Below are positions 1 through 64,000 of a DNA stretch of 64,000 nucleotides, in pieces; position 1 is the first letter of the stretch; every line of letters begins with the position of its first letter. A program made the translations under genes and the position numbers. Origin of the DNA: Minisyncoccia bacterium. GTDB taxonomy: Bacteria > Patescibacteriota > Minisyncoccia > SW-4-49-11. Under the pieces are notes generated by a model. It did no database searches and had not been told where the DNA came from. It saw nothing but the letters and a program-made list of their open reading frames with translations. The stretch covers positions 94,327 through 158,326 of the forward strand of contig JBIKWJ010000002.1 in the NCBI GenBank assembly GCA_044356325.1. The letters run 5' to 3'.

Positions 1-58
1 AGGATATTCAGTAAATATTCCCCGTAAAAATATATAGGAAAATAGAATTACCCACAAC

Positions 59-67
59 TTATCCACA
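59..67. promoter_or_regulatory. Perfect DnaA box TTATCCACA
   Basis: Exact 9-mer consensus read in sequence. A second copy lies at 397-405. Confidence 0.4.
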
Positions 68-396
68 ATATTACCATAACTAAATGGGAGTTTTTTGGTT
101 ATAAACATCAAACACCCCCATATCAAAAAAAGTAATATATCGAGACTATACAAATATATTGTAAGATAGGGTGAATTAACTCCTTGTAGGGGGTAACTCA
201 CAAGAGTTGTGCGTATTAAAAAGGGAATACTAATTCCTATTAATCCCAATACTATTGGTATACTTGCCTTTTTCATCTCTTTTCTTTATCGATATTCAGT
301 GTTTCTGTGTTCAAGAGCAATATAGTATGCTATTATAATCATATCATATACAAACTATATGGATAATTTGCATATAATCCTATACTTATACCCAGG

Positions 397-405
397 TTAT
401 CCACA
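397..405. promoter_or_regulatory. Perfect DnaA box TTATCCACA
   Basis: Exact 9-mer, about 20 nt upstream of the yvcK start. Confidence 0.4.
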
Positions 406-426
406 ATTACCCCCTAGATAAAACTC

Positions 427-1413
427 ATGGCATTCAAAAATATTGTTGTTATTGGTGGAGGAACAGGAAGTTTTACCGTATTATCTGGACTTAAAGTTTT
501 TAACAATCTCAATCTTCAGGCCATTGTCACTATGGCGGACAATGGTGGTTCTACAGGGAAATTGAGAGACGAGTTAGGAGTCCTACCCCCGGGAGATGCT
601 CGGCAATGCCTGGTAGCCTTAGCTGAATCTCCTGAAACTCTAAGAGAATTATTCAATTATCGATTTGACTCTGGGGAATTATCTGGACATAATTTTGGAA
701 ATTTATTTTTGTCAGCTCTTGAAAAGGTTACGGGAAATTTTGAGGAAGCTATCAAAACCGCAAGTAATATCCTGTCAATTAGAGGCCAAGTTATACCTGT
801 TACTACCGAAAATATACATCTTGCACTTACTCTTGGCAATGGAGATATTTTATTAGGAGAAGATTGTATTTCCTCATCTGAAATCCTCTCCCAACATAGC
901 GTAAAACATATTGAATTAACTCCTGAGACAGAAATCAATCCCAAAGCCTATGATGCCATTATGAAAGCTGATAGCGTCATTATTGGGCCGGGAAATTTTT
1001 ATTGTAGTTTAGCTCCCAATATGATTGTACCTGGTATGAAAGAAGCTTTGAGCAAAACTTCCGCCCAGATTATTTATAATGTGAATTTAATGTCTAAAGT
1101 TGGACATTCCAATAATTGGTCAGTAGAAAAACATATTGATGAATTACATCGATTTATTGGAGCAGAGGTCATAGATATTGCATTATACAATACCACACAA
1201 CCAGATAAAGAATTAGTAGAGAAATATAAAGAAGAAGGAGAACCTGTTGTCCGGGGCACTAAATCATCTAAAAGAGGCAAAACCGCCCTTATTGGAGGAG
1301 ATCTTATTGCAGACACTATATTTATCAATTCCAATAAAAAAGACCCTATACGCCGCACTTTAATCCGTCATGATCCTTTAAAATTAGCTGAGGCTTTGTA
1401 TCGACTGATTTAA
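427..1413 (+). CDS. yvcK: YvcK/CofD-like (UPF0052) gluconeogenesis factor family protein
   Basis: N-terminal VVIGGGTGSFTVLSGLK and MADNGGSTGKLR motifs typical of the YvcK/CofD family. Full-length 328 aa ORF. Confidence 0.8.
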   Translation: MAFKNIVVIGGGTGSFTVLSGLKVFNNLNLQAIVTMADNGGSTGKLRDELGVLPPGDARQCLVALAESPETLRELFNYRFDSGELSGHNFGNLFLSALEKVTGNFEEAIKTASNILSIRGQVIPVTTENIHLALTLGNGDILLGEDCISSSEILSQHSVKHIELTPETEINPKAYDAIMKADSVIIGPGNFYCSLAPNMIVPGMKEALSKTSAQIIYNVNLMSKVGHSNNWSVEKHIDELHRFIGAEVIDIALYNTTQPDKELVEKYKEEGEPVVRGTKSSKRGKTALIGGDLIADTIFINSNKKDPIRRTLIRHDPLKLAEALYRLI

Positions 1414-1435
1414 TTATAAATTATTTTATTGTCGC

Positions 1436-1700
1436 CTTAAATTCCCCTCGTTGAGGAGTACCCGAGATGAGGTTGTCGTCGACAAAAGGGATTATATACA
1501 TTAATATCCTAATAGTAGTAAATTGCTATAGTATTTGTCCTCCTTTGGAGGAGGTGGTCACTGTCGTATTTATACGGGAGTGGCCGGAGGTGGATAGAGT
1601 TCTAGTTTGTGTTCTATCCACCCCCGCCTTTTAGGCACCCCCTCCAAAGGGGGACAAAAAATATTCCCATTTAAGCTAGCGATCTTGCAGTCGCCCGTAG
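1436..1700. repeat. Mosaic array of GC-rich hairpin modules (families A, D, E, F and C)
   Basis: Contains aaattcccctcgttgagg, gtcctcctttggaggaggtg, the ccggaggtggatag ... ctatccaccc inverted pair, ccccctccaaagggggac and gcagtcgcccgtag. The same modules recur in more than 15 other intergenic sites. Confidence 0.8.
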
Positions 1701-2245
1701 CATTCATACGTTCAAAACCAAAACAGATTGTATAAGAAAACCTCTGGGCATCGTTGCTCAGAGGTTGTTATTTATATGGTGGGAAGTATTGAGGAAGAGA
1801 TTTTTAATCTCTTTAGCTGTGTGAAATCCGCTAGAGAGTTGATTTGATACCCTATCATTGTCTTGGTAAGCCATCACCTCACCAACTAGCATAAGGACAA
1901 CCTCTAGATATAGGTGAAGAGGCTTAAGAGCCTCTGCACTGTGTGGATCACACTAGGAAACTGATACTTTTCCCGACCTTGGTAGGCCTAACCCCACCAA
2001 CTAACCGAGAAACACAAAGCAGTTCCTAACTTGATTTAATAGTAGCTACCACCAAACGGGGCAAAAACACTTCCCAATAAAATTATATCAGATTCAAAAC
2101 ACTTGTCAATATATTGTATGAGATGAGGAGATGGTGGTGGATTTTGTATCAAAGGTTTTATCCCTCCATATAAACTAACCTAAACAGAAACAGAAAACCC
2201 CCGCATAGTGGCGCGGGGGAGGGGTTGAGTTGAAATAGCATTGTA

Positions 2246-2560
2246 TTAAACTCGAATAATTTCATGTATTTTTAATGTCTCTCTACCATCTTCACTTAAA
2301 CCTGCTACACTCACGGCCCGACCTTCTTGTTTGGCTTGAAGAGCTTTCTGCAACAGGTTCATACCTCTTGTAAACAACTCCTCTACAGTGATACCTAGTA
2401 CCTGAGCAATTGTATAACTTAATTCCATAAATTGCTGTAATTGTTGGCGTTCCTGGTCACAGAATGGTTCAAGGAAAACTGTGTGGAGATTTGAGTCTAA
2501 GCTTGTATCCATGGAAGGCTGTTGATACAACACCTCTACTGTACTACATCTCCCTAGCAT
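2246..2560 (-). CDS. Hypothetical protein (104 aa)
   Basis: ORF followed on the minus strand by the hairpin cccccgcatagtggcgcggggg plus a T-run at 2198-2219. No family recognised. Confidence 0.4.
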   Translation of the reverse strand: MLGRCSTVEVLYQQPSMDTSLDSNLHTVFLEPFCDQERQQLQQFMELSYTIAQVLGITVEELFTRGMNLLQKALQAKQEGRAVSVAGLSEDGRETLKIHEIIRV

Positions 2561-2639
2561 TGTAAAGGGTTTATGAGACTATTTGATATTTTTAAAATAG
2601 ATATATACAAAGTCACTCATATCAAAAACATTCAAAAGC

Positions 2640-2680
2640 ACTTGCAATTTAAGTTATAATCTGTTATTTTAATGCTAATC
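2640..2680 (+). promoter_or_regulatory. Copy 1 of a 40-bp direct repeat cttgcaatttaagttataatctgttattttaatgct (promoter-like: TTGCAA N17 TATTTT)
   Basis: An identical 40-mer recurs at 3054-3092. Each copy is immediately followed by an ATG-initiated small ORF. Confidence 0.4.
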
Positions 2681-2884
2681 CATGCTGTTCTTTTTATGAC
2701 AAGTCTCTCAAAGTTAAGAGAAAATCTTTTGACAATTTACGGAGCAGGAAAAGAATTTTTAGATATAGTTTTTACACTATTTTATCTAATTATAAAATCA
2801 ATAATATGTCGTATAAGTCCAAAAACATATAATATATTAACTCCATTAAGAGCTAAGCTGAGTATACAAAGTCGCAGAAAATAA
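2672..2884 (+). CDS. Small hypothetical ORF (70 aa) downstream of the repeated promoter-like 40-mer
   Basis: ORF track. AT-rich with no family match, so it may be non-coding. Confidence 0.25.
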   Translation: MLIHAVLFMTSLSKLRENLLTIYGAGKEFLDIVFTLFYLIIKSIICRISPKTYNILTPLRAKLSIQSRRK

Positions 2885-2889
2885 TAAAA

Positions 2890-3045
2890 CAGAGGGGTAA
2901 ACCCTCTGCTACGAAAGTCCTCCTCCGTCACCTTACGGTGACACCTCCCCCAAGGGAGGACAACCTATTGTCCCTCGCTGGCGAGGGGGGTACCGCTTGC
3001 GGTGGGTGTGGACGGGCGACTGAAAGGTCGCCCCTACGAGAATAC
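2890..3045. repeat. Mosaic hairpin array (families D, G and C)
   Basis: Contains gtcctcctccgtcaccttacggtgacacctcc, cccaagggaggac, ccctcgctggcgaggg and gggcgactgaaaggtcgcccctac. Confidence 0.8.
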
Positions 3046-3053
3046 AGAGGGCT

Positions 3054-3092
3054 TGCAATTTAAGTTATAATCTGTTATTTTAATGCTGACAC
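3054..3092 (+). promoter_or_regulatory. Copy 2 of the 40-bp direct repeat (promoter-like)
   Basis: Exact repeat of 2640-2680. Confidence 0.4.
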
Positions 3093-3093
3093 A

Positions 3094-3285
3094 TTGATCC
3101 TTTCCCATCCTATGACCATGTCTCAAATACTGAAGTCTGGTTTAGCAGAGATGGGAATAACCCCTCTCATAGTACTAGCCTATGAAGCATCAAAAGCAGT
3201 TCTCTATTTGATAAGCCCACCCCTCTATCACAGACTAGCCCCTATGAGGAGCGTCTTAAGTAGATTACGTAATAAGAAGAAATAA
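3094..3285 (+). CDS. Small hypothetical ORF (63 aa)
   Basis: ORF track. Follows the repeated 40-mer and precedes a bidirectional terminator. Confidence 0.25.
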   Translation: MILSHPMTMSQILKSGLAEMGITPLIVLAYEASKAVLYLISPPLYHRLAPMRSVLSRLRNKKK

Positions 3286-3302
3286 CCCCCACCAAATCAA
3301 AA

Positions 3303-3335
3303 GGAGAGCTGATATCAGCCCTCCCTTTTTATTTT
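3303..3335. terminator. Bidirectional hairpin terminator between the small ORF and typA
   Basis: ggagagctgatatcagccctcc stem flanked by A and T runs. Confidence 0.5.
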
Positions 3336-3337
3336 CC

Positions 3338-5143
3338 TTATCGATTAGATCTCTTTCGCTCATTGGAATCTAATACTCTTTTGCGAATTCGAAGACTCAT
3401 TGGAGTTACCTCGAGGAGTTCATCATCAGCCAAATATTCAATACTAGCTTCTAGAGACATATCTTTAGGAGGAGCAATAAATACCCCATCATCAGATCCA
3501 GAAGCTCGCATATTGGTAAGTTTCTTTGCCTTTACTGGATTAATTTCTACATCTTGCTCACGATTAGACTCTCCAAGCACCATACCTGGATATACTTCTG
3601 TTCCATCAGTTACAAAGAATACCCCTCTATCTGAAGCTCCATCGAGAGCATATTTGGTAATTTTCCCAAGTTCCAGAGAGACAATAGATCCGGTTAAACG
3701 ACCCTTACCACTAGATACTCGAGGTCCATATTCTAGAAAAGAACTATTCATAATCACAGTTCCTTTAGACAGGGTAAGAAGAATACTTCTAAGTCCAATC
3801 AAATTCTGTGTAGTAATCTTATATTCAATATGAGACTCATTATGATCATTGATTTCCATATTCACAAGCTCACCCTGTCGTTTATTGACAGCTTCAATGA
3901 TTTTACCGCTATATTCTTCTGGTACATCTAAACTTAATAGCTCATAAGGCTCTTCGGTAGCTCCATTATTGTCTCGAAGGATTACCTGAGGTCGCCCCAC
4001 TGAGAATTCATATCCTTCTCGTCGCATAGTTTCAATCAATACCGCTAAATGAAGCTCTCCGCGTCCCGCTACCAAAAATCTATCAGGACTTGCAGTATCT
4101 TCAATATTCAAGCTAATATTGGTCTCTTGCTCCTTATACAATCTATCTCGAATCATACGAGAAGTAGAATATTTTCCTTCTTTGCCTGAGAAAGGACTAT
4201 CATTAATCGCAAACATCATTTGAAGAGTTGGGCTTTCCACCTCAATAGGAGCTATTTGTACCGGATTTTGAGAGTCCGCAATAGTATCTCCAATTTCAAT
4301 ACCTCCTATTCCTGCAATAACCGCAATATCTCCCGCAATTAATTCATCAGTATCAATAAGTTCCATACCACTATATCGGAGTAGACTGGTAATAGTATTT
4401 TTGGTCTGATTACCTGCCTTATCAATACGCACTACTGACATACCTTTTACAATTTTCCCAGCATCAATTCTACCTACAGCCATAGTCCCTTTGAATTTAT
4501 CAAATTGAAGATTCAAGGTAAGCATTCTAAATGAATCTACAATAGGAGATGTTGGAGCTGGGATTTCATTGACAATCACATCAAATAATTCAGTCAAATC
4601 CTTATCTGTTTGATCGATTTCAAGAGATGCTGAGCCATTAATAGCAGAAGCATATACAATAGGGAAGTCTAATTGTTTATCATTAGCATTAAGCGTTACG
4701 AATAAATCAAAAGTCTTATCCACTACAGAGTCTGGATTAGCATCAGGCCGGTCAATTTTATTAATTACCACAACTACTCTAAGCCCCAAAGCTAAAGCCT
4801 TTTTGAGTACAAATTTGGTTTGAGGCATTGGACCTTCTTTAGAATCCACCAAAAGCAAAGCTCCATCAGCCATTTTAAGTACTCGCTCTACTTCTCCTCC
4901 AAAATCAGCATGACCAGGAGTATCAATCAAATTAATAGTATAATCTTTATAGCTAACTGAGGCATTCTTGGCTCTAATAGTAATACCTTTTTCCCGCTCC
5001 AAATCCATAGAATCCATCACACGCTCTTGCACAGCCTGATTTTCTCGAAAAATCTGAGTTTGATGCAAAATAGCATCCATCAAAGTAGTTTTACCATGAT
5101 CAACATGGGCAATAATGGCAAGATTACGGATATGGGAATTCAT
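3338..5143 (-). CDS. typA: Translational GTPase TypA/BipA
   Basis: IRNLAIIAHVDHGKTTL G1 motif, DTPGHADF and NKIDR. Length and domain order match BipA. The track start is a TTG, so the ATG at 5143 was chosen. Confidence 0.9.
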   Translation of the reverse strand: MNSHIRNLAIIAHVDHGKTTLMDAILHQTQIFRENQAVQERVMDSMDLEREKGITIRAKNASVSYKDYTINLIDTPGHADFGGEVERVLKMADGALLLVDSKEGPMPQTKFVLKKALALGLRVVVVINKIDRPDANPDSVVDKTFDLFVTLNANDKQLDFPIVYASAINGSASLEIDQTDKDLTELFDVIVNEIPAPTSPIVDSFRMLTLNLQFDKFKGTMAVGRIDAGKIVKGMSVVRIDKAGNQTKNTITSLLRYSGMELIDTDELIAGDIAVIAGIGGIEIGDTIADSQNPVQIAPIEVESPTLQMMFAINDSPFSGKEGKYSTSRMIRDRLYKEQETNISLNIEDTASPDRFLVAGRGELHLAVLIETMRREGYEFSVGRPQVILRDNNGATEEPYELLSLDVPEEYSGKIIEAVNKRQGELVNMEINDHNESHIEYKITTQNLIGLRSILLTLSKGTVIMNSSFLEYGPRVSSGKGRLTGSIVSLELGKITKYALDGASDRGVFFVTDGTEVYPGMVLGESNREQDVEINPVKAKKLTNMRASGSDDGVFIAPPKDMSLEASIEYLADDELLEVTPMSLRIRKRVLDSNERKRSNR

Positions 5144-5398
5144 AAACAATACAAAAATAAGTAATATATGTGCTCTTTTTGTTTATTGTACCTAAATATC
5201 AATAAAAATGCAAATGTATGACTTCACATCATCCACACTTTACTATAAATGTCACCTCTTGACATTTATGATAGGTGGGTGTATACTAGAATTCTGCTTA
5301 AGCAAAAGCAATACAAGTCAATATTATATGTACATATCAAGAGGAGCGTTGAGCTCCTCTTGTCGTATAGAAACTGTTCCATGTGGAACAATTTCATA

Positions 5399-5470
5399 GG
5401 GGCGACCTCGCAGTCGCCTGTATTCTCCGCCTTATAAAAAACCAGCCCTCCGAAAGGATCGGGGGCTGGG
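5399..5470 (-). terminator. Family-C hairpin remnant plus minus-strand terminator (ccagccctccgaaaggatcgggggctgg then a T-run)
   Basis: Inverted repeat with a T-run on the minus strand immediately 3' of CDS 5491-5799. Confidence 0.55.
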
Positions 5471-5490
5471 ACTAGGAGGAGGGAGGAGCC

Positions 5491-5799
5491 TCAGAGGTAG
5501 GAAAAATCAAGCCTTGAAACCGCGCGATAACCATCCTTACAGGAAGTGCCTTCAGGCAAGCTAAAGCGAATTCCCCAGAATCCTTGATTGTAGCCTGAGC
5601 GAGCTACCACAACCACCTCAATATCATTGTCCGTAAGGCACGGGAAGTCACGTTTGGCCTCAACAGCTAACTCATTCAAAAACGCGATACTGTGTTGATA
5701 GGTGTTGGCAGATAGAATAAATCCATTGGGGGATGTAAACTCATCGCGAGTTGGGTTGGTTGAGCTGTATGCGGTTACAATACGTTTGTCGTAACTCAT
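5491..5799 (-). CDS. Cassette ORF, hypothetical protein (102 aa), GC-rich relative to flanks
   Basis: Bounded by the conserved promoter at 5830-5857 and the terminator at 5436-5470. Composition is visibly richer in G and C than neighbouring genes. Confidence 0.5.
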   Translation of the reverse strand: MSYDKRIVTAYSSTNPTRDEFTSPNGFILSANTYQHSIAFLNELAVEAKRDFPCLTDNDIEVVVVARSGYNQGFWGIRFSLPEGTSCKDGYRAVSRLDFSYL

Positions 5800-5829
5800 T
5801 TTCCGTGTTGGCGTTGGACGGAAACAAAT

Positions 5830-5857
5830 TTACCACATTTTCCTCTTTTTGTCAATA
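5830..5857 (-). promoter_or_regulatory. Conserved cassette promoter (minus strand reads TTGACAAAAAGAGGAAAATGTGGTAAATT)
   Basis: TTGACA, 17 nt, then an extended -10. The same about 30-bp element occurs at more than 10 sites in the window. Confidence 0.6.
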
Positions 5858-5889
5858 TTATATATCGCATTATCTATTAAACTAGACCT

Positions 5890-5985
5890 AAGATTACGCT
5901 TTATCCACCCCCGCCTTTCAGTTTTTTTCAAAGGGGGGCAAAAAACCCCCGAACAAGTCGGGGGCTGGGGTTAGGATTAGTGTAG
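5890..5985. repeat. Hairpin modules (E and F) plus the terminator for 5987-6193
   Basis: Contains ctttatccacccccgcc, caaaggggggcaaaaaaccccc and ccccgaacaagtcgggggctgggg. Confidence 0.6.
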
Positions 5986-5986
5986 G

Positions 5987-6193
5987 TTAATCTACCCATC
6001 GGTTGAGGTGTTTTTTTTCATTATCGTGGTCGTGGCCTAGAATTATTGACATTAGGGTTAAGTACTCGAGTATTCTCGATATTTCGTTAGATTTGAGGCC
6101 AGAGATTACTACAACCACTATTTTCTTCGGTATGTTCGGTATGGGAGAATCGGGGGAGATGTTGGGATTGAGATTGCGGTCAAGACTATCCAT
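5987..6193 (-). CDS. Small hypothetical protein (68 aa)
   Basis: TAGGAG lies 9 nt upstream of the ATG and a terminator hairpin lies downstream. No family recognised. Confidence 0.35.
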   Translation of the reverse strand: MDSLDRNLNPNISPDSPIPNIPKKIVVVVISGLKSNEISRILEYLTLMSIILGHDHDNEKKHLNRWVD

Positions 6194-6262
6194 TAAAAGA
6201 ACTCCTATTCTAAGGGTGGGTTAACAAATAAAACATACCATATGTTTTTATGATTGTCTATG

Positions 6263-6427
6263 GTATATCTCATCTTATTCAGAATTCCACCCTGTCAGGC
6301 AAGCCTGCCACCCCTCAAGAGGGGAATATATAAAAATGTACTGTACGAAAAATTCCCCTCTTGAGGGGTGCCCGTAGGGTGGGGTGGAATAACGGGCGAC
6401 TGAAAGGTCGCCCCTACACTACATAAT
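6263..6427. repeat. Mosaic hairpin array (families L, B, A and C)
   Basis: Contains gtatatctcatcttattcaga, ccaccctgtcaggcaagcctgccacccctcaagaggggaat, aattcccctcttgaggggtgcccgtagggtggggtgg and gggcgactgaaaggtcgcccctac. Confidence 0.8.
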
Positions 6428-6498
6428 TATATTCATATTCCCTTCGACAAAGGCATCAAAGTGTTCTATACTAAAACTAATCTTATAATCACAAATCT

Positions 6499-7086
6499 AT
6501 GAAATATTTTCACAAAACCATTATCTGGTTCACCTATATCAGTCCTATTGTATTCATCCCTTTAGCTATACTTACTCCTGCGTTAAGATCAGATTATGGG
6601 AAAAAGTTTGGGACTATAGCTTTATTATTATTCGTAATAACCCTTATCCCCAGCATTATTCAACGCTTTGGCCTGTCAAAACAATTCAGCCTTATTATTA
6701 AATTAATACTACCAGTACGCAGGCAATTCGGAATTTTGATGTTTATGGCAGCTTTTACCCATTATCTTGCAATGAAAGTAATACCGGTAATTCAATACAA
6801 ATTACCGGTATATTTACCCCTATACCAAGCATTTGGAGTATTGGCAATGATTCTCACCCTTCTGATGTTCCTCACCTCTAATAACTGGGCTACACGCAAA
6901 CTTAAAGGAGATTGGAAGCGACTACATAGAGCAACATATCTTATCGGATGGTTGATATTTGGACATGTGTTATTGGGTGGACTTAATTCAGAAGGAGAAA
7001 TATCTCTACAAGCCATTCTTATTGGTACTGTGATGGTATTAGAAGTTGCTTCTCTTATCAAGGCTAAAGTTAATGTGTTAGCGTAA
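6499..7086 (+). CDS. Ferric-reductase-like transmembrane protein (MsrQ/YedZ-like heme-binding membrane subunit)
   Basis: Polytopic membrane protein with conserved His in FTHYLAM and LIGWLIFGHVLLGG, as in the MsrQ family. Confidence 0.5.
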   Translation: MKYFHKTIIWFTYISPIVFIPLAILTPALRSDYGKKFGTIALLLFVITLIPSIIQRFGLSKQFSLIIKLILPVRRQFGILMFMAAFTHYLAMKVIPVIQYKLPVYLPLYQAFGVLAMILTLLMFLTSNNWATRKLKGDWKRLHRATYLIGWLIFGHVLLGGLNSEGEISLQAILIGTVMVLEVASLIKAKVNVLA

Positions 7087-7090
7087 AATA

Positions 7091-7720
7091 TTATCCCAAA
7101 TGGGCATGATCATTCCAGGTAATAATATTCCAGTCTTTTTGATCTTCATCAAATTGCATCCAAACTATTCCCGTATTACTCATAACTAAGTTATTAGTAA
7201 CCACTTTGGCTTCTTTTGCTGTCACATGAGACCCAAATAAACGATACCAGACCAAACAATGTAGGAAATTCTTATGGGTTACGATAATAATATTATCTTC
7301 TTCCCTAGACTCAATAAATTCAAAGGCTTTTTGAGCTCTTAATTTTAAATCTTCAAAATTTTCCTCATCAGAATGTCTATAATCTGATATTTCCCAATTA
7401 TCTGCAATTTCTTTATCTATAGCTTTTAATTCTTCCAGCTCTTTACTCTTTTCTTCTTGAATAGATGGTCTTTTTTTCTCAACAAATAATTCGTTTTCTT
7501 CAATAGGCAAATTAACAATTTTAGATATATATTTAGCAGTATCATAAGCCCTTGCATAGGGACTTGTTATAAGTAAATCCGCTGAGATATTATTAAACCG
7601 ACTAGCTATTTGCTGAGCTTGCTCATGACCTAATTCAGATAATGGGATACTAGCTGATTGATATATCCGCAATGCATTTCCCTCTGATTGTCCATGGCGC
7701 ACAAAATATATATTTTTCAT
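7091..7720 (-). CDS. Histidine phosphatase family protein (phosphoglycerate mutase-like)
   Basis: FVRHGQSEGN catalytic motif near the N-terminus. The track start (7822) runs through the tRNA trailer element and is trimmed to the ATG before MKNIYFVRHG. Confidence 0.75.
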   Translation of the reverse strand: MKNIYFVRHGQSEGNALRIYQSASIPLSELGHEQAQQIASRFNNISADLLITSPYARAYDTAKYISKIVNLPIEENELFVEKKRPSIQEEKSKELEELKAIDKEIADNWEISDYRHSDEENFEDLKLRAQKAFEFIESREEDNIIIVTHKNFLHCLVWYRLFGSHVTAKEAKVVTNNLVMSNTGIVWMQFDEDQKDWNIITWNDHAHLG

Positions 7721-7852
7721 ATGTGGATCTGACTGGGATACAAACCAGACTCTCGTCTTAGGAAACCCACGTTTTCCCAACCTTCCTAGACAGGAAACTG
7801 CCGTTTCCCGACCCCTTCCCAACTGGTTCGCTCCTATATTATTAATTTACTG
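7721..7852 (-). other. tRNA-associated trailer element: two GC hairpins plus a degenerate duplicate of the tRNA-Ala 3' end
   Basis: 7724-7757 tggatctgactgggatacaaaccagac resembles the tRNA 3' end tggacctgactgggatcgaaccagcc (about 80 percent). Between them lie ggaaacccacgttttcc and ggaaactgccgtttcccgacccc, the same element found 3' of tRNA-Arg. Confidence 0.6.
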
Positions 7853-7925
7853 TGGACCTGACTGGGATCGAACCAGCCACCTCCTCGGTGCAAGCGAGGC
7901 GCTCTACCAAATGAGCTACAGGCCC
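7853..7925 (-). tRNA. tRNA-Ala (anticodon TGC)
   Basis: Manual fold of GGGCCTGTAGCTCATTTGGTAGAGCGCCTCGCTTGCACCGAGGAGGTGGCTGGTTCGATCCCAGTCAGGTCCA. It has the G3:U70 pair, anticodon loop CTTGCAC and T-loop GGTTCGATCC. Confidence 0.85.
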
Positions 7926-8040
7926 TAATTACAGATTAGAGTATATCAGATTGTCATTATCTATGCAAGAGGAGCGAATAGAGAACTATTAGCTCTATAC
8001 CAATAATATAATACTCCTATAGGAATATTATATTATAATA

Positions 8041-8075
8041 AAAAATCTCGGTCGCTGAGGCGGCCGAGATTTGGG
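8041..8075. terminator. Bidirectional terminator hairpin (atctcggtcgctgaggcggccgagat)
   Basis: Inverted repeat with A and T runs on both sides. It lies 3' of minus-strand CDS 8101-8673. Confidence 0.5.
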
Positions 8076-8100
8076 GTGTATTCACATTAAATGTTATTGG

Positions 8101-8673
8101 TCATACACTTAATTGCTGTGATAATTGAGTGTAATCACAAATCAATTGTCTTATCTGTTCTGAAACCCATTTAAGCGCTATTTCTTTAACAGCTTCTAAA
8201 TCTTTAGTAACTTCTAAGCTTGGAGCCTTGTCAATTACCTTTGTGATTGAATTATGCTTTTCACTCCGTATATATGTATATACTTCTAACCACCAAGTAT
8301 CTATATTTGGTATACTCCGTCGAAGATGTAACCTCACAATATTCGGTGGTATTGTGATTGATACTGTATCTGAAATATTACTCCAAAGAATAGTTTTATT
8401 ATACATTTGAGTGTGCTCACGGGTTAATTGTATCACCTCTTCTAAAAGCCATTTACATGCTTGTGCTCTAGCAGACTCTAAACTGGTAGCACTCTCTAGA
8501 TAGGCATGGAATGTGGTACTAAAGAATTTATTGTATACAAACAAATACCATTTGGAGTCTACTTTTTCGATTCTTAAATCTGTATCATTCTCCTGAAATG
8601 TTAATGAGCCTTGCATTGAGCTATGGGCACCTTGATCTATAGGAGCTTGGCCAGTTAAAGTGTGTGAGGTCAT
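8101..8673 (-). CDS. Hypothetical protein (about 190 aa)
   Basis: ORF track. The start is uncertain and MTSHTLTG was chosen. No family recognised. Confidence 0.4.
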   Translation of the reverse strand: MTSHTLTGQAPIDQGAHSSMQGSLTFQENDTDLRIEKVDSKWYLFVYNKFFSTTFHAYLESATSLESARAQACKWLLEEVIQLTREHTQMYNKTILWSNISDTVSITIPPNIVRLHLRRSIPNIDTWWLEVYTYIRSEKHNSITKVIDKAPSLEVTKDLEAVKEIALKWVSEQIRQLICDYTQLSQQLSV

Positions 8674-8714
8674 GATAAAAACAACATACCTCTTAAAACA
8701 TATCATATTATGTC

Positions 8715-8985
8715 ACTTTTGTCTACGATGTATCTCATCTTATTCAGAGATAGGAAGAATAATAGATTGGGAGTGATGTTTTCGTAGCGGAGGGTTTATC
8801 CCTCCACTTCGTAGAGGGGGGTAACTTAACTGTCCTCCTTTGGAGGAGGTGACCCCTCCCATACTTCAGTTTGGGAGGGGTCGGAGGTGGATAATAAGTA
8901 GTCTATATTTTAACTAAAAATTAAAACTCTATCCACCCTCCCCCTGCGGGTACTCCCTCCGAAGGGAGACAAGTATCTGTGGCTA
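8715..8985. repeat. Mosaic hairpin array (families L, K, D, J, E and F)
   Basis: Contains tgtctacgatgtatctcatcttattcaga, cgtagcggagggtttatccctccac, gtcctcctttggaggaggtg, cccatacttcagtttgggaggg, ggaggtggataa ... ctatccaccc and ctccctccgaagggagac. Confidence 0.8.
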
Positions 8986-9039
8986 TCGGCCAAACCCCTT
9001 TTACCAACAAAAAAAACAGGATAAACCTGTTTTCTTCAT

Positions 9040-9116
9040 TGGCGGGGACGGCCGGGCTCGAACCGGTGACCTTCTGCGTGACAGGCAGACGCTCTAACCA
9101 ACTGAGCTACGCCCCC
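9040..9116 (-). tRNA. tRNA-Asp (anticodon GTC), CCA encoded
   Basis: Manual fold of GGGGGCGTAGCTCAGTTGGTTAGAGCGTCTGCCTGTCACGCAGAAGGTCACCGGTTCGAGCCCGGCCGTCCCCGCCA. Anticodon loop is CTGTCAC, and a terminator hairpin follows. Confidence 0.8.
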
Positions 9117-9167
9117 ATAATTGTTGTAGTATAGCAATAATACTGTATTTGTACAAGAGCAATACTA

Positions 9168-9242
9168 TGGGGTGGCCAACGGGAATTGAACCCGTAATGT
9201 CGGAACCACAACCCGAAGTTTTACCATTAAACTATGGCCACC
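9168..9242 (-). tRNA. tRNA-His (anticodon GTG) with encoded G-1 and C73
   Basis: GGTGGCCATAGTTTAATGGTAAAACTTCGGGTTGTGGTTCCGACATTACGGGTTCAATTCCCGTTGGCCACCCCA. The acceptor pairs 7 bp, and the extra 5' G opposite C73 is the His identity element. Confidence 0.8.
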
Positions 9243-9307
9243 ACATAATATTTCTCCTTTTGACAAGAAGTCTAGAATATTCTATCAAAAATAAGCTTGA
9301 TTTGCAA

Positions 9308-10648
9308 CTACACCCCCTGCTTATTTTGCAATATTACTTTTAACACCTCTTCTTTACTAGTAGTGACTGTGAATAAACATAAGTCTTTATTATTAATAGT
9401 TCGCTCCTCTTTATCCAAAACTTCTCTCATATATTTTACCAGTGGTGCCCAAAATTCATCATCATAAAGAATTAAAGAAATAGGATCTGCTTTATGAGTC
9501 TGGACGAGGGTTAAAACTTCGAATAACTGATGCAATGTACCCAAACCTCCTGGGCAGAATAGATATTGATTAGTAGGTCCTGTTAAGATAAATTGCCTTG
9601 TAAAGGGGAATCTAAAGTGAATAGAATCACTTACATAATTGTTCATTGTTTTTCCTGCTTGATGCAAAAGAGTTGCAAAAGCTGGTTTTCCGGCTTCAGC
9701 AGAGGCTTTATTAGCTGCCTCAGCGATTCCAAAACCTCCTCCTGTGAGAATACTAAAGTCATATTTGATTAATTCCTGTGCAATGACATAGGTATCCTGA
9801 TAATAATGACTATCTTGTGATACTTTATTACTTCCGAGTATTGTCACATTTTTAGGTAAAGATTCCAAGAATTCAAGCCCTTCTACTAATTCCGCCATAA
9901 TCCGGAATATTCTCCAGTTTATACTAGAGATAGCATTAGTATTAGTCATATTATCTAGAAAATTAGGATGATCCTCTGTGTGTTTGATAATCTCATAAGC
10001 CTCTTCGGCAGTTTCTACTATATGTAGCATTTCTAAATCCTCAGGCTTAATGGCTCCAAAAATTTGATGACAGGTGTCTTTTAAGAAGCTTACCAAAGGA
10101 GTCCAAAACTCCACTCCCACCAAAATCACTGGCACTTTTTGAGTAAATCCCAGAGCCATTTCATTTAAAACTTGGAATAATTCATCCAATGTCCCATAAC
10201 CTCCTTGGAAATATACAAAAGCCTGCGAAGGGGTGGTAAGCATTACTTTACGAGTAAAGAAATAACTAAATTCTACTGAATCTGTCACATAAGGGTTAAT
10301 TTTTTGTTCTATTGGAAGCTCAATCCCGAGCCCAATAGAATCACCTTTTACTTGAAAAGCCCCACGATTAGCAGCCTCCATAATACCAGGTCCTCCTCCT
10401 GTAATCACAGTATAATTATTGAGTCCTAATAATTCCCCTAATTTACGTGCTTTTATATAATATTGATCATCTTCATGAGTACGGGCTGAGCCAAATATCG
10501 TAACTTCATTTTTGTATTTTGCCATCAAATCATAACCCTCTACAAATTCCGCCATTACCTTGAATAATTTCCAAGAATCTGTTTGGGCGAGCTGATAGGG
10601 AGCTCCTATGGCGTCTTGAAGAGTTTTGAGTTTTTCGGTATATGCCAT
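9308..10648 (-). CDS. Tandem-duplicated LOG-family protein (two TIGR00730-like cytokinin-riboside-5'-phosphate phosphoribohydrolase-type domains)
   Basis: Two copies of the GGGxGxMEAANxGA ... PGGxGTLxELFE pattern: TGGGPGIMEAANRGA and GGYGTLDELFQ, then TGGGFGIAEAANKA and PGGLGTLHQLFE. Start trimmed to MAYTEK. Confidence 0.8.
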   Translation of the reverse strand: MAYTEKLKTLQDAIGAPYQLAQTDSWKLFKVMAEFVEGYDLMAKYKNEVTIFGSARTHEDDQYYIKARKLGELLGLNNYTVITGGGPGIMEAANRGAFQVKGDSIGLGIELPIEQKINPYVTDSVEFSYFFTRKVMLTTPSQAFVYFQGGYGTLDELFQVLNEMALGFTQKVPVILVGVEFWTPLVSFLKDTCHQIFGAIKPEDLEMLHIVETAEEAYEIIKHTEDHPNFLDNMTNTNAISSINWRIFRIMAELVEGLEFLESLPKNVTILGSNKVSQDSHYYQDTYVIAQELIKYDFSILTGGGFGIAEAANKASAEAGKPAFATLLHQAGKTMNNYVSDSIHFRFPFTRQFILTGPTNQYLFCPGGLGTLHQLFEVLTLVQTHKADPISLILYDDEFWAPLVKYMREVLDKEERTINNKDLCLFTVTTSKEEVLKVILQNKQGV

Positions 10649-10674
10649 AATTTTGTTTTGAATAATTGAGTGGG

Positions 10675-10944
10675 TGTCTCCGACCCCTTTCAGGTTCAAT
10701 CGTTTAATTCTTTGCTTTTAATTTCTCATCCGATATCTGATTGCATCCTATTCCGCAGTGTCTCCGATTGGGATCTCAGTCGCTATCGCTCTTTGGAAAC
10801 CCACGGTTTCCAACACTCGGAGTAAACTCCTCGCTGCCTTCCTTCACGGGGAACTCCCGTTCCCCGACCCCCTCCCAGTTCGATCCTTTAAGTATTTGCT
10901 TTTAATTAATATTTCGATTTCTGGTTTTTTACTCGTTTGCGGGG
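10675..10944 (-). other. tRNA-Arg trailer complex: exact 18-nt duplicate of the tRNA 3' end, an extra junction copy, and hairpin elements ggaaacccacggtttcc and ggggaactcccgttccccgacccc
   Basis: gtgtctccgattgggatc occurs at 10758-10775 and again as the true tRNA 3' end at 10945-10962. gggtgtctccga joined to cccctttcaggttcaatcg at 10672-10700 looks like a tRNA/element junction. About 100 bp upstream of the tRNA end is also duplicated. Confidence 0.65.
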
Positions 10945-11019
10945 GTGTCTCCGATTGGGATCGAACCAATAACCTACAGCTTAGAAGGCTGTTGCTCTAT
11001 CCGATTGAGCTACAGAGAC
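10945..11019 (-). tRNA. tRNA-Arg (anticodon TCT)
   Basis: GTCTCTGTAGCTCAATCGGATAGAGCAACAGCCTTCTAAGCTGTAGGTTATTGGTTCGATCCCAATCGGAGACA. Anticodon stem is ACAGC/GCTGT with loop CTTCTAA. Confidence 0.8.
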
Positions 11020-11084
11020 GATATCACAAGATATTATATCAATTTTTAGAATTTTTAGCAAGAAAAGGTGTTACGCTTAAATTT

Positions 11085-11215
11085 GTCGTAGGGGCGACCT
11101 TTCAGTCGCCAGTCCACACCCGTCACTTCGTGACACCCTCGCCAGCGAGGGACAGTTATTTTGTCCTCCCTTGGGGGAGGTGGCACGAAGTGACGGAGGA
11201 GGACATTCCTCACAA
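11085..11215. repeat. Mosaic hairpin array (families C, M, G and D)
   Basis: Contains gtaggggcgacctttcagtcgcc, gtcacttcgtgac, ccctcgccagcgaggg and gtcctcccttgggggaggtggcacgaagtgacggaggaggac. Confidence 0.8.
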
Positions 11216-11230
11216 TTTATAATCAATCCA

Positions 11231-13234
11231 CTACCATTCAGGATCATAGTCAGTATAAGTGAGAGATAATTGCTCTAAGAGATGATCTGGTATCTCGGTA
11301 ATAAATCGTGAAGAGGGATTGGATTGAATTTGCCCAAATATACGCCTGAGTTGAGTATATGTCATATATAGCTTATCCTTGGCTCTGGTAATACCAACAT
11401 AACATAGTCGACGCTCTTCCTCTAATTCTTTATGGGAGATAAGACTTCGAGAGTGGGGGAGTATACCTTCTTCCATACCAATCATAAATACCACCGGGAA
11501 TTCAAGCCCCTTAGCAGCATGATATGTCATCAAAGTGACCGCTTGAGTAGCCTGCATTCCATCAATATCAGATAATAAGGCGGTTTCTTGCAAGAATTCA
11601 TATAAAGCCTCCTCCACAGGGAGATTATCAAATTTCTGTGTTACCGTGAACAATTCTTCAATATATTCCATTCTAGCTTCATTTTCTTTGCTTTTTTCCC
11701 AATGGCTAGTATATTGGGTGATTTTCAAGATATCTGCTACCAATTGAGATAGGGTATACTTATCTCTCTCAAAAGCCCCCTTAAGCTCAAAAATTTGCTC
11801 ACAGAAGACCATTATTCCTCTTCGGGCTCCTCCAGTAATCTTGAGAGAATATTTGTCCGTATGGGTCAATAATTCGAGCAAGTCGATATTTTGCTCATTT
11901 TCATTACTTTCAGAATAGGCGTGTAGGATTTTGTCTATACTAGCCTTACCGACTGATCGCTTTGGCACATTGATAATACGCCGAAAAGAAGCCGTGTCAT
12001 TGGTATTATATAAGAATTTGAGATAGGCAAGGAGATCTTTGATTTCGGCTCTCTCATAGAATTTAGTACCTCCCACAATTTGATAGGGGATTCTCAGCTG
12101 CAAAAAGGCTTCTTCCAAAGCTCGAGATTGAGCATTAGTGCGATACAAACAAGCAAATCCTGACAAAGTATATTTACCTTTACCCACCAAGTCTTTGATG
12201 GTACGAGCCACAAATAAACTTTCTTGATATTCGTTTTCCGCCTCCACCAAATGAATTAATTCTCCCGATTCTTTATCTGTCCAAAGATTTTTATCTTTTT
12301 TCTGGGTATTTTTATCAATTACCTGATTGGCAGCATCCAGAATAATTTGGGTAGAGCGATAATTCTGCTCTAATAATACCACCTTGGTATCTTTATAATC
12401 TTTTTCAAAATTCAAGATATTCTTGTAGTCCGCCCCTCTCCAAGAATAAATAGCCTGAAAATCATCTCCCACCACACAAAGATTCTTATATTTATGTGCC
12501 AATAATTTTACCAATTCATATTGAGCCTGATTGGTATCCTGATACTCATCAATCATAATATAACGGTATCTATCCTGATAACGCGCCAAGACATCTGCAA
12601 ATTCTTTGAATAATATTACCGTATTCATAATAATATCATCAAAATCCATGGCATTATTCTTGCGTAATTGCTTCTGATATTCCTGATATAATTCAATAGC
12701 TAATTCCTCGAGGGGAGTAGTGGGATTATAGTCAGCAAATTGACTAGCAGTAATGAGATTGTTTTTAGCCTTAGAGATAATATATTGTATAGAAGCTGGT
12801 TTAACCTGATCTTTTGGAATATCTCGTTTTTTGAGCAAATCCTTGATAATATTCTGGCTATCTGTAGTGTCATAAATCAAAAATGACTTATCATAACCCA
12901 AAGCCTCAGCCTCACGGTGAAGAATATTCAGACAAACGGAGTGAAAGGTCCCTACCATAGGCATAGCAGGCACATTATCTCCAAAAGAGGTCTCAAGCAA
13001 ATGTTTTACTCGCTCCTTCATCTCTTTTGCCGCCTTATTAGTAAAGGTTACCGCTAAAATACTATAGGGAGATATTCCCTGAGCAATCATATAGGCAATA
13101 CGCTTAGTAAGCGTAGAAGTCTTCCCTGAACCCGCTCCAGCTAATACCAAAACAGGACCTTCTATGGTCTGGGCTGCTTCTAATTGTTTATCATTAAGTC
13201 CTTGGAGAATAGGATGAATTTTGTCTTTTGGCAT
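11231..13234 (-). CDS. pcrA: ATP-dependent DNA helicase PcrA/UvrD
   Basis: Q-motif and Walker A AGAGSGKT, plus TFTNKAA, DEYQDT and the C-terminal helicase motifs in UvrD order. 667 aa. Confidence 0.9.
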   Translation of the reverse strand: MPKDKIHPILQGLNDKQLEAAQTIEGPVLVLAGAGSGKTSTLTKRIAYMIAQGISPYSILAVTFTNKAAKEMKERVKHLLETSFGDNVPAMPMVGTFHSVCLNILHREAEALGYDKSFLIYDTTDSQNIIKDLLKKRDIPKDQVKPASIQYIISKAKNNLITASQFADYNPTTPLEELAIELYQEYQKQLRKNNAMDFDDIIMNTVILFKEFADVLARYQDRYRYIMIDEYQDTNQAQYELVKLLAHKYKNLCVVGDDFQAIYSWRGADYKNILNFEKDYKDTKVVLLEQNYRSTQIILDAANQVIDKNTQKKDKNLWTDKESGELIHLVEAENEYQESLFVARTIKDLVGKGKYTLSGFACLYRTNAQSRALEEAFLQLRIPYQIVGGTKFYERAEIKDLLAYLKFLYNTNDTASFRRIINVPKRSVGKASIDKILHAYSESNENEQNIDLLELLTHTDKYSLKITGGARRGIMVFCEQIFELKGAFERDKYTLSQLVADILKITQYTSHWEKSKENEARMEYIEELFTVTQKFDNLPVEEALYEFLQETALLSDIDGMQATQAVTLMTYHAAKGLEFPVVFMIGMEEGILPHSRSLISHKELEEERRLCYVGITRAKDKLYMTYTQLRRIFGQIQSNPSSRFITEIPDHLLEQLSLTYTDYDPEW

Positions 13235-13471
13235 TATATATCAATATTATATTTTTTCTTTGGTACAAGGTAATTATGGAGACTCCAAGCAGACTCGCAC
13301 TGCTGTAGAGGGTTTTGCAGACCCTTGCCTAACTTCTCGGCCATGGAGCCAATTACGGCTTTTAGTATAGCATAGATTCAGTTTTTAGGGAAATAGTAAG
13401 GAAAGAAAAAAGCCCACCGTCCGAAAACGGGGGTTGGGGGGGGCTTGGCATGGTATCCAGCGGAGGTAAGA

Positions 13472-13702
13472 CTAAAATACATTACCTCTTGTGAAGAGGT
13501 TGTATACCCAGCCCCCTCTCAAAGGGCCCCACCAATTACCATTATTTGGAAATGCCGGCAGTGTCCGTACAAAACCCCATCTATCTTGGGGGTAATAATA
13601 TCCTGCTTCACCCGTGTTACACCATGCTATATTCCCAATGTAGCCACCTTTCGCTGAAATGTAGCAAAAATCGTTTGGTAGGGTGTTTTGGGCATTAGTC
13701 AT
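13472..13702 (-). CDS. Cassette ORF, hypothetical W/G/Y-rich small protein (about 76 aa)
   Basis: Bounded by the conserved promoter at 13736-13766 and a terminator near 13405-13445. The track N-terminus MWYSF is the promoter -10 read as codons, so the ATG MTNAQ was chosen. Visibly GC-richer than flanks. Confidence 0.4.
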   Translation of the reverse strand: MTNAQNTLPNDFCYISAKGGYIGNIAWCNTGEAGYYYPQDRWGFVRTLPAFPNNGNWWGPLRGGWVYNLFTRGNVF

Positions 13703-13735
13703 AGTGACCAATCTCTTTGATAAAGGGTCGATAAA

Positions 13736-13766
13736 ACTATACCACACTCCTCTTATTTTGTCAAGA
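13736..13766 (-). promoter_or_regulatory. Conserved cassette promoter (TTGACAAAATAAGAGGAGTGTGGTATAGT on the minus strand)
   Basis: TTGACA, 17 nt, TGnTATAGT. Upstream is a conserved AT-rich about 100-bp leader shared with the 15340-15420 copy. Confidence 0.6.
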
Positions 13767-13904
13767 TGCGTTGTAATTTATTTATAATAATTATATCTAT
13801 TTTATCATTATTATAGCTTATTTGCTTATCTTTATACAATATTATATTTTGTTATAATTTTATGTTTTATTATTATACATTTTAACTTTCGTAGTGCTTT
13901 TGTC

Positions 13905-14110
13905 CTAAAATTCCCCTCGTTGAGGGGTGGACAGCTTCGCTGGACGGGGTGGAGTACTTTTATATTCGTAGGGTTTTTGTCCCTCCTATATTTATTTAGA
14001 AAAAACGACCTCTCAGTCGCCCGAAACCTAACCCCAAAACTTGACAAAAAAACACTACTATTATAAAATATATTTACATTTGGCGTTAGCCACGTCCCTC
14101 GTTTGCGAGG
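13905..14110. repeat. Mosaic hairpin array (families A, H, C and G)
   Basis: Contains aaaattcccctcgttgaggggtggacagcttcgctggacggggtggag, cgacctctcagtcgcccg and gtccctcgtttgcgagggc. Confidence 0.75.
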
Positions 14111-14426
14111 GCTCATTGATAAAGATTTATAAACCCTTCTTTTACTTTAGCAAAATCTATTTCATTCAAAGACCCCATTTTGTTATGTAGTCTCCTATAA
14201 TCAATTGTTCTGACCTGCTGTAAACAAGCTGTTATTCTCTTACCTTGATATTCATAGGCCACATACCAAGTACCTGTTTTATTTTTGGTAGTTGTAGGAA
14301 TAACCAAATATGTCCATTTATCTACCGTAGGTAGAAAGGAGGACATTAAAACGCTCCACCCCGTCAGGTAAGCCTGCCCAAAAAAAAACTCTATGCTATA
14401 ATATGGCTATATGCTAAATATTCTCT

Positions 14427-15017
14427 ATGCCCAAGCTAAAATCATCATCCTATACCTTCTCCCCCTCACAGGAGGGGACTTTACCGTTTGACGCTAATGC
14501 TAAGCGCAATGTCACTGATCAATTGGCCTGGGCGAAGCGAGAGGATATACTAGAGACTATTAATGAGAACAAAATCCCTATATCACTCTTACTTGTGAAT
14601 ATTGAGCGGGATAATAATATTGGCAATATTATTAGATCAGCCAATACCTTTGGGGTAGAGGAGGTGTTGATTTATGGGCGTAAGAAATTTGACCGCCGTA
14701 CTAGTGTGGGAGCGGAATTTTTTATGAAATTCCGGCATATTCGGTTTATTGAGGAATTAAAGCCTCTACGACAAGAATTTGATATTATATTAGGTCTAGA
14801 GCAAACTCCTGATTCAGTAGAATTACATAATTATCAGTGGCCACAAAATGCTAAAATACTGATTGCTATTGGTCATGAGGGTACAGGTATCCCCCCAGAA
14901 GTGTTGAGTTTATGTGATCAAACCCTTGAGATAGAACAATACGGCACGACTAGATCCCTGAATGTATCAGTTGCCACGGGTATTGTGATGTATGATTATC
15001 GGGTGAAAAATCTTTAG
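14427..15017 (+). CDS. SpoU/TrmH-family RNA 2'-O-methyltransferase
   Basis: SPOUT motifs NIGNIIRSANTFGV, AIGHEGTGIP and SLNVSVATGIVMY. The N-terminal 50 aa may be extension. Confidence 0.75.
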   Translation: MPKLKSSSYTFSPSQEGTLPFDANAKRNVTDQLAWAKREDILETINENKIPISLLLVNIERDNNIGNIIRSANTFGVEEVLIYGRKKFDRRTSVGAEFFMKFRHIRFIEELKPLRQEFDIILGLEQTPDSVELHNYQWPQNAKILIAIGHEGTGIPPEVLSLCDQTLEIEQYGTTRSLNVSVATGIVMYDYRVKNL

Positions 15018-15075
15018 TTATAAAACTTGATACCCACTATTAAAACTGGGGTTTTTATTATATTTCAAATTAATA

Positions 15076-15102
15076 AAAACCGACTGCAAAGCAGTCGGTG
15101 AT
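15076..15102. terminator. Bidirectional terminator (accgactgcaaagcagtcggt)
   Basis: Perfect 9-bp stem with A and T runs. Sits between the convergent trmH-like gene and the cassette ORF. Confidence 0.6.
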
Positions 15103-15112
15103 GAAAAAGTAA

Positions 15113-15277
15113 TTAGAAAGAGGGGGGAGGGATAGGCATACCCCACTGAAGCATAAGTTGCTCATGACTAACAAGAGCATATCTAGCTTCTTCACTGTCG
15201 GGTGAAGTATTGTATCTTTGTCTCAAAATATTTAACCAATAAACAAAATGTTGAACAACAGGATGATTAACATCCAT
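15113..15277 (-). CDS. Cassette ORF, small hypothetical protein (about 54 aa)
   Basis: GGAGG lies 5 nt before the ATG (MDVNHPVV), with a TTGATA/TGnTATAGT promoter upstream. The track N-terminus MWYSF is a promoter artefact. Confidence 0.35.
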   Translation of the reverse strand: MDVNHPVVQHFVYWLNILRQRYNTSPDSEEARYALVSHEQLMLQWGMPIPPPSF

Positions 15278-15309
15278 AACATCCTCCAAAGAGCAAATTG
15301 TAAAAAAAC

Positions 15310-15337
15310 TATACCACAAATCTTAAATTTTATCAAA
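15310..15337 (-). promoter_or_regulatory. Conserved cassette promoter variant (TTGATA N17 TATAGT)
   Basis: Homologous to the 13736-13766 promoter and AT-rich leader block. Confidence 0.5.
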
Positions 15338-15439
15338 AATTATTAGCTTTTTTAGTTATCTTTACATAATATTATATTTTGTCATTATTTTTTGTTTTAT
15401 TATTATACATTTTAACTTTCGTAAGAGCACCTTGCTCTA

Positions 15440-15575
15440 AAGATTCCCCTCTCCACCTACGGTCGATAAATTGAGGGCTTTCGTCCCTCCCATACTTTAG
15501 TTTGGGAGGGGGTCGACAGCTTCGCTGGACGGGGTGGAGTGCTTTTGTATTCGTAGGGGCAACCTTTCAGGCTCC
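15440..15575. repeat. Mosaic hairpin array (families A-like, J, H and C)
   Basis: Contains cccctctccacctacggtcgataaattgagggc (inverted copy at 41790), cctcccatactttagtttgggaggg, gctggacggggtggag and cgtaggggcaacctttcaggctcc. Confidence 0.75.
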
Positions 15576-15768
15576 TATATATTATGGTATTAGAGATATT
15601 CTTATTATTAAAACCTTAGGAGATAGTAATCTCTCTTATCTACAATCTCCTCATCTCATACAAGCTATTGACAAAATAAAAATTAGTCATATACTTATAT
15701 ATGATGTTTCACATTTAAAAAGCCATGTTTTTCACAACTCTAGCAGTACTTTTAGGAGGTCCACTCCT

Positions 15769-15816
15769 ATGGGTCATGTGGGGAATACTAGCCATGTGGA
15801 AAGAAATCCCAAATGA
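15769..15816 (+). CDS. Putative 15-aa peptide (MGHVGNTSHVERNPK) with a perfect Shine-Dalgarno sequence
   Basis: AGGAGG lies 9 nt upstream of the ATG. A strong terminator at 15867-15900 follows. Highly speculative. Confidence 0.2.
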   Translation: MGHVGNTSHVERNPK

Positions 15817-15866
15817 TCCTATCGTATAGCGATACGATAAATTTATTCTTATTATTTATAAATTAA

Positions 15867-15900
15867 AGACCAGATGCCCTCGCGTATCTGGTCTTTTTAT
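15867..15900 (+). terminator. Rho-independent terminator (agaccagat..atctggtct followed by TTTTT)
   Basis: 9-bp stem plus a T-run on the plus strand. Confidence 0.6.
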
Positions 15901-15964
15901 ATCTCCATTTACAAAGATATCTCAATATATTATACTATATGAGCTCCTTCAATACCCCTCCTCA

Positions 15965-16231
15965 ATGGAAAGATTAGAACTTAGACTACCCCAAAGACTA
16001 GTAGATAGATTTCATGGTCATTCTAAAACAGCTGAGCGTACTGTTAGTGATGCTGGACGAGATGCTTTAAGTTTGTATTTGAGCATAGTATCTCTTCTAG
16101 AACGAAGGGGTGAACCTATCGTAATAGAGATAAATCCCTCCCTAAGCTACTTCACAGTACTACATGATCAAGCTGACAAAGATAAACCAGAGTATACACC
16201 TCTCTTTCCCTTCCTCAAACCCATCTCTTGA
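15965..16231 (+). CDS. Ribbon-helix-helix (CopG/Arc-like) DNA-binding protein
   Basis: N-terminal MERLELRLPQRLVDRF..SKTAERTVSDAGRDAL fits the RHH beta-strand/helix pattern. TTTACA N17 TATACT lies upstream. Confidence 0.4.
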   Translation: MERLELRLPQRLVDRFHGHSKTAERTVSDAGRDALSLYLSIVSLLERRGEPIVIEINPSLSYFTVLHDQADKDKPEYTPLFPFLKPIS

Positions 16232-16239
16232 TGGGTTTT

Positions 16240-16584
16240 TTATTTTTCTTCCTCTAATTCATCTAATAGCTTATCTAGCTCATAAGCTTCGAGAGCCTCG
16301 CTATCAATTTCAAATCTCAGTTCCGGAGAGCGACCTCTTGAGAGTATATCGGCCAGGAAATATTCATATTCTTTATGCGTCTTACGAAGCTTTTGTAATA
16401 CAGTACCTTGTTTGTCATTCGGGAAAACTGTCACCTTGATATCTGCTACTTGCAAATCCGCACTCACAATCACTCTTGATACGGTAACCAGAATTCCAGG
16501 GTCCACATCTAATTCTCGGAGTAGCAATAGGGATAATTGCTCCTGTATAAGTTGTTGATAACGAATTAAATGTCTGTCTGCCAT
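16240..16584 (-). CDS. rbfA: Ribosome-binding factor A
   Basis: Position immediately downstream of infB. 114 aa KH-like RbfA with acidic C-tail. Confidence 0.8.
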   Translation of the reverse strand: MADRHLIRYQQLIQEQLSLLLLRELDVDPGILVTVSRVIVSADLQVADIKVTVFPNDKQGTVLQKLRKTHKEYEYFLADILSRGRSPELRFEIDSEALEAYELDKLLDELEEEK

Positions 16585-16587
16585 TAT

Positions 16588-18084
16588 TTATTTTTTAATC
16601 TGTTCATAGACATAGAGTATATCTCCCTCTATTGGAGTGGTTTTCTTAAAAGAACAAGAAATTACCATTCCACATTCATTTCCGTCTGAGACATCAGATA
16701 CATCTTGTTTATCTTGTTGAAGATTAGTCAATTTACCCTGTACAATAACCTTGCCTTCGGAATTCTCTATTTCAATCAGACCATTACGTACCATACGCCC
16801 TGTGCGTACAATTCCTCCCAAAATAAGACTTTTTTTATCTTCCTTGAATACTTTCAATACTTTGAGTTCCCCGAGATCGGTTCTGGTCACTTTTGGACCT
16901 TCTAATTGAATGATTTGGTCTCGAATTTCATCGATTAATTCATATATCAGTCGATAATATTTAATAGCCACATCCTTGAGGTCTGCTAATTCTTTTATTT
17001 TCTTATCCTGTTTGATTCCAAATCCAAGTATTACAGCTTGCTGTACTTTTGCTTGAGCAATATCATTAGCGGTAATATCTCCTACTTCTCGTCCCACAAT
17101 GGTAATTTTGATATCTAATTGCACAATTTGCCCAAGAGCATATTCTATAGCATCTAGAGACCCGATAGAATCGGCTTTAATAATAAGGTTAAGAGTTTTC
17201 TCTTTTTCGAGTAGAGATTGAATAACTGGATTATTAGCTGGAGGTATTTTGGCCGCTTCAATCAAAGCCATAGCATCATTTTCTGAGGCTACTACACGAA
17301 ATTCATCTCCGGCTGAGGCCACATTTTTTAGCCCCAATATTCGAGCAGGCTCAGCGGGTAAAGCCTCTTTTATCATAGTTCCTGAATCATTGGTCATACG
17401 GCGAATTTTACCATATACCGTATTCCCGACTAATAGCACATCCCCTAATTTTAATTTTCCATTTAATACCACAATATCAGATAAAGGTCCTGCCTTAGAG
17501 TCAAGGAATGACTCCAAAACAAATCCATCAGTTGCGGATGGGTCATAATTAGCTTTAAGCTCTTCTACTTCAGCTACCAGAGCTATCATTTCGAGAAGTT
17601 CTGGGATACCCTCCCCGCTAACAGAAGATACATTTTGTACAATAGTTTGCCCTCCCCATTCCTCAGGAGTTAAGTCTAATTCTGCCAAATCAGCTTTTAT
17701 CTTATCGAGTACGAGATTTGGCTTATCAATTTTGGTAATAGCTACAATAATAGGTAATTGAGTACTTTTGGCAAGTTCAATAGCCTCAAGAGTTTGTGGT
17801 TTCACACCTTCGTCTCCTGCAATAACAATAATAATAATATCTGCCGTTCTAATCCCACGACTTCGAATAGATTTAAAGGCTTCATGACCAGGAGTATCAA
17901 TAAATGTTATAGTAGCATCTTTGTGAGATACCTGATAAGACCCAATATGTTGGGTAATACCTCCAGCTTCACCCGCAGTCACATTAGCCTTACGAATATA
18001 ATCGAGAAGACTGGTTTTCCCATGATCAATATGTCCCATAATGGTGACAATTGGAGGGCGAGGCTGAATAGTGGAATCTGACAT
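16588..18084 (-). CDS. infB: Translation initiation factor IF-2 (short form)
   Basis: G-domain IMGHIDHGKTSLLD, DTPGHEAF and TKIDK, followed by beta-barrel domains. 498 aa. Confidence 0.9.
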   Translation of the reverse strand: MSDSTIQPRPPIVTIMGHIDHGKTSLLDYIRKANVTAGEAGGITQHIGSYQVSHKDATITFIDTPGHEAFKSIRSRGIRTADIIIIVIAGDEGVKPQTLEAIELAKSTQLPIIVAITKIDKPNLVLDKIKADLAELDLTPEEWGGQTIVQNVSSVSGEGIPELLEMIALVAEVEELKANYDPSATDGFVLESFLDSKAGPLSDIVVLNGKLKLGDVLLVGNTVYGKIRRMTNDSGTMIKEALPAEPARILGLKNVASAGDEFRVVASENDAMALIEAAKIPPANNPVIQSLLEKEKTLNLIIKADSIGSLDAIEYALGQIVQLDIKITIVGREVGDITANDIAQAKVQQAVILGFGIKQDKKIKELADLKDVAIKYYRLIYELIDEIRDQIIQLEGPKVTRTDLGELKVLKVFKEDKKSLILGGIVRTGRMVRNGLIEIENSEGKVIVQGKLTNLQQDKQDVSDVSDGNECGMVISCSFKKTTPIEGDILYVYEQIKK

Positions 18085-18089
18085 AATAT

Positions 18090-18611
18090 CTAAAGTTTAT
18101 TGATGAGTGGGGTATTAATAGCTGAGGCTAGTACCGCCGTTTCCTCTTCGCTGAGAGTTTGAGCTGAGCGACCTTTTTCTATTGCCTTAGCATAGGAGCG
18201 ACCTCCTTGCTCTCGAGTCGCAATATAAGTGAGTAATATACCTGAGTTTTCATTATTCAAGAGGGCAGTAGTAAAACTCGTATCACCACCCATATCCGCA
18301 AAGGGATTAAATCGTTTAATCGCAACTTTATGCACAGTATAATTAAGAATTGTACTATGGGATTGTAATTCTGTAAAGATTTTATCAAGTTTTTTATCAA
18401 TAGTTTGGAATTTTTGGGAATATGATTCCAATAATTGATCCACATTATCTATAGTCTCAGATTGGAATACTCCCTTAATTTTATTCTGTAAAAATCGAAC
18501 TCTCCACAAGCTATACCCAGCTAAGGCAAGAGAGGCAATGCTCAGAATAATGAAAAAGATATCCAATACCATATCACCTTGATAAATACTATTAATACCT
18601 TTATAATACAA
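18090..18611 (-). CDS. DUF4446-like protein with N-terminal membrane anchor
   Basis: TM helix then FNPFADMGGDTSFTTALLNNENSGILLT..REQGGRSYAKAI resembles DUF4446. The start may be the internal MVLDIFF. Confidence 0.45.
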   Translation of the reverse strand: MYYKGINSIYQGDMVLDIFFIILSIASLALAGYSLWRVRFLQNKIKGVFQSETIDNVDQLLESYSQKFQTIDKKLDKIFTELQSHSTILNYTVHKVAIKRFNPFADMGGDTSFTTALLNNENSGILLTYIATREQGGRSYAKAIEKGRSAQTLSEEETAVLASAINTPLINKL

Positions 18612-18639
18612 CTATTCAAGCCTTTTGACAAGTGAAGCA

Positions 18640-18850
18640 TACTATTAATGTCCTCCTTTCTACCTACGGCAGATAAATGGAGGAGGTGGCACGGAGTGCC
18701 GGAGGTGGATTGAGCTAAAATTCCCCTCTTGAGGGGTGACAGGCTTGCCTGGCGGGGTGGAAAAACAAAATATTAATAATAACAAAACCCTTCCACCCCG
18801 TCTCCCTACTATGTAAACATAGCAGGAATCCACCCCTCAAGAGGGGAATT
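18640..18850. repeat. Mosaic hairpin array (families D/I, E, A and B)
   Basis: Contains gtcctcctttctacctacggcagataaatggaggaggtggcacggagtgccggaggtggat, aaattcccctcttgaggggtgacaggcttgcctggcggggtgg and ccacccctcaagaggggaattt. Confidence 0.8.
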
Positions 18851-18862
18851 TAATACCACCCT

Positions 18863-19663
18863 ATGACACAATCCCAAATTATATCCTTATTAAAAGAATA
18901 TCAGATAAAGCCCCTAGAGTCTTTATCCCAGAATTTTTTTATTGAAAAAGATTTGCTTATCAAAATTATTAACAAAATCAATATAGCCCCCAACTCCACT
19001 TTATTAGAAATAGGTCCAGGACTTGGCTCCCTCACCGAATTACTAGTACAGCAAAAAGTCCCCGTAATCGCGGTGGAACTGGATAAAACTTTTGCTTCTA
19101 TACTCCCTAGCATACTCGAGAATCCAGATAATCTCACCGTATATCATCAAGATATACTCAAATCCCAAGAGCTAATAGACACTATACAGACCCCTTATAC
19201 CGTAATAGCTAATATTCCTTATCATATTACGGGAGCTATAATTCGGCTACTGGTAGATAGAGATAATCCTGCCGATAGTATTAATCTCCTTATTCAAAAA
19301 GAGGTAGCCAATAATCTCTTATCTCATGAGAAATCCTTATTCCAACTTAGTGTCAATATATATGCCGATGTCAAACTTTTGTCCCATATAGCCAAGGAAT
19401 GCTTTTACCCCAAACCTAAGGTAGACTCTAGTTTTATACAACTCATACCCCATAATCGCTATGCCGAGTATAATCGAGAAGATATTATACAACTTGCCAA
19501 ATTAGCCTTTCAACAAAAGCGAAAGAAAATATCCTCTTCACTCAAACCCAAACTCACTCGACCGATAGGGGAGTATAGCTCCGAGATCCAAGCCCTCCTC
19601 TCACTCCGCCCCGAGAATCTAACTATAGATAATTGGATAGAGCTGTATCAGGGGTTGAAGTAA
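18863..19663 (+). CDS. rsmA: 16S rRNA (adenine1518/1519-N6)-dimethyltransferase RsmA/KsgA
   Basis: QNFF..D.., SAM site LEIGPGLGSLT, and NIPY catalytic motif. Confidence 0.9.
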   Translation: MTQSQIISLLKEYQIKPLESLSQNFFIEKDLLIKIINKINIAPNSTLLEIGPGLGSLTELLVQQKVPVIAVELDKTFASILPSILENPDNLTVYHQDILKSQELIDTIQTPYTVIANIPYHITGAIIRLLVDRDNPADSINLLIQKEVANNLLSHEKSLFQLSVNIYADVKLLSHIAKECFYPKPKVDSSFIQLIPHNRYAEYNREDIIQLAKLAFQQKRKKISSSLKPKLTRPIGEYSSEIQALLSLRPENLTIDNWIELYQGLK

Positions 19664-19669
19664 AAAAAG

Positions 19670-19710
19670 ACCCCGAACGCAGTTGCGAACGGGGCTTATT
19701 TTTTGGGGGA
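19670..19710. terminator. Bidirectional terminator (ccccgaacgcagttgcgaacgggg)
   Basis: Inverted repeat flanked by A and T runs. Sits between convergent rsmA and the cassette ORF. Confidence 0.55.
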
Positions 19711-19728
19711 GTCTACTGAACCTAATGG

Positions 19729-20199
19729 TCAGTCGATAGGCTCTTCTGCCATAGGGATCTCTTCGATCCCGGAAAGAGTGAGAACAAACCTCTGCCAAGG
19801 ACGTTTGTAGTTGTAAGACTCGAAGACGAATCCTGGTACTGCTACCACCAATAGTCCCCCTTCACACCTCGCTTCCGAGGTGTGCCACACCTTAGGGGTG
19901 TGGCCAGTTACCTGGCGGAAACTGGCAGCCTTTATGAGAGCAACAACCCTATCATCACCTAGTGTGGTAACCTCAACCACACATTTGTTACCTGAACTTT
20001 GGAGCTTCGCTCCAGAAGGAGCAAAGGAGCTAAGAAAAATATCCTTTCCGTACTGGTAAAGGTACTTAATACCCTCTCCTTTAATACCAAGTGTTTTCCG
20101 GGTTGCTCCGGCTGAGTATATTTGTTCGGTCAGAGGCTCTGACCGAACATAGCCGGAACCGTAGTTTTGGAATCCCATAAGTCTGTTGCTAATGAACAT
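19729..20199 (-). CDS. Cassette ORF, hypothetical protein (156 aa), GC-enriched
   Basis: ATG lies about 12-25 nt downstream of the conserved promoter at 20211-20241 with no SD. Contains GHTPKVWHTSEARCEGG. No family assigned. Composition is richer in G and C than the backbone. Confidence 0.5.
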   Translation of the reverse strand: MFISNRLMGFQNYGSGYVRSEPLTEQIYSAGATRKTLGIKGEGIKYLYQYGKDIFLSSFAPSGAKLQSSGNKCVVEVTTLGDDRVVALIKAASFRQVTGHTPKVWHTSEARCEGGLLVVAVPGFVFESYNYKRPWQRFVLTLSGIEEIPMAEEPID

Positions 20200-20210
20200 T
20201 TACAAAAACA

Positions 20211-20241
20211 ACCATATCACATTTTCCTCATTTTGTCAATG
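20211..20241 (-). promoter_or_regulatory. Conserved cassette promoter (TTGACAAAATGAGGAAAATGTGATATGGT)
   Basis: Same about 30-bp element as at 5830, 21427, 40654 and 41296. Confidence 0.6.
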
Positions 20242-20394
20242 ATTTTTGTCTAAAAGTTTTATAATATTTCTACGCAAAGTTTTTGTTTATTTTAAAATAT
20301 ATTCTTATATATAATTATGTGTTTTATATTTATGTCAAAACATAGAGTTTTCATTGTAATAATATAAAGTTAATAAAATGTAAACCCCGGAGAT

Positions 20395-20460
20395 CACGAT
20401 GGATTCCGGGGTTCTATTCAGTTGTAGTTACGTATATTTACCAGACCTCGCCAGGTCTAG
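20395..20460 (-). terminator. Tandem terminator hairpins (ccccggagatcacgatggattccgggg; agacctcgccaggtct)
   Basis: Two GC stems 3' of CDS 20465-21391 on the minus strand. Confidence 0.5.
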
Positions 20461-20464
20461 GAGC

Positions 20465-21391
20465 TCATGAGAGGAGATGTTTCTCCACCACGGCCACAAC
20501 CTCGTCGATAGTGAGCTTCGAGCTCACACCCTGTGGCGAGCCACCGATGGTCGGGGAACCACCCCAACCAGCCTCGAGAGTGTCGAGCTCCGCAAGCGCC
20601 GACTTGATGTCCGCGAACCCGCCAGAGAACTGGCAGATCGTAAACTTCTTGCAAGGCTCGCTCGGCCCCTGCCTGAAACTCGGGTTGAGCGCGACTACTA
20701 CTGGAGCAAGGGCATACCCAATGCTGAGAGCAGCACGATGCGTACTCTCTACCACCGCAATGAGGCCAAAGGAGACCATCTCGTACCTGATAGTTCCGCT
20801 TTCGAGAGCGGTGATCATGTCGATCCGCTCCCTCTCGACCTGTGTGCGATACTGTTCGGGTTCCTCACCCGCGAGCAGCCACAACTCCATCGTGGCAACA
20901 CGGTCAGCCAGCGGAACCCTGAAGTCCATGACTGCTGCCGCGATCGCCGCGAGATGGCGGGAAGACTCGGCCGTCGCCGTCTCCTCTATCCACGGGTTGT
21001 CCCGGGTCGGGAGGGGCTTCGGGCCAGAGTAGCCGCCACGCGCGAACTTGTCCGAGGTGGCGACCATCGTGACTCGCTCCATCGCGGGCTCGAGGCTTTC
21101 GCCATTCGCCCGGAGATTGAAGAGCGCCATCGCTCCGACCGCGTCGAGATCGGCGCGAACCGTCGCGAGAGTCGAGCCCTCGGGCGGAAGCTCCGCCGTC
21201 AGCGCGTCCTCGATGGCCGCACGATTGGCGTCACCGCCCGTGTGCTGGGGGTCGATGTTGAAGGTGCAACGCTCTGCGAGCGAGGGCACTGTCACTTCGA
21301 TCCCATAGACGGGGTTAGCGAACACCTTGTCGTTGGCCTCCGTGGCAGCCGAAATGTTGCGGGGGTCGAGAGTTGCGAAGCTGTAAACCAT
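20465..21391 (-). CDS. Cassette ORF, hypothetical protein (about 308 aa) of strikingly high GC (foreign-looking)
   Basis: Minus strand chosen because the conserved promoter at 21427-21457, GGAG 9 nt before ATG (MVYSFATLD) and the terminators at 20395-20460 are all minus-oriented. All six frames are open, as expected in high-GC DNA. Confidence 0.5.
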   Translation of the reverse strand: MVYSFATLDPRNISAATEANDKVFANPVYGIEVTVPSLAERCTFNIDPQHTGGDANRAAIEDALTAELPPEGSTLATVRADLDAVGAMALFNLRANGESLEPAMERVTMVATSDKFARGGYSGPKPLPTRDNPWIEETATAESSRHLAAIAAAVMDFRVPLADRVATMELWLLAGEEPEQYRTQVERERIDMITALESGTIRYEMVSFGLIAVVESTHRAALSIGYALAPVVVALNPSFRQGPSEPCKKFTICQFSGGFADIKSALAELDTLEAGWGGSPTIGGSPQGVSSKLTIDEVVAVVEKHLLS

Positions 21392-21426
21392 GATAATGAA
21401 CTCCAAATGATTGGATTACGAAAACA

Positions 21427-21457
21427 ACTATATCACATTTTCCTATTTTTGTCAATA
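21427..21457 (-). promoter_or_regulatory. Conserved cassette promoter (TTGACAAAAATAGGAAAATGTGATATAGT)
   Basis: TTGACA, 17 nt, TGnTATAGT. An AT-rich leader lies upstream. Confidence 0.6.
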
Positions 21458-21589
21458 GGTGTTGTGTGTATTGTGTTTTATTCACTTTAAACACACCTAT
21501 TTATTACCTTTATTGCTTGACTTTATTGATATTTTTATTTTGTTATAGTTTTTTGTTTTTATTGGAGTTTATATAGTGAGTGAGGTGAA

Positions 21590-22040
21590 TAATACTTGTA
21601 TTTCGTAGGGGCGACCTTTCAGTCGCCTATTTGTTCTAAAAATTCCCCTCTTGAGGGGTGCCCGTAGGGCGGGGTGGATAAAATATATTACTGAATTTTA
21701 CTCAAACACCATAGTATAGTTTTAATAACTATCCACCTCCGCCGTCGCAAATGGGATTTGCTCCTGTGAAACCTCACAGATTTGGCCAACCTTCCTCCAC
21801 GGGAAAACTCCCGTTTTCCCGACCCCTTTCCCGTGCCACCTCCTCCATTTATCTACCGTAGGTAGAAAGGAGGACAGTATATTTTTCCACCCCGTCCAGC
21901 GAAGCTGTACACCCCTCAAGAGGGGAATTTAGCTCAGTCCACCTCCGGTCACTCCTAGTGTGAACAAAATACCCCAATCCCTTCACAACAAAAACACGGG
22001 CAACTGCAAGATTGCCCCTACGGGTGTATTTGATAATTTT
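21590..22040. repeat. Large mosaic hairpin array (families C, A, E, tRNA-trailer-like, D/I and H)
   Basis: Contains cgtaggggcgacctttcagtcgcc, aaaaattcccctcttgaggggtgcccgtagggcggggtggat, ctatccacctccgcc, ccaaccttcctccacgggaaaactcccgttttcccgacccc (the same element as 3' of the tRNAs), gtgccacctcctccatttatctaccgtaggtagaaaggaggac and ccaccccgtccagcgaagctgt. Confidence 0.8.
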
Positions 22041-22049
22041 GTGAGAAAT

Positions 22050-22080
22050 GAAAAAACCCGTCTGGTGAGAGACGGGTTCA
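22050..22080 (-). terminator. Terminator (cccgtctctcaccagacggg followed by TTTTTT on the minus strand)
   Basis: Read directly from sequence. Confidence 0.55.
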
Positions 22081-22109
22081 ACTGATTACTCAACTGATTA
22101 CTCAATCAT

Positions 22110-22343
22110 TTAGATCGGTATTATTTGTACTGCAACTATTTTTCTAAACCTCCGAATAGGACGAACTACAGCTATTGTTGACAGATTTTGACATATAGTC
22201 TTTATAACTCTTTCAACTTCTTCAAAATCAACTTTATAATTTATAAATTGAATTACTTCAACCATTCCACTTATTATACAATTTCTTATTTGAGTCATTA
22301 AAGATATACAAGCAACATCTTGAACTGTTGAGGTGTAGGCCAT
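22110..22343 (-). CDS. Cassette ORF, small hypothetical protein (about 77 aa)
   Basis: TTGACC N17 TATATA promoter at 22372-22400 and terminator at 22050-22080. Start set to MAYTSTVQD. Confidence 0.35.
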   Translation of the reverse strand: MAYTSTVQDVACISLMTQIRNCIISGMVEVIQFINYKVDFEEVERVIKTICQNLSTIAVVRPIRRFRKIVAVQIIPI

Positions 22344-22371
22344 GGTGTCAGTGAAAATGAACACAAAATAA

Positions 22372-22400
22372 TATATACCATATTTGAGTTTATAGGTCAA
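22372..22400 (-). promoter_or_regulatory. Promoter (TTGACC N17 TATATA)
   Basis: Read on the minus strand. Confidence 0.45.
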
Positions 22401-22434
22401 GCATATATATGATATAGGTGTTAATAAAAAATAA

Positions 22435-22520
22435 GCCGACACATAGTGTCGGCTGAGGGTGTGAGATGGGGTTTTTTACCCCCAATGCGGGACGAATGTC
22501 CCGAAATTTATTTAGTTGTG
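22435..22520 (-). terminator. Triple-hairpin terminator (cgggacattcgtcccg; ggggtaaaaaacccc; gccgacactatgtgtcggc followed by TTATTTTTT)
   Basis: Three consecutive inverted repeats 3' of the acidic mini-protein gene. Confidence 0.55.
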
Positions 22521-22526
22521 TGTGGA

Positions 22527-22703
22527 TCAATCGTCGCCATCAAGGCTTTCTCCGGAGTCAGGGTCAGTGGTGCCGTCGGAGTCAGGGTCAGTGGTGCCGT
22601 CGGAGTCAGGGTCGCTAGGTTCTTCGCTTCCTTGCTGGGGTTGCTGTTGGAGCTGTTCTTGTGCGGTGGCGGTGGGGTCGAGAACTGCGATTGCTGCGGA
22701 CAT
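22527..22703 (-). CDS. High-GC acidic tandem-repeat mini-protein (58 aa: MSAAIAVLDPTATAQEQLQQQPQQGSEEPSDPDSDGTTDPDSDGTTDPDSGESLDGDD)
   Basis: Own translation of the minus strand. The DNA contains a 24-bp tandem repeat (ggagtcagggtcagtggtgccgtc, about 2.5 copies). The terminator is minus-oriented. Plus-strand track ORFs in the same block were rejected. Confidence 0.4.
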   Translation of the reverse strand: MSAAIAVLDPTATAQEQLQQQPQQGSEEPSDPDSDGTTDPDSDGTTDPDSGESLDGDD

Positions 22704-22854
22704 TGTACTCCATATGAGAAGTGATGCCCAGATCTAGATCAAAAAGATCTTAGCTGGACATGTATAAATATATTATAATCTGTAATTCTTGTCAAGAGTA
22801 AATTTTACTCTTATTTACTCTTACAAAAAATATATTTTATGTTATACTTTTTAT

Positions 22855-23532
22855 ATGGCTAATAAAAAATCAAATATCAAAAATTCGCCGGAGACTAGTA
22901 CGCAAAAGTACTTATCTATCGACACTATTCAAGACAGCGTAGTAATTCTCAAAGATGGGGGATTGAGGGCTGTTTTGATGACGTCTTCCATTAATTTTGA
23001 CCTCAAATCTTCTGATGAGCAAGATGCTATTATTTATGCCTATCAGAATTTTATTAATTCTCTTGACTTCCCTCTTCAAATACAGGTGAGCTCCAGGGTT
23101 TTGAATATTAATGGTTATGTCAATTATCTTTCTGAATTTCAACAAACTCAGCAAAATGATTTGTTACGTCTTCAGATTGGAGAATACTCTCAATTTATTC
23201 AAGAATTAGTTACAGATGCTAATATTGTAAATAAAACTTTTTATGTAATAATTCCTTTTGATCCTGTTGAGACAAAAGAGGGTCTTTTTGATAAGCTTAG
23301 CAATGCGCTTAATCCAAAAATTGCAGTCCGTTATAAAAAAGAAGAGTTTGAAAAGTACAAAACTCAGCTTTGGCAAAGAGTAAATGGGGTTATGTATGGA
23401 CTTAAAAGAGCCGGAATCTATATGACTCCTCTTAATACGCAAGAATTAATTGAATTATATTATTCTTTTTATAATCCTGATTCCAGACCCACCGAGTCCC
23501 TTCATGATTTGGCTGAATTAGATATTACCTAA
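22855..23532 (+). CDS. virB4: VirB4/TrbE-family type IV secretion ATPase, N-terminal portion (split gene)
   Basis: Pattern of a VirB4 N-domain. Stop TAA, then ATG 5 nt later opening the ATPase ORF. Start set to MANKK. Confidence 0.55.
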   Translation: MANKKSNIKNSPETSTQKYLSIDTIQDSVVILKDGGLRAVLMTSSINFDLKSSDEQDAIIYAYQNFINSLDFPLQIQVSSRVLNINGYVNYLSEFQQTQQNDLLRLQIGEYSQFIQELVTDANIVNKTFYVIIPFDPVETKEGLFDKLSNALNPKIAVRYKKEEFEKYKTQLWQRVNGVMYGLKRAGIYMTPLNTQELIELYYSFYNPDSRPTESLHDLAELDIT

Positions 23533-23536
23533 TACT

Positions 23537-25366
23537 ATGGCATCCAAGCAAGCACAAACTAATCCAGAAATTGCTGATTTCCTCAAGGGCCAAAATACTC
23601 TTCGAGATCTTTTGGCACCCGCGAGTATTTTGGTAGATCCCAAATATATTCAAATTGGATCTCAATTTGCTCGTACTATTTTTGTGATGACATATCCTCG
23701 ATTTCTCGTCACAGGATGGTTTAGCCCACTTATTACTCTTGATTATGTCTTGGATATTTCTATGTTCCTCTATCCTATGGATAGTGGGGTTATATTAAAG
23801 AATCTGAGAACTCAAGTAACCCGTTTTCAAGCTCAAATTAGTATTGCACAAGAAAAAGGTCTCGTGCGAGATCCCATGGTGGAAACCGCTTATCAGGATG
23901 CGGAGAATCTCAGAGACCAATTACAACAGGGTACTGAGAGATTTTTCCGCTTTGGGCTCTATATTACGGTTTATGCAGATAGTCTTCCTCAATTAGAGAA
24001 GAATATTTCTCAGATAGATAGTATGCTTCAAACCAAAATGGTATATTCTAAACCTTGTTTATTCCAAACTGAACAGGGTTTTCAATCGACTATTCCTCTT
24101 CTCAAAGATGATTTAGCCATTGCTAATAATCTTAATACTTCACCCCTATCTACTACATTTCCTTTTATTTCAGCTAGTATTTCCTCTAATAAAGGGATTT
24201 TGTATGGAATTAATCGCCATAATAATAGCCTTATTCTCTTTGATAGATTTTCTATGGAAAATGCCAATGAGGTTATTTTTGCCAAATCAGGAGCGGGGAA
24301 AAGTTATCTTGCTAAGCTTGAAATATTGAGGCATCTGATGCTCAATATTGATGTTCTGGTTATTGATCCTGAAAATGAATATTCTTATCTTACTGAGGCA
24401 GTTGGTGGAACATTTATCAAAATATCTCTCAATTCTAATCAACATATTAATCCTTTTGATTTACCAAATCCTCGTGATGATGAGAATCCTGCCGATTTAC
24501 TCAAATCTAATATTGCGGACTTATTAAGTATGCTCAAATTAATGCTTGAGGGGAGAAATGATGAGGACAAATTCCACGCTGAAGAAGAGGCTATACTAGA
24601 CCGAGCTCTTTATGAGACATATGCCAGCAAAGATATTAGCATTGAATCTCCTAATTATGAAAATAAAGAAATTCCAACTCTTTCTGATTTAGAAAACATT
24701 CTCAATAATATGGAGGGGGGAGAAAGCCTTGCTATTCGTCTTTCCAAATATACTACTGGGAGTTTTAGCGGGTTTATCAATGAGCCTACCAATATTAATT
24801 TTGCCAATCAGCTCGTAGTATTCAATACTCGAGATATGGAGGACGAATTACAGCCATTAGCTATGTTTATCGTAACTCAATATATTTGGAAAGAGGTAAG
24901 AAGAACTCTCAAAAAGCGTATTCTAGTAGTAGATGAAGCTTGGGTGATGATGAAGGATAAATCAGTAGCTTCATTCCTATTCTCACTCGCCAAAAGAGCT
25001 CGTAAATATTATCTTGGACTTACCACTATTACTCAGGATATTGCTGATTTTCTCGCCTCAGAATACGGAAAAGCAATTTTGACCAACTCTTCTATACAAA
25101 TTCTCCTCAAACAATCTCCTGCCTCTATAGATATTATTAAAGATACTTTTTATCTTACTGAAGAGGAAAAATTCCTTCTTCTCGAGTCAGATGTGGGAGA
25201 AGGAATATTTTTTGCGGGACTAAAACATGCTGCTATCAAAGTAGTAGCCTCATATGGAGAGGATCAGATAATCACCTCAGATCCGGAACAATTACTCAGA
25301 ATCCAGGCTGCCAAAGCTCAAATCACTGAGGAAGGAAATTCCGACCCATTCTCATTAAATTTATAA
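23537..25366 (+). CDS. virB4: VirB4/TrbE/CagE-family type IV secretion ATPase, C-terminal ATPase portion
   Basis: Walker A AKSGAGKS and Walker B VVDEAW, with the surrounding VirB4-type sequence. 609 aa. Confidence 0.8.
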   Translation: MASKQAQTNPEIADFLKGQNTLRDLLAPASILVDPKYIQIGSQFARTIFVMTYPRFLVTGWFSPLITLDYVLDISMFLYPMDSGVILKNLRTQVTRFQAQISIAQEKGLVRDPMVETAYQDAENLRDQLQQGTERFFRFGLYITVYADSLPQLEKNISQIDSMLQTKMVYSKPCLFQTEQGFQSTIPLLKDDLAIANNLNTSPLSTTFPFISASISSNKGILYGINRHNNSLILFDRFSMENANEVIFAKSGAGKSYLAKLEILRHLMLNIDVLVIDPENEYSYLTEAVGGTFIKISLNSNQHINPFDLPNPRDDENPADLLKSNIADLLSMLKLMLEGRNDEDKFHAEEEAILDRALYETYASKDISIESPNYENKEIPTLSDLENILNNMEGGESLAIRLSKYTTGSFSGFINEPTNINFANQLVVFNTRDMEDELQPLAMFIVTQYIWKEVRRTLKKRILVVDEAWVMMKDKSVASFLFSLAKRARKYYLGLTTITQDIADFLASEYGKAILTNSSIQILLKQSPASIDIIKDTFYLTEEEKFLLLESDVGEGIFFAGLKHAAIKVVASYGEDQIITSDPEQLLRIQAAKAQITEEGNSDPFSLNL

Positions 25367-25372
25367 CATAAT

Positions 25373-26491
25373 ATGAAATTCTTCAAAAACAAAATAGTAC
25401 TTATAATCACCATTGGAGTTATACCACTTATTATTATCGGTATACTTATTTTTGGATATATTGGTAATCGTAATACCGAAAAAGCAACTGATACCGCTAA
25501 GACTGAGAATAAGCCAGCAGATACTACTCGTCCTGCTACCAAAGTTTCAGATAAAGCCATTGTTAATGCTACTATTGATGCTAGTAATAGTATAAAATAT
25601 TATTCTCTTGATAAAGGACAAACTTTTCAAATTCCTGCCAGTGGAGGGGATGCCAAAATATTAGATGAGACCAGTTTAGCTGGTATAACTTCAGTTGAGT
25701 GGGCACCCACAGCCCCCTATGTATTGACCCAAATCAAAGATAGAGTATATGCCTTTAATTATAGCACTCGCAAATCTTTTGCATTTCCTATTGATGTGAT
25801 ATCAGGGCAATTCCTCTCAGATAATCGAGTTTTTTATACCTTTAAAAATAATGCTGTGGGAGGAGATGCTGCTGTTGAGCTATCAGTAAGTAATCCTGAT
25901 GGGACAGATTGGAAAAAAATTATTACTCTTACTTCTAGCGCGGTATATCTCAAAGGAATTCCCTTTCAGAATAGTATAAGTCAAACTCTTATTCCTAGTA
26001 GCTATAGAGCTTCTGCTTTAAGGATTATCGATATCAATACTGGGGAAGCAAAATCTGTATTAGAAGAAAAAAATGGACTGAATGTATCTTGGTCTCCAGA
26101 TGGAGAAAAAGGAATTATCTCCTATACCACTGAGCGCGGAGGATCTACATTAGGTCTTTCTGTAATCAATAAAACAGGTATTGAAGTTGCTAAAATTGAA
26201 AATGTAGGCACAATAGCTGAAAAAATTGCTTGGAGCCCAGATAGTAAAACAGCCTATTTTACCAAAGCAGAAGTTGCTAATACCAAAATTCTTCCTGATG
26301 ATTATTATAGTTCTAATCTTGGAGACTTTAATGAAAGTTTATACAAAGTAGATATTGCAACCGCCACCGCTTCACAATTATCCACCAATATTGGAAATGT
26401 TGATTCTAAAGATTTATTCCTCAATGCCGCGGGAACAGAATTATTCTTTACCAATCGCAAAGATAATAATTTGTATAAAGTATCTTTGTAG
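25373..26491 (+). CDS. Membrane-anchored TolB-like/PD40 beta-propeller protein
   Basis: N-terminal TM helix. Repeated WSPDG/WSPDS PD40-type blades (VSWSPDGEKGIISY and IAWSPDSKTAYFT). Confidence 0.5.
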   Translation: MKFFKNKIVLIITIGVIPLIIIGILIFGYIGNRNTEKATDTAKTENKPADTTRPATKVSDKAIVNATIDASNSIKYYSLDKGQTFQIPASGGDAKILDETSLAGITSVEWAPTAPYVLTQIKDRVYAFNYSTRKSFAFPIDVISGQFLSDNRVFYTFKNNAVGGDAAVELSVSNPDGTDWKKIITLTSSAVYLKGIPFQNSISQTLIPSSYRASALRIIDINTGEAKSVLEEKNGLNVSWSPDGEKGIISYTTERGGSTLGLSVINKTGIEVAKIENVGTIAEKIAWSPDSKTAYFTKAEVANTKILPDDYYSSNLGDFNESLYKVDIATATASQLSTNIGNVDSKDLFLNAAGTELFFTNRKDNNLYKVSL

Positions 26492-26515
26492 TATAGAATT
26501 ATAAAGCTCCCCCCA

Positions 26516-26547
26516 AACCTAGCCCATCAGCTAGGCTTTTTTATTTT
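26516..26547 (+). terminator. Terminator (cctagcccatcagctagg followed by CTTTTTT)
   Basis: Read from sequence. Confidence 0.55.
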
Positions 26548-26654
26548 GAAGTATCTTTAAGATCATATCCATGACAAGATATATTGTCTATTACTATTGA
26601 CATTTTGTAATTTTTGTGATATAGTCTTTTTTGTACCTTGCAATTGGAGCCGTT

Positions 26655-27038
26655 ATGGCTATCCATATCATCAAAAACCTTCTTGCTAAAATCAATGGGC
26701 AAGAAAGAAGGCAAAGAGAGGTGACGATAATCCGCTTCCGTGATCATAAAGTCACTGCCAGACTATTGGCAATTGCCCTAGAAAAAGGTATGGAATTAGT
26801 TCCAAATTTTCTAGACCTCACTGATTATATCACATATTTAACTTTGACTTTTAAAGACAACACTACTCTCAGTATCTTTCTCCTACCTGAATTAAGAAAA
26901 TTTGGTTTTGAGAAACAAGCAGACTCATTAGGGGCTGTAACGGATAATTGGTATCTACCATTATCTAAAAATGAGTCCGCTATGAAAGAATATATCAAAC
27001 TATTATGGGATCTTTTCCACACACCAGATCCCCAATGA
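26655..27038 (+). CDS. Hypothetical protein (about 127 aa)
   Basis: GGAG lies 6 nt before the ATG (MAIHIIKNL), and the terminator at 27061-27090 follows. Confidence 0.45.
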   Translation: MAIHIIKNLLAKINGQERRQREVTIIRFRDHKVTARLLAIALEKGMELVPNFLDLTDYITYLTLTFKDNTTLSIFLLPELRKFGFEKQADSLGAVTDNWYLPLSKNESAMKEYIKLLWDLFHTPDPQ

Positions 27039-27060
27039 GCTAGCCTTGGCTCAATCCACA

Positions 27061-27090
27061 AAAGCCGTAGTATCACTACGGCTTTTTTCT
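27061..27090 (+). terminator. Terminator (aaagccgtagtatcactacggcttttttc)
   Basis: 10-bp stem plus a T-run. Confidence 0.6.
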
Positions 27091-27172
27091 TTTCACTACA
27101 CCAAAAACTTTACAAAAATTATTTTATATGCTATTTTTTGATAGTACTAAAAAGTCAAGGAGGGTTTAGGCT

Positions 27173-27646
27173 ATGTCTGTGACAATCACAGGTGTAAGTT
27201 TCACAACATTAGATACACATACAAGACAACCTACAGCATATCCTGCTCAAGGTTCTGATGAAATCTACCTTCTACCAAGTGGAGCTGAATTTAGGGTAAC
27301 AGGAAATAATGACTTTATTGCATATCCTACCGTTTCCCAATTCATAACCTTATTTCCAAAATTAATTGGTATTAAAAGATTATGGCCATGGCAAGGTTTG
27401 GGTTGTATTCTTAATACTTGGTTTAACATTAGTATAAGTAATAAAAACCCTGAAATTCATTGTGAATTTCGTGTTGATACTTTGGGCAATATATTTGCAT
27501 ACTATGCTTCTCCTTTAATGATAGTTAGACTTTGGAAATATGAGGGTATTTATTACATTGAAATTGTAGTTCCCCGTGATAGTAGAGATGGGTACTATTA
27601 CAATATTATAAGAAATGCTATCGGATTGCATAAAGTATTGAGGTAA
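27173..27646 (+). CDS. Hypothetical protein (157 aa)
   Basis: AGGAGG lies 8 nt upstream of the ATG. No family recognised. Confidence 0.5.
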   Translation: MSVTITGVSFTTLDTHTRQPTAYPAQGSDEIYLLPSGAEFRVTGNNDFIAYPTVSQFITLFPKLIGIKRLWPWQGLGCILNTWFNISISNKNPEIHCEFRVDTLGNIFAYYASPLMIVRLWKYEGIYYIEIVVPRDSRDGYYYNIIRNAIGLHKVLR

Positions 27647-27697
27647 TTAAGAGAATAGAGCCACTTACCACCTAAAAACCAAGTAACTCTTACTGAG

Positions 27698-28918
27698 TTA
27701 CTTTTTCCTTTTCCCCACAACTCCATACAAAATCACGAGGAATACTAGAGACAAATCATTTTTCCAGAAAGGCGTATCCAATATCCCATACAAGAATATA
27801 GAGATAAGGCTGAGGCTTAGCCAATACAAATCCCATTTACCATCGCGAATTGCCCCAATAAGTCGAGATATAGTAAATCTCAATACAGCAATAAGCCAGA
27901 TAATTCCTCCCATACCCAGATGTAACCAAAAAGCAAAATAGAGATTATGAGGTTCAGGAACTAGCCATTCATAAGGGGGGAAATATTTCTGAGGAATAAT
28001 CTCTGTGTATACTCGCTGAAAATCAGCAAGCCCAATGCCGAGAATAGGGGACTGAACTATCATAGTGGTTGCGGTATCCCAAATTTGAGCCCTGGTAGTA
28101 ATAGAATTACGATTATCCATATCGAGTAAGGTTTTGAATTTAGGCGTATTCATTTGCCAAATTCCAAAGAGTAATATTCCTAATATTCCCAAAGCTACAA
28201 TACTCGGTTTTATTAATGGTTTGGATATTTTTCCATTATTCTTGCGTCTCAATACTAATCGAGTGATTCCCCATATAGCAAACACCCCTGCGAGGGCAAA
28301 TATTCCCGCGTATGATTGAGTTATAATAATTCCAGTAAATAATATCGTACCGATGGTATATCTGAGTTCCACAGGCAAATTCTTGCGAGATAGAGTAAGT
28401 ACAAATATTGGAACCAGATACATCGCAATATAATTGGAAAATCCCCCCTGAGCCACGGCAGAATCAAGTCCCAGAGCATAGAGAGCAGTAGGTCGGAAGC
28501 TTGAATTAAAGCCCATTACCACCACTTGTACTATAGATATAATAGCGACGACCACCCCAGAGCCAATAATTCCTCTCAACAATACCCGATAGGCATCTCT
28601 CTTAAGTTGTGAGACTATCCAAATCAATAGTATTGGTAATACAAAATAAGCCTTCCAAACACCTAAACTTCCTCGCAAATCCTGACTAACAATAACCCCA
28701 ATAGTAGCTAATAGGAGGAGACTCCCAAACACCACAAATTCTCGACTTTGATAAGTCTCTAATTTGACAAGAGAAGACCAGTTTTTGTATTGTAATAAGA
28801 ATATTAAAGCCACAAAAGCAATAGCAACTTCTAATATATTCGTCGGTATTCCCAAAATAGGAAATCGTATAATATAAAGTGGAATAATAAGCCCAAGTAT
28901 AAAAAGTAATTTGTTCAT
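27698..28918 (-). CDS. O-antigen ligase/polymerase family membrane protein (Wzy_C-like)
   Basis: Polytopic membrane protein with a central periplasmic loop and Wzy_C-type motifs. Paralog of the upstream gene. Confidence 0.5.
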   Translation of the reverse strand: MNKLLFILGLIIPLYIIRFPILGIPTNILEVAIAFVALIFLLQYKNWSSLVKLETYQSREFVVFGSLLLLATIGVIVSQDLRGSLGVWKAYFVLPILLIWIVSQLKRDAYRVLLRGIIGSGVVVAIISIVQVVVMGFNSSFRPTALYALGLDSAVAQGGFSNYIAMYLVPIFVLTLSRKNLPVELRYTIGTILFTGIIITQSYAGIFALAGVFAIWGITRLVLRRKNNGKISKPLIKPSIVALGILGILLFGIWQMNTPKFKTLLDMDNRNSITTRAQIWDTATTMIVQSPILGIGLADFQRVYTEIIPQKYFPPYEWLVPEPHNLYFAFWLHLGMGGIIWLIAVLRFTISRLIGAIRDGKWDLYWLSLSLISIFLYGILDTPFWKNDLSLVFLVILYGVVGKRKK

Positions 28919-30093
28919 ACTAATAAGAATAATATAAAGATTAATATATGCGGGAAGAATATACTATTCACAAACATAGAATGAGCTAAAATCAATCCCC
29001 AAGAACCAATAATAGCCACGCCCCAAGTTCTATCCAATCCACCTAAAGAGAGCCTCTTCCAAGCCCGAACTAGAGAAGCCGCCACTAATCCCAAGAATAA
29101 TCCCAGTCCAATAATACCACCGGTAAGCCAAAGAGTAAGTATGCTACTATCCCTGCCCGAAGCGGAATTAAGCTCAGATGGAACGGTATTCTGGTATTTA
29201 ATCGTATTATACCCAATGCCAAATAGGGGGTTACGGTCTATATCATCTAGAGTCTCTCGCCAAGACTGGAGACGCAAAGAAGCTGTCACATCGAGATTAA
29301 TAGCTCCCTGAATACGAGTTTGTAAACGAGGACTATTCATCACAATCAGAGATAATATAATCACAATAATGATAAATGTTTTGCGAGAAATCAATAAAGT
29401 CACCAGAGTAATACCAATAAGGAAAGCCAGAAGCGCACTACGAGAATAGGTCAGAACCAAAGCTCCGAGTACAATTCCAAGTCCCGCAATCCATATAATT
29501 AATTGCCCAATAATAGCCTTATTCCATTTTTTTGTCTCCTGCAATACTACCAATATACGAGATAATATAATAACGAGAGCCAGCCCCAAGAATCCTCCGA
29601 GAAAATTAGGATCATACCAAGTAGATAATAGTCGTCCCTGATGTGGATCCCAACCAAATTGAGCCATAAAAGAAAAGTCTGGAAATAAAATCAGCTGTAT
29701 AAATCCTAATATAGACAACACCACACTGGAGACAAAAACCATATACCATAGCTGATTATCTACTCGCTCCGCATTATCTTTACGATAATCTGTAAGGGGT
29801 AATATCAGCGCCATATAAGCTGCCAGTCTCACCCAATATAACAGAGAACCAATTTCCCCACCAACAGCTGGGATAAAGCTCAAATGTAGGAATAGTGAAC
29901 CGAGGAGATACAAAAGCCAAATCGCAATCAAAACAATAGGTACCGAGAAAGGGAAATCCTTGCGCTTATCCCGAGAAACCCACCAATATACGAGATAAAT
30001 TGGTATAAGAATATCCGTCAAAACCCCCAAATCACCAATACGGGTAATTTGTCCGGTAATAACACTAGCTATTAATATCCAATATCCTATCAT
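28915..30093 (-). CDS. O-antigen ligase/polymerase family membrane protein (Wzy_C-like), paralog
   Basis: LTYSRSALLAFLIGITL, typical Wzy_C motif. Overlaps the downstream paralog by 4 nt. Confidence 0.55.
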   Translation of the reverse strand: MIGYWILIASVITGQITRIGDLGVLTDILIPIYLVYWWVSRDKRKDFPFSVPIVLIAIWLLYLLGSLFLHLSFIPAVGGEIGSLLYWVRLAAYMALILPLTDYRKDNAERVDNQLWYMVFVSSVVLSILGFIQLILFPDFSFMAQFGWDPHQGRLLSTWYDPNFLGGFLGLALVIILSRILVVLQETKKWNKAIIGQLIIWIAGLGIVLGALVLTYSRSALLAFLIGITLVTLLISRKTFIIIVIILSLIVMNSPRLQTRIQGAINLDVTASLRLQSWRETLDDIDRNPLFGIGYNTIKYQNTVPSELNSASGRDSSILTLWLTGGIIGLGLFLGLVAASLVRAWKRLSLGGLDRTWGVAIIGSWGLILAHSMFVNSIFFPHILIFILFLLV

Positions 30094-30139
30094 ATATTCA
30101 GACTATATAGCCCTATTATACTCTTTTCTAAATAAATAA

Positions 30140-30375
30140 TCTATTATTTGTATGAGATGATAAGATCGTAGATAAGTTATGCTTTCGTAGCGGAGGGTTT
30201 ATCCCTCCACTATTGTTCTTATGTAGGGGCGACCTTTCAGTCGCCCGTAGTGTTTTTGTACCTAACTGGCGAGTCTTTAAGTCCATCCCATACATTTTTT
30301 GGGATGGGGTGTCGATGAAATCGACGGATGTGGACAGGCGACTGCAAGGTCTCCCCTACAGAAAGAAAAAACCCT
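30140..30375. repeat. Mosaic hairpin array with an inverted pair of family-C hairpins flanking nested palindromes
   Basis: tgtatgagatgataagatcgtagataag (L), cgtagcggagggtttatccctccac (K), tgtaggggcgacctttcagtcgcccgtag at 30223-30250 and its inverted partner gacaggcgactgcaaggtctcccctaca at 30333-30360. These enclose tcccatacattttttgggatgggg and gtcgatgaaatcgac. Confidence 0.8.
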
Positions 30376-30378
30376 CGC

Positions 30379-30840
30379 TCAGCGAGGGGTGTGGGGTTGA
30401 TGAATTCTCCTTCGGAGAAAGTTCACCATAAAAATGAGTATATCAATTGAATATAAGCACAACAGTGCCAATAACATAGGAGGTAAAAAAGCCTCAATTA
30501 AGGGTATAGTTATAGACTTTTTAGTCATTATAAAAATTATATTCGCTGCATCAATAAACAGTGCAAGCCAAATAAATGCAACGAGTCCCGTCAGGGCAAC
30601 TTTTACCCAAGAATTCTTCATTGAAAGAAGCATTCCAAACATTATAATATATAATGCTGTAATTGTGATAAAATCTAAATTAAAGTACTCTTGATATAAC
30701 TGTACTGCTACTGATGTATTTAGATTTAGTACCTTTATGGTTGAGTTATAAAGTGCTGAACCCGCCAATATAGGTAATATTACGATATTCTTCACAGTTA
30801 TGAAAAATACTTGAAGAAGATTAGCTTTTGAAAGAGCCAT
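30379..30840 (-). CDS. Hypothetical polytopic membrane protein (153 aa)
   Basis: Four or five predicted TM helices. Stop is followed by ccctcgctcagcgaggg then TTTTTT. Confidence 0.5.
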   Translation of the reverse strand: MALSKANLLQVFFITVKNIVILPILAGSALYNSTIKVLNLNTSVAVQLYQEYFNLDFITITALYIIMFGMLLSMKNSWVKVALTGLVAFIWLALFIDAANIIFIMTKKSITIPLIEAFLPPMLLALLCLYSIDILIFMVNFLRRRIHQPHTPR

Positions 30841-30899
30841 GATAGCCTCCGAGGGCTGGTGAGACTTTCAAAAAATAGCATATTTATATATTTTTGTAA

Positions 30900-31190
30900 A
30901 GGGTTGATAAGTTTTTAGTAGGGGCGACCTATGTTTTAAAAATTCCCCTCTTGAGGGGTGGCTTCCTGCTATGTTTAAATAGCGGGGAGACGGGGTGGAG
31001 TGTCTTTATCTTATTTATTTTTATTTTCTTTCCACCCCGGCCAGCAGAACTGTCCACCCCTCAAGAGGGGAATTTAAGCTCAGTACAAACCTACCTCTAC
31101 ACAGTCCACCCTCCTAAATAAATATAGGAGGAACTTAAAGCTCACCCACTCGTCTACCGTAGGTAGAAGGGAGGGCAGTAAATATGCCGA
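30900..31190. repeat. Mosaic hairpin array (families C, A, H and I)
   Basis: Contains agtaggggcgacct, aaaaattcccctcttgaggggtgg, ggggagacggggtggagtg, ccaccccggccagc, ccacccctcaagaggggaattt and cgtctaccgtaggtagaagggagg. Confidence 0.8.
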
Positions 31191-31269
31191 TATCTTTTAA
31201 ACTACTAAAGAAAACCCTTACTAGCTTAGGTCAGTAAAAAGAAAAAGAGCTCGCACATAGTACGAGCTC

Positions 31270-31800
31270 TCAACAGCTTTTATGAAAAAGGATTATAGCA
31301 CCCGCAACAGCGAGTACCAACCCAACCCAATAGGGTCTGCCCAACAAAAACATTATCCCTATTACTACAAAGATTGTCCCTAATACAACCTTGGTGAAGA
31401 AATAGCCCAGAATTATTAATATAATTACTCCTATCAATACCAGAAATGGTGGGTGTTTTATTAGCATAAATATAAAAACGGCTATGACCAAAAGAGATAC
31501 GCATATAATCCACAATACCCCTACCCAGAGCATAATTAGTCCGGAGGTTTCCGGAAATATATCTATTAATTTCATTATTCCCGCAAGTACCAGGAGTGCT
31601 AAAATTATAGCAAAGAGATCTGATCCATACCACCTACCCCTACCATCTTTTTTTACAATAACCTCGCTTTTCCTTGCATCTCCGTCTTGCTTTAATCGAG
31701 CTAAGCGAAAGTCACATTCTTGACTTAGCATGGATAGAGCTAGGCGAGAGTCACATTTTTCTTGGTTACCAATTAATGGTTCTGATTGAGATTGATGCAC
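31270..31800 (-). CDS. Hypothetical membrane protein (176 aa) with an internally repeated N-terminus
   Basis: GTG start 9 nt after AGGAGG. Conserved promoter at 31858-31889. About 26-bp near-direct repeat in the coding 5' end (gctaagcgaaagtcacattcttgact / gctaggcgagagtcacatttttcttgg). Four TM helices. Confidence 0.5.
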   Translation of the reverse strand: MHQSQSEPLIGNQEKCDSRLALSMLSQECDFRLARLKQDGDARKSEVIVKKDGRGRWYGSDLFAIILALLVLAGIMKLIDIFPETSGLIMLWVGVLWIICVSLLVIAVFIFMLIKHPPFLVLIGVIILIILGYFFTKVVLGTIFVVIGIMFLLGRPYWVGLVLAVAGAIILFHKSC

Positions 31801-31857
31801 TGGATGGAACCTCCTTTTGTAAAAGTTCTAATGAGCGGAATAGCTCATCACACGAAG

Positions 31858-31889
31858 ACTATAGCATATTTTATCAATTTTGTCAATAG
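31858..31889 (-). promoter_or_regulatory. Conserved cassette promoter (TTGACAAAATTGATAAAATATGCTATAGT)
   Basis: TTGACA, 17 nt, TGnTATAGT. Confidence 0.6.
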
Positions 31890-31937
31890 TAATTATCTTA
31901 TTTTTATAGCTTATTATATATCATTTGATTTTTCCAA

Positions 31938-32135
31938 TACTTCCGAGGTCTATCTGTTTCTGCTAGAATAGCAATCACATCGATAATAGAAAAATACCAT
32001 TTTTCTTGATCAACATACCAAATACTACGAACCTGTTTTTTTCAAATAGTTTGATTGCTATATCTTTTTTCATAGAATTAGCTTAGATATATTTATTATA
32101 TCTCTTTTGTCGAGAATTGTGCTATATGCACTCAA
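31938..32135 (-). pseudogene. Truncated duplicate of the dinD-like gene's promoter and first about 50 codons
   Basis: About 200 bp nearly identical to 32818-33020. Own translation gives MKKDIAIKLFEKKQVRSIWYVDQEKWYFSIIDVIAILAETDRPRKYW then stop. Confidence 0.6.
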
Positions 32136-32142
32136 TATAATT

Positions 32143-32964
32143 TTAGTTCTTATCAATGAGCTTTTTTGCTGATATGGAACTAACAACCTTTTTTCCCGTT
32201 TTCTCCTCTATTTCCCTTCGAGTATTGCCCGCAATAGTACCACCTTGATTTGCTATGACTTTATTCTGGTCAAAGTTCTTAGGCTTTTTCTCTTTACTAA
32301 TTTCGGTAGTTGTTGCTTCTGCAAGCATATTAAGAACTAGCTCTAAGTTAGTCATATTATCTCGTAAATTCTCTTTTTTTAGATTTTTGTATTGTTTATA
32401 TGCTTTGACCGATAAACCGCTCCAAGCTCTTGTAATTTCATCCGTTAATATAGCATATTCTTGTCCCTTTTTTACTCCTCTTATATCCCACTCATCAGTA
32501 AGTTCTTTTCTTACCTCTATACTTTTAAGTCTTTGATTTACCCATTCTTTAGAATATCCCTTTTTGAGATATATCTCCATCAATCTATCTATTCCAAGCT
32601 CTGGATCTTCAATTTCATCGAGACGCTCCCGCGCAACCTGTGCTATCCATATTTTAAAAGGTTCAGCTTTAGGAGAAGGGATAGATTGAATAAGTCTAAA
32701 TAATTGCTCCGTATCAGCAACATCAGTAAGTCTTAATTTTCCATCCGAAGCTTTTATTTTCAACTGTCCGATATTTTCGGACAGTTCACTTCCTTCATTA
32801 CCAAGTTTTGTTTTGAGATCATTCCAATACTTCCGAGGTCTATCTGTTTCTGCTAGGATAGCAATCACATCAATAATAGAAAAATACCATTTTTCTTGAT
32901 CAACATCCCAAATACTACGAACCTGTTTTTTCTCAAATAATTTGATTGCTATATCTTTTTTCAT
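32143..32964 (-). CDS. dinD: DinD-like protein with N-terminal Bro-N domain (DNA-damage-inducible protein D / phage antirepressor family)
   Basis: N-terminal LFEKKQVRSIWDVDQEKWYFSIIDVIAILAETDRPRKYWNDL matches the Bro-N pattern. Length and organisation match E. coli DinD (274 aa). Confidence 0.6.
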   Translation of the reverse strand: MKKDIAIKLFEKKQVRSIWDVDQEKWYFSIIDVIAILAETDRPRKYWNDLKTKLGNEGSELSENIGQLKIKASDGKLRLTDVADTEQLFRLIQSIPSPKAEPFKIWIAQVARERLDEIEDPELGIDRLMEIYLKKGYSKEWVNQRLKSIEVRKELTDEWDIRGVKKGQEYAILTDEITRAWSGLSVKAYKQYKNLKKENLRDNMTNLELVLNMLAEATTTEISKEKKPKNFDQNKVIANQGGTIAGNTRREIEEKTGKKVVSSISAKKLIDKN

Positions 32965-33094
32965 AGAATTAGCTTAGATGTATTTATTATACTCTTTTGT
33001 CCAGAATTGTGCTATATGGATAGTATATTTTTGTAAAGGTCTTATTATTGATAATTCTCATCTTATTGAAATCTATATTATGTGTTGTTATGTA

Positions 33095-33123
33095 TTGACA
33101 AAATAACATATTTATGGTATAGT
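33095..33123 (+). promoter_or_regulatory. Conserved cassette promoter, plus orientation (TTGACAAAATAACATATTTATGGTATAGT)
   Basis: TTGACA, 17 nt, TGnTATAGT. Confidence 0.6.
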
Positions 33124-33146
33124 TATATTATATTTGATCCTTATTT

Positions 33147-33473
33147 ATGCCTAAAAAAGCCTCTCCTCTCACCATTCAGGGTGAGGAGATTCAAGTTGGT
33201 TGGAAGTTTCAAGCGGGGTCTCCACTGAAGAATTATAAGGTTATTGGGATAACCTTTAGTTCAGTATGCTTCGAGACTCTCGATGGGAGAGTGGAGCCAG
33301 CCATGCCACATGCTCAGTTCAGAGCTTGGTTAGAGCCTCCCACTCCAAAAGACCCCACAGAGTCCAGGCGGCCTAATTGTCCTGTAAGGAGACTCCATCC
33401 ATCCACCAAGAACGACATCCCTACTTATGGGGGATCCCCAGGTCAAATATTCAAACGCCCCCAAAGTCCCTAG
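33147..33473 (+). CDS. Cassette ORF, hypothetical protein (108 aa), GC-rich
   Basis: Between the conserved promoter and the conserved terminator. No SD. Start uncertain. Confidence 0.4.
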   Translation: MPKKASPLTIQGEEIQVGWKFQAGSPLKNYKVIGITFSSVCFETLDGRVEPAMPHAQFRAWLEPPTPKDPTESRRPNCPVRRLHPSTKNDIPTYGGSPGQIFKRPQSP

Positions 33474-33510
33474 CCCCACGGCAACACGCGGGGCTTTTTT
33501 GTTTACCTTA
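33474..33510 (+). terminator. Cassette terminator (ccccacggcaacacgcggggcttttttgttt)
   Basis: Shares cgcggggcttttttgttt with the terminator at 33850-33900. Confidence 0.6.
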
Positions 33511-33537
33511 AGCACAGTTTTTGTGTGTTGATAATTA

Positions 33538-33566
33538 TTGACAAAGTCAAGAAAATATGTTATAGT
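33538..33566 (+). promoter_or_regulatory. Conserved cassette promoter (TTGACAAAGTCAAGAAAATATGTTATAGT)
   Basis: TTGACA, 17 nt, TGnTATAGT. Confidence 0.6.
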
Positions 33567-33591
33567 GTTCCTGTTTTGATTCTTTAGTCAA

Positions 33592-33849
33592 ATGTCAACC
33601 CTTCACGGCTTCTTTCATCAGTCCGATGCAAATCTTTTTGGGTATTGTGAGTACACAACACCCACTCCTGGGAAAAATGTATTCGTAACTGAGGTATTAC
33701 CGGGAGAGGGAGATGCAATTCCTTCAACACAACGTAATCCTCTTTCTGATTATGTGGGTATTGTACTCACAATGGTGAGGAGAATAGACCCCGAAAATTT
33801 TTGTGAGGAAGAAGAGCTTGAAGAAGGCCGCGGAGAAGAAGACGGCTAA
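33592..33849 (+). CDS. Cassette ORF, hypothetical protein (85 aa) with an acidic C-terminus
   Basis: Between the conserved promoter and the conserved terminator. Ends EEEELEEGRGEEDG. Confidence 0.4.
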   Translation: MSTLHGFFHQSDANLFGYCEYTTPTPGKNVFVTEVLPGEGDAIPSTQRNPLSDYVGIVLTMVRRIDPENFCEEEELEEGRGEEDG

Positions 33850-33900
33850 TCCCAGCCCTCACAACATACCCAGCCCTGCGCATCGCGGGGCTTTTTTGTT
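33850..33900 (+). terminator. Cassette terminator (cagccctgcgcatcgcggggcttttttgttt)
   Basis: Second copy of the conserved terminator tail. Confidence 0.6.
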
Positions 33901-33962
33901 TGATAAAAAAAACTCCTACTTTCATGTAGGAGGGTTGGGTTTAGATAAGGATGAATAAGTTT

Positions 33963-34274
33963 TTAGATGGGTTCTTTAATGAGTTGCTCGATTGTTTTGA
34001 GACTCTCATCTATTTTTTTAAGTTCCGTCACTATCCTTGATATTACTATAGTATCTTGTAGATTTATTAATACATCTTCTTCTTCTGTTCTACCACGTAT
34101 GCACTGAATGGTGTCGCTAATAAAAGTAATGATACGGATACGGTGTTTATGTCTAGTATCTTGGGAAAGATATTCCTCGATTTCTCTAAGCATACTAGGT
34201 ATAGTCTCTTCTTTTATTCCCCTCGCATCTTGAAGCGGGGGCAGGGTCGGACTTTGAATTGCTGAAAGAGACAT
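33963..34274 (-). CDS. Small hypothetical protein (103 aa)
   Basis: AGGAG lies 6 nt before the ATG. Terminator ctcctacatgaaagtaggag followed by TTTTTTTT is downstream. Confidence 0.45.
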   Translation of the reverse strand: MSLSAIQSPTLPPLQDARGIKEETIPSMLREIEEYLSQDTRHKHRIRIITFISDTIQCIRGRTEEEDVLINLQDTIVISRIVTELKKIDESLKTIEQLIKEPI

Positions 34275-34387
34275 CAGGTTCTCCTGAAGTTTGGATGAAC
34301 TTAATTACCCTATCATACATTAGTAATATAGTCAATATTTATGATATTTTTTATAGTCTAGTATACGAGGAATTTATACCTATTTTT

Positions 34388-35176
34388 TTACCCCCAACAA
34401 TATAATAACCTTAAATGTATAGGCATTAGGAGAAGATTCCAAAACCAACCATACCATTTGGCGATATATTTTCTCTGGGCGGTATAATATCGCTCTTTGG
34501 TTTTACGAATATTGCTCTCTGAGCCTCCTTCTTGATGCCAGACGGTGATTTGTTGAGTCCACTCTATATCTCTCCCTATTTGTTTAGCTCGATAGCATAA
34601 ATCTATATCTTCATAATACATAAAATATCTCTCATCAAAGCCTCCAAGTTTACGGAATAAGGCGGTCTCGATACAGAGTGAGCCTCCACTTACCCAATCG
34701 GTGGATATAGTCTGTTCTGTAGGCATTTGCCAAGTCTTTTTAGCTGTATTCCTGATTATACTCTGAGGTGTGGGGAAAACTCCATACTGATACTCTTGTA
34801 TTCTCGTATTATTATCCACCAGAGCCAGTCCCATTATCCCTGTATTTTCACCAATTGTGGATAATGTGTGGATATCTCCTTGTATCTTGGTGTCGGGGTT
34901 AATAATACATAGCCAGTAACCTGTCGCAATAGTCACTCCTATATTCACTCCAGCGCCAAATCCAGCATTTTTATCTGAATACACAATATGTATTCTTTCT
35001 GTGGATAAGTCTTTGAGACTATCGAGATTCTCTCCCGAATTATTCTCGACTACTATTATCTCATATTCTCCTGTGGTGGATGAGATAATAGCTTTTATAC
35101 AGTCTTCTAGATAATGCTTAGTCTTATATGAGACTATAATAAAGGATATGGTTTTATTCTTGAATATTGATGGCAT
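34388..35176 (-). CDS. Family 2 glycosyltransferase
   Basis: ISFIIVSYKT..IIVVENNS..DKNAGFGAGVN..D, the GT-A fold DXD-type pattern of GT2. Confidence 0.75.
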   Translation of the reverse strand: MPSIFKNKTISFIIVSYKTKHYLEDCIKAIISSTTGEYEIIVVENNSGENLDSLKDLSTERIHIVYSDKNAGFGAGVNIGVTIATGYWLCIINPDTKIQGDIHTLSTIGENTGIMGLALVDNNTRIQEYQYGVFPTPQSIIRNTAKKTWQMPTEQTISTDWVSGGSLCIETALFRKLGGFDERYFMYYEDIDLCYRAKQIGRDIEWTQQITVWHQEGGSESNIRKTKERYYTAQRKYIAKWYGWFWNLLLMPIHLRLLYCWG

Positions 35177-36584
35177 AATACTGTTTTAGTCGATTAATTC
35201 CAAGGGGTAGAAGAGTAAGCCCAAATACTAATACTGCTATTATACTTTGGAAGAAAATATTCCAGTCTCTGATAAAGTATAATACCACTCCCATTATTGT
35301 GGTGGCGATGATAATCAGTATATGTATCCATTGGAAGCGTGGGAACCATTTTACATATCGCCTGACAAGATAAATATAGCTAATGAGTACTAATCCTTCT
35401 GTGATAGCGGTGGCAATAGCGGCTCCCAGATACGAGTAGCGAGGGATAAGATAAAGATTAAGTCCTACATTAAAGAATGCTCCAATTATTGCAATATACA
35501 TACTTTTATTCTGGAACTGGGCTCCTATCAGAATATGTCCCATAAGGTTACCAAGGAATATAAAGCCTATTCCCACAAATAATACTTGTAATGTGGTGGT
35601 AGCTGGGAGGAATTCTGATCCTGCGATAAGGCTTAACATATTACTAGATAATAATATCCCTCCTATACTTAATGGTATGGCGATGGTGATAAGTATATTA
35701 AAGGCTTGCTGGAATATATGTTTAAATCTCTCTTTGTCCTGTTTATAATATTTAGCAAAGAGGGGGAGTAATAATCCCATAAACATTCCTGGGATGGCTA
35801 TTGATATTTCTAAAACTTTATATGAAGCCCCATATAGTCCTACGGCTGTTTGATCCTTCATCACAGATAGCATTATAGTATCTATTCGATAATAAATAAG
35901 ATTAAAGGTAATAATAATAAAAAGGGGAAAGGCTTTTTTGAATATGTATTTCCAATAAGGCCAATCTATAGCGAGTTTGAGAGGATAATATTTGTAGGTA
36001 GCGGTGATAACAAAAATAGCCTGAGCTATTCCTGCTATGCTATATATCACCATTACCCAGAATAAATTCACCGTACCAAGTAAAGCGAGGAGAATAACTC
36101 CTACTGTTAATGTTATTCGAGAAATAAAATCTCCTATGGTAATTTTGTCTGTGCGGAGATTGGTCTGAAAGACTCCTACCAAAACTTGAGATAATGATGA
36201 TCCTATTGTTCCTATTGACCCGAGAGCCACTAGCCATTTCACTTCAGTAGAATAGGATGGGATAAGCCATACTGCTAAAGAGGCAAATATCCCAATTATG
36301 GATATTGCCATTACGAGGCGGGCGGTGAATAAATTATTGACAATATGTCCGGCTTCTTCCTCATCTTTACCAGCGATTTCGGTGGTAAGAAGTGCATTAA
36401 ATCCATATTCAGCGATTACGCTCGCTATAATGAGATAACTCGTAATAGTAATATAAGCTCCAAATCCTTCTACTCCCAATGTAGTGGTGAGTATTCGTAT
36501 AGAAATAAACCCAACCACTATCATCACAAATTTACCTAAAATCTGGATAATACTATTCAGGGCTAATTTCTTATTTAATGTCAT
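35154..36584 (-). CDS. Polysaccharide biosynthesis/MOP-family flippase (Wzx-like)
   Basis: 476 aa with about 12-14 TM helices. Lies next to GT2. The Wzx assignment rests on topology and context only. Confidence 0.55.
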   Translation of the reverse strand: MTLNKKLALNSIIQILGKFVMIVVGFISIRILTTTLGVEGFGAYITITSYLIIASVIAEYGFNALLTTEIAGKDEEEAGHIVNNLFTARLVMAISIIGIFASLAVWLIPSYSTEVKWLVALGSIGTIGSSLSQVLVGVFQTNLRTDKITIGDFISRITLTVGVILLALLGTVNLFWVMVIYSIAGIAQAIFVITATYKYYPLKLAIDWPYWKYIFKKAFPLFIIITFNLIYYRIDTIMLSVMKDQTAVGLYGASYKVLEISIAIPGMFMGLLLPLFAKYYKQDKERFKHIFQQAFNILITIAIPLSIGGILLSSNMLSLIAGSEFLPATTTLQVLFVGIGFIFLGNLMGHILIGAQFQNKSMYIAIIGAFFNVGLNLYLIPRYSYLGAAIATAITEGLVLISYIYLVRRYVKWFPRFQWIHILIIIATTIMGVVLYFIRDWNIFFQSIIAVLVFGLTLLPLGINRLKQYYAINIQE

Positions 36585-36593
36585 AGATGAGTA

Positions 36594-37352
36594 TTATTTT
36601 AGCCCCTCTGCTTTGTCAACTTGTTTTATAAGGAAAAATTCTTGTACTATTGTGAATACGGTTGTAGTAATCCAATATAGACTCATAGATGCTGGGAGTG
36701 AATAAGCAAATACTGTTACGAGAATTGGCATCAAGAATAGCATTTGTTTATTGAGTATTGTTGCAAAATCTGGCTCTTCTGGCTTATCTGATTTTTTCTT
36801 TTTCTTATCTTCAACTTTTTTCGGTTGAGTTCTCTTCATAATAAGTTTAATTTGATAATATTGAGATATACCAACGAGAAGAGCCAATATAATATTCTTT
36901 GTGTCAGCTATATTCAAAACACCAAATATTAAGGTATTAAACCCATTTTCTGGTAAAGTAACAAAAGAATAAAGGGCTGGATAGGTTTCAGGCTTGAATA
37001 AATTAAGAGATACCTGATAAATAGCAATAAGTATAGGTAATTGTACTAATAATAATACTATTCCGGCAAATGGATTAACATTATGCTCTTTATAAGCTTT
37101 CATTAATTCCTCTGAGAGCTTTTGCTTATCATCTTTATATTTTACCTGTAATTCTTTGATTATAGGTTGTATAATAGTGATTTCCCGCTGACTTTTTATA
37201 CTAGCTCGATACAAAGGTATCATCAATATTCGGACAATGAGAGTAGTGAGTATAATCGCCAAACCAAGATTAGCTCCTGGTATAATATCATAAAAGAATA
37301 CCATTGAGTTGAATAATGGTCTATATAATAATTCATTGAATAACCATCCCAT
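36594..37352 (-). CDS. yidC: Membrane protein insertase YidC (short Oxa1-type)
   Basis: Five-TM core with a lysine-rich C-tail. Adjacent to rnpA-rpmH, the conserved context. Confidence 0.7.
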   Translation of the reverse strand: MGWLFNELLYRPLFNSMVFFYDIIPGANLGLAIILTTLIVRILMIPLYRASIKSQREITIIQPIIKELQVKYKDDKQKLSEELMKAYKEHNVNPFAGIVLLLVQLPILIAIYQVSLNLFKPETYPALYSFVTLPENGFNTLIFGVLNIADTKNIILALLVGISQYYQIKLIMKRTQPKKVEDKKKKKSDKPEEPDFATILNKQMLFLMPILVTVFAYSLPASMSLYWITTTVFTIVQEFFLIKQVDKAEGLK

Positions 37353-37360
37353 ACTGATTT

Positions 37361-37681
37361 TTAAGTTAAGGTATTAATATATTGTGTTAATTGCTCCAAT
37401 ACTTGAGTTTTATTCTCTTGTTTTGGGCGAGTACGAACTAGTACAAGTATATCATAATGTGATGTTTTTGTAATAATTTGCTTGCGAAATAATTCTCGAA
37501 TTTGCCTTTTGAATGTATTACGATTCACGGCAAGAGGTATATGTTTTTTGGATATAATAATACCAAATCGAGTAATATTCGTATTACTTTTGCGAGTATA
37601 TATCTGGAATATGCCAAGATATTGAGGCTTAATTTCAGCAAATATAGAGGCTATATCTGATGATTCATGCAGCCGCTCCAT
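37361..37681 (-). CDS. rnpA: Ribonuclease P protein component
   Basis: Basic 106 aa protein with the RNR-like motif region FGIIISKKHIPLAVNRNTFKRQIRE. Lies between rpmH and yidC. Confidence 0.8.
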   Translation of the reverse strand: MERLHESSDIASIFAEIKPQYLGIFQIYTRKSNTNITRFGIIISKKHIPLAVNRNTFKRQIRELFRKQIITKTSHYDILVLVRTRPKQENKTQVLEQLTQYINTLT

Positions 37682-37704
37682 TGTGTGTTTTTATATAAAA
37701 TAAA

Positions 37705-37839
37705 TTAGACGGATAATTTTGCTCGTCCTCTTGCTCGGCGTCGATTAATAAGAGCTCGTCCTGACTTTGTAGCCATACGAGACAAAAAACCATGTCGGCG
37801 ATTTCTTTTACGATTCTTACTTGCTGCTCCTTTGATCAT
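37705..37839 (-). CDS. rpmH: 50S ribosomal protein L34
   Basis: Own translation of the minus strand: [44 protein letters not shown] (44 aa). Matches the L34 consensus. Not in the ORF track because it is under 60 aa. Confidence 0.85.
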
Positions 37840-37913
37840 ATATATAACGATAGACTTGATGAGTATTATAGCCTATTATTAAGAGAAAGTCAAGGTTTGG
37901 TATTGTTCAAAAT

Positions 37914-38450
37914 TTAATTATCAAAATCTTTTGCTTTTAAATTAAAGATTTTTTGATTTATACTATAAATTCCTATATTAAAAATATTATTATCATCATG
38001 AAGAGTAATAACATCTACCCTATTAAAAATAAAGGTGGGGAAGTTACTATTATCAGTTGTAGCAATAAATAACTCATTTCTTTTTGAGTTATATTTAATC
38101 ATTTGTGCTGCAATTAAACAATCTCCAAATGAAATTTGTTTAGCATACTTAATATTTTTTCTAGAGTATATATTGGAAATTAAACGGGCTTTTTCAAATA
38201 CACTTTTATCTACTGGAAGCTCCATCCTATTAGATCCTAATAATAAATCAAGATATTCTTGCTTTGCTTGTAAATCTTCTTGAGTTGTACACCCTCTCAA
38301 AAATTCAAATTTAATCGTCTGATCTATAACTGATTTTACATTTAAGTCAAATATTCTTTCGAAGAATAGAGTGAATATCTCTTCGTTTTTTACATTATAT
38401 ATTAATAAGTTTGTATCTAAAAGAAGATGTTTACCCCTAATTTCTTCCAT
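37914..38450 (-). CDS. PIN-domain protein (VapC-like toxin)
   Basis: LLLDTNLLIY N-terminal PIN signature. Start MEEIRGK overlaps the stop of the upstream small ORF by 14 nt. Confidence 0.5.
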   Translation of the reverse strand: MEEIRGKHLLLDTNLLIYNVKNEEIFTLFFERIFDLNVKSVIDQTIKFEFLRGCTTQEDLQAKQEYLDLLLGSNRMELPVDKSVFEKARLISNIYSRKNIKYAKQISFGDCLIAAQMIKYNSKRNELFIATTDNSNFPTFIFNRVDVITLHDDNNIFNIGIYSINQKIFNLKAKDFDN

Positions 38451-38601
38451 AAGATATACCTTCTTTATTTTGTTCTCTCTCTTCTCTTTCAATAATTTCT
38501 TTCACTTTTTTTATACTTGCCTTAAGAGCATCATCAAAAAGGTAAGCTGGTCTATTGACTAAAGTTGATTGATTATTTATTGGTTTAACTTTTTTATCCA
38601 T
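38437..38601 (-). CDS. Putative antitoxin partner of the PIN protein (54 aa)
   Basis: Own translation: MDKKVKPINNQSTLVNRPAYLFDDALKASIKKVKEIIEREEREQNKEGISYGRN. Its stop overlaps the PIN start, the classic type II TA arrangement. Confidence 0.4.
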   Translation of the reverse strand: MDKKVKPINNQSTLVNRPAYLFDDALKASIKKVKEIIEREEREQNKEGISYGRN

Positions 38602-38753
38602 ATTTTTAGATTATATATCTTTATAATATCATATGATAGAGGTTGTTTCTAGATTTAAATACCATAATATTTAAATACAATTTAGCTTTATTATTAATAA
38701 TGAATTTCCTAAAGTGAATTCAAGGTGAATTATAGCTCATATACAATCTTTAT

Positions 38754-38810
38754 TGTGGATATCTTTGCAAAAATCCTGCAATAGCGTATAATAAAATCAA
38801 CTTATCCACA
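38754..38810. promoter_or_regulatory. DnaA boxes upstream of dnaA (tgtggatat at 38754-38762, near-consensus reverse; ttatccaca at 38802-38810, perfect)
   Basis: Read directly. TTGCAA N16 TATAAT promoter lies between them. Confidence 0.55.
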
Positions 38811-38842
38811 GATTATCAACATCATCAATTTAGACGATTGCA

Positions 38843-40285
38843 ATGGACGAGAAACAAAGAGTTTGGAACTCCGTATTAGGTGAGATAGAGCTCAATATTA
38901 GTAAACCTCAGTTTAATACCTGGATCAAAAATACTTATCCTATAAGTATGGATGAGAAAGAAATTGTAATTTGCGTGCCAAGCGCTTTTACACGGGATTG
39001 GCTTGAGAATAAATTTAATGTTACTATTCTAAACTCTATTCAAAAGATTACTGGCTCTATAAAGCGGGTAAAATATGTCGTTCAGAATACGCAAAAACAA
39101 TCCCCAAAAGCTATTCAATCTGTTATTAATCTCAAAAATAAAGAATTAAAGGAGAAAAAGTCTAAAATTGAGGAGAAAGAGAAAACCCCATCTACGAATC
39201 CCCATTATCAATATGCTGAGCCTACTATTATCCCAGACAGACCAAGTGGAACGGCTCTCTTAAAAGATAATTATACCTTTGAGAATTTTATTGTGGGCTC
39301 CTCCAATGAACTTGCTCATGCTGCGGCTCAATCAGTTGCTAATGAACCTGGAACTCGATATAATCCTTTATTCATTTATGGTGGTGTGGGCCTTGGTAAA
39401 ACGCATCTTATTCAAGCTATTGCTAATAGTCTCAATAAAAAGAATAAGAATATTCTGTATGTTACCTCGGATGTATTCATCTCAGATTTGATGAATTCTC
39501 TCAAAAATGGGCGTATGGAAGATTTTAAAGCTCGGCATAGAGCTGTTGATCTCTTGATTATTGATGACATTCAATTTATCGGGGGTAAAGAAGCTACTCA
39601 ATATGAGGTTTTCAATACCTTTAATGATTTATATGCTCATAATAAGCAAATTGTGTTTACGAGTGATAGACCACCGAGTGCAATAAAGACCTTAAATGAT
39701 AGATTAAAATCTCGATTCGAAGGGGGTATGATTGTGGATGTTGCTATTCCAGAATTTGAAACTCGTGTGGCTATTCTCAAAAGTAAATGTATTCAAAAGA
39801 ATTTTCATCTTGATGATGCTATTATTTATGTTATTGCGGAGCGTATTCGAAGCAATGTGAGAGAATTAGAGGGAGCTCTCAATAAAATTATTGGGCGAGT
39901 ACAGCTGCTCGGTACTAAAGTTACTCCTGAATTAGTAGATAAACTGATTGAGGGAGGACAAATTCATTCTCAGCGTATTGTCAATAGTGATATGATTCTG
40001 GATATAGTAGCTAATCATTTTCATATTAACAAAGCTGATATATTATCTAAAAGCCGTAAAAAAGATATTGCGATACCGCGTCAAATTGCAATGTATCTCA
40101 TTCGAGAAGAATTAAAACTCACTTTCCCAAATATTGGAGAATTATTAGGGGGAAAAGATCATAGTACAGTTATGCATGCTTGGAATAAGGTAAAAAAGGA
40201 TATTGTAACTAATTATAGCCTTGAGCAAGATATTACTCTTATTAAGAATAAACTGTATAATGAAGAAAACCCTGTAAATTCTTAG
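38843..40285 (+). CDS. dnaA: Chromosomal replication initiator DnaA
   Basis: AAA+ Walker A GGVGLGKTHL, Walker B LLIIDDIQF, sensor motifs, and the C-terminal DNA-binding domain. Confidence 0.9.
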   Translation: MDEKQRVWNSVLGEIELNISKPQFNTWIKNTYPISMDEKEIVICVPSAFTRDWLENKFNVTILNSIQKITGSIKRVKYVVQNTQKQSPKAIQSVINLKNKELKEKKSKIEEKEKTPSTNPHYQYAEPTIIPDRPSGTALLKDNYTFENFIVGSSNELAHAAAQSVANEPGTRYNPLFIYGGVGLGKTHLIQAIANSLNKKNKNILYVTSDVFISDLMNSLKNGRMEDFKARHRAVDLLIIDDIQFIGGKEATQYEVFNTFNDLYAHNKQIVFTSDRPPSAIKTLNDRLKSRFEGGMIVDVAIPEFETRVAILKSKCIQKNFHLDDAIIYVIAERIRSNVRELEGALNKIIGRVQLLGTKVTPELVDKLIEGGQIHSQRIVNSDMILDIVANHFHINKADILSKSRKKDIAIPRQIAMYLIREELKLTFPNIGELLGGKDHSTVMHAWNKVKKDIVTNYSLEQDITLIKNKLYNEENPVNS

Positions 40286-40346
40286 AAATTAGTAGTGTTA
40301 TACTTGGATAAAACTACTAATTGACTTAATATAGTAAACAAAAAAA

Positions 40347-40371
40347 CACTCCAACCACGATGGAAGGAGTG
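40347..40371 (-). terminator. Cassette terminator (cactccaaccacgatggaaggagtg followed by a T-run on the minus strand)
   Basis: Duplicate at 41109-41133. Confidence 0.6.
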
Positions 40372-40412
40372 CGGGGGAGAGTTTAAAATATGGATTTAAA
40401 TGAATGAATTGT

Positions 40413-40628
40413 TTATACCTCAACAATTTTTGCATTTATTACTCTCATTATAGACTCGCCTCGTTGTTTTACCAAAACAGATGACCCTGTGCTTAAATCT
40501 ATCCTGGTCCTGTTGTTCGAATCGGCGACATATGATGCTGAAACAGCCACTATCAGATCTGGTCGAATGTAGACAGGCCCGTCATGGCTGGTCAGTGAAA
40601 GAAATTCAGTTTCGGTTGATTCGTCCAT
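40413..40628 (-). CDS. Cassette ORF, hypothetical protein (71 aa), GC-enriched
   Basis: Track start is the TTG of the -35 hexamer; trimmed to the ATG (MDESTETEF). Bounded by conserved promoter and terminator. Confidence 0.4.
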   Translation of the reverse strand: MDESTETEFLSLTSHDGPVYIRPDLIVAVSASYVADSNNRTRIDLSTGSSVLVKQRGESIMRVINAKIVEV

Positions 40629-40653
40629 GGAAAAATCGGCGATGTTTACAAAA

Positions 40654-40688
40654 CTATATATACCACATTTTCCTAATTTTGTCAATAG
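40654..40688 (-). promoter_or_regulatory. Conserved cassette promoter (TTGACAAAATTAGGAAAATGTGGTATATA)
   Basis: Start of an about 420-bp block (promoter, AT leader, hairpin array) repeated at 41296. Confidence 0.6.
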
Positions 40689-40799
40689 TTGTTGTTATTT
40701 ATTTTTAACATTTACTATTGTCTATAGCATTATTAATTAATTTATTATTATATTTTGTTATGATTTTATATTTTTTATAGTTATGACATTATGTTTTTG

Positions 40800-41075
40800 T
40801 CCCCCTTTGCCTGCCTGCGGTAGGCAGGGAGGGGGAAGCATGAAAGGCGGGGGTGGATAAAAGTAAGTCCATATTCTAAATTTAATATTATTAGAAAATA
40901 TAAATAACTTTTATCTCTATCCACCTCCGGCACTTCGTGCCACCTCCTCCTAAGGAGGACAGAAGCTCAAATTACATACACACCCGCCGACTCTAAGAAT
41001 TTACCAATAATACTATAGTAAAATCCACCCACCCCGTCAGGCAACCCTGCCGATAGTACTTTCATATATAGAGAT
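40800..41075. repeat. Hairpin array, copy 1 of tandem block
   Basis: gtccccctttgcctgcctgcggtaggcagggagggggaagc, ggcgggggtggataaa..70 bp AT..ctctatccacctccggcacttcgtgccacctcctcctaaggaggac, ccaccccgtcaggcaaccctgcc. A near-identical array lies at 41440-41640. Confidence 0.8.
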
Positions 41076-41108
41076 ATTATATAGTTAATTGATATAGTAA
41101 ACTAAAAG

Positions 41109-41133
41109 CACTCCAACCAAGATGGAAGGAGTG
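41109..41133 (-). terminator. Cassette terminator, copy 2
   Basis: cactccaaccaagatggaaggagtg. Duplicate of 40347-40371. Confidence 0.6.
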
Positions 41134-41153
41134 CGGGGGAGTGTTTGTGAAAC

Positions 41154-41273
41154 TCAATTCACGACTTTGTCTGCCTTGTCTTGCCTGAAAAACAAGATAT
41201 GAATCAGAGCAAGGGGGGTTGCAATGATCATAGCAACTGTGACCATAACTCTGGTCGAAGAAGGAAGTTTCAT
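41154..41273 (-). CDS. Hok-like mini-ORF (39 aa: MKLPSSTRVMVTVAMIIATPLALIHILFFRQDKADKVVN), candidate type I toxin-like membrane peptide
   Basis: Own translation. The ATG lies 17 nt after the conserved -10 and the stop precedes the terminator. The alternative track frame reads through the terminator and was rejected. Resembles the Hok N-terminus MKLP..S followed by a TM segment. Confidence 0.3.
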   Translation of the reverse strand: MKLPSSTRVMVTVAMIIATPLALIHILFFRQDKADKVVN

Positions 41274-41295
41274 GACAGTAAAATGAACATACATT

Positions 41296-41328
41296 ATATA
41301 TACCACATTTATCCGTTTTTGTCAATAG
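41296..41328 (-). promoter_or_regulatory. Conserved cassette promoter, copy 2 of tandem block
   Basis: TTGACAAAAACGGATAAATGTGGTATATA. Confidence 0.6.
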
Positions 41329-41439
41329 TTATTGTTATTTATTTTTAACATTTACTATTGTCTATAGCATTATTAATTAATTTATTATTATATTTTGTTA
41401 TGATTTTGTATTTTTTATATAGGTGTGACATTATGTTTT

Positions 41440-41810
41440 TTTGTCCCCCTTTGCCTGCCTGCGGTAGGCAGGGAGGGGGAAGCATGAAAGGCGGGGGTGG
41501 ATAAAAGTAAGTCCATATTCTAAAATTTAATATTATTAGAAAATATAAATAACTTTTATCTCTATCCACCTCCGGCACTTCGTGCCACCTCCTCCTAAGG
41601 AGGACAGAAGCTCAAATGACATACACACCCGCCGACTCTAAGAATTTACCAATCATACCATAGTAAAAGCGGGCGACTGAAAGGTCGCCCCTACGAGTAC
41701 AGAAATCTCCACCCCGTCAGGCAAGCCTACCACCCCCTCCCAATATCTCTTCTCAAGAGCTAATGGGAGGGACTTAAAGCCCTCAATTTATCGACCGTAG
41801 GTGGAGAGGG
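41440..41810. repeat. Hairpin array, copy 2, plus additional modules
   Basis: Same modules as 40800-41075. It continues with gcgggcgactgaaaggtcgcccctacg, ccaccccgtcaggcaagcctacc and ccctcaatttatcgaccgtaggtggagagggg. Confidence 0.8.
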
Positions 41811-41819
41811 GAATTAAAT

Positions 41820-42150
41820 ACACAATTCCCTACCTATTGTGTATAACCTGTGTATAACTTATACAAAATCCCTAAATTTCTGTGAATAATATTGTGTATA
41901 AATAGGACTTAATCCACAGAGTATTTTTAACCCTTACTTTATCCCCAAAGTTTCACAAGACTTATCCCAAATGATATCCCCACTTGACATACACTATTTA
42001 TGCGGGTAAAAACCAGTTTTCAGCTTTTCCACACAGACTACTATCTACTATTATACTTTATATAAATAAAGGACAAAAAGACAAATAACCTAGAAAAAAG
42101 AAATTATTCAAGGTATAATACATATATAGAAATAGAATAAGATAGAGAAG
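41820..42150. promoter_or_regulatory. oriC-like region between the cassettes and dnaN: clustered DnaA-box-like 9-mers plus a very AT-rich stretch
   Basis: Three copies of tgtgtataa (one mismatch from TGTGGATAA), ttaatccaca, and ttatcccca-type boxes. About 150 bp of AT-rich sequence lies before dnaN. Confidence 0.45.
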
Positions 42151-42152
42151 AT

Positions 42153-43262
42153 ATGAAATTTACCTGTTTGCAAGAAAATCTTTTAAAGGGATTAAGTATA
42201 GCTCGCCAGAGTTCTTCTCGGGCTACAACATTACCTGTTTTACAAACCTTTTTATTACAAGGAGATAAGGGATCTCTTACTATTAGCTCCACCAATTTAG
42301 AAATTGGAATACGAGTACATATTAGAGGTAAAGAAGAAGCTGAAGGTGCTATTTGTATTCCTCAAGATACATTGCTTGCCTATATTCGAAATTTGCCTCA
42401 AGATAAATTAGATTTAACAGTAGTAGATGATAAACTCACTATAGAACAAGGAAAGGATATTACAGCTGAATTCAAAGGTATTATTGCAGATGAATTTCCA
42501 CAACTTCCTCAAATAGAAGCAGATAAGCAATTGGTAGTAGGAAGTACGGAACTCAAACAAGCTCTCAAAACAGTATATGGGGCTTTGCCTAAAAATGATT
42601 TCCGCCCAGAAATATCGGGAGTATATATTGCAAAAAAAGATCAGCAATTAATTTTTGTGGGAACTGATGGATTTCGCCTTAGTGAAAAAAGAATTACTCT
42701 TTCAAGTCCCGCTGAAGAGAATTTCTCTCTGATTATTCCAAGTAAAACAGTAGCAGAAATTATTCGAGTATTAGATTCTCTAGAAGAAATAGAAGTTACC
42801 CTTCAATTTGGAGCTTCTCAAATACATATTATTGCCGATACCGTTGAGATTATATCAAAATTAATTGAGGGAAATTTTCCTCAATATGAGGGACTTATTC
42901 CTCAAACATTTCAAACTGTTGTGGATGTGGACAGTCAAGAATTAGTACAGGCTATAAAATTAGCTTCGGTATTTTCTCAGAATACGGTTCATGATGTCAA
43001 ATTAACCATACAAGATGATAGTACTTTGAGTATTAGTTCTTCTGATTCTCAAGTTGGAGCTAATACCACCAAATTACCGGTGCATAGTACGGGAGAGACG
43101 GGACTTGCCGTTGCCTTTAATTATAATTATCTTTTAGATGGGATACAATTATTCGGTGATAAGCCCATACAATTCAATGTTAATGATACTGATTCTCCTG
43201 TTATTATCAAAAGTCCAGATATTCCTGATTTCTTTTATCTTATAATGCCAATTCGAGACTAA
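42153..43262 (+). CDS. dnaN: DNA polymerase III beta sliding clamp
   Basis: 369 aa with a three-domain beta-clamp. Conserved position next to dnaA. Confidence 0.85.
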   Translation: MKFTCLQENLLKGLSIARQSSSRATTLPVLQTFLLQGDKGSLTISSTNLEIGIRVHIRGKEEAEGAICIPQDTLLAYIRNLPQDKLDLTVVDDKLTIEQGKDITAEFKGIIADEFPQLPQIEADKQLVVGSTELKQALKTVYGALPKNDFRPEISGVYIAKKDQQLIFVGTDGFRLSEKRITLSSPAEENFSLIIPSKTVAEIIRVLDSLEEIEVTLQFGASQIHIIADTVEIISKLIEGNFPQYEGLIPQTFQTVVDVDSQELVQAIKLASVFSQNTVHDVKLTIQDDSTLSISSSDSQVGANTTKLPVHSTGETGLAVAFNYNYLLDGIQLFGDKPIQFNVNDTDSPVIIKSPDIPDFFYLIMPIRD

Positions 43263-43266
43263 ATAT

Positions 43267-44787
43267 ATGCTATCCCGAGTACAATCAGCTGCAACTCTAG
43301 GATTAAATGGGCAAAGAATAGAGATTGAAGTTGATATGACTCAGGGTTTACCTGGTATTACTATTGTGGGATTACCCGATACTGCTGTCAATGAGTCAAA
43401 AGAGCGTATTCGCCTAGGGCTTAAAAATAGTGGAATTATTCTTCCCCAAAAACGATTTGTCCTAAATTTAGCTCCAGCCGAGGTTAAAAAAATTGGAACA
43501 GCTTATGATTTACCTATGGCGGTTGCTATTCTTAAAGCTTTAGAATTAATTCAATTTCCAGAACAGGATTATATTATTCTTGGGGAAATGGGATTAGATG
43601 GTTCAATACGGGGGATACAGGGTATATTACCTATTGCGATATATGCCAAACAACAACATATACCATTTATTATTGTTCCTGCTGATAATGCGAAAGAAGC
43701 CTCCCTTGTAGAAGGTATTACTATTTTAGCAATTAATCATATACAAGAATTAATTGATCATTTTGATATTAAAGTAAATACCCAAATTCAAGCTACTCCT
43801 ACCTATAATTTTGTTCCTAAGCCACATATTTCAGATATAGATATGTCTTATATACGGGGACAAAAGCTTGCCAAGAGAGCCTTAGAAATTGCGGCCGCGG
43901 GAGCTCATAATATATTAATGACAGGTCCTCCAGGAGCTGGAAAAACATTATTATCTCGTACTATACCAACTATATTACCGATAATGGATCGTGAGGAAGT
44001 ATTAGAAGTTTCACAATTATATAGTATTGCAGGAAATCTTAATTCAGATAATCCACTCATAATTAGTAGGCCATTTCGAGCACCACATCATACCGCATCG
44101 TCCATTTCTTTAATCGGAGGCGGGAGTTTTCCTAAACCAGGCGAAATTAGTCTTGCTCATCGTGGAGTGCTCTATATGGATGAATTTCCGGAGTTTCCCC
44201 GATTAGTATTAGAAAGTTTACGACAACCATTAGAAGATAGAATTGTAACAATATCCAGGGCACAAGGATCTCTCACTTTTCCTGCCGACTTTATGCTGAT
44301 TGCCAGCCAAAACCCTTGCCCTTGTGGCTATCTTACCGATAATGATAGAGAATGTATTTGTTCTCAAGCTCAAATTGTACGGTATCAGCAAAAAATATCT
44401 GGTCCATTACTCGACAGAATAGATATGATTATTCAGGTAGAAAAAGTCAAAACAGAAGAGTTAATTAAGCCAACCGAAGTATTAGAAGAATCATCCGAAT
44501 CAATTCGTAATAGAGTAGAAAAAGCTCGCGCAATACAAAGACAACGATTTCAAGATATGGGAATTAAAACCAATAGTGAGATGAATATAAAACAAATTCA
44601 AGAAATTTGTATATTAGATAAAGCTTCACAACATCTTCTTACACAAGCGGTTAGTAAAATGAATTTATCCGCTCGAGCCTATAATAGAATTCTCAAATTA
44701 TCCCGTACTATTGCCGATATCGCTAACTCCGATAATATTCAAATCACTCATATTGCAGAAGCGCTACAATATCGTGAAAAAGTATAA
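43267..44787 (+). CDS. comM: Mg-chelatase-like AAA+ protein YifB/ComM
   Basis: N-terminal Lon-like domain, then AAA+ Walker A GPPGAGKT, plus the Cys-rich C4 motif CPCGY..C.C, typical of ComM. Confidence 0.9.
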   Translation: MLSRVQSAATLGLNGQRIEIEVDMTQGLPGITIVGLPDTAVNESKERIRLGLKNSGIILPQKRFVLNLAPAEVKKIGTAYDLPMAVAILKALELIQFPEQDYIILGEMGLDGSIRGIQGILPIAIYAKQQHIPFIIVPADNAKEASLVEGITILAINHIQELIDHFDIKVNTQIQATPTYNFVPKPHISDIDMSYIRGQKLAKRALEIAAAGAHNILMTGPPGAGKTLLSRTIPTILPIMDREEVLEVSQLYSIAGNLNSDNPLIISRPFRAPHHTASSISLIGGGSFPKPGEISLAHRGVLYMDEFPEFPRLVLESLRQPLEDRIVTISRAQGSLTFPADFMLIASQNPCPCGYLTDNDRECICSQAQIVRYQQKISGPLLDRIDMIIQVEKVKTEELIKPTEVLEESSESIRNRVEKARAIQRQRFQDMGIKTNSEMNIKQIQEICILDKASQHLLTQAVSKMNLSARAYNRILKLSRTIADIANSDNIQITHIAEALQYREKV

Positions 44788-44988
44788 TTAAAGACTAAAA
44801 TTTTCAGCGTATTTACCAATAAGAGGAAGTTCTTTTTCTTCTCCAGATAAGGCATTAATAATTCCAATAATAAATAAAATAAGAGAAAGTATACTACCAA
44901 AAAATGCAATTAACCAACCTAATAGAGGAATAATACCAATAATACTAATAGCAACAGTAAAAACTAATAAAGTAAGAGATTGTTTCAT
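44788..44988 (-). CDS. Small membrane protein, possibly the 3' part of a frameshifted gene
   Basis: Two TM helices. A 37-aa ORF (MSEEKKTSEKIIVVPTNRQKNIAAISYIF..) lies just upstream in another frame, and a single frameshift near 45050 would fuse them. Confidence 0.35.
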   Translation of the reverse strand: MKQSLTLLVFTVAISIIGIIPLLGWLIAFFGSILSLILFIIGIINALSGEEKELPLIGKYAENFSL

Positions 44989-45266
44989 ATGAAACTTTAC
45001 AAAAGGAGAGTCTTTTTCTACGGTAAAATATCCAATAATAAAGAGAATATATAGCTAATAGCAGCAATATTCTTTTGTCTATTTGTTGGGACTACTATTA
45101 TTTTTTCAGAGGTCTTTTTTTCTTCACTCATAATAATAGTATTAATATATTTTTAGTATACTCCTAATATATTATTATGTATATAGAGTGTATGAGATGA
45201 TGAGATTGTAGACAAAAGATATCACTATGTATTATTAGGCTACCAAATGTAGCTTGGTACAAAAAT

Positions 45267-45395
45267 TGTCCTCCTTTGCCTGCCTGCGGTAGGCAGGGAG
45301 GAGGTGGCCGCCAGGCCGGAGGTGGATAGAGTTTAAGTTTTTACCTTATCCACCCCCACCTTTCAGGCTCCCCCTCCGAAGGGGGACAATATATG
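45267..45395. repeat. Mosaic hairpin array (families D/I-like, E and F)
   Basis: gtcctcctttgcctgcctgcggtaggcagggaggaggtggccgccaggccggaggtggatagagtttaagtttttaccttatccacccccacc, ccccctccgaagggggac. Confidence 0.8.
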
Positions 45396-45468
45396 AGAAA
45401 CTATAAGGTAACCCCAATAAATCACAACTCGTCTACGATATAGCTCATCCTATATATAGGAAAAAATA

Positions 45469-46605
45469 TTATCTAGCTAAAGGATTGCGAGCTCCTCTTA
45501 CTTCAAAGTGAAGATGACATCCTGTTGAGTTACCAGTTGTTCCCATAGCTCCAATATATTGACCTTTGTTTACAGAATCTCCAACTTGTAAATCTCTACT
45601 ACTAAGATGGCCATAAAGGGTTATAACTCCATTAGGATGAGTGATTTTGATATGATTTCCATATCCACCATTCCATCCATTTTGAGAAGTAGTGACTACA
45701 CCTTCAGCTGAAGCATAAATAGGTGTTCCACAAGAATTACTAATATCTACACCATTATTTGAGTGAATTCTTCCATAATTGGTTCCTGTTGTGGGAAAAG
45801 CAAAATATCCATCATTACTAGAAAGATCTGCTGTTTTAGGTGCAGCAATAGGAGTTGTTTTTTTTGTAGCTACTTTTTTAGGTTGAACTGGAGCTTCGGT
45901 TGGGAAAGGTTTTTCCTCATTAGGGACTACAGCATTGGGAATAATAATAGTATTTCCAAGAGCCAAATTATCTCCAATATTATTATAATTTCTTATATTT
46001 TGCTCTGAAACACTATATTTTGAAGCTAAATCAGCTAAAGATTGTCCTTCTTTTAAAGTGATTTCAATACCATCTTCTGGAAGTATATCTAAATTAGTAT
46101 TAATAGCAGGAGTTTTCTTTAAGTCTTTAATATCATTTGCAATAGCAACTGTTTCTGATGAAATACCAAATTTTTGAGCAATACTATCAATGGTATCACC
46201 TGGTTGCACAATATATTCTCGTGTTACAGGAGTAGCAGATTCTTTGGTATATCCTTCAGGTGCATTGAGGGCATTAATAATATTAGAGTTTACAACTGGA
46301 ATATCAGGATTAGACTCTTCGTCACTAGGAAGTCCAAGTACTCCATTACCTTGGAGTACTCCAACGGATCCAAGAGATGCATCAAGAGGTCCTCCTAAAT
46401 TGGTATTAGAAAGAAGAGTTGACCCAAGAGGAAGTTTTCCTGCATAGGCTATATTACTAAATACGACTAATCCTACTACAAGAGTAAGAATAATCCAACT
46501 AATTTTATCTTGGCTATGCCTTGTGGCATTTTTTATGAATCGTGTCACCTGGTTTTTGGATAATTGAAAAACAGACGTACTAATAGGATTCTTAACTAAA
46601 TACAA
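45469..46605 (-). CDS. LysM-domain M23 family metallopeptidase
   Basis: Signal/TM at the N-terminus, two LysM repeats (YIVQPGDTIDSIAQKFG and ITLKEGQSLADLASKYS), and C-terminal M23 motifs HxxxD and HLHFEV. Confidence 0.8.
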   Translation of the reverse strand: MYLVKNPISTSVFQLSKNQVTRFIKNATRHSQDKISWIILTLVVGLVVFSNIAYAGKLPLGSTLLSNTNLGGPLDASLGSVGVLQGNGVLGLPSDEESNPDIPVVNSNIINALNAPEGYTKESATPVTREYIVQPGDTIDSIAQKFGISSETVAIANDIKDLKKTPAINTNLDILPEDGIEITLKEGQSLADLASKYSVSEQNIRNYNNIGDNLALGNTIIIPNAVVPNEEKPFPTEAPVQPKKVATKKTTPIAAPKTADLSSNDGYFAFPTTGTNYGRIHSNNGVDISNSCGTPIYASAEGVVTTSQNGWNGGYGNHIKITHPNGVITLYGHLSSRDLQVGDSVNKGQYIGAMGTTGNSTGCHLHFEVRGARNPLAR

Positions 46606-46806
46606 GGAATTCGAACTTCAAAACGGAATAAACAGACGAATGTTTTGATTCAAAATCAACCTTGTCTAATGATTTTAGATTCAAAAATAGTATACAATAA
46701 TTGGTTTAATTTGTCAATAAAAAAGCTATAATTTGGCTTATATATGGCATTTTTAATAATATAAAATCATATATATGATACAATAAACAGGAGAATATAT
46801 AATACT

Positions 46807-47688
46807 ATGTTACAAAAAGAAAATAATCAGCAAAAAAAGTTCTTTCAGGACAAGTCAATAGCAGTAAAATCTAAACAAAGGACTGCTACTTTATGGCATA
46901 AATATAATAAAATATTTGCCATTAGTATCATATTTTTGACCTTATCTTGTATATATATTTTTTTAGATAAAAATATATATACAGAACAAAATATAATTGT
47001 GAATCACAATTATGATACGGGAGATAACACAGAGGCTCAAGATATAAATCAAACCATAAAAGCCAATAAAGAGATTATAAATAATGATAATAACACCAAG
47101 TATACCAAATTATTAAAAGTCATTGCAGTAATAGATGGTGATACGATTAAAGTAAGTGATTTAGGAACAATACGATTAATTGGAATAGATACTTCAGAAA
47201 CGAGAGATCCACGTAAGCTAATACAATGTTATGGTGAGGAGGCGAGTAATAAGGCAAAAGAATTATTAGATAATCAAGAAGTATATTTAGAATTTGATCC
47301 AGCAAATAGAATAGATAAATATGGAAGAACACTCGCTTATATATATCGAAAAGATGGATTATTCTATAATGCTGAGATGATAAAACAGGGTTATGCCAAT
47401 TCTTATACCAAATTTCCTCATCCCAAACTTGAAGAGTTTAATGAGTATCAAAAAGAGGCTAGGGATAATAATAGAGGATTATGGTCCCCAAATACCTGTA
47501 ATGGGGATACAAGTAAGGCTGTAGCTGAAAGGTTAAAAGCAGAACTAAATATACAGAGTAGTCAGTATATTCTCGGAGATTGTGATGTACTTAATGCAAA
47601 GGGGATGGGTAATTTTACTCAAAAAAACCCCAATTATCGGCTCAGTCGCGATAAAGATAAAGATGGTATTGCTTGTGAAATGAATTGA
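46807..47688 (+). CDS. Thermonuclease (SNase-like) with C-terminal Excalibur calcium-binding motif
   Basis: N-terminal TM, SNase core (VIDGDTIKV..RLIGIDTSE..GRTLAYIY), and C-terminal DKDKDGIACE. Confidence 0.75.
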   Translation: MLQKENNQQKKFFQDKSIAVKSKQRTATLWHKYNKIFAISIIFLTLSCIYIFLDKNIYTEQNIIVNHNYDTGDNTEAQDINQTIKANKEIINNDNNTKYTKLLKVIAVIDGDTIKVSDLGTIRLIGIDTSETRDPRKLIQCYGEEASNKAKELLDNQEVYLEFDPANRIDKYGRTLAYIYRKDGLFYNAEMIKQGYANSYTKFPHPKLEEFNEYQKEARDNNRGLWSPNTCNGDTSKAVAERLKAELNIQSSQYILGDCDVLNAKGMGNFTQKNPNYRLSRDKDKDGIACEMN

Positions 47689-47693
47689 TTTTA

Positions 47694-47969
47694 TTAAAGA
47701 TTATCAATAGTTTTTGCTAAGACTATATCTTTGTCTGTAATACCTCCAATATCATGAGTACTAAGATAAATTTCTACATAACCCCAACCGAGATTAATAT
47801 CTGGATGATGCCCTTGTTCTTCTGCAATTTTCCCAATTTTATTTACTAAATCTAAAGCTTCTGCAAAAGTATTGAGTTCAAAACGACGAGATAATAAATC
47901 TTGATTCTCGGATAATCTCCAATTAGAGTTTAACTCGGATAAAACCTCATTTATATTGATATTAGACAT
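47694..47969 (-). CDS. Pterin-4a-carbinolamine dehydratase (PCD/DCoH)
   Basis: EEQGHHPDI signature. 91 aa. Confidence 0.85.
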   Translation of the reverse strand: MSNININEVLSELNSNWRLSENQDLLSRRFELNTFAEALDLVNKIGKIAEEQGHHPDINLGWGYVEIYLSTHDIGGITDKDIVLAKTIDNL

Positions 47970-48307
47970 AAGAGTAATAATTATTATATATAGTATATCA
48001 AAGTATTATCTCTTTACAAAGAGGGAGAAATAGTGTATTGTGTTTAAGGTCTTTTTTGAACATTCAAATGCTCAGTCTATCCAATCAACCAGGTAGTAGA
48101 GTCTCTTTTACAAGAGCAGAAGTTCTGAGAATCCTTCAATCATTGCCAAGACAATTCGCCCTCACCGGGAATGGTTGGAATCTGAAAGGGTCTTTTCCGT
48201 CATTGGAACTCAATCCTGAATTCATATTACAAAGGTTGGAGAAAGACTTGCCTCGTGTTTAGATCGCATGTTCTTAAATAGCCTCTCGTTTAGAGAGGTT
48301 ATTTCTT

Positions 48308-49498
48308 TTAATAAGATGCTTCTAACCTAAAAATCTGGTCACTTTTATCAGTGGGATTACCTCTCCCATCTTGATTGGAGGTGCTAAAATAAATATAGTC
48401 ATCAGGTGAGACGGCTATCTCTCGAATTCTCCCCTCATTAATATTAAGTTTCTCATAAGATATTACTTTTTGGCGAGCTTCATCTAAATAGATCACAAAT
48501 ATCCCTTCTCCTCTTAAACCTCCAAAAAGAAAAGCATTTTTAAGTGTTGTGTATCTATCTCCAGTATAGAATACTCCTGAGGCTGGAGCTACTGCCGGGG
48601 TAAATACGAGTAAGGGGTCAACGGCTTCAGGGGTAGAGGCTGTATGAGAGACTTTAGGCCACCCATAGTCTTTACCAGGGAGAATGCGATTAAATTCATC
48701 TCCTCCAGCTGCTCCATCGAATAATGAAGGTCCATGCTCAGTAGAGAATAAAACTCCAGAAATTGGGTCAAAATCTATACCTTGCGGATTGCGATGCCCA
48801 TAAGAATAAATATAAGAATTACTAAAAGGATTATCCTCCGGAACACTTCCATCTTTATTCATCCTTAGAATTTTACCACCTAGTGAATTAAGATCTTGAG
48901 CAATTTCTTTTTTGGTGGAATCTCCAGTGGTCACATATAGTTTTTGGTCTGGACCAAATCGAAGCCTTGAACCCGCATGGAATTTGGCGGCTGGAATTTT
49001 GTCTAGGAGTATCTTAACCTCTTTAGCTTGATTATTGACATCTGTCAATCTTGCTACTTTTACAAACATCTGATTATTCTCTTCATAAGCAAGAGAAGTG
49101 TAAATATAGGGTGAATTGGGATAATCAGGATCCAGTACCATACCCATCAAACCTTCTTCATTAGTCGCACTAATTTCAGAAAATTTATAAAAATTAGGTT
49201 GAGGTTGAGAGTTTTTGTAATATAATATCTCACCCGATCTCTGAGCAATATACATACTATTCTCAGTCGGAAAAACAATACTCCAAGGCACATACAGATT
49301 AGAGGCTACCGCAGTATATTTATAATCTATACTTTTAGAAATAGTATTACTGTCAACTTCTAATTTAGCGCCAGTTTTAATTTGAGGAGATTGTAGAATA
49401 GCAGTATAATTAATCAAAAAAATTGCTAGAATAATTATAATAATCCCCAAAACTGAGAAAATAATTAGCTTTTTGGGTTTTATTTTGGATTTTTGCAT
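48308..49498 (-). CDS. PQQ-dependent sugar (glucose/sorbosone) dehydrogenase-family beta-propeller protein
   Basis: N-terminal TM anchor. Repeated propeller motifs of the SGDH family (GLMGMVLDPDY, HRNPQGIDFDP). Confidence 0.6.
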   Translation of the reverse strand: MQKSKIKPKKLIIFSVLGIIIIILAIFLINYTAILQSPQIKTGAKLEVDSNTISKSIDYKYTAVASNLYVPWSIVFPTENSMYIAQRSGEILYYKNSQPQPNFYKFSEISATNEEGLMGMVLDPDYPNSPYIYTSLAYEENNQMFVKVARLTDVNNQAKEVKILLDKIPAAKFHAGSRLRFGPDQKLYVTTGDSTKKEIAQDLNSLGGKILRMNKDGSVPEDNPFSNSYIYSYGHRNPQGIDFDPISGVLFSTEHGPSLFDGAAGGDEFNRILPGKDYGWPKVSHTASTPEAVDPLLVFTPAVAPASGVFYTGDRYTTLKNAFLFGGLRGEGIFVIYLDEARQKVISYEKLNINEGRIREIAVSPDDYIYFSTSNQDGRGNPTDKSDQIFRLEASY

Positions 49499-49572
49499 AT
49501 TTTTATTAATTTACAACTATTCATATTATAGCATATAAATAGGGAAATTATAAAAAGTTGTATTACTAAAAG

Positions 49573-50625
49573 CTAAGCCTCTAAAACAGTATAAACTAAT
49601 TCCAAAGGATAATGTTTTTCTTGAATCTTGTTTATGATAGTTTGGATTTTGGACAGAATCTCGGTGTTTTCTTTCGGTATGGTGAATAATAATATAAATG
49701 GATTATCTTGATTGATATATTCACAACTAAATCCTTCAGAGCTAGAAGCTATATCTATTGCTAATTCAATATTTTGCATAATTTGGTTAGCAGTTTGTCC
49801 ACCGGCATAAATATTAAACATTGGAACTTCCAAATTTTCTTCTAATTCAGCGCCATTGAGTAGTGGGTTGAAGTTTACAATTGCTCCAAAAGCATGATGT
49901 AGATTTTTGGAATGTAATTCTTGAAAATGGAAGTGATGGGTTCTCACAGAGACTGGAGAATTTTGCTCTTGTAGTCTAGTGGTCAGAATACTAGCAAAAC
50001 CAGAAGCATATCGCTCACTGGCTGAATCTAGGACTTTATCTTGATTTTGGAATTTATCTAAAATTTTACTCAAAACTTGCTTAGAACTTTTGTTAGCTAG
50101 AGTATGAGCTACAGCTCCACAGTTGGAGTGAGATGAGACTACAATTTCCTCAATAGTAGAGTTTTCTTCACAAATAGCTAATAAATTATCTACCATTTGT
50201 AATTTTTCCTCAGTTGACATTAGGCATTCACAACCAGGAACTCCAAGAGATAAAGCATGATGAGAAGCGGTCAAATATTGAATTCGCTCATCAATACAGG
50301 GGAGCCAAATCATTTTAGGCCTCTTAACTAGACTATCATTTAGAATTTTATTTAAATGTAATTTGTATGTATATTCTGACTTATACTTTGTCCCATCAAG
50401 ATGTAGGAAACCCTTTACCCCTAAAATTTCAGATACGGGATTGCTATAAAGTAAATTATGATAAGTTTGAGCATATTTTGCCCACTCTACACTACGATAA
50501 GAATCACAGGAATTATCGATAGAATCTGCTGAAGATATAATTTGGGCTGGCAAACGAAGAAGTGTGCCAAGAGAAGATATTCTAGACATAAATAAAAACA
50601 AATAATAGGACAAAGCCCAATACAA
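49573..50625 (-). CDS. Hypothetical protein with beta-carbonic-anhydrase-like CxDxR...HxxCG residues (tentative)
   Basis: LPCIDERI and SSHSNCGAV are spaced like the beta-CA zinc ligands. Weak evidence, and the start is uncertain. Confidence 0.3.
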   Translation of the reverse strand: MYWALSYYLFLFMSRISSLGTLLRLPAQIISSADSIDNSCDSYRSVEWAKYAQTYHNLLYSNPVSEILGVKGFLHLDGTKYKSEYTYKLHLNKILNDSLVKRPKMIWLPCIDERIQYLTASHHALSLGVPGCECLMSTEEKLQMVDNLLAICEENSTIEEIVVSSHSNCGAVAHTLANKSSKQVLSKILDKFQNQDKVLDSASERYASGFASILTTRLQEQNSPVSVRTHHFHFQELHSKNLHHAFGAIVNFNPLLNGAELEENLEVPMFNIYAGGQTANQIMQNIELAIDIASSSEGFSCEYINQDNPFILLFTIPKENTEILSKIQTIINKIQEKHYPLELVYTVLEA

Positions 50626-50743
50626 ATAACAATTATTTTAAGACTTGTCTATTATAAACCTAAGAGGGGGTTTTTGTAAAGGGTATATATCAAAAAAATA
50701 ACAATATATATAAATAATGAAATATACGATATAATAAAGTCAT

Positions 50744-51376
50744 ATGAAGTATTTACTTATACATGGATACGGTATTGGTTTACAATACTCTTTTTTTAAA
50801 TCAGCAGAAGGAGAAAATGCTGGGTTTGGAGCTTTTGATGATTTGATTATAGCAGGTGAGGCGAAAGTTTTTCGTTGGGAAATAGCCCGTAAATTAAGTT
50901 TTAGGGAGTCAATAAACCTGAAACTCAATATAAAACAATATGATATTGAAATGTTAAAGACGGAGAATCAAGAAGTATATGATAGCTTACAAAAAGAATT
51001 AGAGTCAACAAAACCAGAAATAATAGTTTGTCATTCAGCAGGAAGTTCTTTGTTATTAAACTATCTTACCAATCATGTATTACCCTCTTGTGTGAAAAAA
51101 ATTGTATTTATTCAAAGTAATATTTCACGGAATAGGTTGTTCCCAGAATATTTACAAGCAAAGTTACAACAAAAAGAGATAAAATTGATAAATATGTACT
51201 GTTATTGGGATCAGGCTTTATGGTCTCTCATTTTGATTGGAAGACATATATCTATTGGATTACTCGGGAGTAAAAATACATATGTAAAAAACATATTCTT
51301 CCCCCTATACAAAACGTTAAATTTACATACATCATCAATTAATGATACAAAAATATTCCCGTTTATTGAGGAGTGA
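50744..51376 (+). CDS. Alpha/beta hydrolase fold protein (serine esterase-like)
   Basis: LLIHGYG oxyanion region and the nucleophile elbow VCHSAGS. Confidence 0.5.
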   Translation: MKYLLIHGYGIGLQYSFFKSAEGENAGFGAFDDLIIAGEAKVFRWEIARKLSFRESINLKLNIKQYDIEMLKTENQEVYDSLQKELESTKPEIIVCHSAGSSLLLNYLTNHVLPSCVKKIVFIQSNISRNRLFPEYLQAKLQQKEIKLINMYCYWDQALWSLILIGRHISIGLLGSKNTYVKNIFFPLYKTLNLHTSSINDTKIFPFIEE

Positions 51377-51433
51377 AATGCTTTACAGGAGACAATATAT
51401 AGCATATAATAGACAATATTTACTATATAAGAT

Positions 51434-52444
51434 ATGAGGGTATATCAATTTCTAGAGAAATTATTTGGTATGGTGGGGAATATAAAAATTCATCCAGTAG
51501 ATTTTAATTTACCTTGGTATAATATTTATAAGAGATATTGGTTGAGATTGGGGATATCTTTAATGGCAGAAGTTATAGTATGGGTATTTTTTACTACCCT
51601 ACCTTTGATTATAAATTATGCAATTAAAACTCAAAATATAACATTAGTGATATCTTTAGGAATTCTTTTTATAATGTTATCTATAATAGTTCAGACACAT
51701 ATGAGAAGCTATGTTTTGGCAGAAGCTGGTATTATGGGTAGTGTCTCAAATTCAGCTTATATATTCTTTGTCAAAGTTGACCCAATTCACCATAGTACTA
51801 GAGAGTCTGGTAAAGTTATTTCTAAAATCAATAGAGCCGTAGGTGCTTATGAAAACACCACTGATATACTAACCTTTAATTTACTACGATTTATAATTCA
51901 AATTATTGTAATTCTAGTCTCATTTATATATTATAACTTAACAATTGGTGTTATAGCTGCTGGAAGCTTAATAATAATGTTAACTATATCCACAATAAGT
52001 CAAATTTTTATAGCTAAAAAGGTAATCCCTAAAGATAATGATCAAGCAGATATACAATCTCAAGTTGAGGTAGAAAGTTTGCAACAAGTAGCTTTAATCA
52101 GGTCTAGCTTTGCTACTCCAGAACATATCGAGAAAATTAAAAATACTAATATTAGAACCGGAGAAGTACAAACAACAGTTTGGATGAGTTTTATCTCAAC
52201 AGCTTTTATTCCAAGAGTTTTATACGGGATATTCTTTATGGGCATATCTCTACTTATTTTAAATCTGGTTAAGATAGGAGACTTAGATGTAATTACAGCT
52301 ATTGCTTTAATTACTATGTATATCTCAACTTATAGTATTGTATTGGCGGGTAGAGATGTTGAAAGGTTGGTTTCTAATATAGAAAAAATCAAAAACCTAT
52401 ACACCTATATTCGAGAATATGGAGATTCTAGTTATCCAGTTTAA
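51434..52444 (+). CDS. ABC exporter transmembrane subunit
   Basis: Six-TM hydrophobic protein immediately upstream of the ABC ATPase. Confidence 0.5.
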   Translation: MRVYQFLEKLFGMVGNIKIHPVDFNLPWYNIYKRYWLRLGISLMAEVIVWVFFTTLPLIINYAIKTQNITLVISLGILFIMLSIIVQTHMRSYVLAEAGIMGSVSNSAYIFFVKVDPIHHSTRESGKVISKINRAVGAYENTTDILTFNLLRFIIQIIVILVSFIYYNLTIGVIAAGSLIIMLTISTISQIFIAKKVIPKDNDQADIQSQVEVESLQQVALIRSSFATPEHIEKIKNTNIRTGEVQTTVWMSFISTAFIPRVLYGIFFMGISLLILNLVKIGDLDVITAIALITMYISTYSIVLAGRDVERLVSNIEKIKNLYTYIREYGDSSYPV

Positions 52445-52453
52445 GATAAAAAT

Positions 52454-53230
52454 ATGCATTCAATTCACGTAAAAAAATTATATTATTCCTATGAGAAGAC
52501 AAAAGTATTTCAAAATAATACTCTTGTTTTAGAAGTGACTCAAAGTCAGAAAAATAAATTATATGGAATTATTGGACCCTCTGGAACAGGTAAAACTACA
52601 TTATTATCCATATTAGGGGGGCAATTAAAGCCACAAAAAGGAGCGGTATATATTGATGATATTAATATATATAAAGTAGGGGATAAAGAAAGGCGCAATA
52701 TCATAGCCGTCCAAATGCAAACAGCTACCGCTCTTCGGGGTACTTTGCGAGAGAATTTAGTTTTTGGAATTCAAGAAGATGAGGTCTTAAATAAAGATGA
52801 GTATTTGATTGATGTCTTGAGGCGAGTGGGCTTATGGAGCCTTTTTGAGAATAAAGATGGTCTTGCCACACTTATTGGAGAGGGTGGTGTTAATTTGTCT
52901 GGAGGTCAAAGACAAAGATTAAATTTTGCAGGATTATATTTGAGAGCAAAACATTATAAACCAAGTTTAATCCTAATAGATGAGCCAACTTCCTCGCTAG
53001 ATGAAATTAGCGAGCAGGCAATTACTCAAATGATAGATGAATTATCTCAATCTTCTATTACTTTTGTAGTAGCTCATAGACTCAAAACTCTAGACCAAGC
53101 TGTGGGAATATTAGATACATCGCTAATCTCATCTTATCCAGAATTAAAATTTCATATCAAAGATGAATTGATGACAGTCTCCCAATATTACAGGGACCTA
53201 AAGGCTGGTAAAGCCCAGCTGGAGGAGTAA
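52454..53230 (+). CDS. ABC transporter ATP-binding protein
   Basis: Walker A GPSGTGKTT, signature LSGGQRQR, Walker B LILIDEPTS, H-loop VAHR. Confidence 0.85.
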   Translation: MHSIHVKKLYYSYEKTKVFQNNTLVLEVTQSQKNKLYGIIGPSGTGKTTLLSILGGQLKPQKGAVYIDDINIYKVGDKERRNIIAVQMQTATALRGTLRENLVFGIQEDEVLNKDEYLIDVLRRVGLWSLFENKDGLATLIGEGGVNLSGGQRQRLNFAGLYLRAKHYKPSLILIDEPTSSLDEISEQAITQMIDELSQSSITFVVAHRLKTLDQAVGILDTSLISSYPELKFHIKDELMTVSQYYRDLKAGKAQLEE

Positions 53231-56200
53231 TTATTCCTGATTATTGAGAATATATTTTATTCTCGATATAAGCTCTTCAGAATACTGGACACTAAAATTA
53301 GTGGATTTTATTTGTATATTGGGGGTATTATAATTAGCAACCAGATATACTGGGCAATTACCTCGAGGTTCTCGATTTAATATGTCTCTTGCTTTTTCCA
53401 AGGAATCTTTAGAGGTATGTGGGGGGATAATAATATTAACACCTACAATTTCCTGTCCTTCAGGAGTTGTGGGGATAGTATTTGGTATACTCTCATCAGG
53501 CTCGGGTATACTAGCTCCAATATCCTCAACCGAATTACCATTATCTTTCTTTTCTTTTGTGGTAATCCAAGTATTTATATCAGTATCAGAGAGAGATTTG
53601 ACCTCTGATACAATAAACTGAGAACTTCCATCTTTATCTTGGCGCTTTCCTTTGAGAGCAAAACCTTTACCTGGAGTAATGGCATCAGATATAGGTCCAT
53701 AAATACTTGGGAATATAATAGCCTCAATACTATCATTATAATCTTCTAGTGTTACAAATGCCATTTTGGAGCCACTTTTCGTCATAATAATTTTATTTTC
53801 TTTGATGATACCAGCTAAAATCATCCCAGTTTTTCTCTTGGACTCTTTAAGTTCTTTTATACTTGGAAATGCTAAATCCTCAATAATGGTTTTATACTCA
53901 TCGATTGGATGAGCTGAAATCCATAAACCAAGATAATGATTTTCTAATTCCAAAATTTGATTTAATTGTTCTGTTGGAGAAATCGGGCTATCTACTAAAT
54001 CTAATACAGGTGAAGTAGGGGTAGTATTTCCAAATAAAGAATTGGTTGGGACTATGGTATTAATATCAGAAAGTTTTTTGATATATAAACTAATAGTATC
54101 GATATTTGTGATAAGTATATGTCTTTTCTCTAATTCATCTAAAGCCCCTCCTTTGATTAAGGCTTCTAAATTTTTCTTATTTAATTCTTTTGCTGGTATT
54201 CTTTTGAAAAAATCTTCTAAAGAGCTAAAGGGCCCATTATTTATTCGCTCAGTTTCAATATATTCTGCCAAATGTGAACTCATATTCTTGATACTACCAA
54301 GACCATAGAAAATTGTAGAGTCACTTCCAGAAAATTGAGCTCTACTCTTATTGATATGAGGAGCTTGAATCTTAAGACCTAATTGTCGAGATTCTGTAAT
54401 ATCAATAGCAATACGTGTCATATCCTTGGCATCACTATTGAGGAGAGCTACCATAAATTGTAGAGGATAATGTGCTTTGAGATAGGCGGTCTGATAGGCG
54501 ATAAAGGCATAACAAGCGGCATGAGACTTGTTAAATCCATAATCTCCAAAAGGTTCAATTAATTCCCATAACTTTTCTCCAACTTGTCTCTCTATACCTT
54601 GTTTAACAGTACCTTCAATAATATTGGTTTTTTGCTCATCCATTAACTCTTTAATCTTTTTTCCCACAGCTTTACGCAAAGTATCGGCTTCTGGTAGCGA
54701 AAATCCTGCTACTGCTTGGGAGGCTTGCATCAGCTGCTCTTGGTAAATCATAATTCCATAAGTTGGTTTCAAAATAGGCTCCAGATTAGGGTGTAAATAA
54801 GAAACCTCCTCCTTTCCATGTTTACGAGCTATATAGGTAGGAATAAGCTCCATAGGACCAGGTCTATATAGAGAAACCATAGCAATAAGATCATTAAAGT
54901 CTGATGGTTTTAATCCAATAAGAGCTTTTTTCATTCCCTGAGATTCGAATTGGAATACCCCAGTGGTTTGTCCTTTTTGGAATAATTTATAGGTTAGTGT
55001 ATCTTTGATGGGAAGATTATTGATATCAATAATAGTTCCTGTTTGAGATTGTATTAACTCAAGAGTAGATTCAATAATGGAGAGATTAGATAATCCCAAA
55101 AAATCCATTTTAAGAAGTCCTAAATCTTCAATAGCATGCATTTCATATTGAGTAGTAATAGATGTTTTTCCTCCAGATTCAGAAATTTGTAGGGGAGTAT
55201 AGGATGTTAGTTTTTTGGGAGATATCACCACAGCACAAGCATGTGTAGAAGTATGCCTCACCGACCCTTCTAATTCTTGAGCAGCATCAATAAGAGTTGT
55301 TACCTTTTCTTCTTGCTCATAGCGAGCTTTGAGTTCTCGAGAATTAGCTATAGATTTAGCAATAGTTTTTTGTTCGATAAGCTTTGCAATAGAATCACAT
55401 AATCCATAAGAATACCCGAGAGCCCTCCCTGTATCTCGAATCGCGGCTTTGGCTGCCATTGTCCCAAAAGTACAAATTTGAGCCACATGATCTTGCCCAT
55501 ATTTTTGAGCTACATATTGCAATACTAATTCTCTCTTATTATCCTGAAAGTCAATATCGATATCGGGCATAGATACACGGGCAGGATTCAAAAATCGCTC
55601 AAACAAAAGCTGATATTCTAGAGGGTCAAGATCGGTTATAGCAAGTAAATAAGCAACCAAACTTCCAGCCGCAGAACCTCTACCCGGCCCTACCAATATG
55701 TTATTACTTTTAGCCCAATTAATAAAATCAGATACAATAAGAAAATAATCAATATATCCAGCAGTTTTTATAACACCAAATTCATATTCGAGACGCTCTC
55801 GTATAGGTGTCTGATCTTTTCCAGGATATCGTTTTACTATTCCATCTTCACAAAGATGCCGAAGATAATTTTCATTTGACAATTTTTCTCCTGACTCAAG
55901 GGCGGGCACTTCAAAGGCAGGAAGTTGAATTTGATACAGAGGAATTTCTACATTACATATATCAGCAATAGTTCTGGTATTATGAATAGCCTCTTCTGGA
56001 ATATTAAGTTCTTGAGCTAAAGTATATATTTCCTCGGCTGATTTGAAAGAATAATCTTCATAGGCAAAGCTAATACGATCAGGATTTTGAATATTTGTTT
56101 TATACTTAATGGCAAGCATAATATCATGAGCTGTTTTTTGCTCAGGAGTGAGATACATACTTTGAGCTGTTAGAACAAGAGGAATTTGAGCAGATACCCC

Positions 56201-56749
56201 GAGCTCAGTTAATAGGGTATTTGCTTTTAATTGGTCAAGGGTATTGATAAATGGTAAAATTTCAAAATAAAGGTTTTCTTTAAAAATATCTTTATAAGAT
56301 TTTACCCAAGCTGAAACTTTGGAAGGGGTATGAATAAGATAAGAGGCGATTTCCCCAGTATAATTACCAGTAAGACAAATAATATCACCAGAATATTGGG
56401 ATAATTCCTCAAAAGAAACATATTTATGAGTATTAAGACGAACCAGAGAGGCAAGCTCAATTAAATTCATATATCCAATATAGGATTTAGCAAGTAGGGT
56501 TAGGGAATAGCTTTTATTATCTCCTGCATCAAAACTTCCAACAGATAGACATATTCCTAATATTGGTTTTATATTAGCTTTTTTTGCTTTTTCATAAAAC
56601 TCAATAGCCCCAAACATATTATCCTTATCGGCAAGGGTTATGGTATTAAATTCCAATAATTGAGCCCTTGCAATAATAGCATCAATGGAACCAATGGCCT
56701 CGAGTATGCTGTAATGAGAGCGAGTATTGAGATGGACAAATTCTTGCAT
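53231..56749 (-). CDS. dnaE: DNA polymerase III alpha subunit DnaE
   Basis: N-terminal PHP domain (FVHLNTRSHYS), polymerase core (motifs around PDIDIDF), and OB domain. 1172 aa. Confidence 0.9.
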   Translation of the reverse strand: MQEFVHLNTRSHYSILEAIGSIDAIIARAQLLEFNTITLADKDNMFGAIEFYEKAKKANIKPILGICLSVGSFDAGDNKSYSLTLLAKSYIGYMNLIELASLVRLNTHKYVSFEELSQYSGDIICLTGNYTGEIASYLIHTPSKVSAWVKSYKDIFKENLYFEILPFINTLDQLKANTLLTELGVSAQIPLVLTAQSMYLTPEQKTAHDIMLAIKYKTNIQNPDRISFAYEDYSFKSAEEIYTLAQELNIPEEAIHNTRTIADICNVEIPLYQIQLPAFEVPALESGEKLSNENYLRHLCEDGIVKRYPGKDQTPIRERLEYEFGVIKTAGYIDYFLIVSDFINWAKSNNILVGPGRGSAAGSLVAYLLAITDLDPLEYQLLFERFLNPARVSMPDIDIDFQDNKRELVLQYVAQKYGQDHVAQICTFGTMAAKAAIRDTGRALGYSYGLCDSIAKLIEQKTIAKSIANSRELKARYEQEEKVTTLIDAAQELEGSVRHTSTHACAVVISPKKLTSYTPLQISESGGKTSITTQYEMHAIEDLGLLKMDFLGLSNLSIIESTLELIQSQTGTIIDINNLPIKDTLTYKLFQKGQTTGVFQFESQGMKKALIGLKPSDFNDLIAMVSLYRPGPMELIPTYIARKHGKEEVSYLHPNLEPILKPTYGIMIYQEQLMQASQAVAGFSLPEADTLRKAVGKKIKELMDEQKTNIIEGTVKQGIERQVGEKLWELIEPFGDYGFNKSHAACYAFIAYQTAYLKAHYPLQFMVALLNSDAKDMTRIAIDITESRQLGLKIQAPHINKSRAQFSGSDSTIFYGLGSIKNMSSHLAEYIETERINNGPFSSLEDFFKRIPAKELNKKNLEALIKGGALDELEKRHILITNIDTISLYIKKLSDINTIVPTNSLFGNTTPTSPVLDLVDSPISPTEQLNQILELENHYLGLWISAHPIDEYKTIIEDLAFPSIKELKESKRKTGMILAGIIKENKIIMTKSGSKMAFVTLEDYNDSIEAIIFPSIYGPISDAITPGKGFALKGKRQDKDGSSQFIVSEVKSLSDTDINTWITTKEKKDNGNSVEDIGASIPEPDESIPNTIPTTPEGQEIVGVNIIIPPHTSKDSLEKARDILNREPRGNCPVYLVANYNTPNIQIKSTNFSVQYSEELISRIKYILNNQE

Positions 56750-56812
56750 AGCGGAAATTTTCTTATTATGTATAGTATATCATAGAATAGAGTTTATGAG
56801 GTTTATGATATA

Positions 56813-57490
56813 ATGGTATATATGAATATACAAACATTTCGTACAGAAAAAGAATGGCTTAAGGCAAGTGTTAATTGGATTCAAGAAAATCTCAGCATTC
56901 GTATTCAAGAACATCAAATAACCTCTTTAGCTGTATCAGGAGGCACTACTCCATTTCCTATTTATGAAGCTTTAGCTCGACAAGCTATTCAATGGGATAA
57001 AGTAAATCTTGTGGAGGTAGATGAGAGATATGTACCGGAAAACACAGATGATTCAAATTGGAAAAGTATACAAAAAAGTTTTCAAACAATAAAGCCACAC
57101 CATATCATACGATTTCAATATCGGGATACTATTGAGCAATCATTAATTGAATTAGAACAGCAATTACCCACTCAATTGGGAGTAACAATATTAGGAATGG
57201 GATTAGATGGGCATTTTGCATCACTTTTTGCAGGAGGGGAATATTGGGATAATATATCCAATAATAAAGCTCTGATAACAGATGCTCCTGATAATTATAT
57301 AACTCAGGAGAGATTAAGTCTTAGTCCTGAATATATATTTAATTCGGAGTCTATAATTGTATTATTAAAAGGAGAAGACAAATATAATTATCTGATTAAT
57401 TCTCTCAATCAAAATCATATACCTAAAGAATTCCCTTTACAATATATTGTAGAACATCCTAATTTAGTCATATATTGCTATTTAGATTGA
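56813..57490 (+). CDS. pgl: 6-phosphogluconolactonase / NagB-family sugar-phosphate isomerase
   Basis: LAVSGGTTP and VDERYV motifs of the Pgl/NagB family. Confidence 0.65.
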   Translation: MVYMNIQTFRTEKEWLKASVNWIQENLSIRIQEHQITSLAVSGGTTPFPIYEALARQAIQWDKVNLVEVDERYVPENTDDSNWKSIQKSFQTIKPHHIIRFQYRDTIEQSLIELEQQLPTQLGVTILGMGLDGHFASLFAGGEYWDNISNNKALITDAPDNYITQERLSLSPEYIFNSESIIVLLKGEDKYNYLINSLNQNHIPKEFPLQYIVEHPNLVIYCYLD

Positions 57491-57522
57491 TATGTTATAC
57501 TAAAAACAGATAAAAAAATACA

Positions 57523-58665
57523 ATGACAAAAAACATAAAACAATATCAGTTTATTAGAGCTGTAGCAATATTATCGGGTACTATTATTGGTGCTGGAACC
57601 CTTGCTATTCCTTATACCATTTATTATGCTGGGTATTGGTTAGGAATATTATATTTAGTGATATTGGGAGTTGTAATGTTGACATTACATTTGATGTTGG
57701 GTGAAGTGAGTTTGAGAACAAAAGGAATTGTACAAGTACCAGAGCTTATAAAAAAATACCTTGGCAAAAAAGGATATTTATTAGCTGTGCTCTCAACAAT
57801 ATTTATCATATATGGCGCGATGACAGCTTATATTAGAGCTGCGGGAGATATAGTGAATGCTGTAATTCCATCGAATTCCTTTGCATGGTCAATTGTATTT
57901 TTTAGTATTGGAAGTTATTTGATTATAAAGGGCTTAAAAGTAGTAAGTAAATGGGAATTGGTATTTGGTATAGGTATGCTCCTTATTATTATGACTATAT
58001 GGCTAAAAGCTATGTATACGCAAAGTATTGATTGGTCTCAATTTTCTATTAATCCAAGTGTTTCATTTTCTCATGCCATTGCTCCCTATGGGATAATATT
58101 ATTTTCCTATTTTGGGCTTATTAGTGTACCACAGCTGAAAAAAATATTGGGAAAACAAAGTGTCAAAATGAAGTCGGCTATACAACTTGGGGTATTGATA
58201 CCAGTTTTAGTCTATAGTGTATTTGTAACCCTGGTAATAGGAGTGGCGGGATCAGATATTACGAAAGTTGCTACTATAGCCCTTGGAGCAAAAATGGGGC
58301 CACAGGTACTTGGCATTATTACGGTATTTGCATTATTAGCTATGATAACATCATATATCGCTATGGGTATAGCCCTTATAGATTCTTATATTTCTTTTGG
58401 AAATATATCGAGATTGACGGCTACTATTATTACAGTAATACCACCTATAGCTATACTTACTTTAGATTGGGTTGAATTTGATACTATTATTGGCTATGTA
58501 GGAGGAATAGGAATTGGTATATTATCTATTCTTATTGTATTAATGTTTTGGCGGTCAAAAGTTACCGGTAAAATAAACCCGGCTTATAGCTTGGGGCATT
58601 TGAAATGGGTTGGTATAGGTATGATTGTTATATTTAGTTTTGGAATACTTAGTTTATTCCTGTAA
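57523..58665 (+). CDS. Amino acid permease (aromatic amino acid / Trp-Tyr permease-like)
   Basis: 380 aa with about 11 TM helices. N-terminal GTIIGAGTLAIPY resembles amino-acid transporter family members. Confidence 0.5.
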   Translation: MTKNIKQYQFIRAVAILSGTIIGAGTLAIPYTIYYAGYWLGILYLVILGVVMLTLHLMLGEVSLRTKGIVQVPELIKKYLGKKGYLLAVLSTIFIIYGAMTAYIRAAGDIVNAVIPSNSFAWSIVFFSIGSYLIIKGLKVVSKWELVFGIGMLLIIMTIWLKAMYTQSIDWSQFSINPSVSFSHAIAPYGIILFSYFGLISVPQLKKILGKQSVKMKSAIQLGVLIPVLVYSVFVTLVIGVAGSDITKVATIALGAKMGPQVLGIITVFALLAMITSYIAMGIALIDSYISFGNISRLTATIITVIPPIAILTLDWVEFDTIIGYVGGIGIGILSILIVLMFWRSKVTGKINPAYSLGHLKWVGIGMIVIFSFGILSLFL

Positions 58666-60687
58666 ATTTTTAATTAAGGCTATTTCATCCCGCAAATCTT
58701 TTGCTTTCTCAAAATCTAATGCTTGAGCCGCTATATTCATTTGTTTGGTTAATTCTTCTATCATAAATTCTCGCTCCGATATATCGAGAGAAGATATTTT
58801 TTGCTGCAATAGCTCTTTTTTCTTATCTTTGATAATACTTGACCGTATATCTTTTTTAATTCCCTGAGGTTTAATATTATGAGCAGTATTATATGTTTCT
58901 TGAATATCTCGGCGACGATCAGTCTCAGCAATAGCTCTCTCAATAGATTTGGTCCTTTTATTGGCATACAGAATAACCTTTCCATTTTGATGTCGGGCAG
59001 CTCTTCCAATTGTTTGAATTAGGGAGGTTTCATTACGCAAAAACCCCTCTTTATCTGCATCCAAGATAGCAACCAAAGATACCTCAGGTAAATCCAATCC
59101 TTCTCGAAGCAAATTAATTCCAACCAAAACATCAAATTCCCCTTGCCGTAATTTGGTGAGAATTTCAGGTCTATCTAAGGTATCAATATCTGAGTGTAAA
59201 TATTCAGTTTTTATATCGCGCTCTTTGAGATAATCTGTGATATCCTCAGCCATTCTTTTGGTAAGAGTCAATATTAATACTCTTTCATCCTTGGCAATAA
59301 TAGTACCAATTTCCTGAATAATATCTTGAATTTGATTATCTGTGGGCCTGATTTCAATAACTGGCTCCAAAAGGCCTGTTGGGCGAATAATTTGCTCTGC
59401 AATACCATCTGGACTTTCTTTATATTGCTGTAATTCAATAATAGAATGAACCGTATCATTGGTAGAATGAGCTAATTCATATTCTCCAGGAGTAGCAGAA
59501 ACATACACAATATGAGGTATTTTAGCTTCAAATTCATAGAATTTTAAAGGTCTATTGTCTGCTGCAGAAGGTAATCTAAATCCAAAATCAATAAGGTTTT
59601 TTTTGCGAGCAGCGTCCCCATTATGCATACCCCTAACTTGGGGGAGAGTAATATGAGACTCATCAACTAAAGTAAGAAATTCATTATCAGACTCAAGAAA
59701 ATAATCAATGAGAGTATAAGGAGGTTCTCCCGGTGCACGACCAGTTAAATAGCGAGAATAATTCTCAATTCCTTTAGTGAAACCGACCTCAGATAACATT
59801 TCTGCATCATAATTAACCCTCTCTTCGATACGCTGAGCCTCTACTAATTTATTGTGTTTTTTAAAAAATGCCACTCTCTCAGACATCTCCTCCTTGATAA
59901 GGGGAATCATATTATCCACCTTGGTTCGAGTAGAAATCCAATGAGTAGCGGGGAATATTCGATAAGAATCAATATACTTAGCAGGAAGTTGTTCCAAAAT
60001 ACTGTCCTGATATTCATTATAGGAAATAGTTTCAATAGTATCTCCCCAAAAGCTAATTTTGACCAAGCGCTTTTCTCCAGGTTCATGAATTTCTACCACA
60101 TCCCCCTTAATACGAAAACATCCCGGCTTAAAATCAATATCATTACGGCTATACTGAATACTGATCAAAGAGCGTATAAAATCATCTCTTTGAATTTTTT
60201 GCCCAATTTCAATAATTACCGATAAATTCCCATAATCTTCAGGGGATCCAATACCATAAATACAAGATACTGATGAAATAATAATAGTATCAGGATTTGA
60301 TAATAAACTTTGAGTGGCTGCATGACGTAATCGCTCTACCTGATCATTGGTCATCGACTCCTTTTCAATATACGTATCAGAAGAGGGAAGATAGCTTTCA
60401 GGTTGATAATAGTCATAATAGGATACAAAATAATGAACATTGTTCTCCGGAAAAAAGTCACGAAACTCCTGATATAATTGGGCTGCAAGAGTTTTGTTAT
60501 GAGAAATAATAAGAGTTGGTTTTTGATACTTTTCAATCAAATGAGCCATAGTAAAGGTTTTTCCTGAACCAGTTACTCCCAGTAGGGTTTGATGAGCACG
60601 CCCCTCAGCCAACCCTCGACTTAATTTGTCGATGGCTTGAGGCTGATCACCTTTTGGCTCATAATGAGAGGAAATTTTAAACTTCAT
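58654..60687 (-). CDS. uvrB: Excinuclease ABC subunit B
   Basis: Walker A LLGVTGSGKTFT, helicase motifs, beta-hairpin region, and the C-terminal UVR domain (ALDFEKAKDLRDEI). Confidence 0.9.
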   Translation of the reverse strand: MKFKISSHYEPKGDQPQAIDKLSRGLAEGRAHQTLLGVTGSGKTFTMAHLIEKYQKPTLIISHNKTLAAQLYQEFRDFFPENNVHYFVSYYDYYQPESYLPSSDTYIEKESMTNDQVERLRHAATQSLLSNPDTIIISSVSCIYGIGSPEDYGNLSVIIEIGQKIQRDDFIRSLISIQYSRNDIDFKPGCFRIKGDVVEIHEPGEKRLVKISFWGDTIETISYNEYQDSILEQLPAKYIDSYRIFPATHWISTRTKVDNMIPLIKEEMSERVAFFKKHNKLVEAQRIEERVNYDAEMLSEVGFTKGIENYSRYLTGRAPGEPPYTLIDYFLESDNEFLTLVDESHITLPQVRGMHNGDAARKKNLIDFGFRLPSAADNRPLKFYEFEAKIPHIVYVSATPGEYELAHSTNDTVHSIIELQQYKESPDGIAEQIIRPTGLLEPVIEIRPTDNQIQDIIQEIGTIIAKDERVLILTLTKRMAEDITDYLKERDIKTEYLHSDIDTLDRPEILTKLRQGEFDVLVGINLLREGLDLPEVSLVAILDADKEGFLRNETSLIQTIGRAARHQNGKVILYANKRTKSIERAIAETDRRRDIQETYNTAHNIKPQGIKKDIRSSIIKDKKKELLQQKISSLDISEREFMIEELTKQMNIAAQALDFEKAKDLRDEIALIKNLQE

Positions 60688-60792
60688 ATCTATTAGTATA
60701 CCATTAAATATTGTGATAGCAATGCTTATAAAAATATATTCACCAAATGAAATATATATGATATAATAAAGTTAACATAAAATATACTCAAT

Positions 60793-61173
60793 ATGGCAGA
60801 AAATAAAAAAACAGTATTACTCGTAGAAGATGATATTTTTCTTAGAGAATTAGTTGGTATCAAATTACGTGAGTCCAAATATCAAGTAACTGAAGCCTCT
60901 AATGGTAAAGAGGGATTAGAAAAACTATTAGCTCAAGAATATGATATTGTTCTTTTGGATATTATGATTCCTATCAAGACAGGTTTTGAAGTGTTAGAAG
61001 AATATAAGAAAAAAAAGGCAGATACTATTAATTCCAAAATTGTAATAATGAGTAATCTTAATGAACAAAATTATATTACTAAAGCCTTAAAATTGGGTGC
61101 AATAGATTATGTTATTAAAGCACATTATTCCCCCACTGAAATAGTAGCAAAAATCAATCAATTATTACAATAA
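60793..61173 (+). CDS. Stand-alone response-regulator receiver domain (CheY-like)
   Basis: LLVEDD acidic pocket, phospho-acceptor D in VLLDIMIP, the conserved S/T in VIMSN, and K in YVIKA. Confidence 0.8.
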   Translation: MAENKKTVLLVEDDIFLRELVGIKLRESKYQVTEASNGKEGLEKLLAQEYDIVLLDIMIPIKTGFEVLEEYKKKKADTINSKIVIMSNLNEQNYITKALKLGAIDYVIKAHYSPTEIVAKINQLLQ

Positions 61174-61174
61174 T

Positions 61175-62314
61175 ATGAAAACTTTTCTTAAGCGTTGGAA
61201 TACATTAACCAGCAAACAAAAATATACAGTATATGGACTTTTCGTTTTTATAGTTGTGGGAGTTTTTGGCATAGGAATATATGCTTTTACACGTAGCTCA
61301 GACACTTCTTCCGATATAGTTGCTGGTACACAAGATAAAAAAACTGATGCGGCCGGAAATATATTAAACCCAAGTGAAGAGGAAGTTACAAATGCGAGTC
61401 CACTGAGTGGTATTCAATGTGATAATTATAAACAAAGACCAGTGGCTGTAATGATGGCGGGAGACGCTGTAGCAAGGCCATTATCTGGACTTAGTCAGGC
61501 AGATATTGTGGTAGAAATGCCCGTAATAACTGGTAGTGTAACGAGATTAATGGGAGTTTTTGTGTGTAATCTGCCACAAGAAGTTGGTTCAATTCGCAGT
61601 GCTAGACATGATTATATTAGTTTGGTAAGGGGTTGGAATGCTATTTATGTACATTGGGGAGGATCTCACTTTGCTCTTGATGAGCTCAAAACCGGGAAGA
61701 GATATACCGGTGAAAACCTAGGAAAAATATCAGATATTGATGCGATGTCATCAAGTGGACCATTTTTCCGTAAAAGTACAGCGCCAGCTCCTCATAATGG
61801 ATTTGCTTCCTTACCAAAAGTTCTAGATTTAGCAAAATCTCGAGGCTATTCTCTTACTACTGACTTTGAGGGATATAATTTTCAAAGTAATCAAAATATT
61901 GACTCTGAAAAAGTAAATGCAAAAAATGGAACTTTATACGTAGGGTTTGGAGGGGTGTTTGCAACTCGTTGGCAATATAATAAAGATACCAATAGTTATA
62001 CTCGATATTGGGCTGGACAAAAAGATACTGATAGAGGGAATAATAATGCAGATATTACCCCTAAAAATATTGTTGTTATCAGAGCCTCATCTCGTCAAAT
62101 TGAGGGACAATACAATGAGGTTAGTTTTTATGGTAAAGGAGAGGGAAAACTATATCAAAATGGTCAAGAAAAAACTATCACTTGGAAAAAAGAAGGGTTT
62201 AAAGATACTTTGAGATTTTACAATGAAGTGGGAGAGGAAATTGCACTTGTTCCGGGATCAACTTTTATTCAAGTTCTCGAACCAAATCAAAGTTTGAAAT
62301 GGGAGCTTAATTAG
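61175..62314 (+). CDS. DUF3048-domain protein (YerB-like) with N-terminal membrane anchor
   Basis: RPVAVMMAGDAVARPLSGLSQADIVVEMPV matches the DUF3048 N-domain pattern. Confidence 0.55.
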   Translation: MKTFLKRWNTLTSKQKYTVYGLFVFIVVGVFGIGIYAFTRSSDTSSDIVAGTQDKKTDAAGNILNPSEEEVTNASPLSGIQCDNYKQRPVAVMMAGDAVARPLSGLSQADIVVEMPVITGSVTRLMGVFVCNLPQEVGSIRSARHDYISLVRGWNAIYVHWGGSHFALDELKTGKRYTGENLGKISDIDAMSSSGPFFRKSTAPAPHNGFASLPKVLDLAKSRGYSLTTDFEGYNFQSNQNIDSEKVNAKNGTLYVGFGGVFATRWQYNKDTNSYTRYWAGQKDTDRGNNNADITPKNIVVIRASSRQIEGQYNEVSFYGKGEGKLYQNGQEKTITWKKEGFKDTLRFYNEVGEEIALVPGSTFIQVLEPNQSLKWELN

Positions 62315-62333
62315 TGATTAGCTTGCGACAATC

Positions 62334-63356
62334 GTGATTATATCAATTTCTGGATCAGATACGTATCGTTCAAGAGAAAAACTTTATTCTATACAAGAAT
62401 TAGGAATTCAGAAACAGGCAAAACAAGAGGTCTTTGATTTTACTGAAATTGTATTACCAGACACTCCTGAAATAGTATTATCTCGATTAAAACAAAGTCT
62501 CAATACGAGTTCTTTATTTACTGAAAAAAGATTACTTATTATTAGAGGATTAGCTTCCCTGCCTAAAGCCTTATATACTACAATCAAAAAAAGTTTATCT
62601 ATTCTCAAAGATAATGCCGATATTATTGTATTATTTTATGATACAGTAAGTATACTCAAAACCCATCCACTAACAAAAACTCTAGATCAAGTAAAAGCAA
62701 AAAACACGGAATATACTTTTTTATCAGAACCAAAAGTAATAGCCTATATTCATCAAATGAGCTTAGAGCAGGGTATAGATATCAAAAGAGATGGTATTAT
62801 ATATCTTATTTCTTATCAAAAAGCGCAGTATACATTAGCTCAAGAAAAATCAGACAATAGATCAAAATCAAAAGCTAATGCCTTTCAAATAGATTTATAT
62901 GCAATAGAATTGCTCTTAAATACATTATATAACTATTATGAAAATAAACCTATTACGGTTGAAATGCTCAAAATAATACTCCCGCAAGAACAATCATATA
63001 GTATATTTTCTTTAGCTGAATCAATATATGCAAGGAATTATGGCAAATATATTGCAACATTAAACTTTCTTCAAAAACAAGGTATAGAAGGGATAAAAGT
63101 ATATGGACTATTATTATCCCAAATCAAGACAGCACTTATTATCAAAATGTCTCAAGAAAGCCAAAAACAATATATTGATTATGTAAAAGGTCATCCCTAT
63201 ATACTCAAAATAACTGCTCAGAATATTCAATCTTGGAATTCTAAAGACCTCAAAAAAATATATTTAAATCTAATACAAGGAGATTATGAAATCAAATTTC
63301 AAGGTAAGAACCCCTATGATAAGCTAAAAGAATTGGGGCTAGAGGGGGTAACCTAA
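62334..63356 (+). CDS. holA: DNA polymerase III delta subunit-like (HolA), tentative
   Basis: Size and N-terminal pattern resemble the delta subunit. Weak sequence evidence. Confidence 0.35.
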   Translation: MIISISGSDTYRSREKLYSIQELGIQKQAKQEVFDFTEIVLPDTPEIVLSRLKQSLNTSSLFTEKRLLIIRGLASLPKALYTTIKKSLSILKDNADIIVLFYDTVSILKTHPLTKTLDQVKAKNTEYTFLSEPKVIAYIHQMSLEQGIDIKRDGIIYLISYQKAQYTLAQEKSDNRSKSKANAFQIDLYAIELLLNTLYNYYENKPITVEMLKIILPQEQSYSIFSLAESIYARNYGKYIATLNFLQKQGIEGIKVYGLLLSQIKTALIIKMSQESQKQYIDYVKGHPYILKITAQNIQSWNSKDLKKIYLNLIQGDYEIKFQGKNPYDKLKELGLEGVT

Positions 63357-63396
63357 AAAGCTCCCAAATAAATCAGGAGCTTTTTAGGTTTAGGGC

Positions 63397-63666
63397 TTAT
63401 TTGGCAGTTAATGCTTGATTAAGCTTTGATGCGAGGCGTGATTTTTTGCGCGCTGCAGAATTCTTTTTCAAAATTCCTCGCTTAGCAGTCTTATCAATTG
63501 CCTTATAAACATTAGGCATAAATTCCTGAGCTTTTGTAATATCAGTTGAAAGATATCCTATAAACTCCTTTACAGAGTTTTTTAGTCTTTTCTTTACGAT
63601 ATTATTCTCAGCATTTTTCTTGAGAGATTGTCGATGTGCTTTAATAGCAGATTGTGTAATAGGCAT
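63397..63666 (-). CDS. rpsT: 30S ribosomal protein S20
   Basis: N-terminal SAIKAHRQSLKKN and an overall basic, helical 89 aa protein. Confidence 0.8.
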   Translation of the reverse strand: MPITQSAIKAHRQSLKKNAENNIVKKRLKNSVKEFIGYLSTDITKAQEFMPNVYKAIDKTAKRGILKKNSAARKKSRLASKLNQALTAK

Positions 63667-63670
63667 AGAT

Positions 63671-63895
63671 TTATCTGGTTACATAAGGAATAATTGATAA
63701 AAACCGAGCTCTTTTCATAGCCTTGGACAGATTTCTCTGATGATTTGCTCGAGTTCCTGTTCGGCGTGATGCTACGATTTTAGCTTGAGGAGTTAAAAAC
63801 ATCTTCAAAGTAACTGCATCCTTATAGTCTATTGCAACATTATTAGTGCTAAAATAGCATACCTTAGGGACTTTCTTCTTATTGTTCGTTCTCAT
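63671..63895 (-). CDS. rpsR: 30S ribosomal protein S18
   Basis: IDYKD..LK.F....KI...R.TG....HQR.L..A.KRAR.L core. Confidence 0.85.
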
Positions 63896-63900
63896 ACGTG

Positions 63901-64000
63901 GTAAATTAATTAAAATGGAATTTCTTCTAAATCGATTTCATCCTCATCTAGATTGACAGTAGGAAGTTCTTCCTGAATGTCAGTTACTGGTTTTGAGGCA
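63901..64000 (-). CDS. ssb: Single-stranded DNA-binding protein, C-terminal end (partial, runs off window)
   Basis: Own translation of the minus strand ends ...[12 protein letters not shown] then stop, the acidic SSB tail. Conserved ssb-rpsR order. Confidence 0.6.

Follow-up and report, generated by a model that had tools for sequence, protein, structure and literature searches.

The intergenic DNA of the window, i.e., the whole stretch of 64,000 nt analysed here, carries 16-18 arrays of GC-rich hairpins that share modules; clusters with at least two recognised modules number 16. Regular-expression searches, de novo repeats and folds place the modules where a preliminary description of this DNA had reported them. 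That is, the hairpin arrays are real. As that description had also stated, they lie between terminators and promoters. Some are located in divergent promoter regions; classical REPs tend to shun such regions. The individual arrays are as follows, with the strand in brackets where one was assigned and letters denoting modules.

1436-1700: A-like hairpin, L-like promoter repeat, X-type palindrome of ~125 nt (1536-1656) and degenerate C (1679-1700; weak match of covariance model R1 at 1679-1694)
2134-2224: degenerate K-like unit and GC hairpin, from de novo repeats and folds
2890-3053 (-): K variant (CGTAG-CAGAGGG-TTTAC-CCCTCTG), then D/G composite, then C REP (3009-3041, -; 50.0 bits)
5338-5470 (+): hairpin, C REP (5392-5424, +; 43 bits) and a separate true terminator
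5900-5990: E half-site and hairpins adjoining a repeated promoter
6283-6421: H'-B-A' / A-x-H, then C REP (6389-6421, -; 47.1 bits)
8772-8974 (+): K REP (8783-8808), then X-type palindrome; module J in the variable slot
11084-11205 (+): C REP (11084-11116; 45.2 bits), then composite hairpin-G-D
13900-13990 (+): A-x-H arm; the repeated divergent promoter module lies upstream of it
14313-14383: short array with I within a D hairpin, then H' and B
15440-15583 (+): I-like hairpin, J, x-H and degenerate C REP (15549-15581; 36.8 bits), within an 883-nt stretch missing from the related contig L089
18634-18862: D(I)-hairpin-E-A-B-H...H'-hairpin-A'
21601-22025: inverted C REPs (21601-21633, +; 21993-22025, -) bracketing C-A-x-H arms and nested hairpins
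30150-30390: L promoter repeat, K REP, head-to-head C pair (30219-30251, +; 30331-30363, -) enclosing hairpins, then G
30918-31197: truncated C, then A-x-H...H'-y-A' palindrome, then I within a D-type hairpin
40794-41060 (-): X-type palindrome, one loop of which contains P, and H'-B; copy 1 of a tandem duplication (~645 bp) between dnaA and dnaN
41438-41750 (-): X-type palindrome, C REP (41666-41698, -; 47.4 bits) and H'-B; copy 2 of the same duplication
45263-45391 (+): X-type palindrome whose D loop contains P, adjoining the L promoter repeat 45189-45215

Summed over their coordinates, the arrays occupy ~3.4 kb, i.e., ~5% of the window and roughly 1/4 of its non-coding DNA; the part from 45.4 to 64 kb holds none. 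On the + strand we count 92 GC-rich hairpins (stem >= 6 bp, G-C pairs >= 4, loop 3-9 nt) vs. 16.7 +/- 3.1 in first-order Markov resamples. They are enriched in intergenic DNA, with 66/92 outside genes given a non-coding share of 22.4%. The 8-mers TCCACCCC and GGAGGTGG occur 19 and 16 times, respectively, each with an expectation of 0.45 from base composition. Modules are also present beyond the window: the 9.6 kb that adjoin it to the left carry them, and so do 42 AT-rich contigs from metagenomes. These 42 loci were retrieved with C as the query, so the C counts in them are biased.

Five independent assemblies show 99.99-100% identity across the arrays, which rules out an assembly artefact as their source. 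Several contig ends fall inside arrays. The arrays interrupt assemblies, and they also give rise to spurious small ORFs.

Tagged units and larger palindromes

The GTAG tag defines the largest REP superfamily (PMC3733652). Its members are palindromes of 20-40 bp with a stem of 5-13 bp, a short loop and an unpaired GTAG (or close variant) at one hairpin end, which occur in many, mostly intergenic copies and form dimers or clusters with head-to-head orientation predominant (Di Nocera et al. 2013). Judged from their sequence, modules C and K are GTAG-tagged REPs, such that the label "BIME-like" of the preliminary description was apt. The C unit consists of GTAG followed by GGGCGAC-CTTTCA-GTCGCC(C) (27-28 nt, 7-bp stem, 6-nt loop), and K is the short hairpin GGAGGG-TTTAT-CCCTCC; both lie within the size, stem and loop ranges of the superfamily. 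Directly 5' of the hairpin, K and the K variant at 2890-2913 carry CGTAG. In a 13-copy alignment of C, the T, A and G of the unpaired tag are invariant and the first G is nearly so. Modules A, B, D, E, G, H and J, i.e., most array hairpins, are without the tag, and six of 17 arrays contain neither C nor K.

Covariance model R1 identifies 105 C copies in 455 kb, with 10 strong matches in the window. Four more are found in the 9.6 kb to its left, and relatives fetched without reference to C hold 2-4 per ~20 kb; the copies are many and mostly intergenic, as in the superfamily. C pairs no more than 600 nt apart are head-to-head in 16, tail-to-tail in 7 and tandem in 2 cases. Five of the 7 tail-to-tail pairs include a copy within the ORF of the RAYT transposase introduced below; without the RAYT loci, 10 head-to-head and 2 tail-to-tail pairs remain. 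That is, C forms dimers and clusters in which the head-to-head orientation predominates. K precedes C on the same strand in 12/15 cases.

Over 97 distinct C copies, 95.8% of the stem cells are paired, and, read on the GTAG strand, 47 copies have G.T as the basal pair whereas 43 have G-C. The compensatory changes that the preliminary description had proposed to look for are present in the C stem (9 double-change cells, a value reached by 0/500 shuffles); the covariation is modest and could stem from inherited variant master copies.

The initial module list mixes true REPs with arms of larger palindromes and a promoter repeat. C had been given as a full GTAG...CTAC palindrome, for which there is no match, the real unit reading GTAGGGGCGACCTTTCAGTCGCC(C/T)GT. 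Likewise, GTCCTCC-TTT-GGAGGAC as a form of D is without match: the local hairpin is GTCCTCCTTTGGAGGAGG, and the GGAGGAC arm is part of a distant partner. F and J are single or double copies, and the supposed hairpin L is a promoter-like repeat.

The remaining modules make up palindromes of ~125 nt that lack the GTAG tag and whose hairpin slots vary. Here, A, B, D, E, G, H, I, J and P are the arms and slot hairpins of these palindromes and of C-A-x-H "long arms", in which A-x-H, as is often seen, is joined straight to C. X-type and A-H palindromes measure 105-165 nt; their terminal inverted repeats are long and their centre is AT-rich. Between the D and E arms, the slot is always occupied by a hairpin, with at least six unrelated stem sequences, and nearly every copy of the E stem pairs G.T on one strand, with A.C as its counterpart on the opposite strand. 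The predicted array folds are very stable; in X-type and C-A-x-H elements, three or four helices are predicted to meet at a junction. A repeated divergent promoter module precedes five arrays.

Variation among relatives and an associated transposase

The arrays show insertion polymorphism: they are present in some and absent from other relatives whose KsgA proteins are 77-94% identical. At 18634-18862, a 213-nt insertion between TTGACAAGTG and T, 1 nt before the ATG of ksgA, is missing in three relatives; it has neither a C copy nor a target duplication. At ~49.56 kb, L095 carries a 330-nt array bracketed by inverted C copies where the window has none, and L166 has 58 nt in place of 686 nt around array 45263-45391. 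The array orthologous to 21601-22025 in L089/L090 differs by indels and swaps of whole hairpins, i.e., one hairpin replaces another at orthologous positions. Near-identical palindrome copies also occur at non-orthologous sites (e.g., window 1463-1659 and L182 9894-10073), and the copies share promoter-like flanking sequence beyond the palindrome. Arrays are found at the borders of variable small-gene cassettes bearing repeated promoters, and one such cassette contains a foreign gene of 63% GC. Whole cassette-plus-array segments vary between relatives, and some arrays, e.g., 18634-18862, come without any cassette change.

The suggestion of the preliminary description to search for a RAYT was right: a C-flanked, RAYT-like Y1/HUH transposase of 167-171 aa is encoded in each of five contigs of relatives (L185, L214, L215, L216, L217). 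A scan of the ORFs of 133 sources (the window, 120 pattern-scan loci and loci of relatives) gave a single RAYT. Neither the window nor the 9.6 kb to its left contains a RAYT gene; the link to this genome rests on relatives with a shared module vocabulary. The protein scores 32.9 bits against Pfam Y1_Tnp (cut-off 23) and 70.9 bits (E = 1e-19) against NCBIfam REP_Tyr_transpos, below the curated cut-off of 80. Its top solved-structure match is PDB 4ER8 (TnpArep), and it has the motifs PNHIHF (HUH) and WQYIDENP (Tyr).

All five genes have a C copy upstream and another downstream, as for a RAYT with its cognate REP, as well as an inverted C copy inside the ORF. In L217, the compensatory stem variant GGGCGAG/CTCGCCC is found both in the internal C and in a nearby external C. 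In L185, the array on the downstream side of the RAYT aligns with window positions 2905-3060 and 11078-11215. The gene order ligA-RAYT-murG recurs in L185, L214 and L215, which agrees with the single-copy, vertically inherited locus expected of a RAYT (PMC5581495).

Origin of the arrays

We consider it probable that the arrays represent clustered mobile palindromes of the REP type, as known from E. coli (REP/BIME), Stenotrophomonas (SMAG) and Pseudomonas (REPINs). What had been described as an unfamiliar kind of system is best read as an element kind already known, here unusually elaborate and in a small AT-rich, probably Patescibacteria-like genome. Its core units would be C and K, short hairpins with an unpaired 5' GTAG tag. 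The lineage-encoded, presumably single-copy HUH/Y1 transposase (RAYT) is most likely the enzyme that binds the GTAG strand in its folded, single-stranded form, cuts it and joins it again, and would thus copy REPs, or head-to-head pairs with the intervening DNA, into intergenic DNA. New units would insert beside or within existing palindromes, and hairpin-driven slippage or template switching would delete, duplicate or swap whole hairpins. The outcome would be nested mosaic arrays that differ between close relatives. We assume that A, B, D, E, G, H, I, J and P travel along with C and K units; effects on the host such as insulation or termination are presumably secondary.

There is some small chance that X-type and C-A-x-H elements are themselves active, either as a new class of composite REPINs whose hairpins would be exchanged by RAYT single-strand transfer or with a function of their own. 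A candidate for the latter could be the binding or titration of DnaA near the origin by inverted DnaA-box-like arms (TTATCCACC) round an AT-rich loop.

It is unlikely that the arrays, and the X-type palindromes in particular, encode structured non-coding RNAs or elements of RNAs (stabilisers, processing sites, sRNAs) transcribed from the adjoining repeated promoters with RNA structure under selection. The promoter module ahead of five arrays, the ever-present hairpin in the D-E slot together with hairpin swaps at orthologous positions, the strand asymmetry of the E stem and the very stable predicted folds would all suit such RNAs. On the other hand, C copies lie sense (18) and antisense (22) to flanking genes without bias, arrays are present or absent among relatives with similar KsgA, and the composition of orthologous arrays changes freely. 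Rfam 15 at gathering score yields only 5 tRNAs, with the arrays matching no family; even at E <= 1 they give only chance matches to microRNA-type hairpins. The orientation, presence/absence and Rfam results weaken the idea of stable RNA stem-loops put forward earlier. Moreover, palindromes can stay complementary via DNA template switching with no need for RNA selection, and the G.T asymmetry of the E stem, because it is common to all copies, may be inherited from a master copy.

That X-type and A-H palindromes are MITEs, unrelated to the RAYT and moved by a classical DDE transposase which an insertion sequence at another genomic site encodes, seems quite unlikely to us. Their size, terminal inverted repeats and AT-rich centre fit this reading, as do the absence of GTAG tags and the near-identical copies at non-orthologous sites. 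However, the junctions examined show no target-site duplication, Pfam scans of the window ORFs give no IS transposase, the shared promoter-like flanks extend past the palindrome, and A-x-H arms are often fused to C.

We regard it as highly improbable that the modules are protein-binding sites, be it for a nucleoid protein or, via the E arms (an 8/9 match to the DnaA box, one mismatch from TTATCCACA), as dispersed DnaA-binding or titration sites. Within the window, 7/11 sites with the E-arm sequence are in arrays (47 near-matches in all), the DnaA-box cluster has two X-type palindromes next to it in the dnaA-dnaN spacer, and inverted box-like arms flank the AT-rich loop of each X element. The genuine box cluster at 41838-42033, however, uses TTATNCACA with A at the last position, most modules are unlike the box, and presence/absence between relatives speaks against an essential role. 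For dimeric protein-binding operators, the other function considered in the preliminary description, we found nothing in support. Folded-DNA recombination sites bounding exchangeable gene cassettes, like integron attC or Xer-dependent modules, are likewise very unlikely: the position of arrays at the borders of variable cassettes with repeated promoters, the foreign gene in one such cassette and the differing cassette-plus-array segments point that way, but arrays such as 18634-18862 lack a cassette change, no core site is common to the widely varying arrays, and Pfam scans of the window ORFs give no integrase or tyrosine recombinase family.

Read as REP clusters, the arrays can be compared with GTAG-tagged REPs and their RAYTs (REPtrons), e.g., E. 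coli REP/TnpA_REP and Stenotrophomonas SMAG (PMC3733652, PMC8266576, PMC3479197). As in these, C and K are hairpins of 25-30 nt in which a stem of 6-7 bp closes a short loop, GTAG stays unpaired at the 5' end and the tagged strand has G.T pairs. Their location is intergenic, for the most part as clusters or head-to-head pairs, and the lineage has a Y1/HUH transposase gene flanked by the same REP. Unlike in REPtrons, the host genome is AT-rich (32-37% GC) and probably Patescibacteria-like, so the REPs appear as GC islands. Further differences are the inverted REP copy inside the RAYT ORF, the GTAG units being a minority of array hairpins, and a RAYT known from contigs of relatives instead of the window or its adjoining 9.6 kb.

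E. coli BIMEs, reportedly described by Gilson et al. 1991, are said to be extragenic mosaic arrays of alternating palindromic units plus few other conserved motifs. The arrays studied here are also extragenic mosaics of alternating palindromic units and other motifs, but have at least 10 hairpin modules, hairpins nested in loops and interiors of up to ~400 nt. BIMEs proper consist of enterobacterial PU/REP units (types Y and Z) plus named extra-PU motifs. Since the module sequences visibly differ from enterobacterial PU/REP, likeness to BIMEs means a similar way of working, not membership.

Pseudomonas REPINs are REP doublets that form hairpins (PMC3116915, PMC3337134). Similarly, inverted REP pairs with their spacer act here as one insertion unit, e.g., the C...C' array of L095, and the associated transposase appears to be single-copy at a conserved locus. 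In contrast to REPINs, the spacers span 65-400 nt filled with further palindromes, and the arrays evolve by whole-hairpin swaps. Other modular or palindromic small repeats are pneumococcal BOX, Neisseria Correia, Rickettsia palindromic elements (RPEs) and yeast mitochondrial GC clusters. The arrays resemble the latter two in that their palindromes are rich in GC and dispersed through AT-rich DNA. Target duplications are a feature of Correia elements, and RPEs insert in genes; to our knowledge, none of the four combines a GTAG tag and a RAYT.

Most work on REP/RAYT systems has been on Proteobacteria, and among the papers listed in our literature search none mentions REPs together with Patescibacteria. 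Provided that the lineage is assigned correctly, mobile palindromes take up ~5% of this region of a reduced genome dense with genes, which is relevant to how such replicators persist in streamlined genomes. The graded relatives, with arrays gained, lost and remodelled, form a natural system for REP cluster growth, for which the REP copy embedded in the transposase ORF is useful as well. The same REP stem also occurs in very GC-rich organisms, which may serve such studies too.

Hairpin arrays and the genome carrying them

The window, with a GC content of 36%, is part of a bacterial chromosome and carries housekeeping genes (cofD, bipA, uvrD, infB, rbfA, ksgA, yidC, dnaA, dnaN, dnaE, uvrB), a VirB4/TraC-like cluster, two Wzy-type genes and five tRNAs. 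It equals ~94.3-158.3 kb of JGI contig Ga0335038_0000009, and parts of it were found again in five independent assemblies with 99.99-100% identity. Several contig ends of the assemblies compared lie inside arrays, i.e., the intergenic clusters of hairpin modules. Thus, the arrays are not assembly artefacts and behave like repeats. Among 80 GTDB loci compared, the DUF4446-infB gene pair with a short 498-aa IF-2 is found in Patescibacteria/CPR loci only, from which we infer a probable placement of the organism in the Patescibacteria. An IF-2 peptide-pattern scan of GTDB provided no close genome, since the patterns were too specific; the relatives retrieved belong to many phyla and share only 36-44% identity. 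Cumulative GC skew reaches its minimum at ~36-46 kb, and a probable replication origin (taken at ~41.9 kb) lies within 38594-43262:

38594-38821, four DnaA-box-like sites
38843-40285 (+), dnaA
41838-42033, seven DnaA-box-like sites
42153-43262 (+), dnaN

The arrays of the preliminary description are real: we find 92 GC-rich hairpins compared to 16.7 +/- 3.1 in Markov resamples, and the non-coding share is 22% of the window, yet holds 66/92 of them. TCCACCCC occurs 19 times (0.45 expected). Sixteen clusters comprise at least two modules and cover ~3.4 kb in total (summed coordinates). Repeat families recovered de novo are those of the module list, and most listed motifs were located where reported. 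Modules C and D as originally written are without exact match, because arms of different partners had been fused, and module L, listed as a hairpin, is a promoter-like repeat. CGTAG is not significantly enriched across the whole window (47 vs. 40 +/- 5); the tag is relevant only beside particular hairpins.

No arrays are present at 45.4-64 kb. It had been proposed to look for modules beyond the window. They are found in the 9.6 kb of the contig immediately left of it, including three tandem C-A-x-H module arms, as well as in metagenomes. Here, a scan with GTAGGGGCGACCNNNCAGTCGCC identified at least 120 loci that fall into two classes. Among the matches listed, ~78 GC-rich contigs from many environments (within L093-L212 of our locus list) carry a single perfect palindrome GTAGGGGCGACCGGCCAGTCGCCCCTAC each. 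Its stem is that of module C, i.e., this stem is common to very different hosts. The second class comprises, again among the matches listed, 42 contigs that are AT-rich (31-43% GC) and come mainly from JGI metagenome records. In these, C is embedded amid modules K, A, D, E and H of the window. Several of them have orthologous stretches in the window (70-85% identity).

Tagged hairpins C and K and a RAYT-like transposase

Module C consists of an unpaired GTAG, a 7 bp stem and a 6 nt loop, while K is CGTAG followed by GGAGGG-TTTAT-CCCTCC. Judged by sequence, both agree with the GTAG REP superfamily as defined in the literature, for which tagged hairpins, clusters, head-to-head dimers and G.T pairs are described (PMC3733652). 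With a covariance model built on C, we retrieved 105 copies in 455 kb, in which 95.8% of the stem cells are paired. On the tagged strand, 47 copies have G.T and 43 have G-C as their basal pair. With regard to compensatory changes, nine stem cells show two-sided changes, which is reached by 0/500 shuffles, but the covariation is only modest. Where two C copies lie close together, they usually face head-to-head (16 pairs, compared to 7 tail-to-tail and 2 tandem), and K is located upstream of C on the same strand in 12/15 cases. We find no strand bias of C relative to the origin (left arm: 5 plus, 5 minus).

Following the earlier suggestion to look for a REP-associated tyrosine transposase (RAYT), we compared E. 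coli RayT with all ORFs of the fetched loci. The AT-rich contig L185 encodes a 167-aa RAYT-like ORF with HUH (PNHIHF) and Tyr (WQYIDENP) motifs. It passes the Pfam Y1_Tnp cut-off (32.9 bits vs. 23) and matches the NCBIfam model 'REP-associated tyrosine transposase' with E = 1e-19, where its 70.9 bits are under the cut-off of 80. The top solved-structure match is TnpArep (PDB 4ER8; weak). Homologues fetched for this ORF are 57-96% identical. In 5/5 related loci, the RAYT-like gene has a C directly upstream, a C directly downstream and an inverted C within the ORF. In L217, the internal C and a neighbouring external C share the same compensatory stem variant (GGGCGAG/CTCGCCC). The gene order ligA-RAYT-murG (L185, L214, L215) is consistent with the single-copy, fixed-locus pattern of RAYTs (PMC5581495). 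The array 3' of the L185 gene aligns to window positions 2905-3060 and 11078-11215 (alignment A2, disregarding rows L139x and 'dummy'). An ORF search found no RAYT-like gene in the window and the adjacent 9.6 kb; Pfam scans of ORFs revealed neither integrase nor IS transposase in the window. A putative cognate transposase exists in the lineage.

REP-like palindromes also reside inside the coding sequence of RAYT-like ORFs (L185, L214-L219, L206). ORFs of the AT-rich lineage show one inverted internal copy (peptide ..TGDIRSPLR..), those of L218 and L219 an outward-facing pair each, and that of L206 one confirmed sense-strand copy (VGATGQSPS) plus, towards its C-terminus, a second, possible copy that is inverted.

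Composite palindromes and the repeated promoter module

The untagged arms A-x-H and D-x-E share a common build: a hairpin, GGTG, a small variable hairpin and GGRGGTGGA. Inverted arm pairs around an AT-rich loop form palindromes of 105-165 nt, typically ~125 nt (X-type elements). The D-E slot is always occupied by a hairpin, for which we count six or more unrelated stems, and A-x-H is frequently fused directly to C. With a strict regular expression for complete X-type elements, we obtained 7 matches, i.e., 6 elements (one matched on both strands), which are too few for a covariance model.

The E arm TTATCCACC shows 8/9 matches to the DnaA box TTATCCACA (e.g., at 5901, 8886, 21673, 40852, 41496, 45346). 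X-type elements place two inverted E arms on either side of their AT-rich loop. The likeness may be coincidence.

A promoter module is repeated within the window and also found in the related loci L086, L089 and L091:

5816-5865, repeated promoter module
13733-13893, repeated promoter module
15305-15423, repeated promoter module
20200-20249, repeated promoter module
21416-21584, repeated promoter module
40646-40780, repeated promoter module
41295-41419, repeated promoter module

Its leftward promoter is near consensus, some copies also have a weaker promoter pointing rightward, and the module drives unrelated small or foreign genes. Directly behind a TTGACA/TGnTATAGT copy lies a 313-aa ORF (20465-21406, -) without Pfam match, which is likely a recent foreign gene (63% GC vs. 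36% GC of the genome). The dnaA-dnaN spacer (1.87 kb) holds a ~645-bp tandem duplication (40655-41023 and 41295-41668; 94-99% identical), both copies of which include the promoter module and an X-type palindrome.

Array turnover and its probable mechanism

Within the lineage, the same modules occur in other assemblies, as the preliminary description had proposed to check, and arrays are gained, lost and remodelled at orthologous sites. In 3/3 relatives picked via KsgA (94%, 83% and 79% identity), the DUF4446-ksgA spacer is ~61 nt long, while the window carries a 213-nt array between TTGACAAGTG and the T preceding the ksgA ATG. At ~49.56 kb, a 16-nt spacer of the window corresponds in L095 to a 330-nt array bracketed by inverted C copies. 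Neither the ksgA insertion nor the L095/window junction shows a target-site duplication. The array at 21.4-22.1 kb has an orthologue in L089/L090, which differs in the presence of K, the replacement of A by a different hairpin, an 85-nt nested insertion and a second hairpin swap. Bigger segments (array, promoter and small ORF) are also exchanged between relatives.

In vitro, RAYTs of other REPtrons act on the folded GTAG strand of REPs (PMC8266576). The mechanism we favour is that the RAYT likewise acts on the folded GTAG strand of C and K, and that it spreads individual units as well as blocks in head-to-head orientation. Insertion next to existing units, together with palindrome-driven replication errors, would then produce the clusters, the nesting and the exchange of hairpins. 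All steps beyond the RAYT-C association we infer.

An RNA role of the arrays is in our view quite improbable. Several arrays are located downstream of the repeated promoter module, and slot hairpins keep structure rather than sequence. However, C does not favour either orientation with respect to the neighbouring genes (18 sense, 22 antisense, 11 convergent, 10 divergent), no array matches an Rfam family (gathering score or E <= 1), and array content differs between relatives. Generic terminators are rejected, since true T-run terminators are separate, unique hairpins adjoining the arrays.

The system is REP/BIME/REPIN-like: rather than representing a new kind of element, it is an exceptionally elaborate version of a known one, in a host where it was not expected. 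The earlier label 'BIME-like' is borne out by tagged C/K hairpins, head-to-head pairs and mosaic clusters, while 'unfamiliar' does not hold for this kind of system.

Some further features were observed in the window. A 156-aa ORF (19729-20199, -) has no Pfam match and may not be a protein gene; the seven GC-rich hairpins inside it bear no relation to the modules. Beside tRNA-Arg, a 66-nt direct repeat (10677-10742 and 10861-10926; 76% identical) is single-copy in L089. The non-coding region 33474-33962, which includes a long inverted repeat, is predicted to fold very stably (-160 kcal/mol) and shows neither array modules nor an Rfam match. Finally, a gene with a BRO-N domain lies between 31927-32100 and 32817-32991, two copies spaced by ~890 bp that share two direct repeats (115 nt and 65 nt, 95-96% identical); in each copy, the two repeats overlap by a few bases and span ~175 nt.

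Follow-up and report, generated by a model that had tools for sequence, protein, structure and literature searches.

Why does one closely similar promoter recur many times in a single stretch of bacterial DNA, each time ahead of a different short gene? The question is posed by 64 kb of sequence, hereafter the window, from the origin region (dnaA, dnaN, IF2, PcrA, tRNAs) of a Parcubacteria/Paceibacteria chromosome belonging to a tiny-genome freshwater bacterium of the candidate phyla radiation (CPR). The analysis covered these ~64 kb and ~20-kb pieces of relatives, with a comparison set of 15 related genomes cited below by L numbers. A phage identity for the window was considered and rejected; it is bacterial chromosome near the origin. 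We consider it probable that the repeated units, here termed cassettes, are autonomous accessory-gene expression units with portable, reused regulatory frames, which occupy intergenic slots and are gained, lost, replaced and horizontally moved.

Anatomy of the cassettes

The extended promoter tATTGACAAAAT..(A)GGAAAATGTGgTATAGT was found at 12 sites in the window, with a weaker 13th, and the predicted promoters combine a perfect -35 box, a 17-bp A-rich spacer and a TRTG-extended -10 box. The family regular expression, TTGAYM-N13-RTGN-TAWRDW, gave 12 matches, where 200 dinucleotide shuffles led to an expectation of 0.08 and yielded 2 at most. Ten promoters and a relative at 22372 listed in a preliminary description of this DNA are all present where it placed them, and the regular expression added a site at 26597(+). 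Behind each predicted promoter comes a short ORF (39-308 aa), closed by an intrinsic terminator. As we picture it, a complete unit would run from an AT-rich block, often after a hairpin or MITE array, through a strong sigma-70-type promoter, whose activity is predicted from sequence, to a short cargo ORF with almost no leader and an intrinsic terminator.

The cassettes, named for the length of their cargo, lie mostly on the minus strand. The family promoter of c102 (TTGACAaaaagaggaaaatgtggTAAATT; 5827..5855, minus strand) is conserved in L162 and L164 and precedes an ORF and terminator at 5436..5799 on the same strand (ORF 5799-5491, 102 aa, GC 0.46; terminator 5470-5436); this cargo has only 10 homologs, is well conserved and is stably resident at this locus in relatives too. 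The weaker 13th cassette (5940..6260, minus strand) has its promoter at 6260-6232(-) (TAGACA..ATATGGTATGTT), a 68-aa ORF (6193-5987) and a terminator (5969-5940) of the c102 type. Cassette c76 (13406..13764, minus strand; promoter 13764-13736; W/G/Y-rich ORF of 76 aa, 13702-13472; terminator 13433-13406) is identical in L160, and in L158 an unrelated 98-aa acidic cargo takes its place. Cassette c54 (15075..15336, minus strand; promoter 15336-15308; ORF 15277-15113, 54 aa; terminator 15099-15075) has a Shine-Dalgarno sequence, and its orthologs in L158 and L160 diverge fast.

Further along, c156 (19662..20239, minus strand; promoter 20239-20211; ORF 20199-19729, 156 aa, GC 0.48; terminator 19697-19662) starts 11 nt past the -10 box and is therefore leaderless-like; it has 15 representative homologs and is missing from L158 and L160 at the same slot. 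Cassette c308 (20382..21455, minus strand; promoter 21455-21427; ORF 21391-20465, 308 aa, GC 0.63; terminator 20414-20382) is likewise missing from L158 and L160; there, cargos of 123/80 aa and 71/253 aa stand under the same promoter module. The promoter of c77, of a divergent TTGACC subtype (22051..22400, minus strand; promoter 22400-22372; ORF 22343-22110, 77 aa; terminator 22079-22051), is kept in both of these genomes, its cargo having diverged past BLASTP detection.

The newly added c127 (26597..27088, plus strand; promoter 26597-26625; ORF 26655-27038, 127 aa; terminator 27060-27088) has orthologs in L028, L160 and L019. It is followed by c176 (31242..31886, minus strand; promoter 31886-31858; ORF 31800-31270, 176 aa; terminator 31271-31242), which has a long leader with a Shine-Dalgarno sequence, about six predicted TM segments and a 47% homolog in L028. 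On the plus strand, c108 (33095..33500; promoter 33095-33123; ORF 33147-33473, 108 aa, GC 0.50; terminator 33474-33500) has a conserved promoter and leader in L019 and L020, where its ORF is only 42-50% identical, and the neighbouring c85 (33538..33897, plus strand; promoter 33538-33566; ORF 33592-33849, 85 aa, pI 4.2; terminator 33872-33897) ends in the same GCGGGGCTTTTTTGTTT terminator; c85 is found in L157 and is absent or diverged in L019, L020 and L030.

Two cassettes share the dnaA-oriC slot. Cassette B (40300..41023, minus strand) comprises a hairpin array (41023-40791), an AT block and promoter (40790-40657), an acidic 71-aa cargo (ORF 40628-40413, minus strand) and a terminator (40377-40340). 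Cassette A (41104..41668, minus strand; promoter 41325-41297; terminator 41139-41104), which has an ortholog in L022, encodes a 39-aa TM peptide (ORF 41273-41154); its upstream module (41668-41295) is 95% identical to 41023-40655 of cassette B, and the two terminators are 90% identical.

The similarity between cassettes extends well beyond the promoter. As had been proposed, they share an AT-rich block upstream, whose motif TATAACAAAATATAATA has 13 copies at ≤3 mismatches (2.6 expected), and the shared segments of 40-374 bp are 84-95% identical. The block upstream of p13764 (13799..13918, minus strand), for example, contains TATAACAAAATATAATA and is 84% identical to 15327-15451 upstream of p15336. 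Homology from one cassette to another ends approximately at the predicted transcription start and returns at the terminator hairpin. The conserved terminators reported earlier are real, but each conserved type is confined to one adjacent pair (5.45/5.95, 33.49/33.89 and 40.35/41.11 kb), and the ccagcccccga type, said to recur several times, was found twice. Between these modules the cargos of the window are unrelated by BLASTP, in agreement with the preliminary description, and in the comparison of genomes 32 cargos fall into 23 families. The promoter/AT-block and terminator modules would be related by descent and reused around many unrelated cargos.

Slots in related genomes

The cassettes are spread over at least seven loci, interleaved with dnaA, IF2, PcrA, BipA, ksgA and tRNAs, and the intergenic slots that the units would occupy between core genes are limited in number. 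Comparison of related genomes revealed what the preliminary description had anticipated, namely cargo that differs at fixed chromosomal sites: the dnaA-oriC, ksgA-traC, rbfA-spoU and spoU-pcrA slots are either empty or occupied by different cargos, unrelated to one another, under the same promoter module. At dnaA-oriC, four different cargos stand behind the same promoter, three of them before the same terminator. The other three slots differ even between genomes with 99% identical IF2. The dnaA-dnaN spacer measures 325-529 bp in 8 of 12 relatives, the three closest included, and 1014-1867 bp where cassettes sit; an oriC-type cluster of DnaA boxes (TGTGNATAA repeats; 41830..42152, unstranded) lies between the cassettes and dnaN, and in relatives devoid of cassettes it directly follows dnaA. 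That the same slots carry different genes or none in related strains makes the units look like exchangeable expression cassettes of the accessory genome. Not all of them are in flux, as c102, c54 and c127 are stable, vertically inherited residents.

One cassette has moved horizontally. Cassette B is absent from L019, L020 and L030, and is 93-99% identical to its counterparts in L157 and L028, as against 81% for dnaA and 77% for dnaN. Identity changes abruptly, precisely where the cassette ends, which argues against import via core-gene flanks. Natural competence and recombination of linear cassettes have been demonstrated in Saccharibacteria, another CPR lineage (PMC10633639), which makes DNA uptake plausible here as well. 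Units would be gained, lost and replaced between close genomes and moved horizontally between more distant ones, and it is reasonable to infer recombination between the flanks. After uptake, the most likely means of exchanging cargo is homologous recombination in the frames that cassettes share, for which hairpin array, AT block plus promoter, and terminator would each offer homology.

Alternative origins

A different possibility, which we regard as unlikely, is that the mobile unit is a non-coding MITE- or REP-like mosaic with an outward promoter and a terminator that inserts beside resident genes, the cargos lying outside it. The AT block is often preceded by a GC-rich hairpin or MITE array, and these arrays, in which short palindromes rich in GC form a mosaic, contain several copies of MITE-like elements bounded by perfect 21-22-nt terminal inverted repeats; the array at 21640..21930 (unstranded; z = -7.4) has perfect 21-nt terminal inverted repeats, AAATTCCCCTCTTGAGGGGTG, and sister copies at 18718-18851 and 30940-31075. 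Module order and orientation vary, with the array inverted in L022; variants peculiar to one genome recur in its promoter copies (GGAAAGTGTG in the two of L160, TATATT in the two of L158); and what separates two tandem cargos, a terminator, hairpins and a promoter, would also make sense as a single intergenic element. The arrays resemble REP/BIME and MITE repeats in their palindrome mosaics and in having at least three copies of one element with perfect terminal inverted repeats, but here they make up just one of the frame's modules. The proposal also fits the concept of putative mobile promoters, upstream regions of 50-100 nt at ≥80% identity before non-homologous genes of one genome (Matus-Garcia, Nijveen and van Passel 2012, PMC3488235). 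Although the cassettes share this placement of highly similar upstream regions, they add a matching terminator and variable cargo, are strain-polymorphic and horizontally transferred as whole units, and occur in a CPR lineage. In the closest relatives, moreover, cargos are missing along with their frames, the cassette B cargo moved jointly with its frame (93-97% identity), and the available sequences showed no transposase, RAYT or IS200-like gene.

More doubtful is the proposal that the family reflects only the general sigma-70 consensus, unrelated strong promoters of ordinary small genes having converged on TTGACA-N17-TGnTATAAT in an AT-rich genome. Low-GC bacteria commonly have a TRTG -16 motif and A-rich spacers. 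At least 120 unrelated viral contigs of AT-rich composition contain the bare 27-mer core and otherwise have nothing in common with the window, so part of the similarity is convergence on an optimal sigma-70 promoter. Predicted core-gene promoters in the window (rpmH-rnpA at 37893, the IF2 operon/ksgA at 18579 and 18631, and those at 46717 and 51382) nevertheless lack the family spacer (AAAAT), TRTG and TATAGT, and with them the 30-mer whose presence in housekeeping genes the preliminary description had named as grounds for dismissal; the family is therefore not simply the organism's consensus. A TG-extended -10 with TATAGT is almost exclusive to family sites, and spacer identity is 58% within the family against 33% among other good sigma-70-like sites of the window. 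Upstream of the promoters, homology continues for 40-370 bp into AT blocks and hairpin arrays, and genomes with ~20% divergence in their core genes have modules that are 97-99% identical. Within the window, convergence as the sole explanation is already largely refuted.

Derivation from prophages or integrative elements, with the cassettes as early-gene-like remnants under phage promoters, appears very improbable. In architecture they recall morons and the early regions of phages, near them lie genes for a Bro-N protein and a truncated PemK toxin as well as a TraC/VirB4-like cluster, and one 42% relative of c308 adjoins an Erf-like gene on an IMG/VR contig. Set against this, the window has no DNA match among 50,697 phage records, the cassettes are embedded among core genes, the TraC/VirB4 cluster is itself syntenic core in all relatives, and no cargo matches a PHROG.

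Integron- or shufflon-like site-specific recombination at attC-like or sfx-like hairpins, the likeness first drawn, is least probable of all: conserved flanks, variable cargo and GC-rich imperfect hairpins between cassettes bear out the modular part of that reading, and a variable pool, at fixed sites, of small, functionally unrelated units that mostly hold one gene and have structured DNA at their boundaries does recall integron cassettes, but no integrase, invertase or tyrosine/serine recombinase was called in the 64-kb window or related loci, no IntI, attI or attC-like site was found, the 3' elements are ordinary stem and T-run terminators, each cassette has its own promoter at one of several loci rather than a place in one array, and no cargo inversions were seen between strains.

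Relation to known units and nature of the cargos

For the autonomous units proposed here, the most apt description is moron-like transcription units whose regulatory frames are portable. Phage morons are recognized by an upstream sigma-70 promoter, a downstream factor-independent terminator, insertion between genes that are adjacent in relatives, and deviating base composition (PMC5567305), all of which the cassettes display. Unlike morons, however, they belong to a cellular chromosome, where they lie beside oriC in the midst of core genes, and their promoters and terminators form a reused homologous family in which several units share slots and swap cargo. Neisseria minimal mobile elements are strain-specific gene cassettes between conserved flanking genes that are exchanged by transformation. 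The present slots similarly hold different cassettes or none between two conserved genes, with no mobility gene and in a plausibly competent organism, but the tract imported here stops where the cassette does and not inside a flanking core gene, and cassette frames, not core genes, would serve as homology arms.

Cargo GC is 0.39-0.63 (0.30 for c77), compared with 0.36 for the genome and 0.21-0.26 for AT blocks. The defence, addiction or host-interaction role suggested earlier so far finds no support in searches of Pfam, PHROGs, PADLOC and NCBIfam, which returned no cargo match; no RHH protein, as announced earlier, was found among the cargos, and the supposed Hok-like product is the 39-aa peptide, with one predicted transmembrane segment and no Pfam Hok match. 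Nor is the paucity of Shine-Dalgarno sequences a cassette trait, as had been thought: they precede 3 of 33 core genes and 4 of 12 cargos, and their scarcity is genome-wide. Coding is supported for c308 by at least 668 homologs and an AF2 pLDDT of 88.5, and for c102 and c156 by homologs. The ORFs of the small cargos stay intact in orthologs and evolve fast, with a near-flat codon-position substitution pattern and nonsynonymous changes equal to or exceeding synonymous ones, in contrast to the strong purifying selection on core genes. Such cargos could be small, fast-evolving conflict or interaction proteins; the flat pattern also suggests that some may be unconstrained or decaying. In the L028 copy of c71, a stop codon interrupts the reading frame and the -35 box is mutated.

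Promoter and terminator frames flanking the replication origin

The large open reading frames (ORFs) of the window code for BipA, a LOG-family protein, PcrA/UvrD, a short IF2, a VirB4/TraG-like ATPase, two Wzy_C proteins, a flippase, and DnaA, and the contig gene calls add rnpA, yidC, dnaN, dnaE, uvrB, ksgA, and rbfA. The dnaA gene (38843) is followed by a DnaA-box cluster (TGTGNATAA, 41830–42152), which marks the chromosomal replication origin, and then by dnaN, the three spanning 38843–43262; the cumulative GC skew reaches its minimum at about 32–42 kb of the window. This gene order establishes that cassettes flank the replication origin; in the window strain, 1.5 kb of them separates the stop codon of dnaA from the DnaA boxes. 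At the Rfam gathering threshold the window contains five tRNAs and nothing else, and no match falls within the cassettes even at E <= 0.1.

Every promoter position reported in the preliminary description holds in the sequence. The pattern TTGAYM-N13-RTGN-TAWRDW occurs 12 times in the window versus 0.08 times expected from dinucleotide shuffles; the search adds a site at 26597 (+), and a weaker 13th unit begins at 6260 (-). An ATG-initiated ORF of 39–308 aa begins 2–35 nt downstream of each promoter (126 nt in one case) and is closed by a predicted stem and T-run terminator, and upstream stands an AT block, TATAACAAAATATAATA, with 13 matches versus 2.6 expected. Segments of 41–374 bp around the promoters are 84–95% identical between cassettes, e.g. 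40655–41023 and 41295–41668 (95%), 13799–13918 and 15327–15451 (84%), and 21416–21465 and 40646–40695 (84%), the homology stopping at about the predicted transcription start and returning at the terminator. The conserved terminators described earlier do exist, but each type is confined to two adjacent cassettes. Most cargo ORFs likewise lack a Shine-Dalgarno (SD) sequence, as had been noted, but this is a genome-wide trait, with an SD present at 3 of 33 core genes compared with 4 of 12 cargos. The organism thus apparently initiates translation without SD pairing, and the slightly higher SD frequency among the cargos may hint at a foreign origin.

Were the promoter family nothing but the organism's general sigma-70 consensus, the outcome that the preliminary description had named as refuting, other promoters of the window would look the same. 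They do not: good sigma-70-like control sites, among them those upstream of rpmH-rnpA, of the divergent IF2-operon/ksgA pair, and of several genes right of the origin, have neither AAAAT behind the -35 box nor TRTG at -16 nor a TATAGT -10 box, and spacer identity is 58% in the family versus 33% among the controls. The bare 27-mer promoter core is also found in at least 120 viral contigs having nothing else in common with the window, and is therefore a near-optimal promoter reached repeatedly by AT-rich genomes; a scan of viral contigs with this core returned only unrelated AT-rich contigs. Family membership depends instead on the flanking AT block, hairpin modules, and terminators, which are clearly homologous. 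One metagenome scan for the AT-block pattern gave a single locus, L157. Promoter copies within one genome have private variants in common, which suggests duplication or gene conversion. We infer that the family promoters are strong and largely constitutive. A CRP-like half-site in the spacer (AAATGTGA) was rejected on inspection, the second half-site being absent.

The hairpin arrays are built as mosaics from short GC-rich palindromes of about nine types, and they cluster at variable spots, with none in 46–64 kb. They include MITE-like elements in multiple copies, bounded by terminal inverted repeats (AAATTCCCCTCTTGAGGGGTG) as in a MITE, a short non-autonomous element; at least three copies (18718–18851, 21640–21930, and 30940–31075) have perfect terminal inverted repeats of 21–22 nt, and a further element lies at 6283–6388. 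Their GC-rich hairpin content varies, related copies occur elsewhere in relatives, one such region folds with z = -7.4, and no transposase was identified for the family in the sequences examined. In one relative (L022), the promoter is accompanied by a non-coding hairpin array in inverted orientation, and the arrays are therefore separate modules.

Slot polymorphism and transfer of a whole cassette

A DnaA scan of a genome collection yielded 12 related loci (DnaA identity 67–99%) and places the window among Parcubacteria/Paceibacteria MAGs of lake and river origin. In 8 of the 12, including the three closest relatives (DnaA identity 95–99%), the dnaA-dnaN spacer measures 325–529 bp, with DnaA boxes inside and no family promoter or cassette detected; the slot between dnaA and oriC is empty in L019, L020, and L030. 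The spacer extends to 1867 bp in the window, where it holds two cassettes, and to 1662 bp in L022, 1066 bp in L025, and 1014 bp in L028. In the window, the same AT block and promoter precede a 39-aa transmembrane (TM) peptide (cassette A) and a 71-aa acidic protein (cassette B), and the same terminator follows both. L028 and L157 carry the 71-aa protein with the same promoter module and terminator, and L025 combines these with an unrelated peptide that has two TM segments and a length of about 67 to 75 aa, according to the ATG chosen. L022 carries the 39-aa peptide together with an unrelated 50-aa TM peptide that ends in a different terminator. Between its two cassettes, downstream of intact dnaA, L022 also has a duplicated dnaA 3' fragment (5309–5527, aa 400–472) fused directly to an AT block, a scar of an earlier recombination at this slot.

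Other slots vary in the same manner. The genomes of L158, L160, and L161 have IF2 proteins that are 99% identical and identical core synteny, and they carry differing cargos behind family promoters in the ksgA-traC, rbfA-spoU, and spoU-pcrA intervals; the promoter module of the window's 308-aa gene stands upstream of 71-aa and 253-aa genes in L160. Across the compared genomes, 32 cargos fall into 23 unrelated families, with likeness found only between the same slots of different genomes, and the earlier claim that cargos are mutually unlike stands, no similarity being detectable among those of the window. Some cassettes are stable: that of the 102-aa cargo (c102) recurs at the same locus in L162 and L164 with identity about that of the neighbouring genes. 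In L164, the c102 slot has two tandem copies of the same hairpin array and promoter (976–1004 and 1550–1578), the first driving a different short sequence and the second the c102 homolog, a further instance of a frame duplicated with a different cargo.

Cassette B of the window, set against its counterparts in L157 and L028, established that a cassette moved as a whole. The promoter and AT block are 99% identical, the hairpin array, which travelled with the cassette, 97–99%, the cargo 93–97%, and the terminator 92–94%, compared with 81% for dnaA and 77% for dnaN. Identity steps up at the first base of the cassette, from 78–80% over the last 200 bp of dnaA to 90–100% within the cassette; cassette B was therefore transferred horizontally in its entirety, by a route other than recombination in the core flanks, and import through dnaA or dnaN was rejected on the identity profile. 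The L028 copy of the 71-aa cargo (11569–11781) has an in-frame TAA at codon 32 and a -35 box reading TTGACG, and appears to be a decaying cassette or else an assembly error.

Likeness to known systems and a possible exchange mechanism

Modular anatomy, slot polymorphism, and horizontal transfer of one whole cassette are thus features of these units, which are best described as moron-like accessory-gene cassettes, forming a lineage-specific family whose members are self-expressing and whose promoter and terminator frames can be reused. Phage morons are recognized by their own promoter and terminator, insertion between otherwise adjacent genes, and deviant base composition (PMC5567305). The cassettes have a predicted sigma-70-like promoter and a predicted factor-independent terminator, they are inserted between genes that are adjacent in relatives, and their GC content deviates; they differ in residing on a cellular core chromosome rather than in a phage or prophage. 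The promoter modules also correspond to putative mobile promoters, defined operationally by at least 80% identity over 50–100 nt upstream of non-homologous genes in one genome (PMC3488235). The minimal mobile elements of Neisseria are alternative cassettes located between the same conserved genes across strains and exchanged by recombination in the conserved flanking genes. The slots behave alike, but the recombination tracts are placed differently, since here identity steps at the cassette edge and not in dnaA.

The preliminary description had compared the units to integron cassettes or shufflons. Conserved flanks with variable cargo at fixed sites are indeed present, but the comparison fails at every testable defining feature of both systems. 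Integron cassettes are promoterless, end in attC sites, and form one co-oriented array next to IntI with attI and a common Pc promoter. The units described here stand without these; each has its own promoter, their 3' ends are several unrelated types of stem and T-run terminator, and they occupy at least seven separate loci on both strands. No integrase domain was found in the called genes of the window or related loci, a faint sub-threshold match to Phage_int_SAM_6 (E = 0.035) on a 103-aa ORF being the only hit. Shufflons use an invertase and inverted sites to flip coding segments, whereas here no invertase was found in the window or related loci and cargo orientation is constant between strains. 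A phage early region, suggested by the repeated strong promoters, small ORFs, and scattered tRNAs, was rejected because the large ORFs are bacterial core genes, and a megablast of the window against 50,697 phage records gave no match.

How moron-like cassettes might be exchanged is suggested by work on Saccharibacteria, in which natural competence and recombination of linear cassettes were demonstrated and native promoter and terminator sequences were deliberately avoided to prevent off-target integration (PMC10633639). In a slot already holding a frame, the resident could be replaced by any cassette of the population pool, most likely by homologous recombination between frame modules that the resident and the incoming DNA have in common. 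It is enticing, if rather doubtful, to speculate further that the system is a recombinase-free CPR analogue of the integron, in which a pool of small, fast-evolving genes is held in standard frames that both ensure expression and serve as homology arms. The pool would then be lineage-wide, each frame consisting of a MITE/hairpin array, an AT block with a strong promoter, and a terminator; the frames would secure expression where a genome has few regulators, and any cassette gained by natural transformation would replace the resident of any slot.

A large part of bacterial diversity belongs to the CPR/Patescibacteria; to our knowledge, almost nothing has been described of their gene regulation and accessory genomes, and we know of no genetic tools for Paceibacteria. 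A full-text search of the literature gave no earlier account of cassettes of this kind in CPR bacteria. If the units work as proposed, they would be a natural source of portable parts for Paceibacteria, namely strong promoters and terminators, and the strain variation of an episymbiont-type genome of about 1 Mb would be focused on small self-expressing cassettes in a handful of slots, of which one lies directly between dnaA and oriC. The cassettes also offer a testable case of gene-cassette exchange without a dedicated recombinase.

Cargo proteins and neighbouring variable regions

Cargo GC content lies mostly at 0.39–0.63, compared with 0.36 for the genome and 0.21–0.26 for the AT blocks. Searches of Pfam, PHROGs, PADLOC, and NCBIfam gave no match for any cargo, and the RHH protein reported earlier among them was not found. 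Most cargos are predicted to be soluble, several being very acidic (pI 4.1–4.9), and those of the dnaA slot are often predicted basic membrane peptides. The ORFs of the small cargos are intact in orthologs, but their substitutions are spread almost evenly across codon positions, with nonsynonymous changes equalling or exceeding synonymous ones, compared with ratios such as 45 synonymous to 3 nonsynonymous in core genes; the small cargos thus evolve fast or are under weak constraint. If exchange operates as outlined, at least 23 small protein families of unassigned role would be strain-variable, horizontally exchanged, and, by prediction, strongly expressed, and these families, with their several very acidic proteins and some membrane peptides, are candidates for functions in phage, host, or competitor interaction.

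The 308-aa cargo (c308; 20465–21391, -) belongs to a large, highly conserved Patescibacteria family without a Pfam domain, with at least 668 matches and 60–85% identity among the best 120 listed. Family members have about 60% GC even in genomes of 38–46% GC, where they stand behind different promoters. An AF2 model (pLDDT 88.5) is nearest to DHH/DHHA1 phosphoesterases (pAp phosphatase, GdpP, RecJ) at weak significance (E ~3e-3); the DHH triad is not evident, the corresponding position reading DKF, and a sequence search of the PDB with the c308 profile gave no match. Among viral contigs, the family has one 42% relative, near an Erf-like gene on an IMG/VR contig (L165) of uncertain viral status. 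The c102 protein has only 10 homologs, with many invariant residues, and its low-confidence AF2 model (pLDDT 68) matched no fold. The 156-aa cargo has 15 representative homologs and no match among viral contigs; its domain is found in giant proteins too, where it is repeated.

The 39-aa peptide had been called Hok-like. It is hydrophobic, with one predicted TM segment and a pI of 10.3, but it is not a Pfam Hok member and has no Pfam match of any kind. A conserved sequence, GTTTACTATAT, directly follows both dnaA-slot terminators (40300–40345 and 41075–41103), and its opposite strand reads as a TG-extended -10 box, TGATATAGT, with the -10-like motif TATAGT. From this element an antisense RNA could be transcribed through the terminator and into the cargo 3' end, as would be expected if the 39-aa peptide belonged to a type I toxin-antitoxin pair.

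Several further features of the window deserve mention. A PemK/MazF-like toxin ORF (14113–14346, -) of 77 aa matches profile positions 37–106, with no antitoxin identified; given the 132-aa version at this position in L158, it is probably a truncated remnant. The IF2 gene (16588–18084, -), located between a DUF4446 gene before it and rbfA after it, codes for only 498 aa, comprising the GTPase and C-terminal domains without the long N-terminal region. In the closest relatives, about 1 kb stands in place of the interval 30127–34404, which contains a Bro-N domain gene (32143–32964, -) with a 230-bp direct repeat, 91% identical, on either side (31932–32159 and 32822–33051); the repeat spans the 5' end of the Bro-N gene and its upstream region, and a truncated second copy therefore lies downstream. 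Finally, right of the origin, a strain-variable spot without a family promoter (44792–45468, about 620 bp of it absent from L019) carries a 66-aa ORF with a weak MamF_MmsF match, a second ORF of 37 aa, and hairpin repeats that have relatives at 1582–1662 and 40797–40859.

Follow-up and report, generated by a model that had tools for sequence, protein, structure and literature searches.

The approximately 130 nt found 3' of a tRNA-Ala gene (positions 7722-7850) in the window, i.e. the entire 64,000-nt stretch of DNA analysed here, are a genuine insertion accompanied by a duplication of its target. We consider it probable, at roughly 60%, that this insertion is one copy of a family of non-autonomous insertion elements that target the 3' ends of tRNA genes and carry a structured-RNA core. 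The members of this family are small (~110-250 nt), protein-less insertion elements of Patescibacteria.

The insertion behind tRNA-Ala

The window is a low-GC (~36%) segment of a bacterial chromosome, which encodes housekeeping functions (BipA, a short IF-2, UvrD, DnaA, DnaN and Pol III alpha) and whose close relatives are Paceibacteria/Parcubacteria MAGs. It probably spans the replication origin, since dnaA and dnaN (38843-44787) lie near the minimum of the cumulative GC skew (~34-36 kb); a VirB4/TraG-like ATPase (23537-25366) and a Bro-N domain protein (32143-32964) are encoded nearby. Starting from the tRNA, the locus comprises the following features:

7852/7853-7925, minus strand: intact tRNA-Ala(UGC), the target gene (ARAGORN; Rfam tRNA, 64.3 bits)
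7851-7868, minus strand: proximal copy of the duplicated target, from the 3' part of the T loop to the discriminator plus CA
7835-7850, minus strand: AT-rich 16-nt spacer from tRNA-Ala to the 5' arm, poorly conserved between orthologous copies
7823-7834, minus strand: 5' arm GGAGCGAACCAG, the reverse complement of the T-stem 5' strand and T loop of the tRNA
7754-7821, minus strand: conserved core, made of UGGGAAGGGGU, P2, UCUAGGAAGGU, P4 (7761-7779) and UAAGACG (covariance model R1, 71 bits, E=7e-17)
7740-7753, minus strand: linker and 3' inner arm CUGGUUUGU, degenerate and T-stem/T-loop-like, which pairs with the 5' arm
7722-7739, minus strand: distal copy of the duplicated target (17/18), which stops 1 nt before the ATG (7720)
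7091-7720, minus strand: His_Phos_1 (histidine-phosphatase) gene (Pfam, E=1.6e-32)

The first-pass annotation had described a tRNA-Ala followed by a non-coding element with two hairpins, and both are real: ggaaactgccgtttcc and ggaaacccacgttttcc are the two hairpins of the element read on the opposite strand, and ~110 nt separate the tRNA from the 18-nt repeat. The proximal copy ATCCCAGTCAGgTCCACA (7851-7868) and the distal copy ATCCCAGTCAGaTCCACA (7722-7739) are identical at 17 of 18 positions, the exact repeat beginning with the final bases of the T loop, continuing through the 3' strands of both T stem and acceptor, and taking in the discriminator plus a further 2 nt. The longer copy of the tRNA end that had been proposed over 7724-7757, at about 80% identity, holds with a gap only: ungapped, 23 of 34 positions agree, whereas ~77% do (counted by hand) once one gap is allowed. 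Within the element, helix P2 joins 7803-7810 to 7791-7798 around a GGCA loop. The 5' arm is complementary to the T arm of the tRNA at 11 of 12 positions (inverted repeat I6, 12 nt, 92%) and pairs in the fold with 7741-7748, pairing with the tRNA itself being a possible alternative. Taken as a single sequence, the fold of this copy is unexceptional and uninformative (z = -1.6).

Upstream of the exact 18-mer, the distal copy is degenerate in the way that the T arm of a decaying tandem tRNA duplicate would be. Yet there is practically no chance that the locus is such a pseudogene or a fortuitous similarity: no remnant of a D arm, anticodon arm or 5' acceptor strand separates the copies, ARAGORN and Rfam both find no tRNA there, the intervening sequence is the conserved core of the family, and the same structure recurs behind tRNA-Arg and at many other loci, a family-wide recurrence that refutes a local accident. 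Moreover, the duplicated 18-mer, allowing up to 3 mismatches, occurs at these two sites only in the 64-kb window against a shuffle expectation of 0.11 per window, so that the chance similarity raised at the outset as a possible refutation fails. So does the other escape then envisaged, a conserved trailer behind every tRNA, as tRNA-Asp, tRNA-His and tRNA-Cys in the window lack the element.

Empty sites, for which a search had been recommended, exist. Among homologues of the phosphatase gene, five (L121-L125; 83, 75, 66, 66 and 62% identity) keep the order tRNA-Ala then phosphatase, with the tRNA-Ala placed directly before the ATG, 1-2 nt away, without the element and with the 18-mer in single copy; in a sixth (L126, 62%), tRNA-Ala no longer adjoins the gene. 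The distal copy in the window precedes the native flank found at these empty sites. The filled site is orthologous in L011 and L065, both of which have a conserved core and an intact distal copy but a diverged spacer. Since three closer relatives have the Ala copy and five syntenic ones do not, it entered a recent ancestor of the host organism.

In the empty-site relatives (L121-L125, ~1997-2003), the phosphatase ATG thus lies 1-2 nt past the discriminator region of tRNA-Ala, which leaves no space for a Shine-Dalgarno sequence and suggests that the mRNA is leaderless and set free when the 3' end of the tRNA is processed. After insertion, the distal copy of the tRNA end preserves this spacing to the ATG (window 7718-7722). 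A short metagenome contig, L004 (JGI contig Ga0453732_0206244), starts inside the Ala element, ~100 nt upstream of the gene.

Further copies and their turnover

Covariance model R1 detects exactly three significant copies in the window, at 71, 60.9 and 54.3 bits. Besides the Ala copy, the relevant features are:

10946-11019, minus strand: tRNA-Arg(UCU), the second target (ARAGORN; Rfam)
10758-10944, minus strand: second family member, behind tRNA-Arg, with orthologous copies in L011, L065 and L089
10672-10757, minus strand: decayed second tandem unit at the same locus, with spacer, 5' arm and GGGGUCGG fused to a piece of tRNA end
21760-21832, minus strand: third core copy, of subfamily B (R1, 60.9 bits), with no adjoining tRNA and located inside a multi-hairpin repeat

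In the Arg copy, a spacer of 57 nt, which is conserved, precedes the 5' arm GGAUCGAAC (10878-10886). The core starts from 10877 and includes an extra hairpin P3 (10814-10836) and helix P4 (10793-10813), and an exact 18-nt duplicate of the tRNA-Arg end (10758-10775 = 10945-10962) completes the copy. In the decayed unit, most of the core has been deleted at a TCGG microhomology, and GGGGUCGG directly adjoins the final 10 nt of the tRNA-Arg end (10674-10683).

Elsewhere in the family, too, units are found in tandem or in truncated form. Two elements of different subtype, without and with P3, stand in tandem behind one tRNA-Thr in L031 (3040-3300), and two neighbouring tRNA-Gln genes in L030 (880-1330, minus strand) have an element each. 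The tRNA-Asp gene is followed by a divergent copy in L125, whereas L121 and L122 retain a remnant of 16 nt and the window has none. Element copies are thus gained, decayed and lost over time. A breakage hotspot after GGGGUC(GG), suggested by three truncated units, was not retained, a systematic search having returned too few cases.

The third copy belongs to a distinct setting. A GC-rich multi-hairpin repeat, composed of ...CTCCCTTCGGAGGGAGTACCCGCAGGGGGAGGGTGGATAG, an AT-rich stretch and TATCCACCTCC... with tetraloop-like loops (TTCG, GCAA), is found in the window at 8860-8965 (minus strand) and ~21680-21760, as well as in L082, L121 and L125. In related MAGs, subfamily B, consisting of the core and two extra hairpins, replaces the GCA/GCAA loop of the CCCG..GGG hairpin of this repeat, and window positions 8929-8960 are an unfilled version of that site. 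At least 8 similar subfamily B copies are present in MAG JBIKVS, all at the identical place in the larger repeat, whereas tRNA-linked copies number ~2-4 per genome where more than one is seen. The surrounding 20400-22300 region is GC-rich (0.495 versus ~0.36 elsewhere) and flanked by short repeats such as GGCGACTGAAAGGTCGCCCCTACGA (also found near 11090-11115) and CCCCTCAAGAGGGG. It contains long overlapping ORFs (20465-21406, minus strand, and 20477-21490, plus strand) with no Pfam match, and Rfam returned no match over the region, which is probably non-coding repeat-rich DNA or a novel RNA.

A conserved core spread among Patescibacteria

Genomes (one per species) and metagenomes were scanned with the strict pattern GGGGTCGGG..CGGNAG..AGGAAGG. 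The genome scan yielded at least 116 stretches, nearly all from Patescibacteria MAGs, and the metagenome scan at least 120; flanks were analysed in at least 177 usable pattern matches from both sources, again nearly all Patescibacteria. Pattern scans of viral contigs returned no match, and phage carriage was rejected on that ground. R1 recognized 109 matches in 100 sources, including copies missed by the strict pattern.

Every copy contains a core of ~70 nt with the layout GGGAAGGGGUC-hairpin-GUGGAGGAAGG-(optional hairpin)-hairpin-GGAG. The 5' half of the consensus consists of UGGGAAGGGGU, P2 (CGGGAAAC-GGGA-GUUUCCCG) and UGGAGGAAGG, and the 3' half of the optional variable hairpin P3, P4 (UGGGAAA(A)CC-GUG/GAGA-GGUUUCCCA) and GGAG. 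The joining strands, which include GGGAAGGGG / GGAGGAAGG, are invariant and purine-rich, and the core folds as a compact three-way junction. In the 109-sequence alignment, P2 and P4 pair in 95.7% of cells versus 80.8% in shuffles, and 14 of their 17 pairs show changes on both sides; the observed values were reached in none of 500 shuffles, and controls with slid partners paired at 26-73%. As the alignment was fitted to the model, these covariation figures lean toward structure. One-sided changes in P2 are all G-U, which indicates that wobble is tolerated on the tRNA-sense strand only. The core is maintained as a single-stranded structure, most simply RNA, on the tRNA-sense strand. In four loci (L023, L048, L051 and L116), the P4 loop holds a nested insert, formed of GCGACC, ~30-40 nt and AAGTACTCTTGTGGTG, with two such inserts in L116; it occurs in several unrelated copies and looks like another hairpin-loop-seeking module.

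The identity of this core was sought among known RNAs. At gathering score, Rfam 15 gave no match on the element in the window or in any of 31 loci; with the threshold relaxed to E<=10, nothing credible appeared for the Ala copy or the canonical L103 copy; the Rfam matches obtained (tRNA, tmRNA, rRNA and group I introns) all lie away from the element. No description of the element was found in the literature either, and the family is apparently undescribed, lying outside Rfam 15 and being absent from the literature searched. [quoted passage not shown] SRP RNA, RNase P and tmRNA were likewise discarded: the short word resemblances GGUC..GG, GGAAGG and GAGGAA came without a model match, and the multicopy, tRNA-specific arms oppose these identities.

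The location 3' of tRNAs, the compact three-way junction with its invariant joining strands and the abutment of the distal copy on the start codon of the next gene would suit a candidate self-cleaving or tRNA-trailer-processing ribozyme that frees the tRNA or the downstream mRNA, by analogy with phage theta ribozymes. We regard this possibility as very unlikely. Theta/HDV-like ribozymes abut the tRNA 3' end and adopt a nested double-pseudoknot, whereas the core has a three-way junction and lies 22-107 nt from the tRNA end, frequently past the terminator. Moreover, no ribozyme model of Rfam 15 matches, including those of HDV type (Ala and L103 copies, E<=10), and the empty-site relatives express the same tRNA-gene pair without the element.

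Another reading holds that the core is a domesticated or primary small RNA that is capped by a tRNA minihelix, matured by RNase P, RNase Z and CCA addition, and binds a cellular partner; the tRNA-derived stem would then be a processing handle and mobility incidental. Several observations agree with it. At several loci (L044, L073, L103 and L046), the 5' arm corresponds to the 5' strands of acceptor and T stem combined and, with the distal copy, forms an acceptor/T minihelix of 12 bp that stops at the discriminator. The core is extremely conserved across Patescibacteria with RNA-type covariation, orthologous copies are conserved above the neutral level, and most genomes have a single strict-pattern match among the matches listed, which would also fit a domesticated single-copy RNA gene. 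Nevertheless, this explanation remains improbable, given that presence and absence vary among close relatives, that decayed and truncated copies occur, that the host tRNA changes from genome to genome, that the outer stem decays without RNA-level compensation and amounts to only ~5 bp in the Arg lineage, and that non-tRNA targets exist.

Target copies and the mechanism of insertion

All 97 of the upstream tRNAs within 125 nt (among the matches listed) lie on the strand of the element, and at least 17 tRNA isotypes are targeted. In pattern matches with usable flanks, the 3' end of the element is a copy of the local tRNA's own end: a repeat match of at least 13 of 16 positions at the tRNA end occurs in at least 39 genome-scan loci, and duplications in many more. 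In most loci, the copied stretch begins at tRNA position 58-61, but in long class II tRNAs it begins at 70-75 (mostly 72-75). The 3' strands of T stem and acceptor are always part of it, as is the discriminator; its length ranges from 13 to 128 nt, and identity runs into the trailer at many loci.

A reverse-complement copy of the target (8-28 nt) lies upstream of the core, which together with the direct copy downstream gives the order direct, inverted, core, direct. This 5' arm matches each tRNA's own T-loop variant; its mean complementarity score is 12.4 against its own tRNA and 6.9 against other isotypes, and the local tRNA is its best partner in 61 of 87 loci among the matches listed. Since tRNA end and arm are often split only by the terminator hairpin of the tRNA or a short loop rich in GCGAAGC-like sequence, they form one long palindrome, and a miRNA-like Rfam match is spurious, corresponding to the palindrome hairpin. 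Mismatches in the outer arms comprise 17 G-U and 14 A-C; lacking a G-U excess, the long stem looks like a decaying DNA inverted repeat rather than a selected RNA helix, and RNA-level selection on it was discarded as unsupported. The repeat would have been created by the insertion, whereas selection acts on the core. GCGAAGC, an unusually stable DNA/RNA mini-hairpin, recurs (with variants GCGNAGC) in many loci, as a 9-nt bulge AGCGAAGCG in the 3' arm and within the short loop between the tRNA end and the 5' arm. A subfamily with GUGAGAU opposite AUCGAAC would form tandem G-A pairs.

The right-hand junction is precise and located in the T loop; the left junction is variable, with microhomology in L014, and all the sequence between the two is duplicated. 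A few copies reside at non-tRNA targets, namely protein-gene ends. In L010 (2830-3040), the 5' end of an oppositely oriented glycosyltransferase gene is exactly duplicated over 42 nt, and the arm complements 6 nt beyond the duplicated block. L024 (985-1215) is similar, at a glycosyltransferase gene start (motif ITKSNWGGA); there, the upstream copy supplies another N-terminus (MPSLPRKKLLYVITK...) than the displaced one (MKILYVITK...). In L066 and L075, the 3' end of a protein gene bears duplications of 76 and 92 nt.

No protein could be associated with the family. Clustering of the ORFs within 2.5 kb of the ~110 genome-scan copies listed gave no enriched partner, only housekeeping families, and a recurring glycosyltransferase family proved to be an insertion target and not a partner. 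No reverse transcriptase was found among the ORFs within 2.5 kb of the matches listed, no ORF lies inside any element copy, and comparison of 30 window ORFs with Pfam revealed no integrase, recombinase, transposase or reverse transcriptase.

Tyrosine-integrase islands and prophages integrate at tRNA and tmRNA genes, and at many of these sites the att repeats start in the T loop. The element resembles such islands in having an intact restored tRNA, inserted DNA, a direct repeat from the T loop and empty sites in relatives. It differs in size (110-250 nt rather than kilobases), in lacking integrase and cargo, in its structured-RNA core, in its reverse-complement copy of the target, in its 13-128-nt repeat and in the many tRNA types used by one family. 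The interpretation initially put forward, a scar of integrase-mediated insertion, stands in part: an insertion with target duplication starting in the T loop is present, but no integrase is linked to it and att sites leave the reverse-complement target copy unexplained. Its extension to a larger, integrase-bearing element finds no support. The ~110 nt are a conserved, covarying unit behind at least 17 tRNA types and not the decayed leftover of a larger island, and a larger parent element or integrase with the same ends was not found, no copy containing an ORF and no protein being linked.

With island decay dropped, a version persists in which a miniature integrative element with an attP-like tRNA 3' end is moved in trans by a tyrosine or serine integrase, which may be encoded elsewhere in the genome and would recombine in the T loop, the element's own copy restoring the tRNA while the original end is pushed downstream. 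Such an element would account for a duplication running from the T loop to the tRNA end or past it, as at many tRNA att sites, for the native empty-site flank after the distal copy, and for the tandem units. It would also explain why spacers frequently include a terminator of their own, which in L044 and L059 resembles the one following the distal copy but differs from it by divergence, as expected if it were element-borne, and why the distal copy reads CCTTG where the tRNA reads CCAAG in a tRNA-Gln lineage, left of the identical block, like an attP arm beside a crossover. We nonetheless judge it unlikely. No integrase was detected at the ~110 genome-scan loci listed or among the 30 window ORFs; identical or near-identical flank duplications of 37-128 nt (L010, L065, L066, L069, L075 and L088) look made on the spot and not brought in; the reverse-complement arm, which matches the local target even 6 nt outside the duplicate, has no role in att recombination; arm and duplication lengths differ between loci; and each of at least 17 tRNA types, as well as the protein-gene targets, would call for its own recombinase specificity.

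Under the favoured reading of a non-autonomous, tRNA-end-targeting element, propagation could involve the following steps. First, the element would be transcribed by read-through from the tRNA promoter. A sigma-70-like promoter is predicted before tRNA-Arg, and promoter prediction gave none between tRNA-Ala or tRNA-Arg and its element, which makes read-through the simplest source of the RNA. Second, the core, as RNA or as a folded single strand, would be needed for propagation by a trans-acting factor or by its own RNA chemistry. Finally, new copies would arise via copy-in, which rebuilds the 3' end of the target and so leaves the tRNA intact. The precise end would be set by pairing of the T-loop-like inner arms with the target, and the opposite end would lack such precision, as happens in target-primed or fold-back/template-switch synthesis.

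Variation in duplication and arm length, together with the L014 microhomology, is reminiscent of target-primed or fold-back/template-switch synthesis. A repeat that starts in the T loop and terminators brought by the element look more like Campbell-type integration via an attP-like copy. The filled and empty flanks at the Ala locus fit both types, target-site duplication and Campbell-type, and the pattern of duplication agrees just as well with a circle that carries a target copy and integrates in the Campbell manner.

Several known systems share part of this anatomy. Like MITEs and other small repeats (Correia/NEMIS, BOX, RUP, REP/BIME and Rickettsia palindromic elements), the element is small, non-coding and non-autonomous, has stable stem-loops, can be present in several copies per genome and is gained or lost from strain to strain. 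However, MITEs have terminal inverted repeats of their own and a fixed short duplication, whereas here the arms are copies of the local target, matching the local tRNA and not one another across loci, and the duplications are long and variable (13-128 nt). Unlike MITEs, the element is also site-specific for tRNA 3' ends and inserted in a single orientation.

SINE-like and R2-like retroelements offer another parallel, with one precise and one imprecise junction, variation in duplication length and in 5' extent, a transcript probably shared with a strongly expressed host RNA gene and a structured RNA carrying target-matching sequence. They differ from the element in that the latter has no reverse transcriptase partner found near its copies, no A-rich or simple-repeat tail and no internal promoter, and its inverted target copy has no counterpart in them. 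Group II introns have been reported absent from Patescibacteria (PMC13011429).

Guide RNAs, such as the reRNA/omegaRNA of TnpB and the bridge RNA of IS110, similarly join a structured scaffold to a stretch identical or complementary to the flank, and the 3' stretch of the TnpB reRNA is simply flanking DNA, as in the element. In contrast to these systems, no TnpB, IscB or IS110 gene is adjacent, the 8-28-nt arms pair mutually and the target is duplicated; Rfam models of the omegaRNA/HEARO type gave no match. Altogether, the element works like small non-autonomous and tRNA-targeting integrative elements, and lacks the defining features of MITEs and att scars.

A bolder proposal, which we advance tentatively and at well below even odds, is that the core represents the active component of a new class of mobile elements, in which a protein-less RNA or DNA hairpin has its target-matching arms rebuilt at each insertion. 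The rebuilding could proceed by fold-back at the tRNA terminator with template switching, or through an RNA-guided host enzyme, and rebuilt arms would automatically retarget the element to conserved gene ends, e.g. tRNA 3' ends, without an encoded transposase. There is a substantial chance, albeit a minority one, that the mechanism falls into a new category altogether.

The genomes of Patescibacteria are tiny and can accommodate little selfish DNA. The element is widespread among them and yet unannotated, and its anatomy, which combines an RNA core, no protein, an undamaged tRNA and target copies in both directions, misfits the standard transposase, integrase and retroelement schemes. The tRNA-end repeats and long palindromes may break assemblies and could pass for att sites of islands; the elements are also presence/absence markers for strain tracking in metagenome time series. 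If the arms are indeed rebuilt at each insertion, the family would constitute a self-retargeting insertion system, which would bear on the safe havens of mobile elements and could interest designers of programmable insertion tools.
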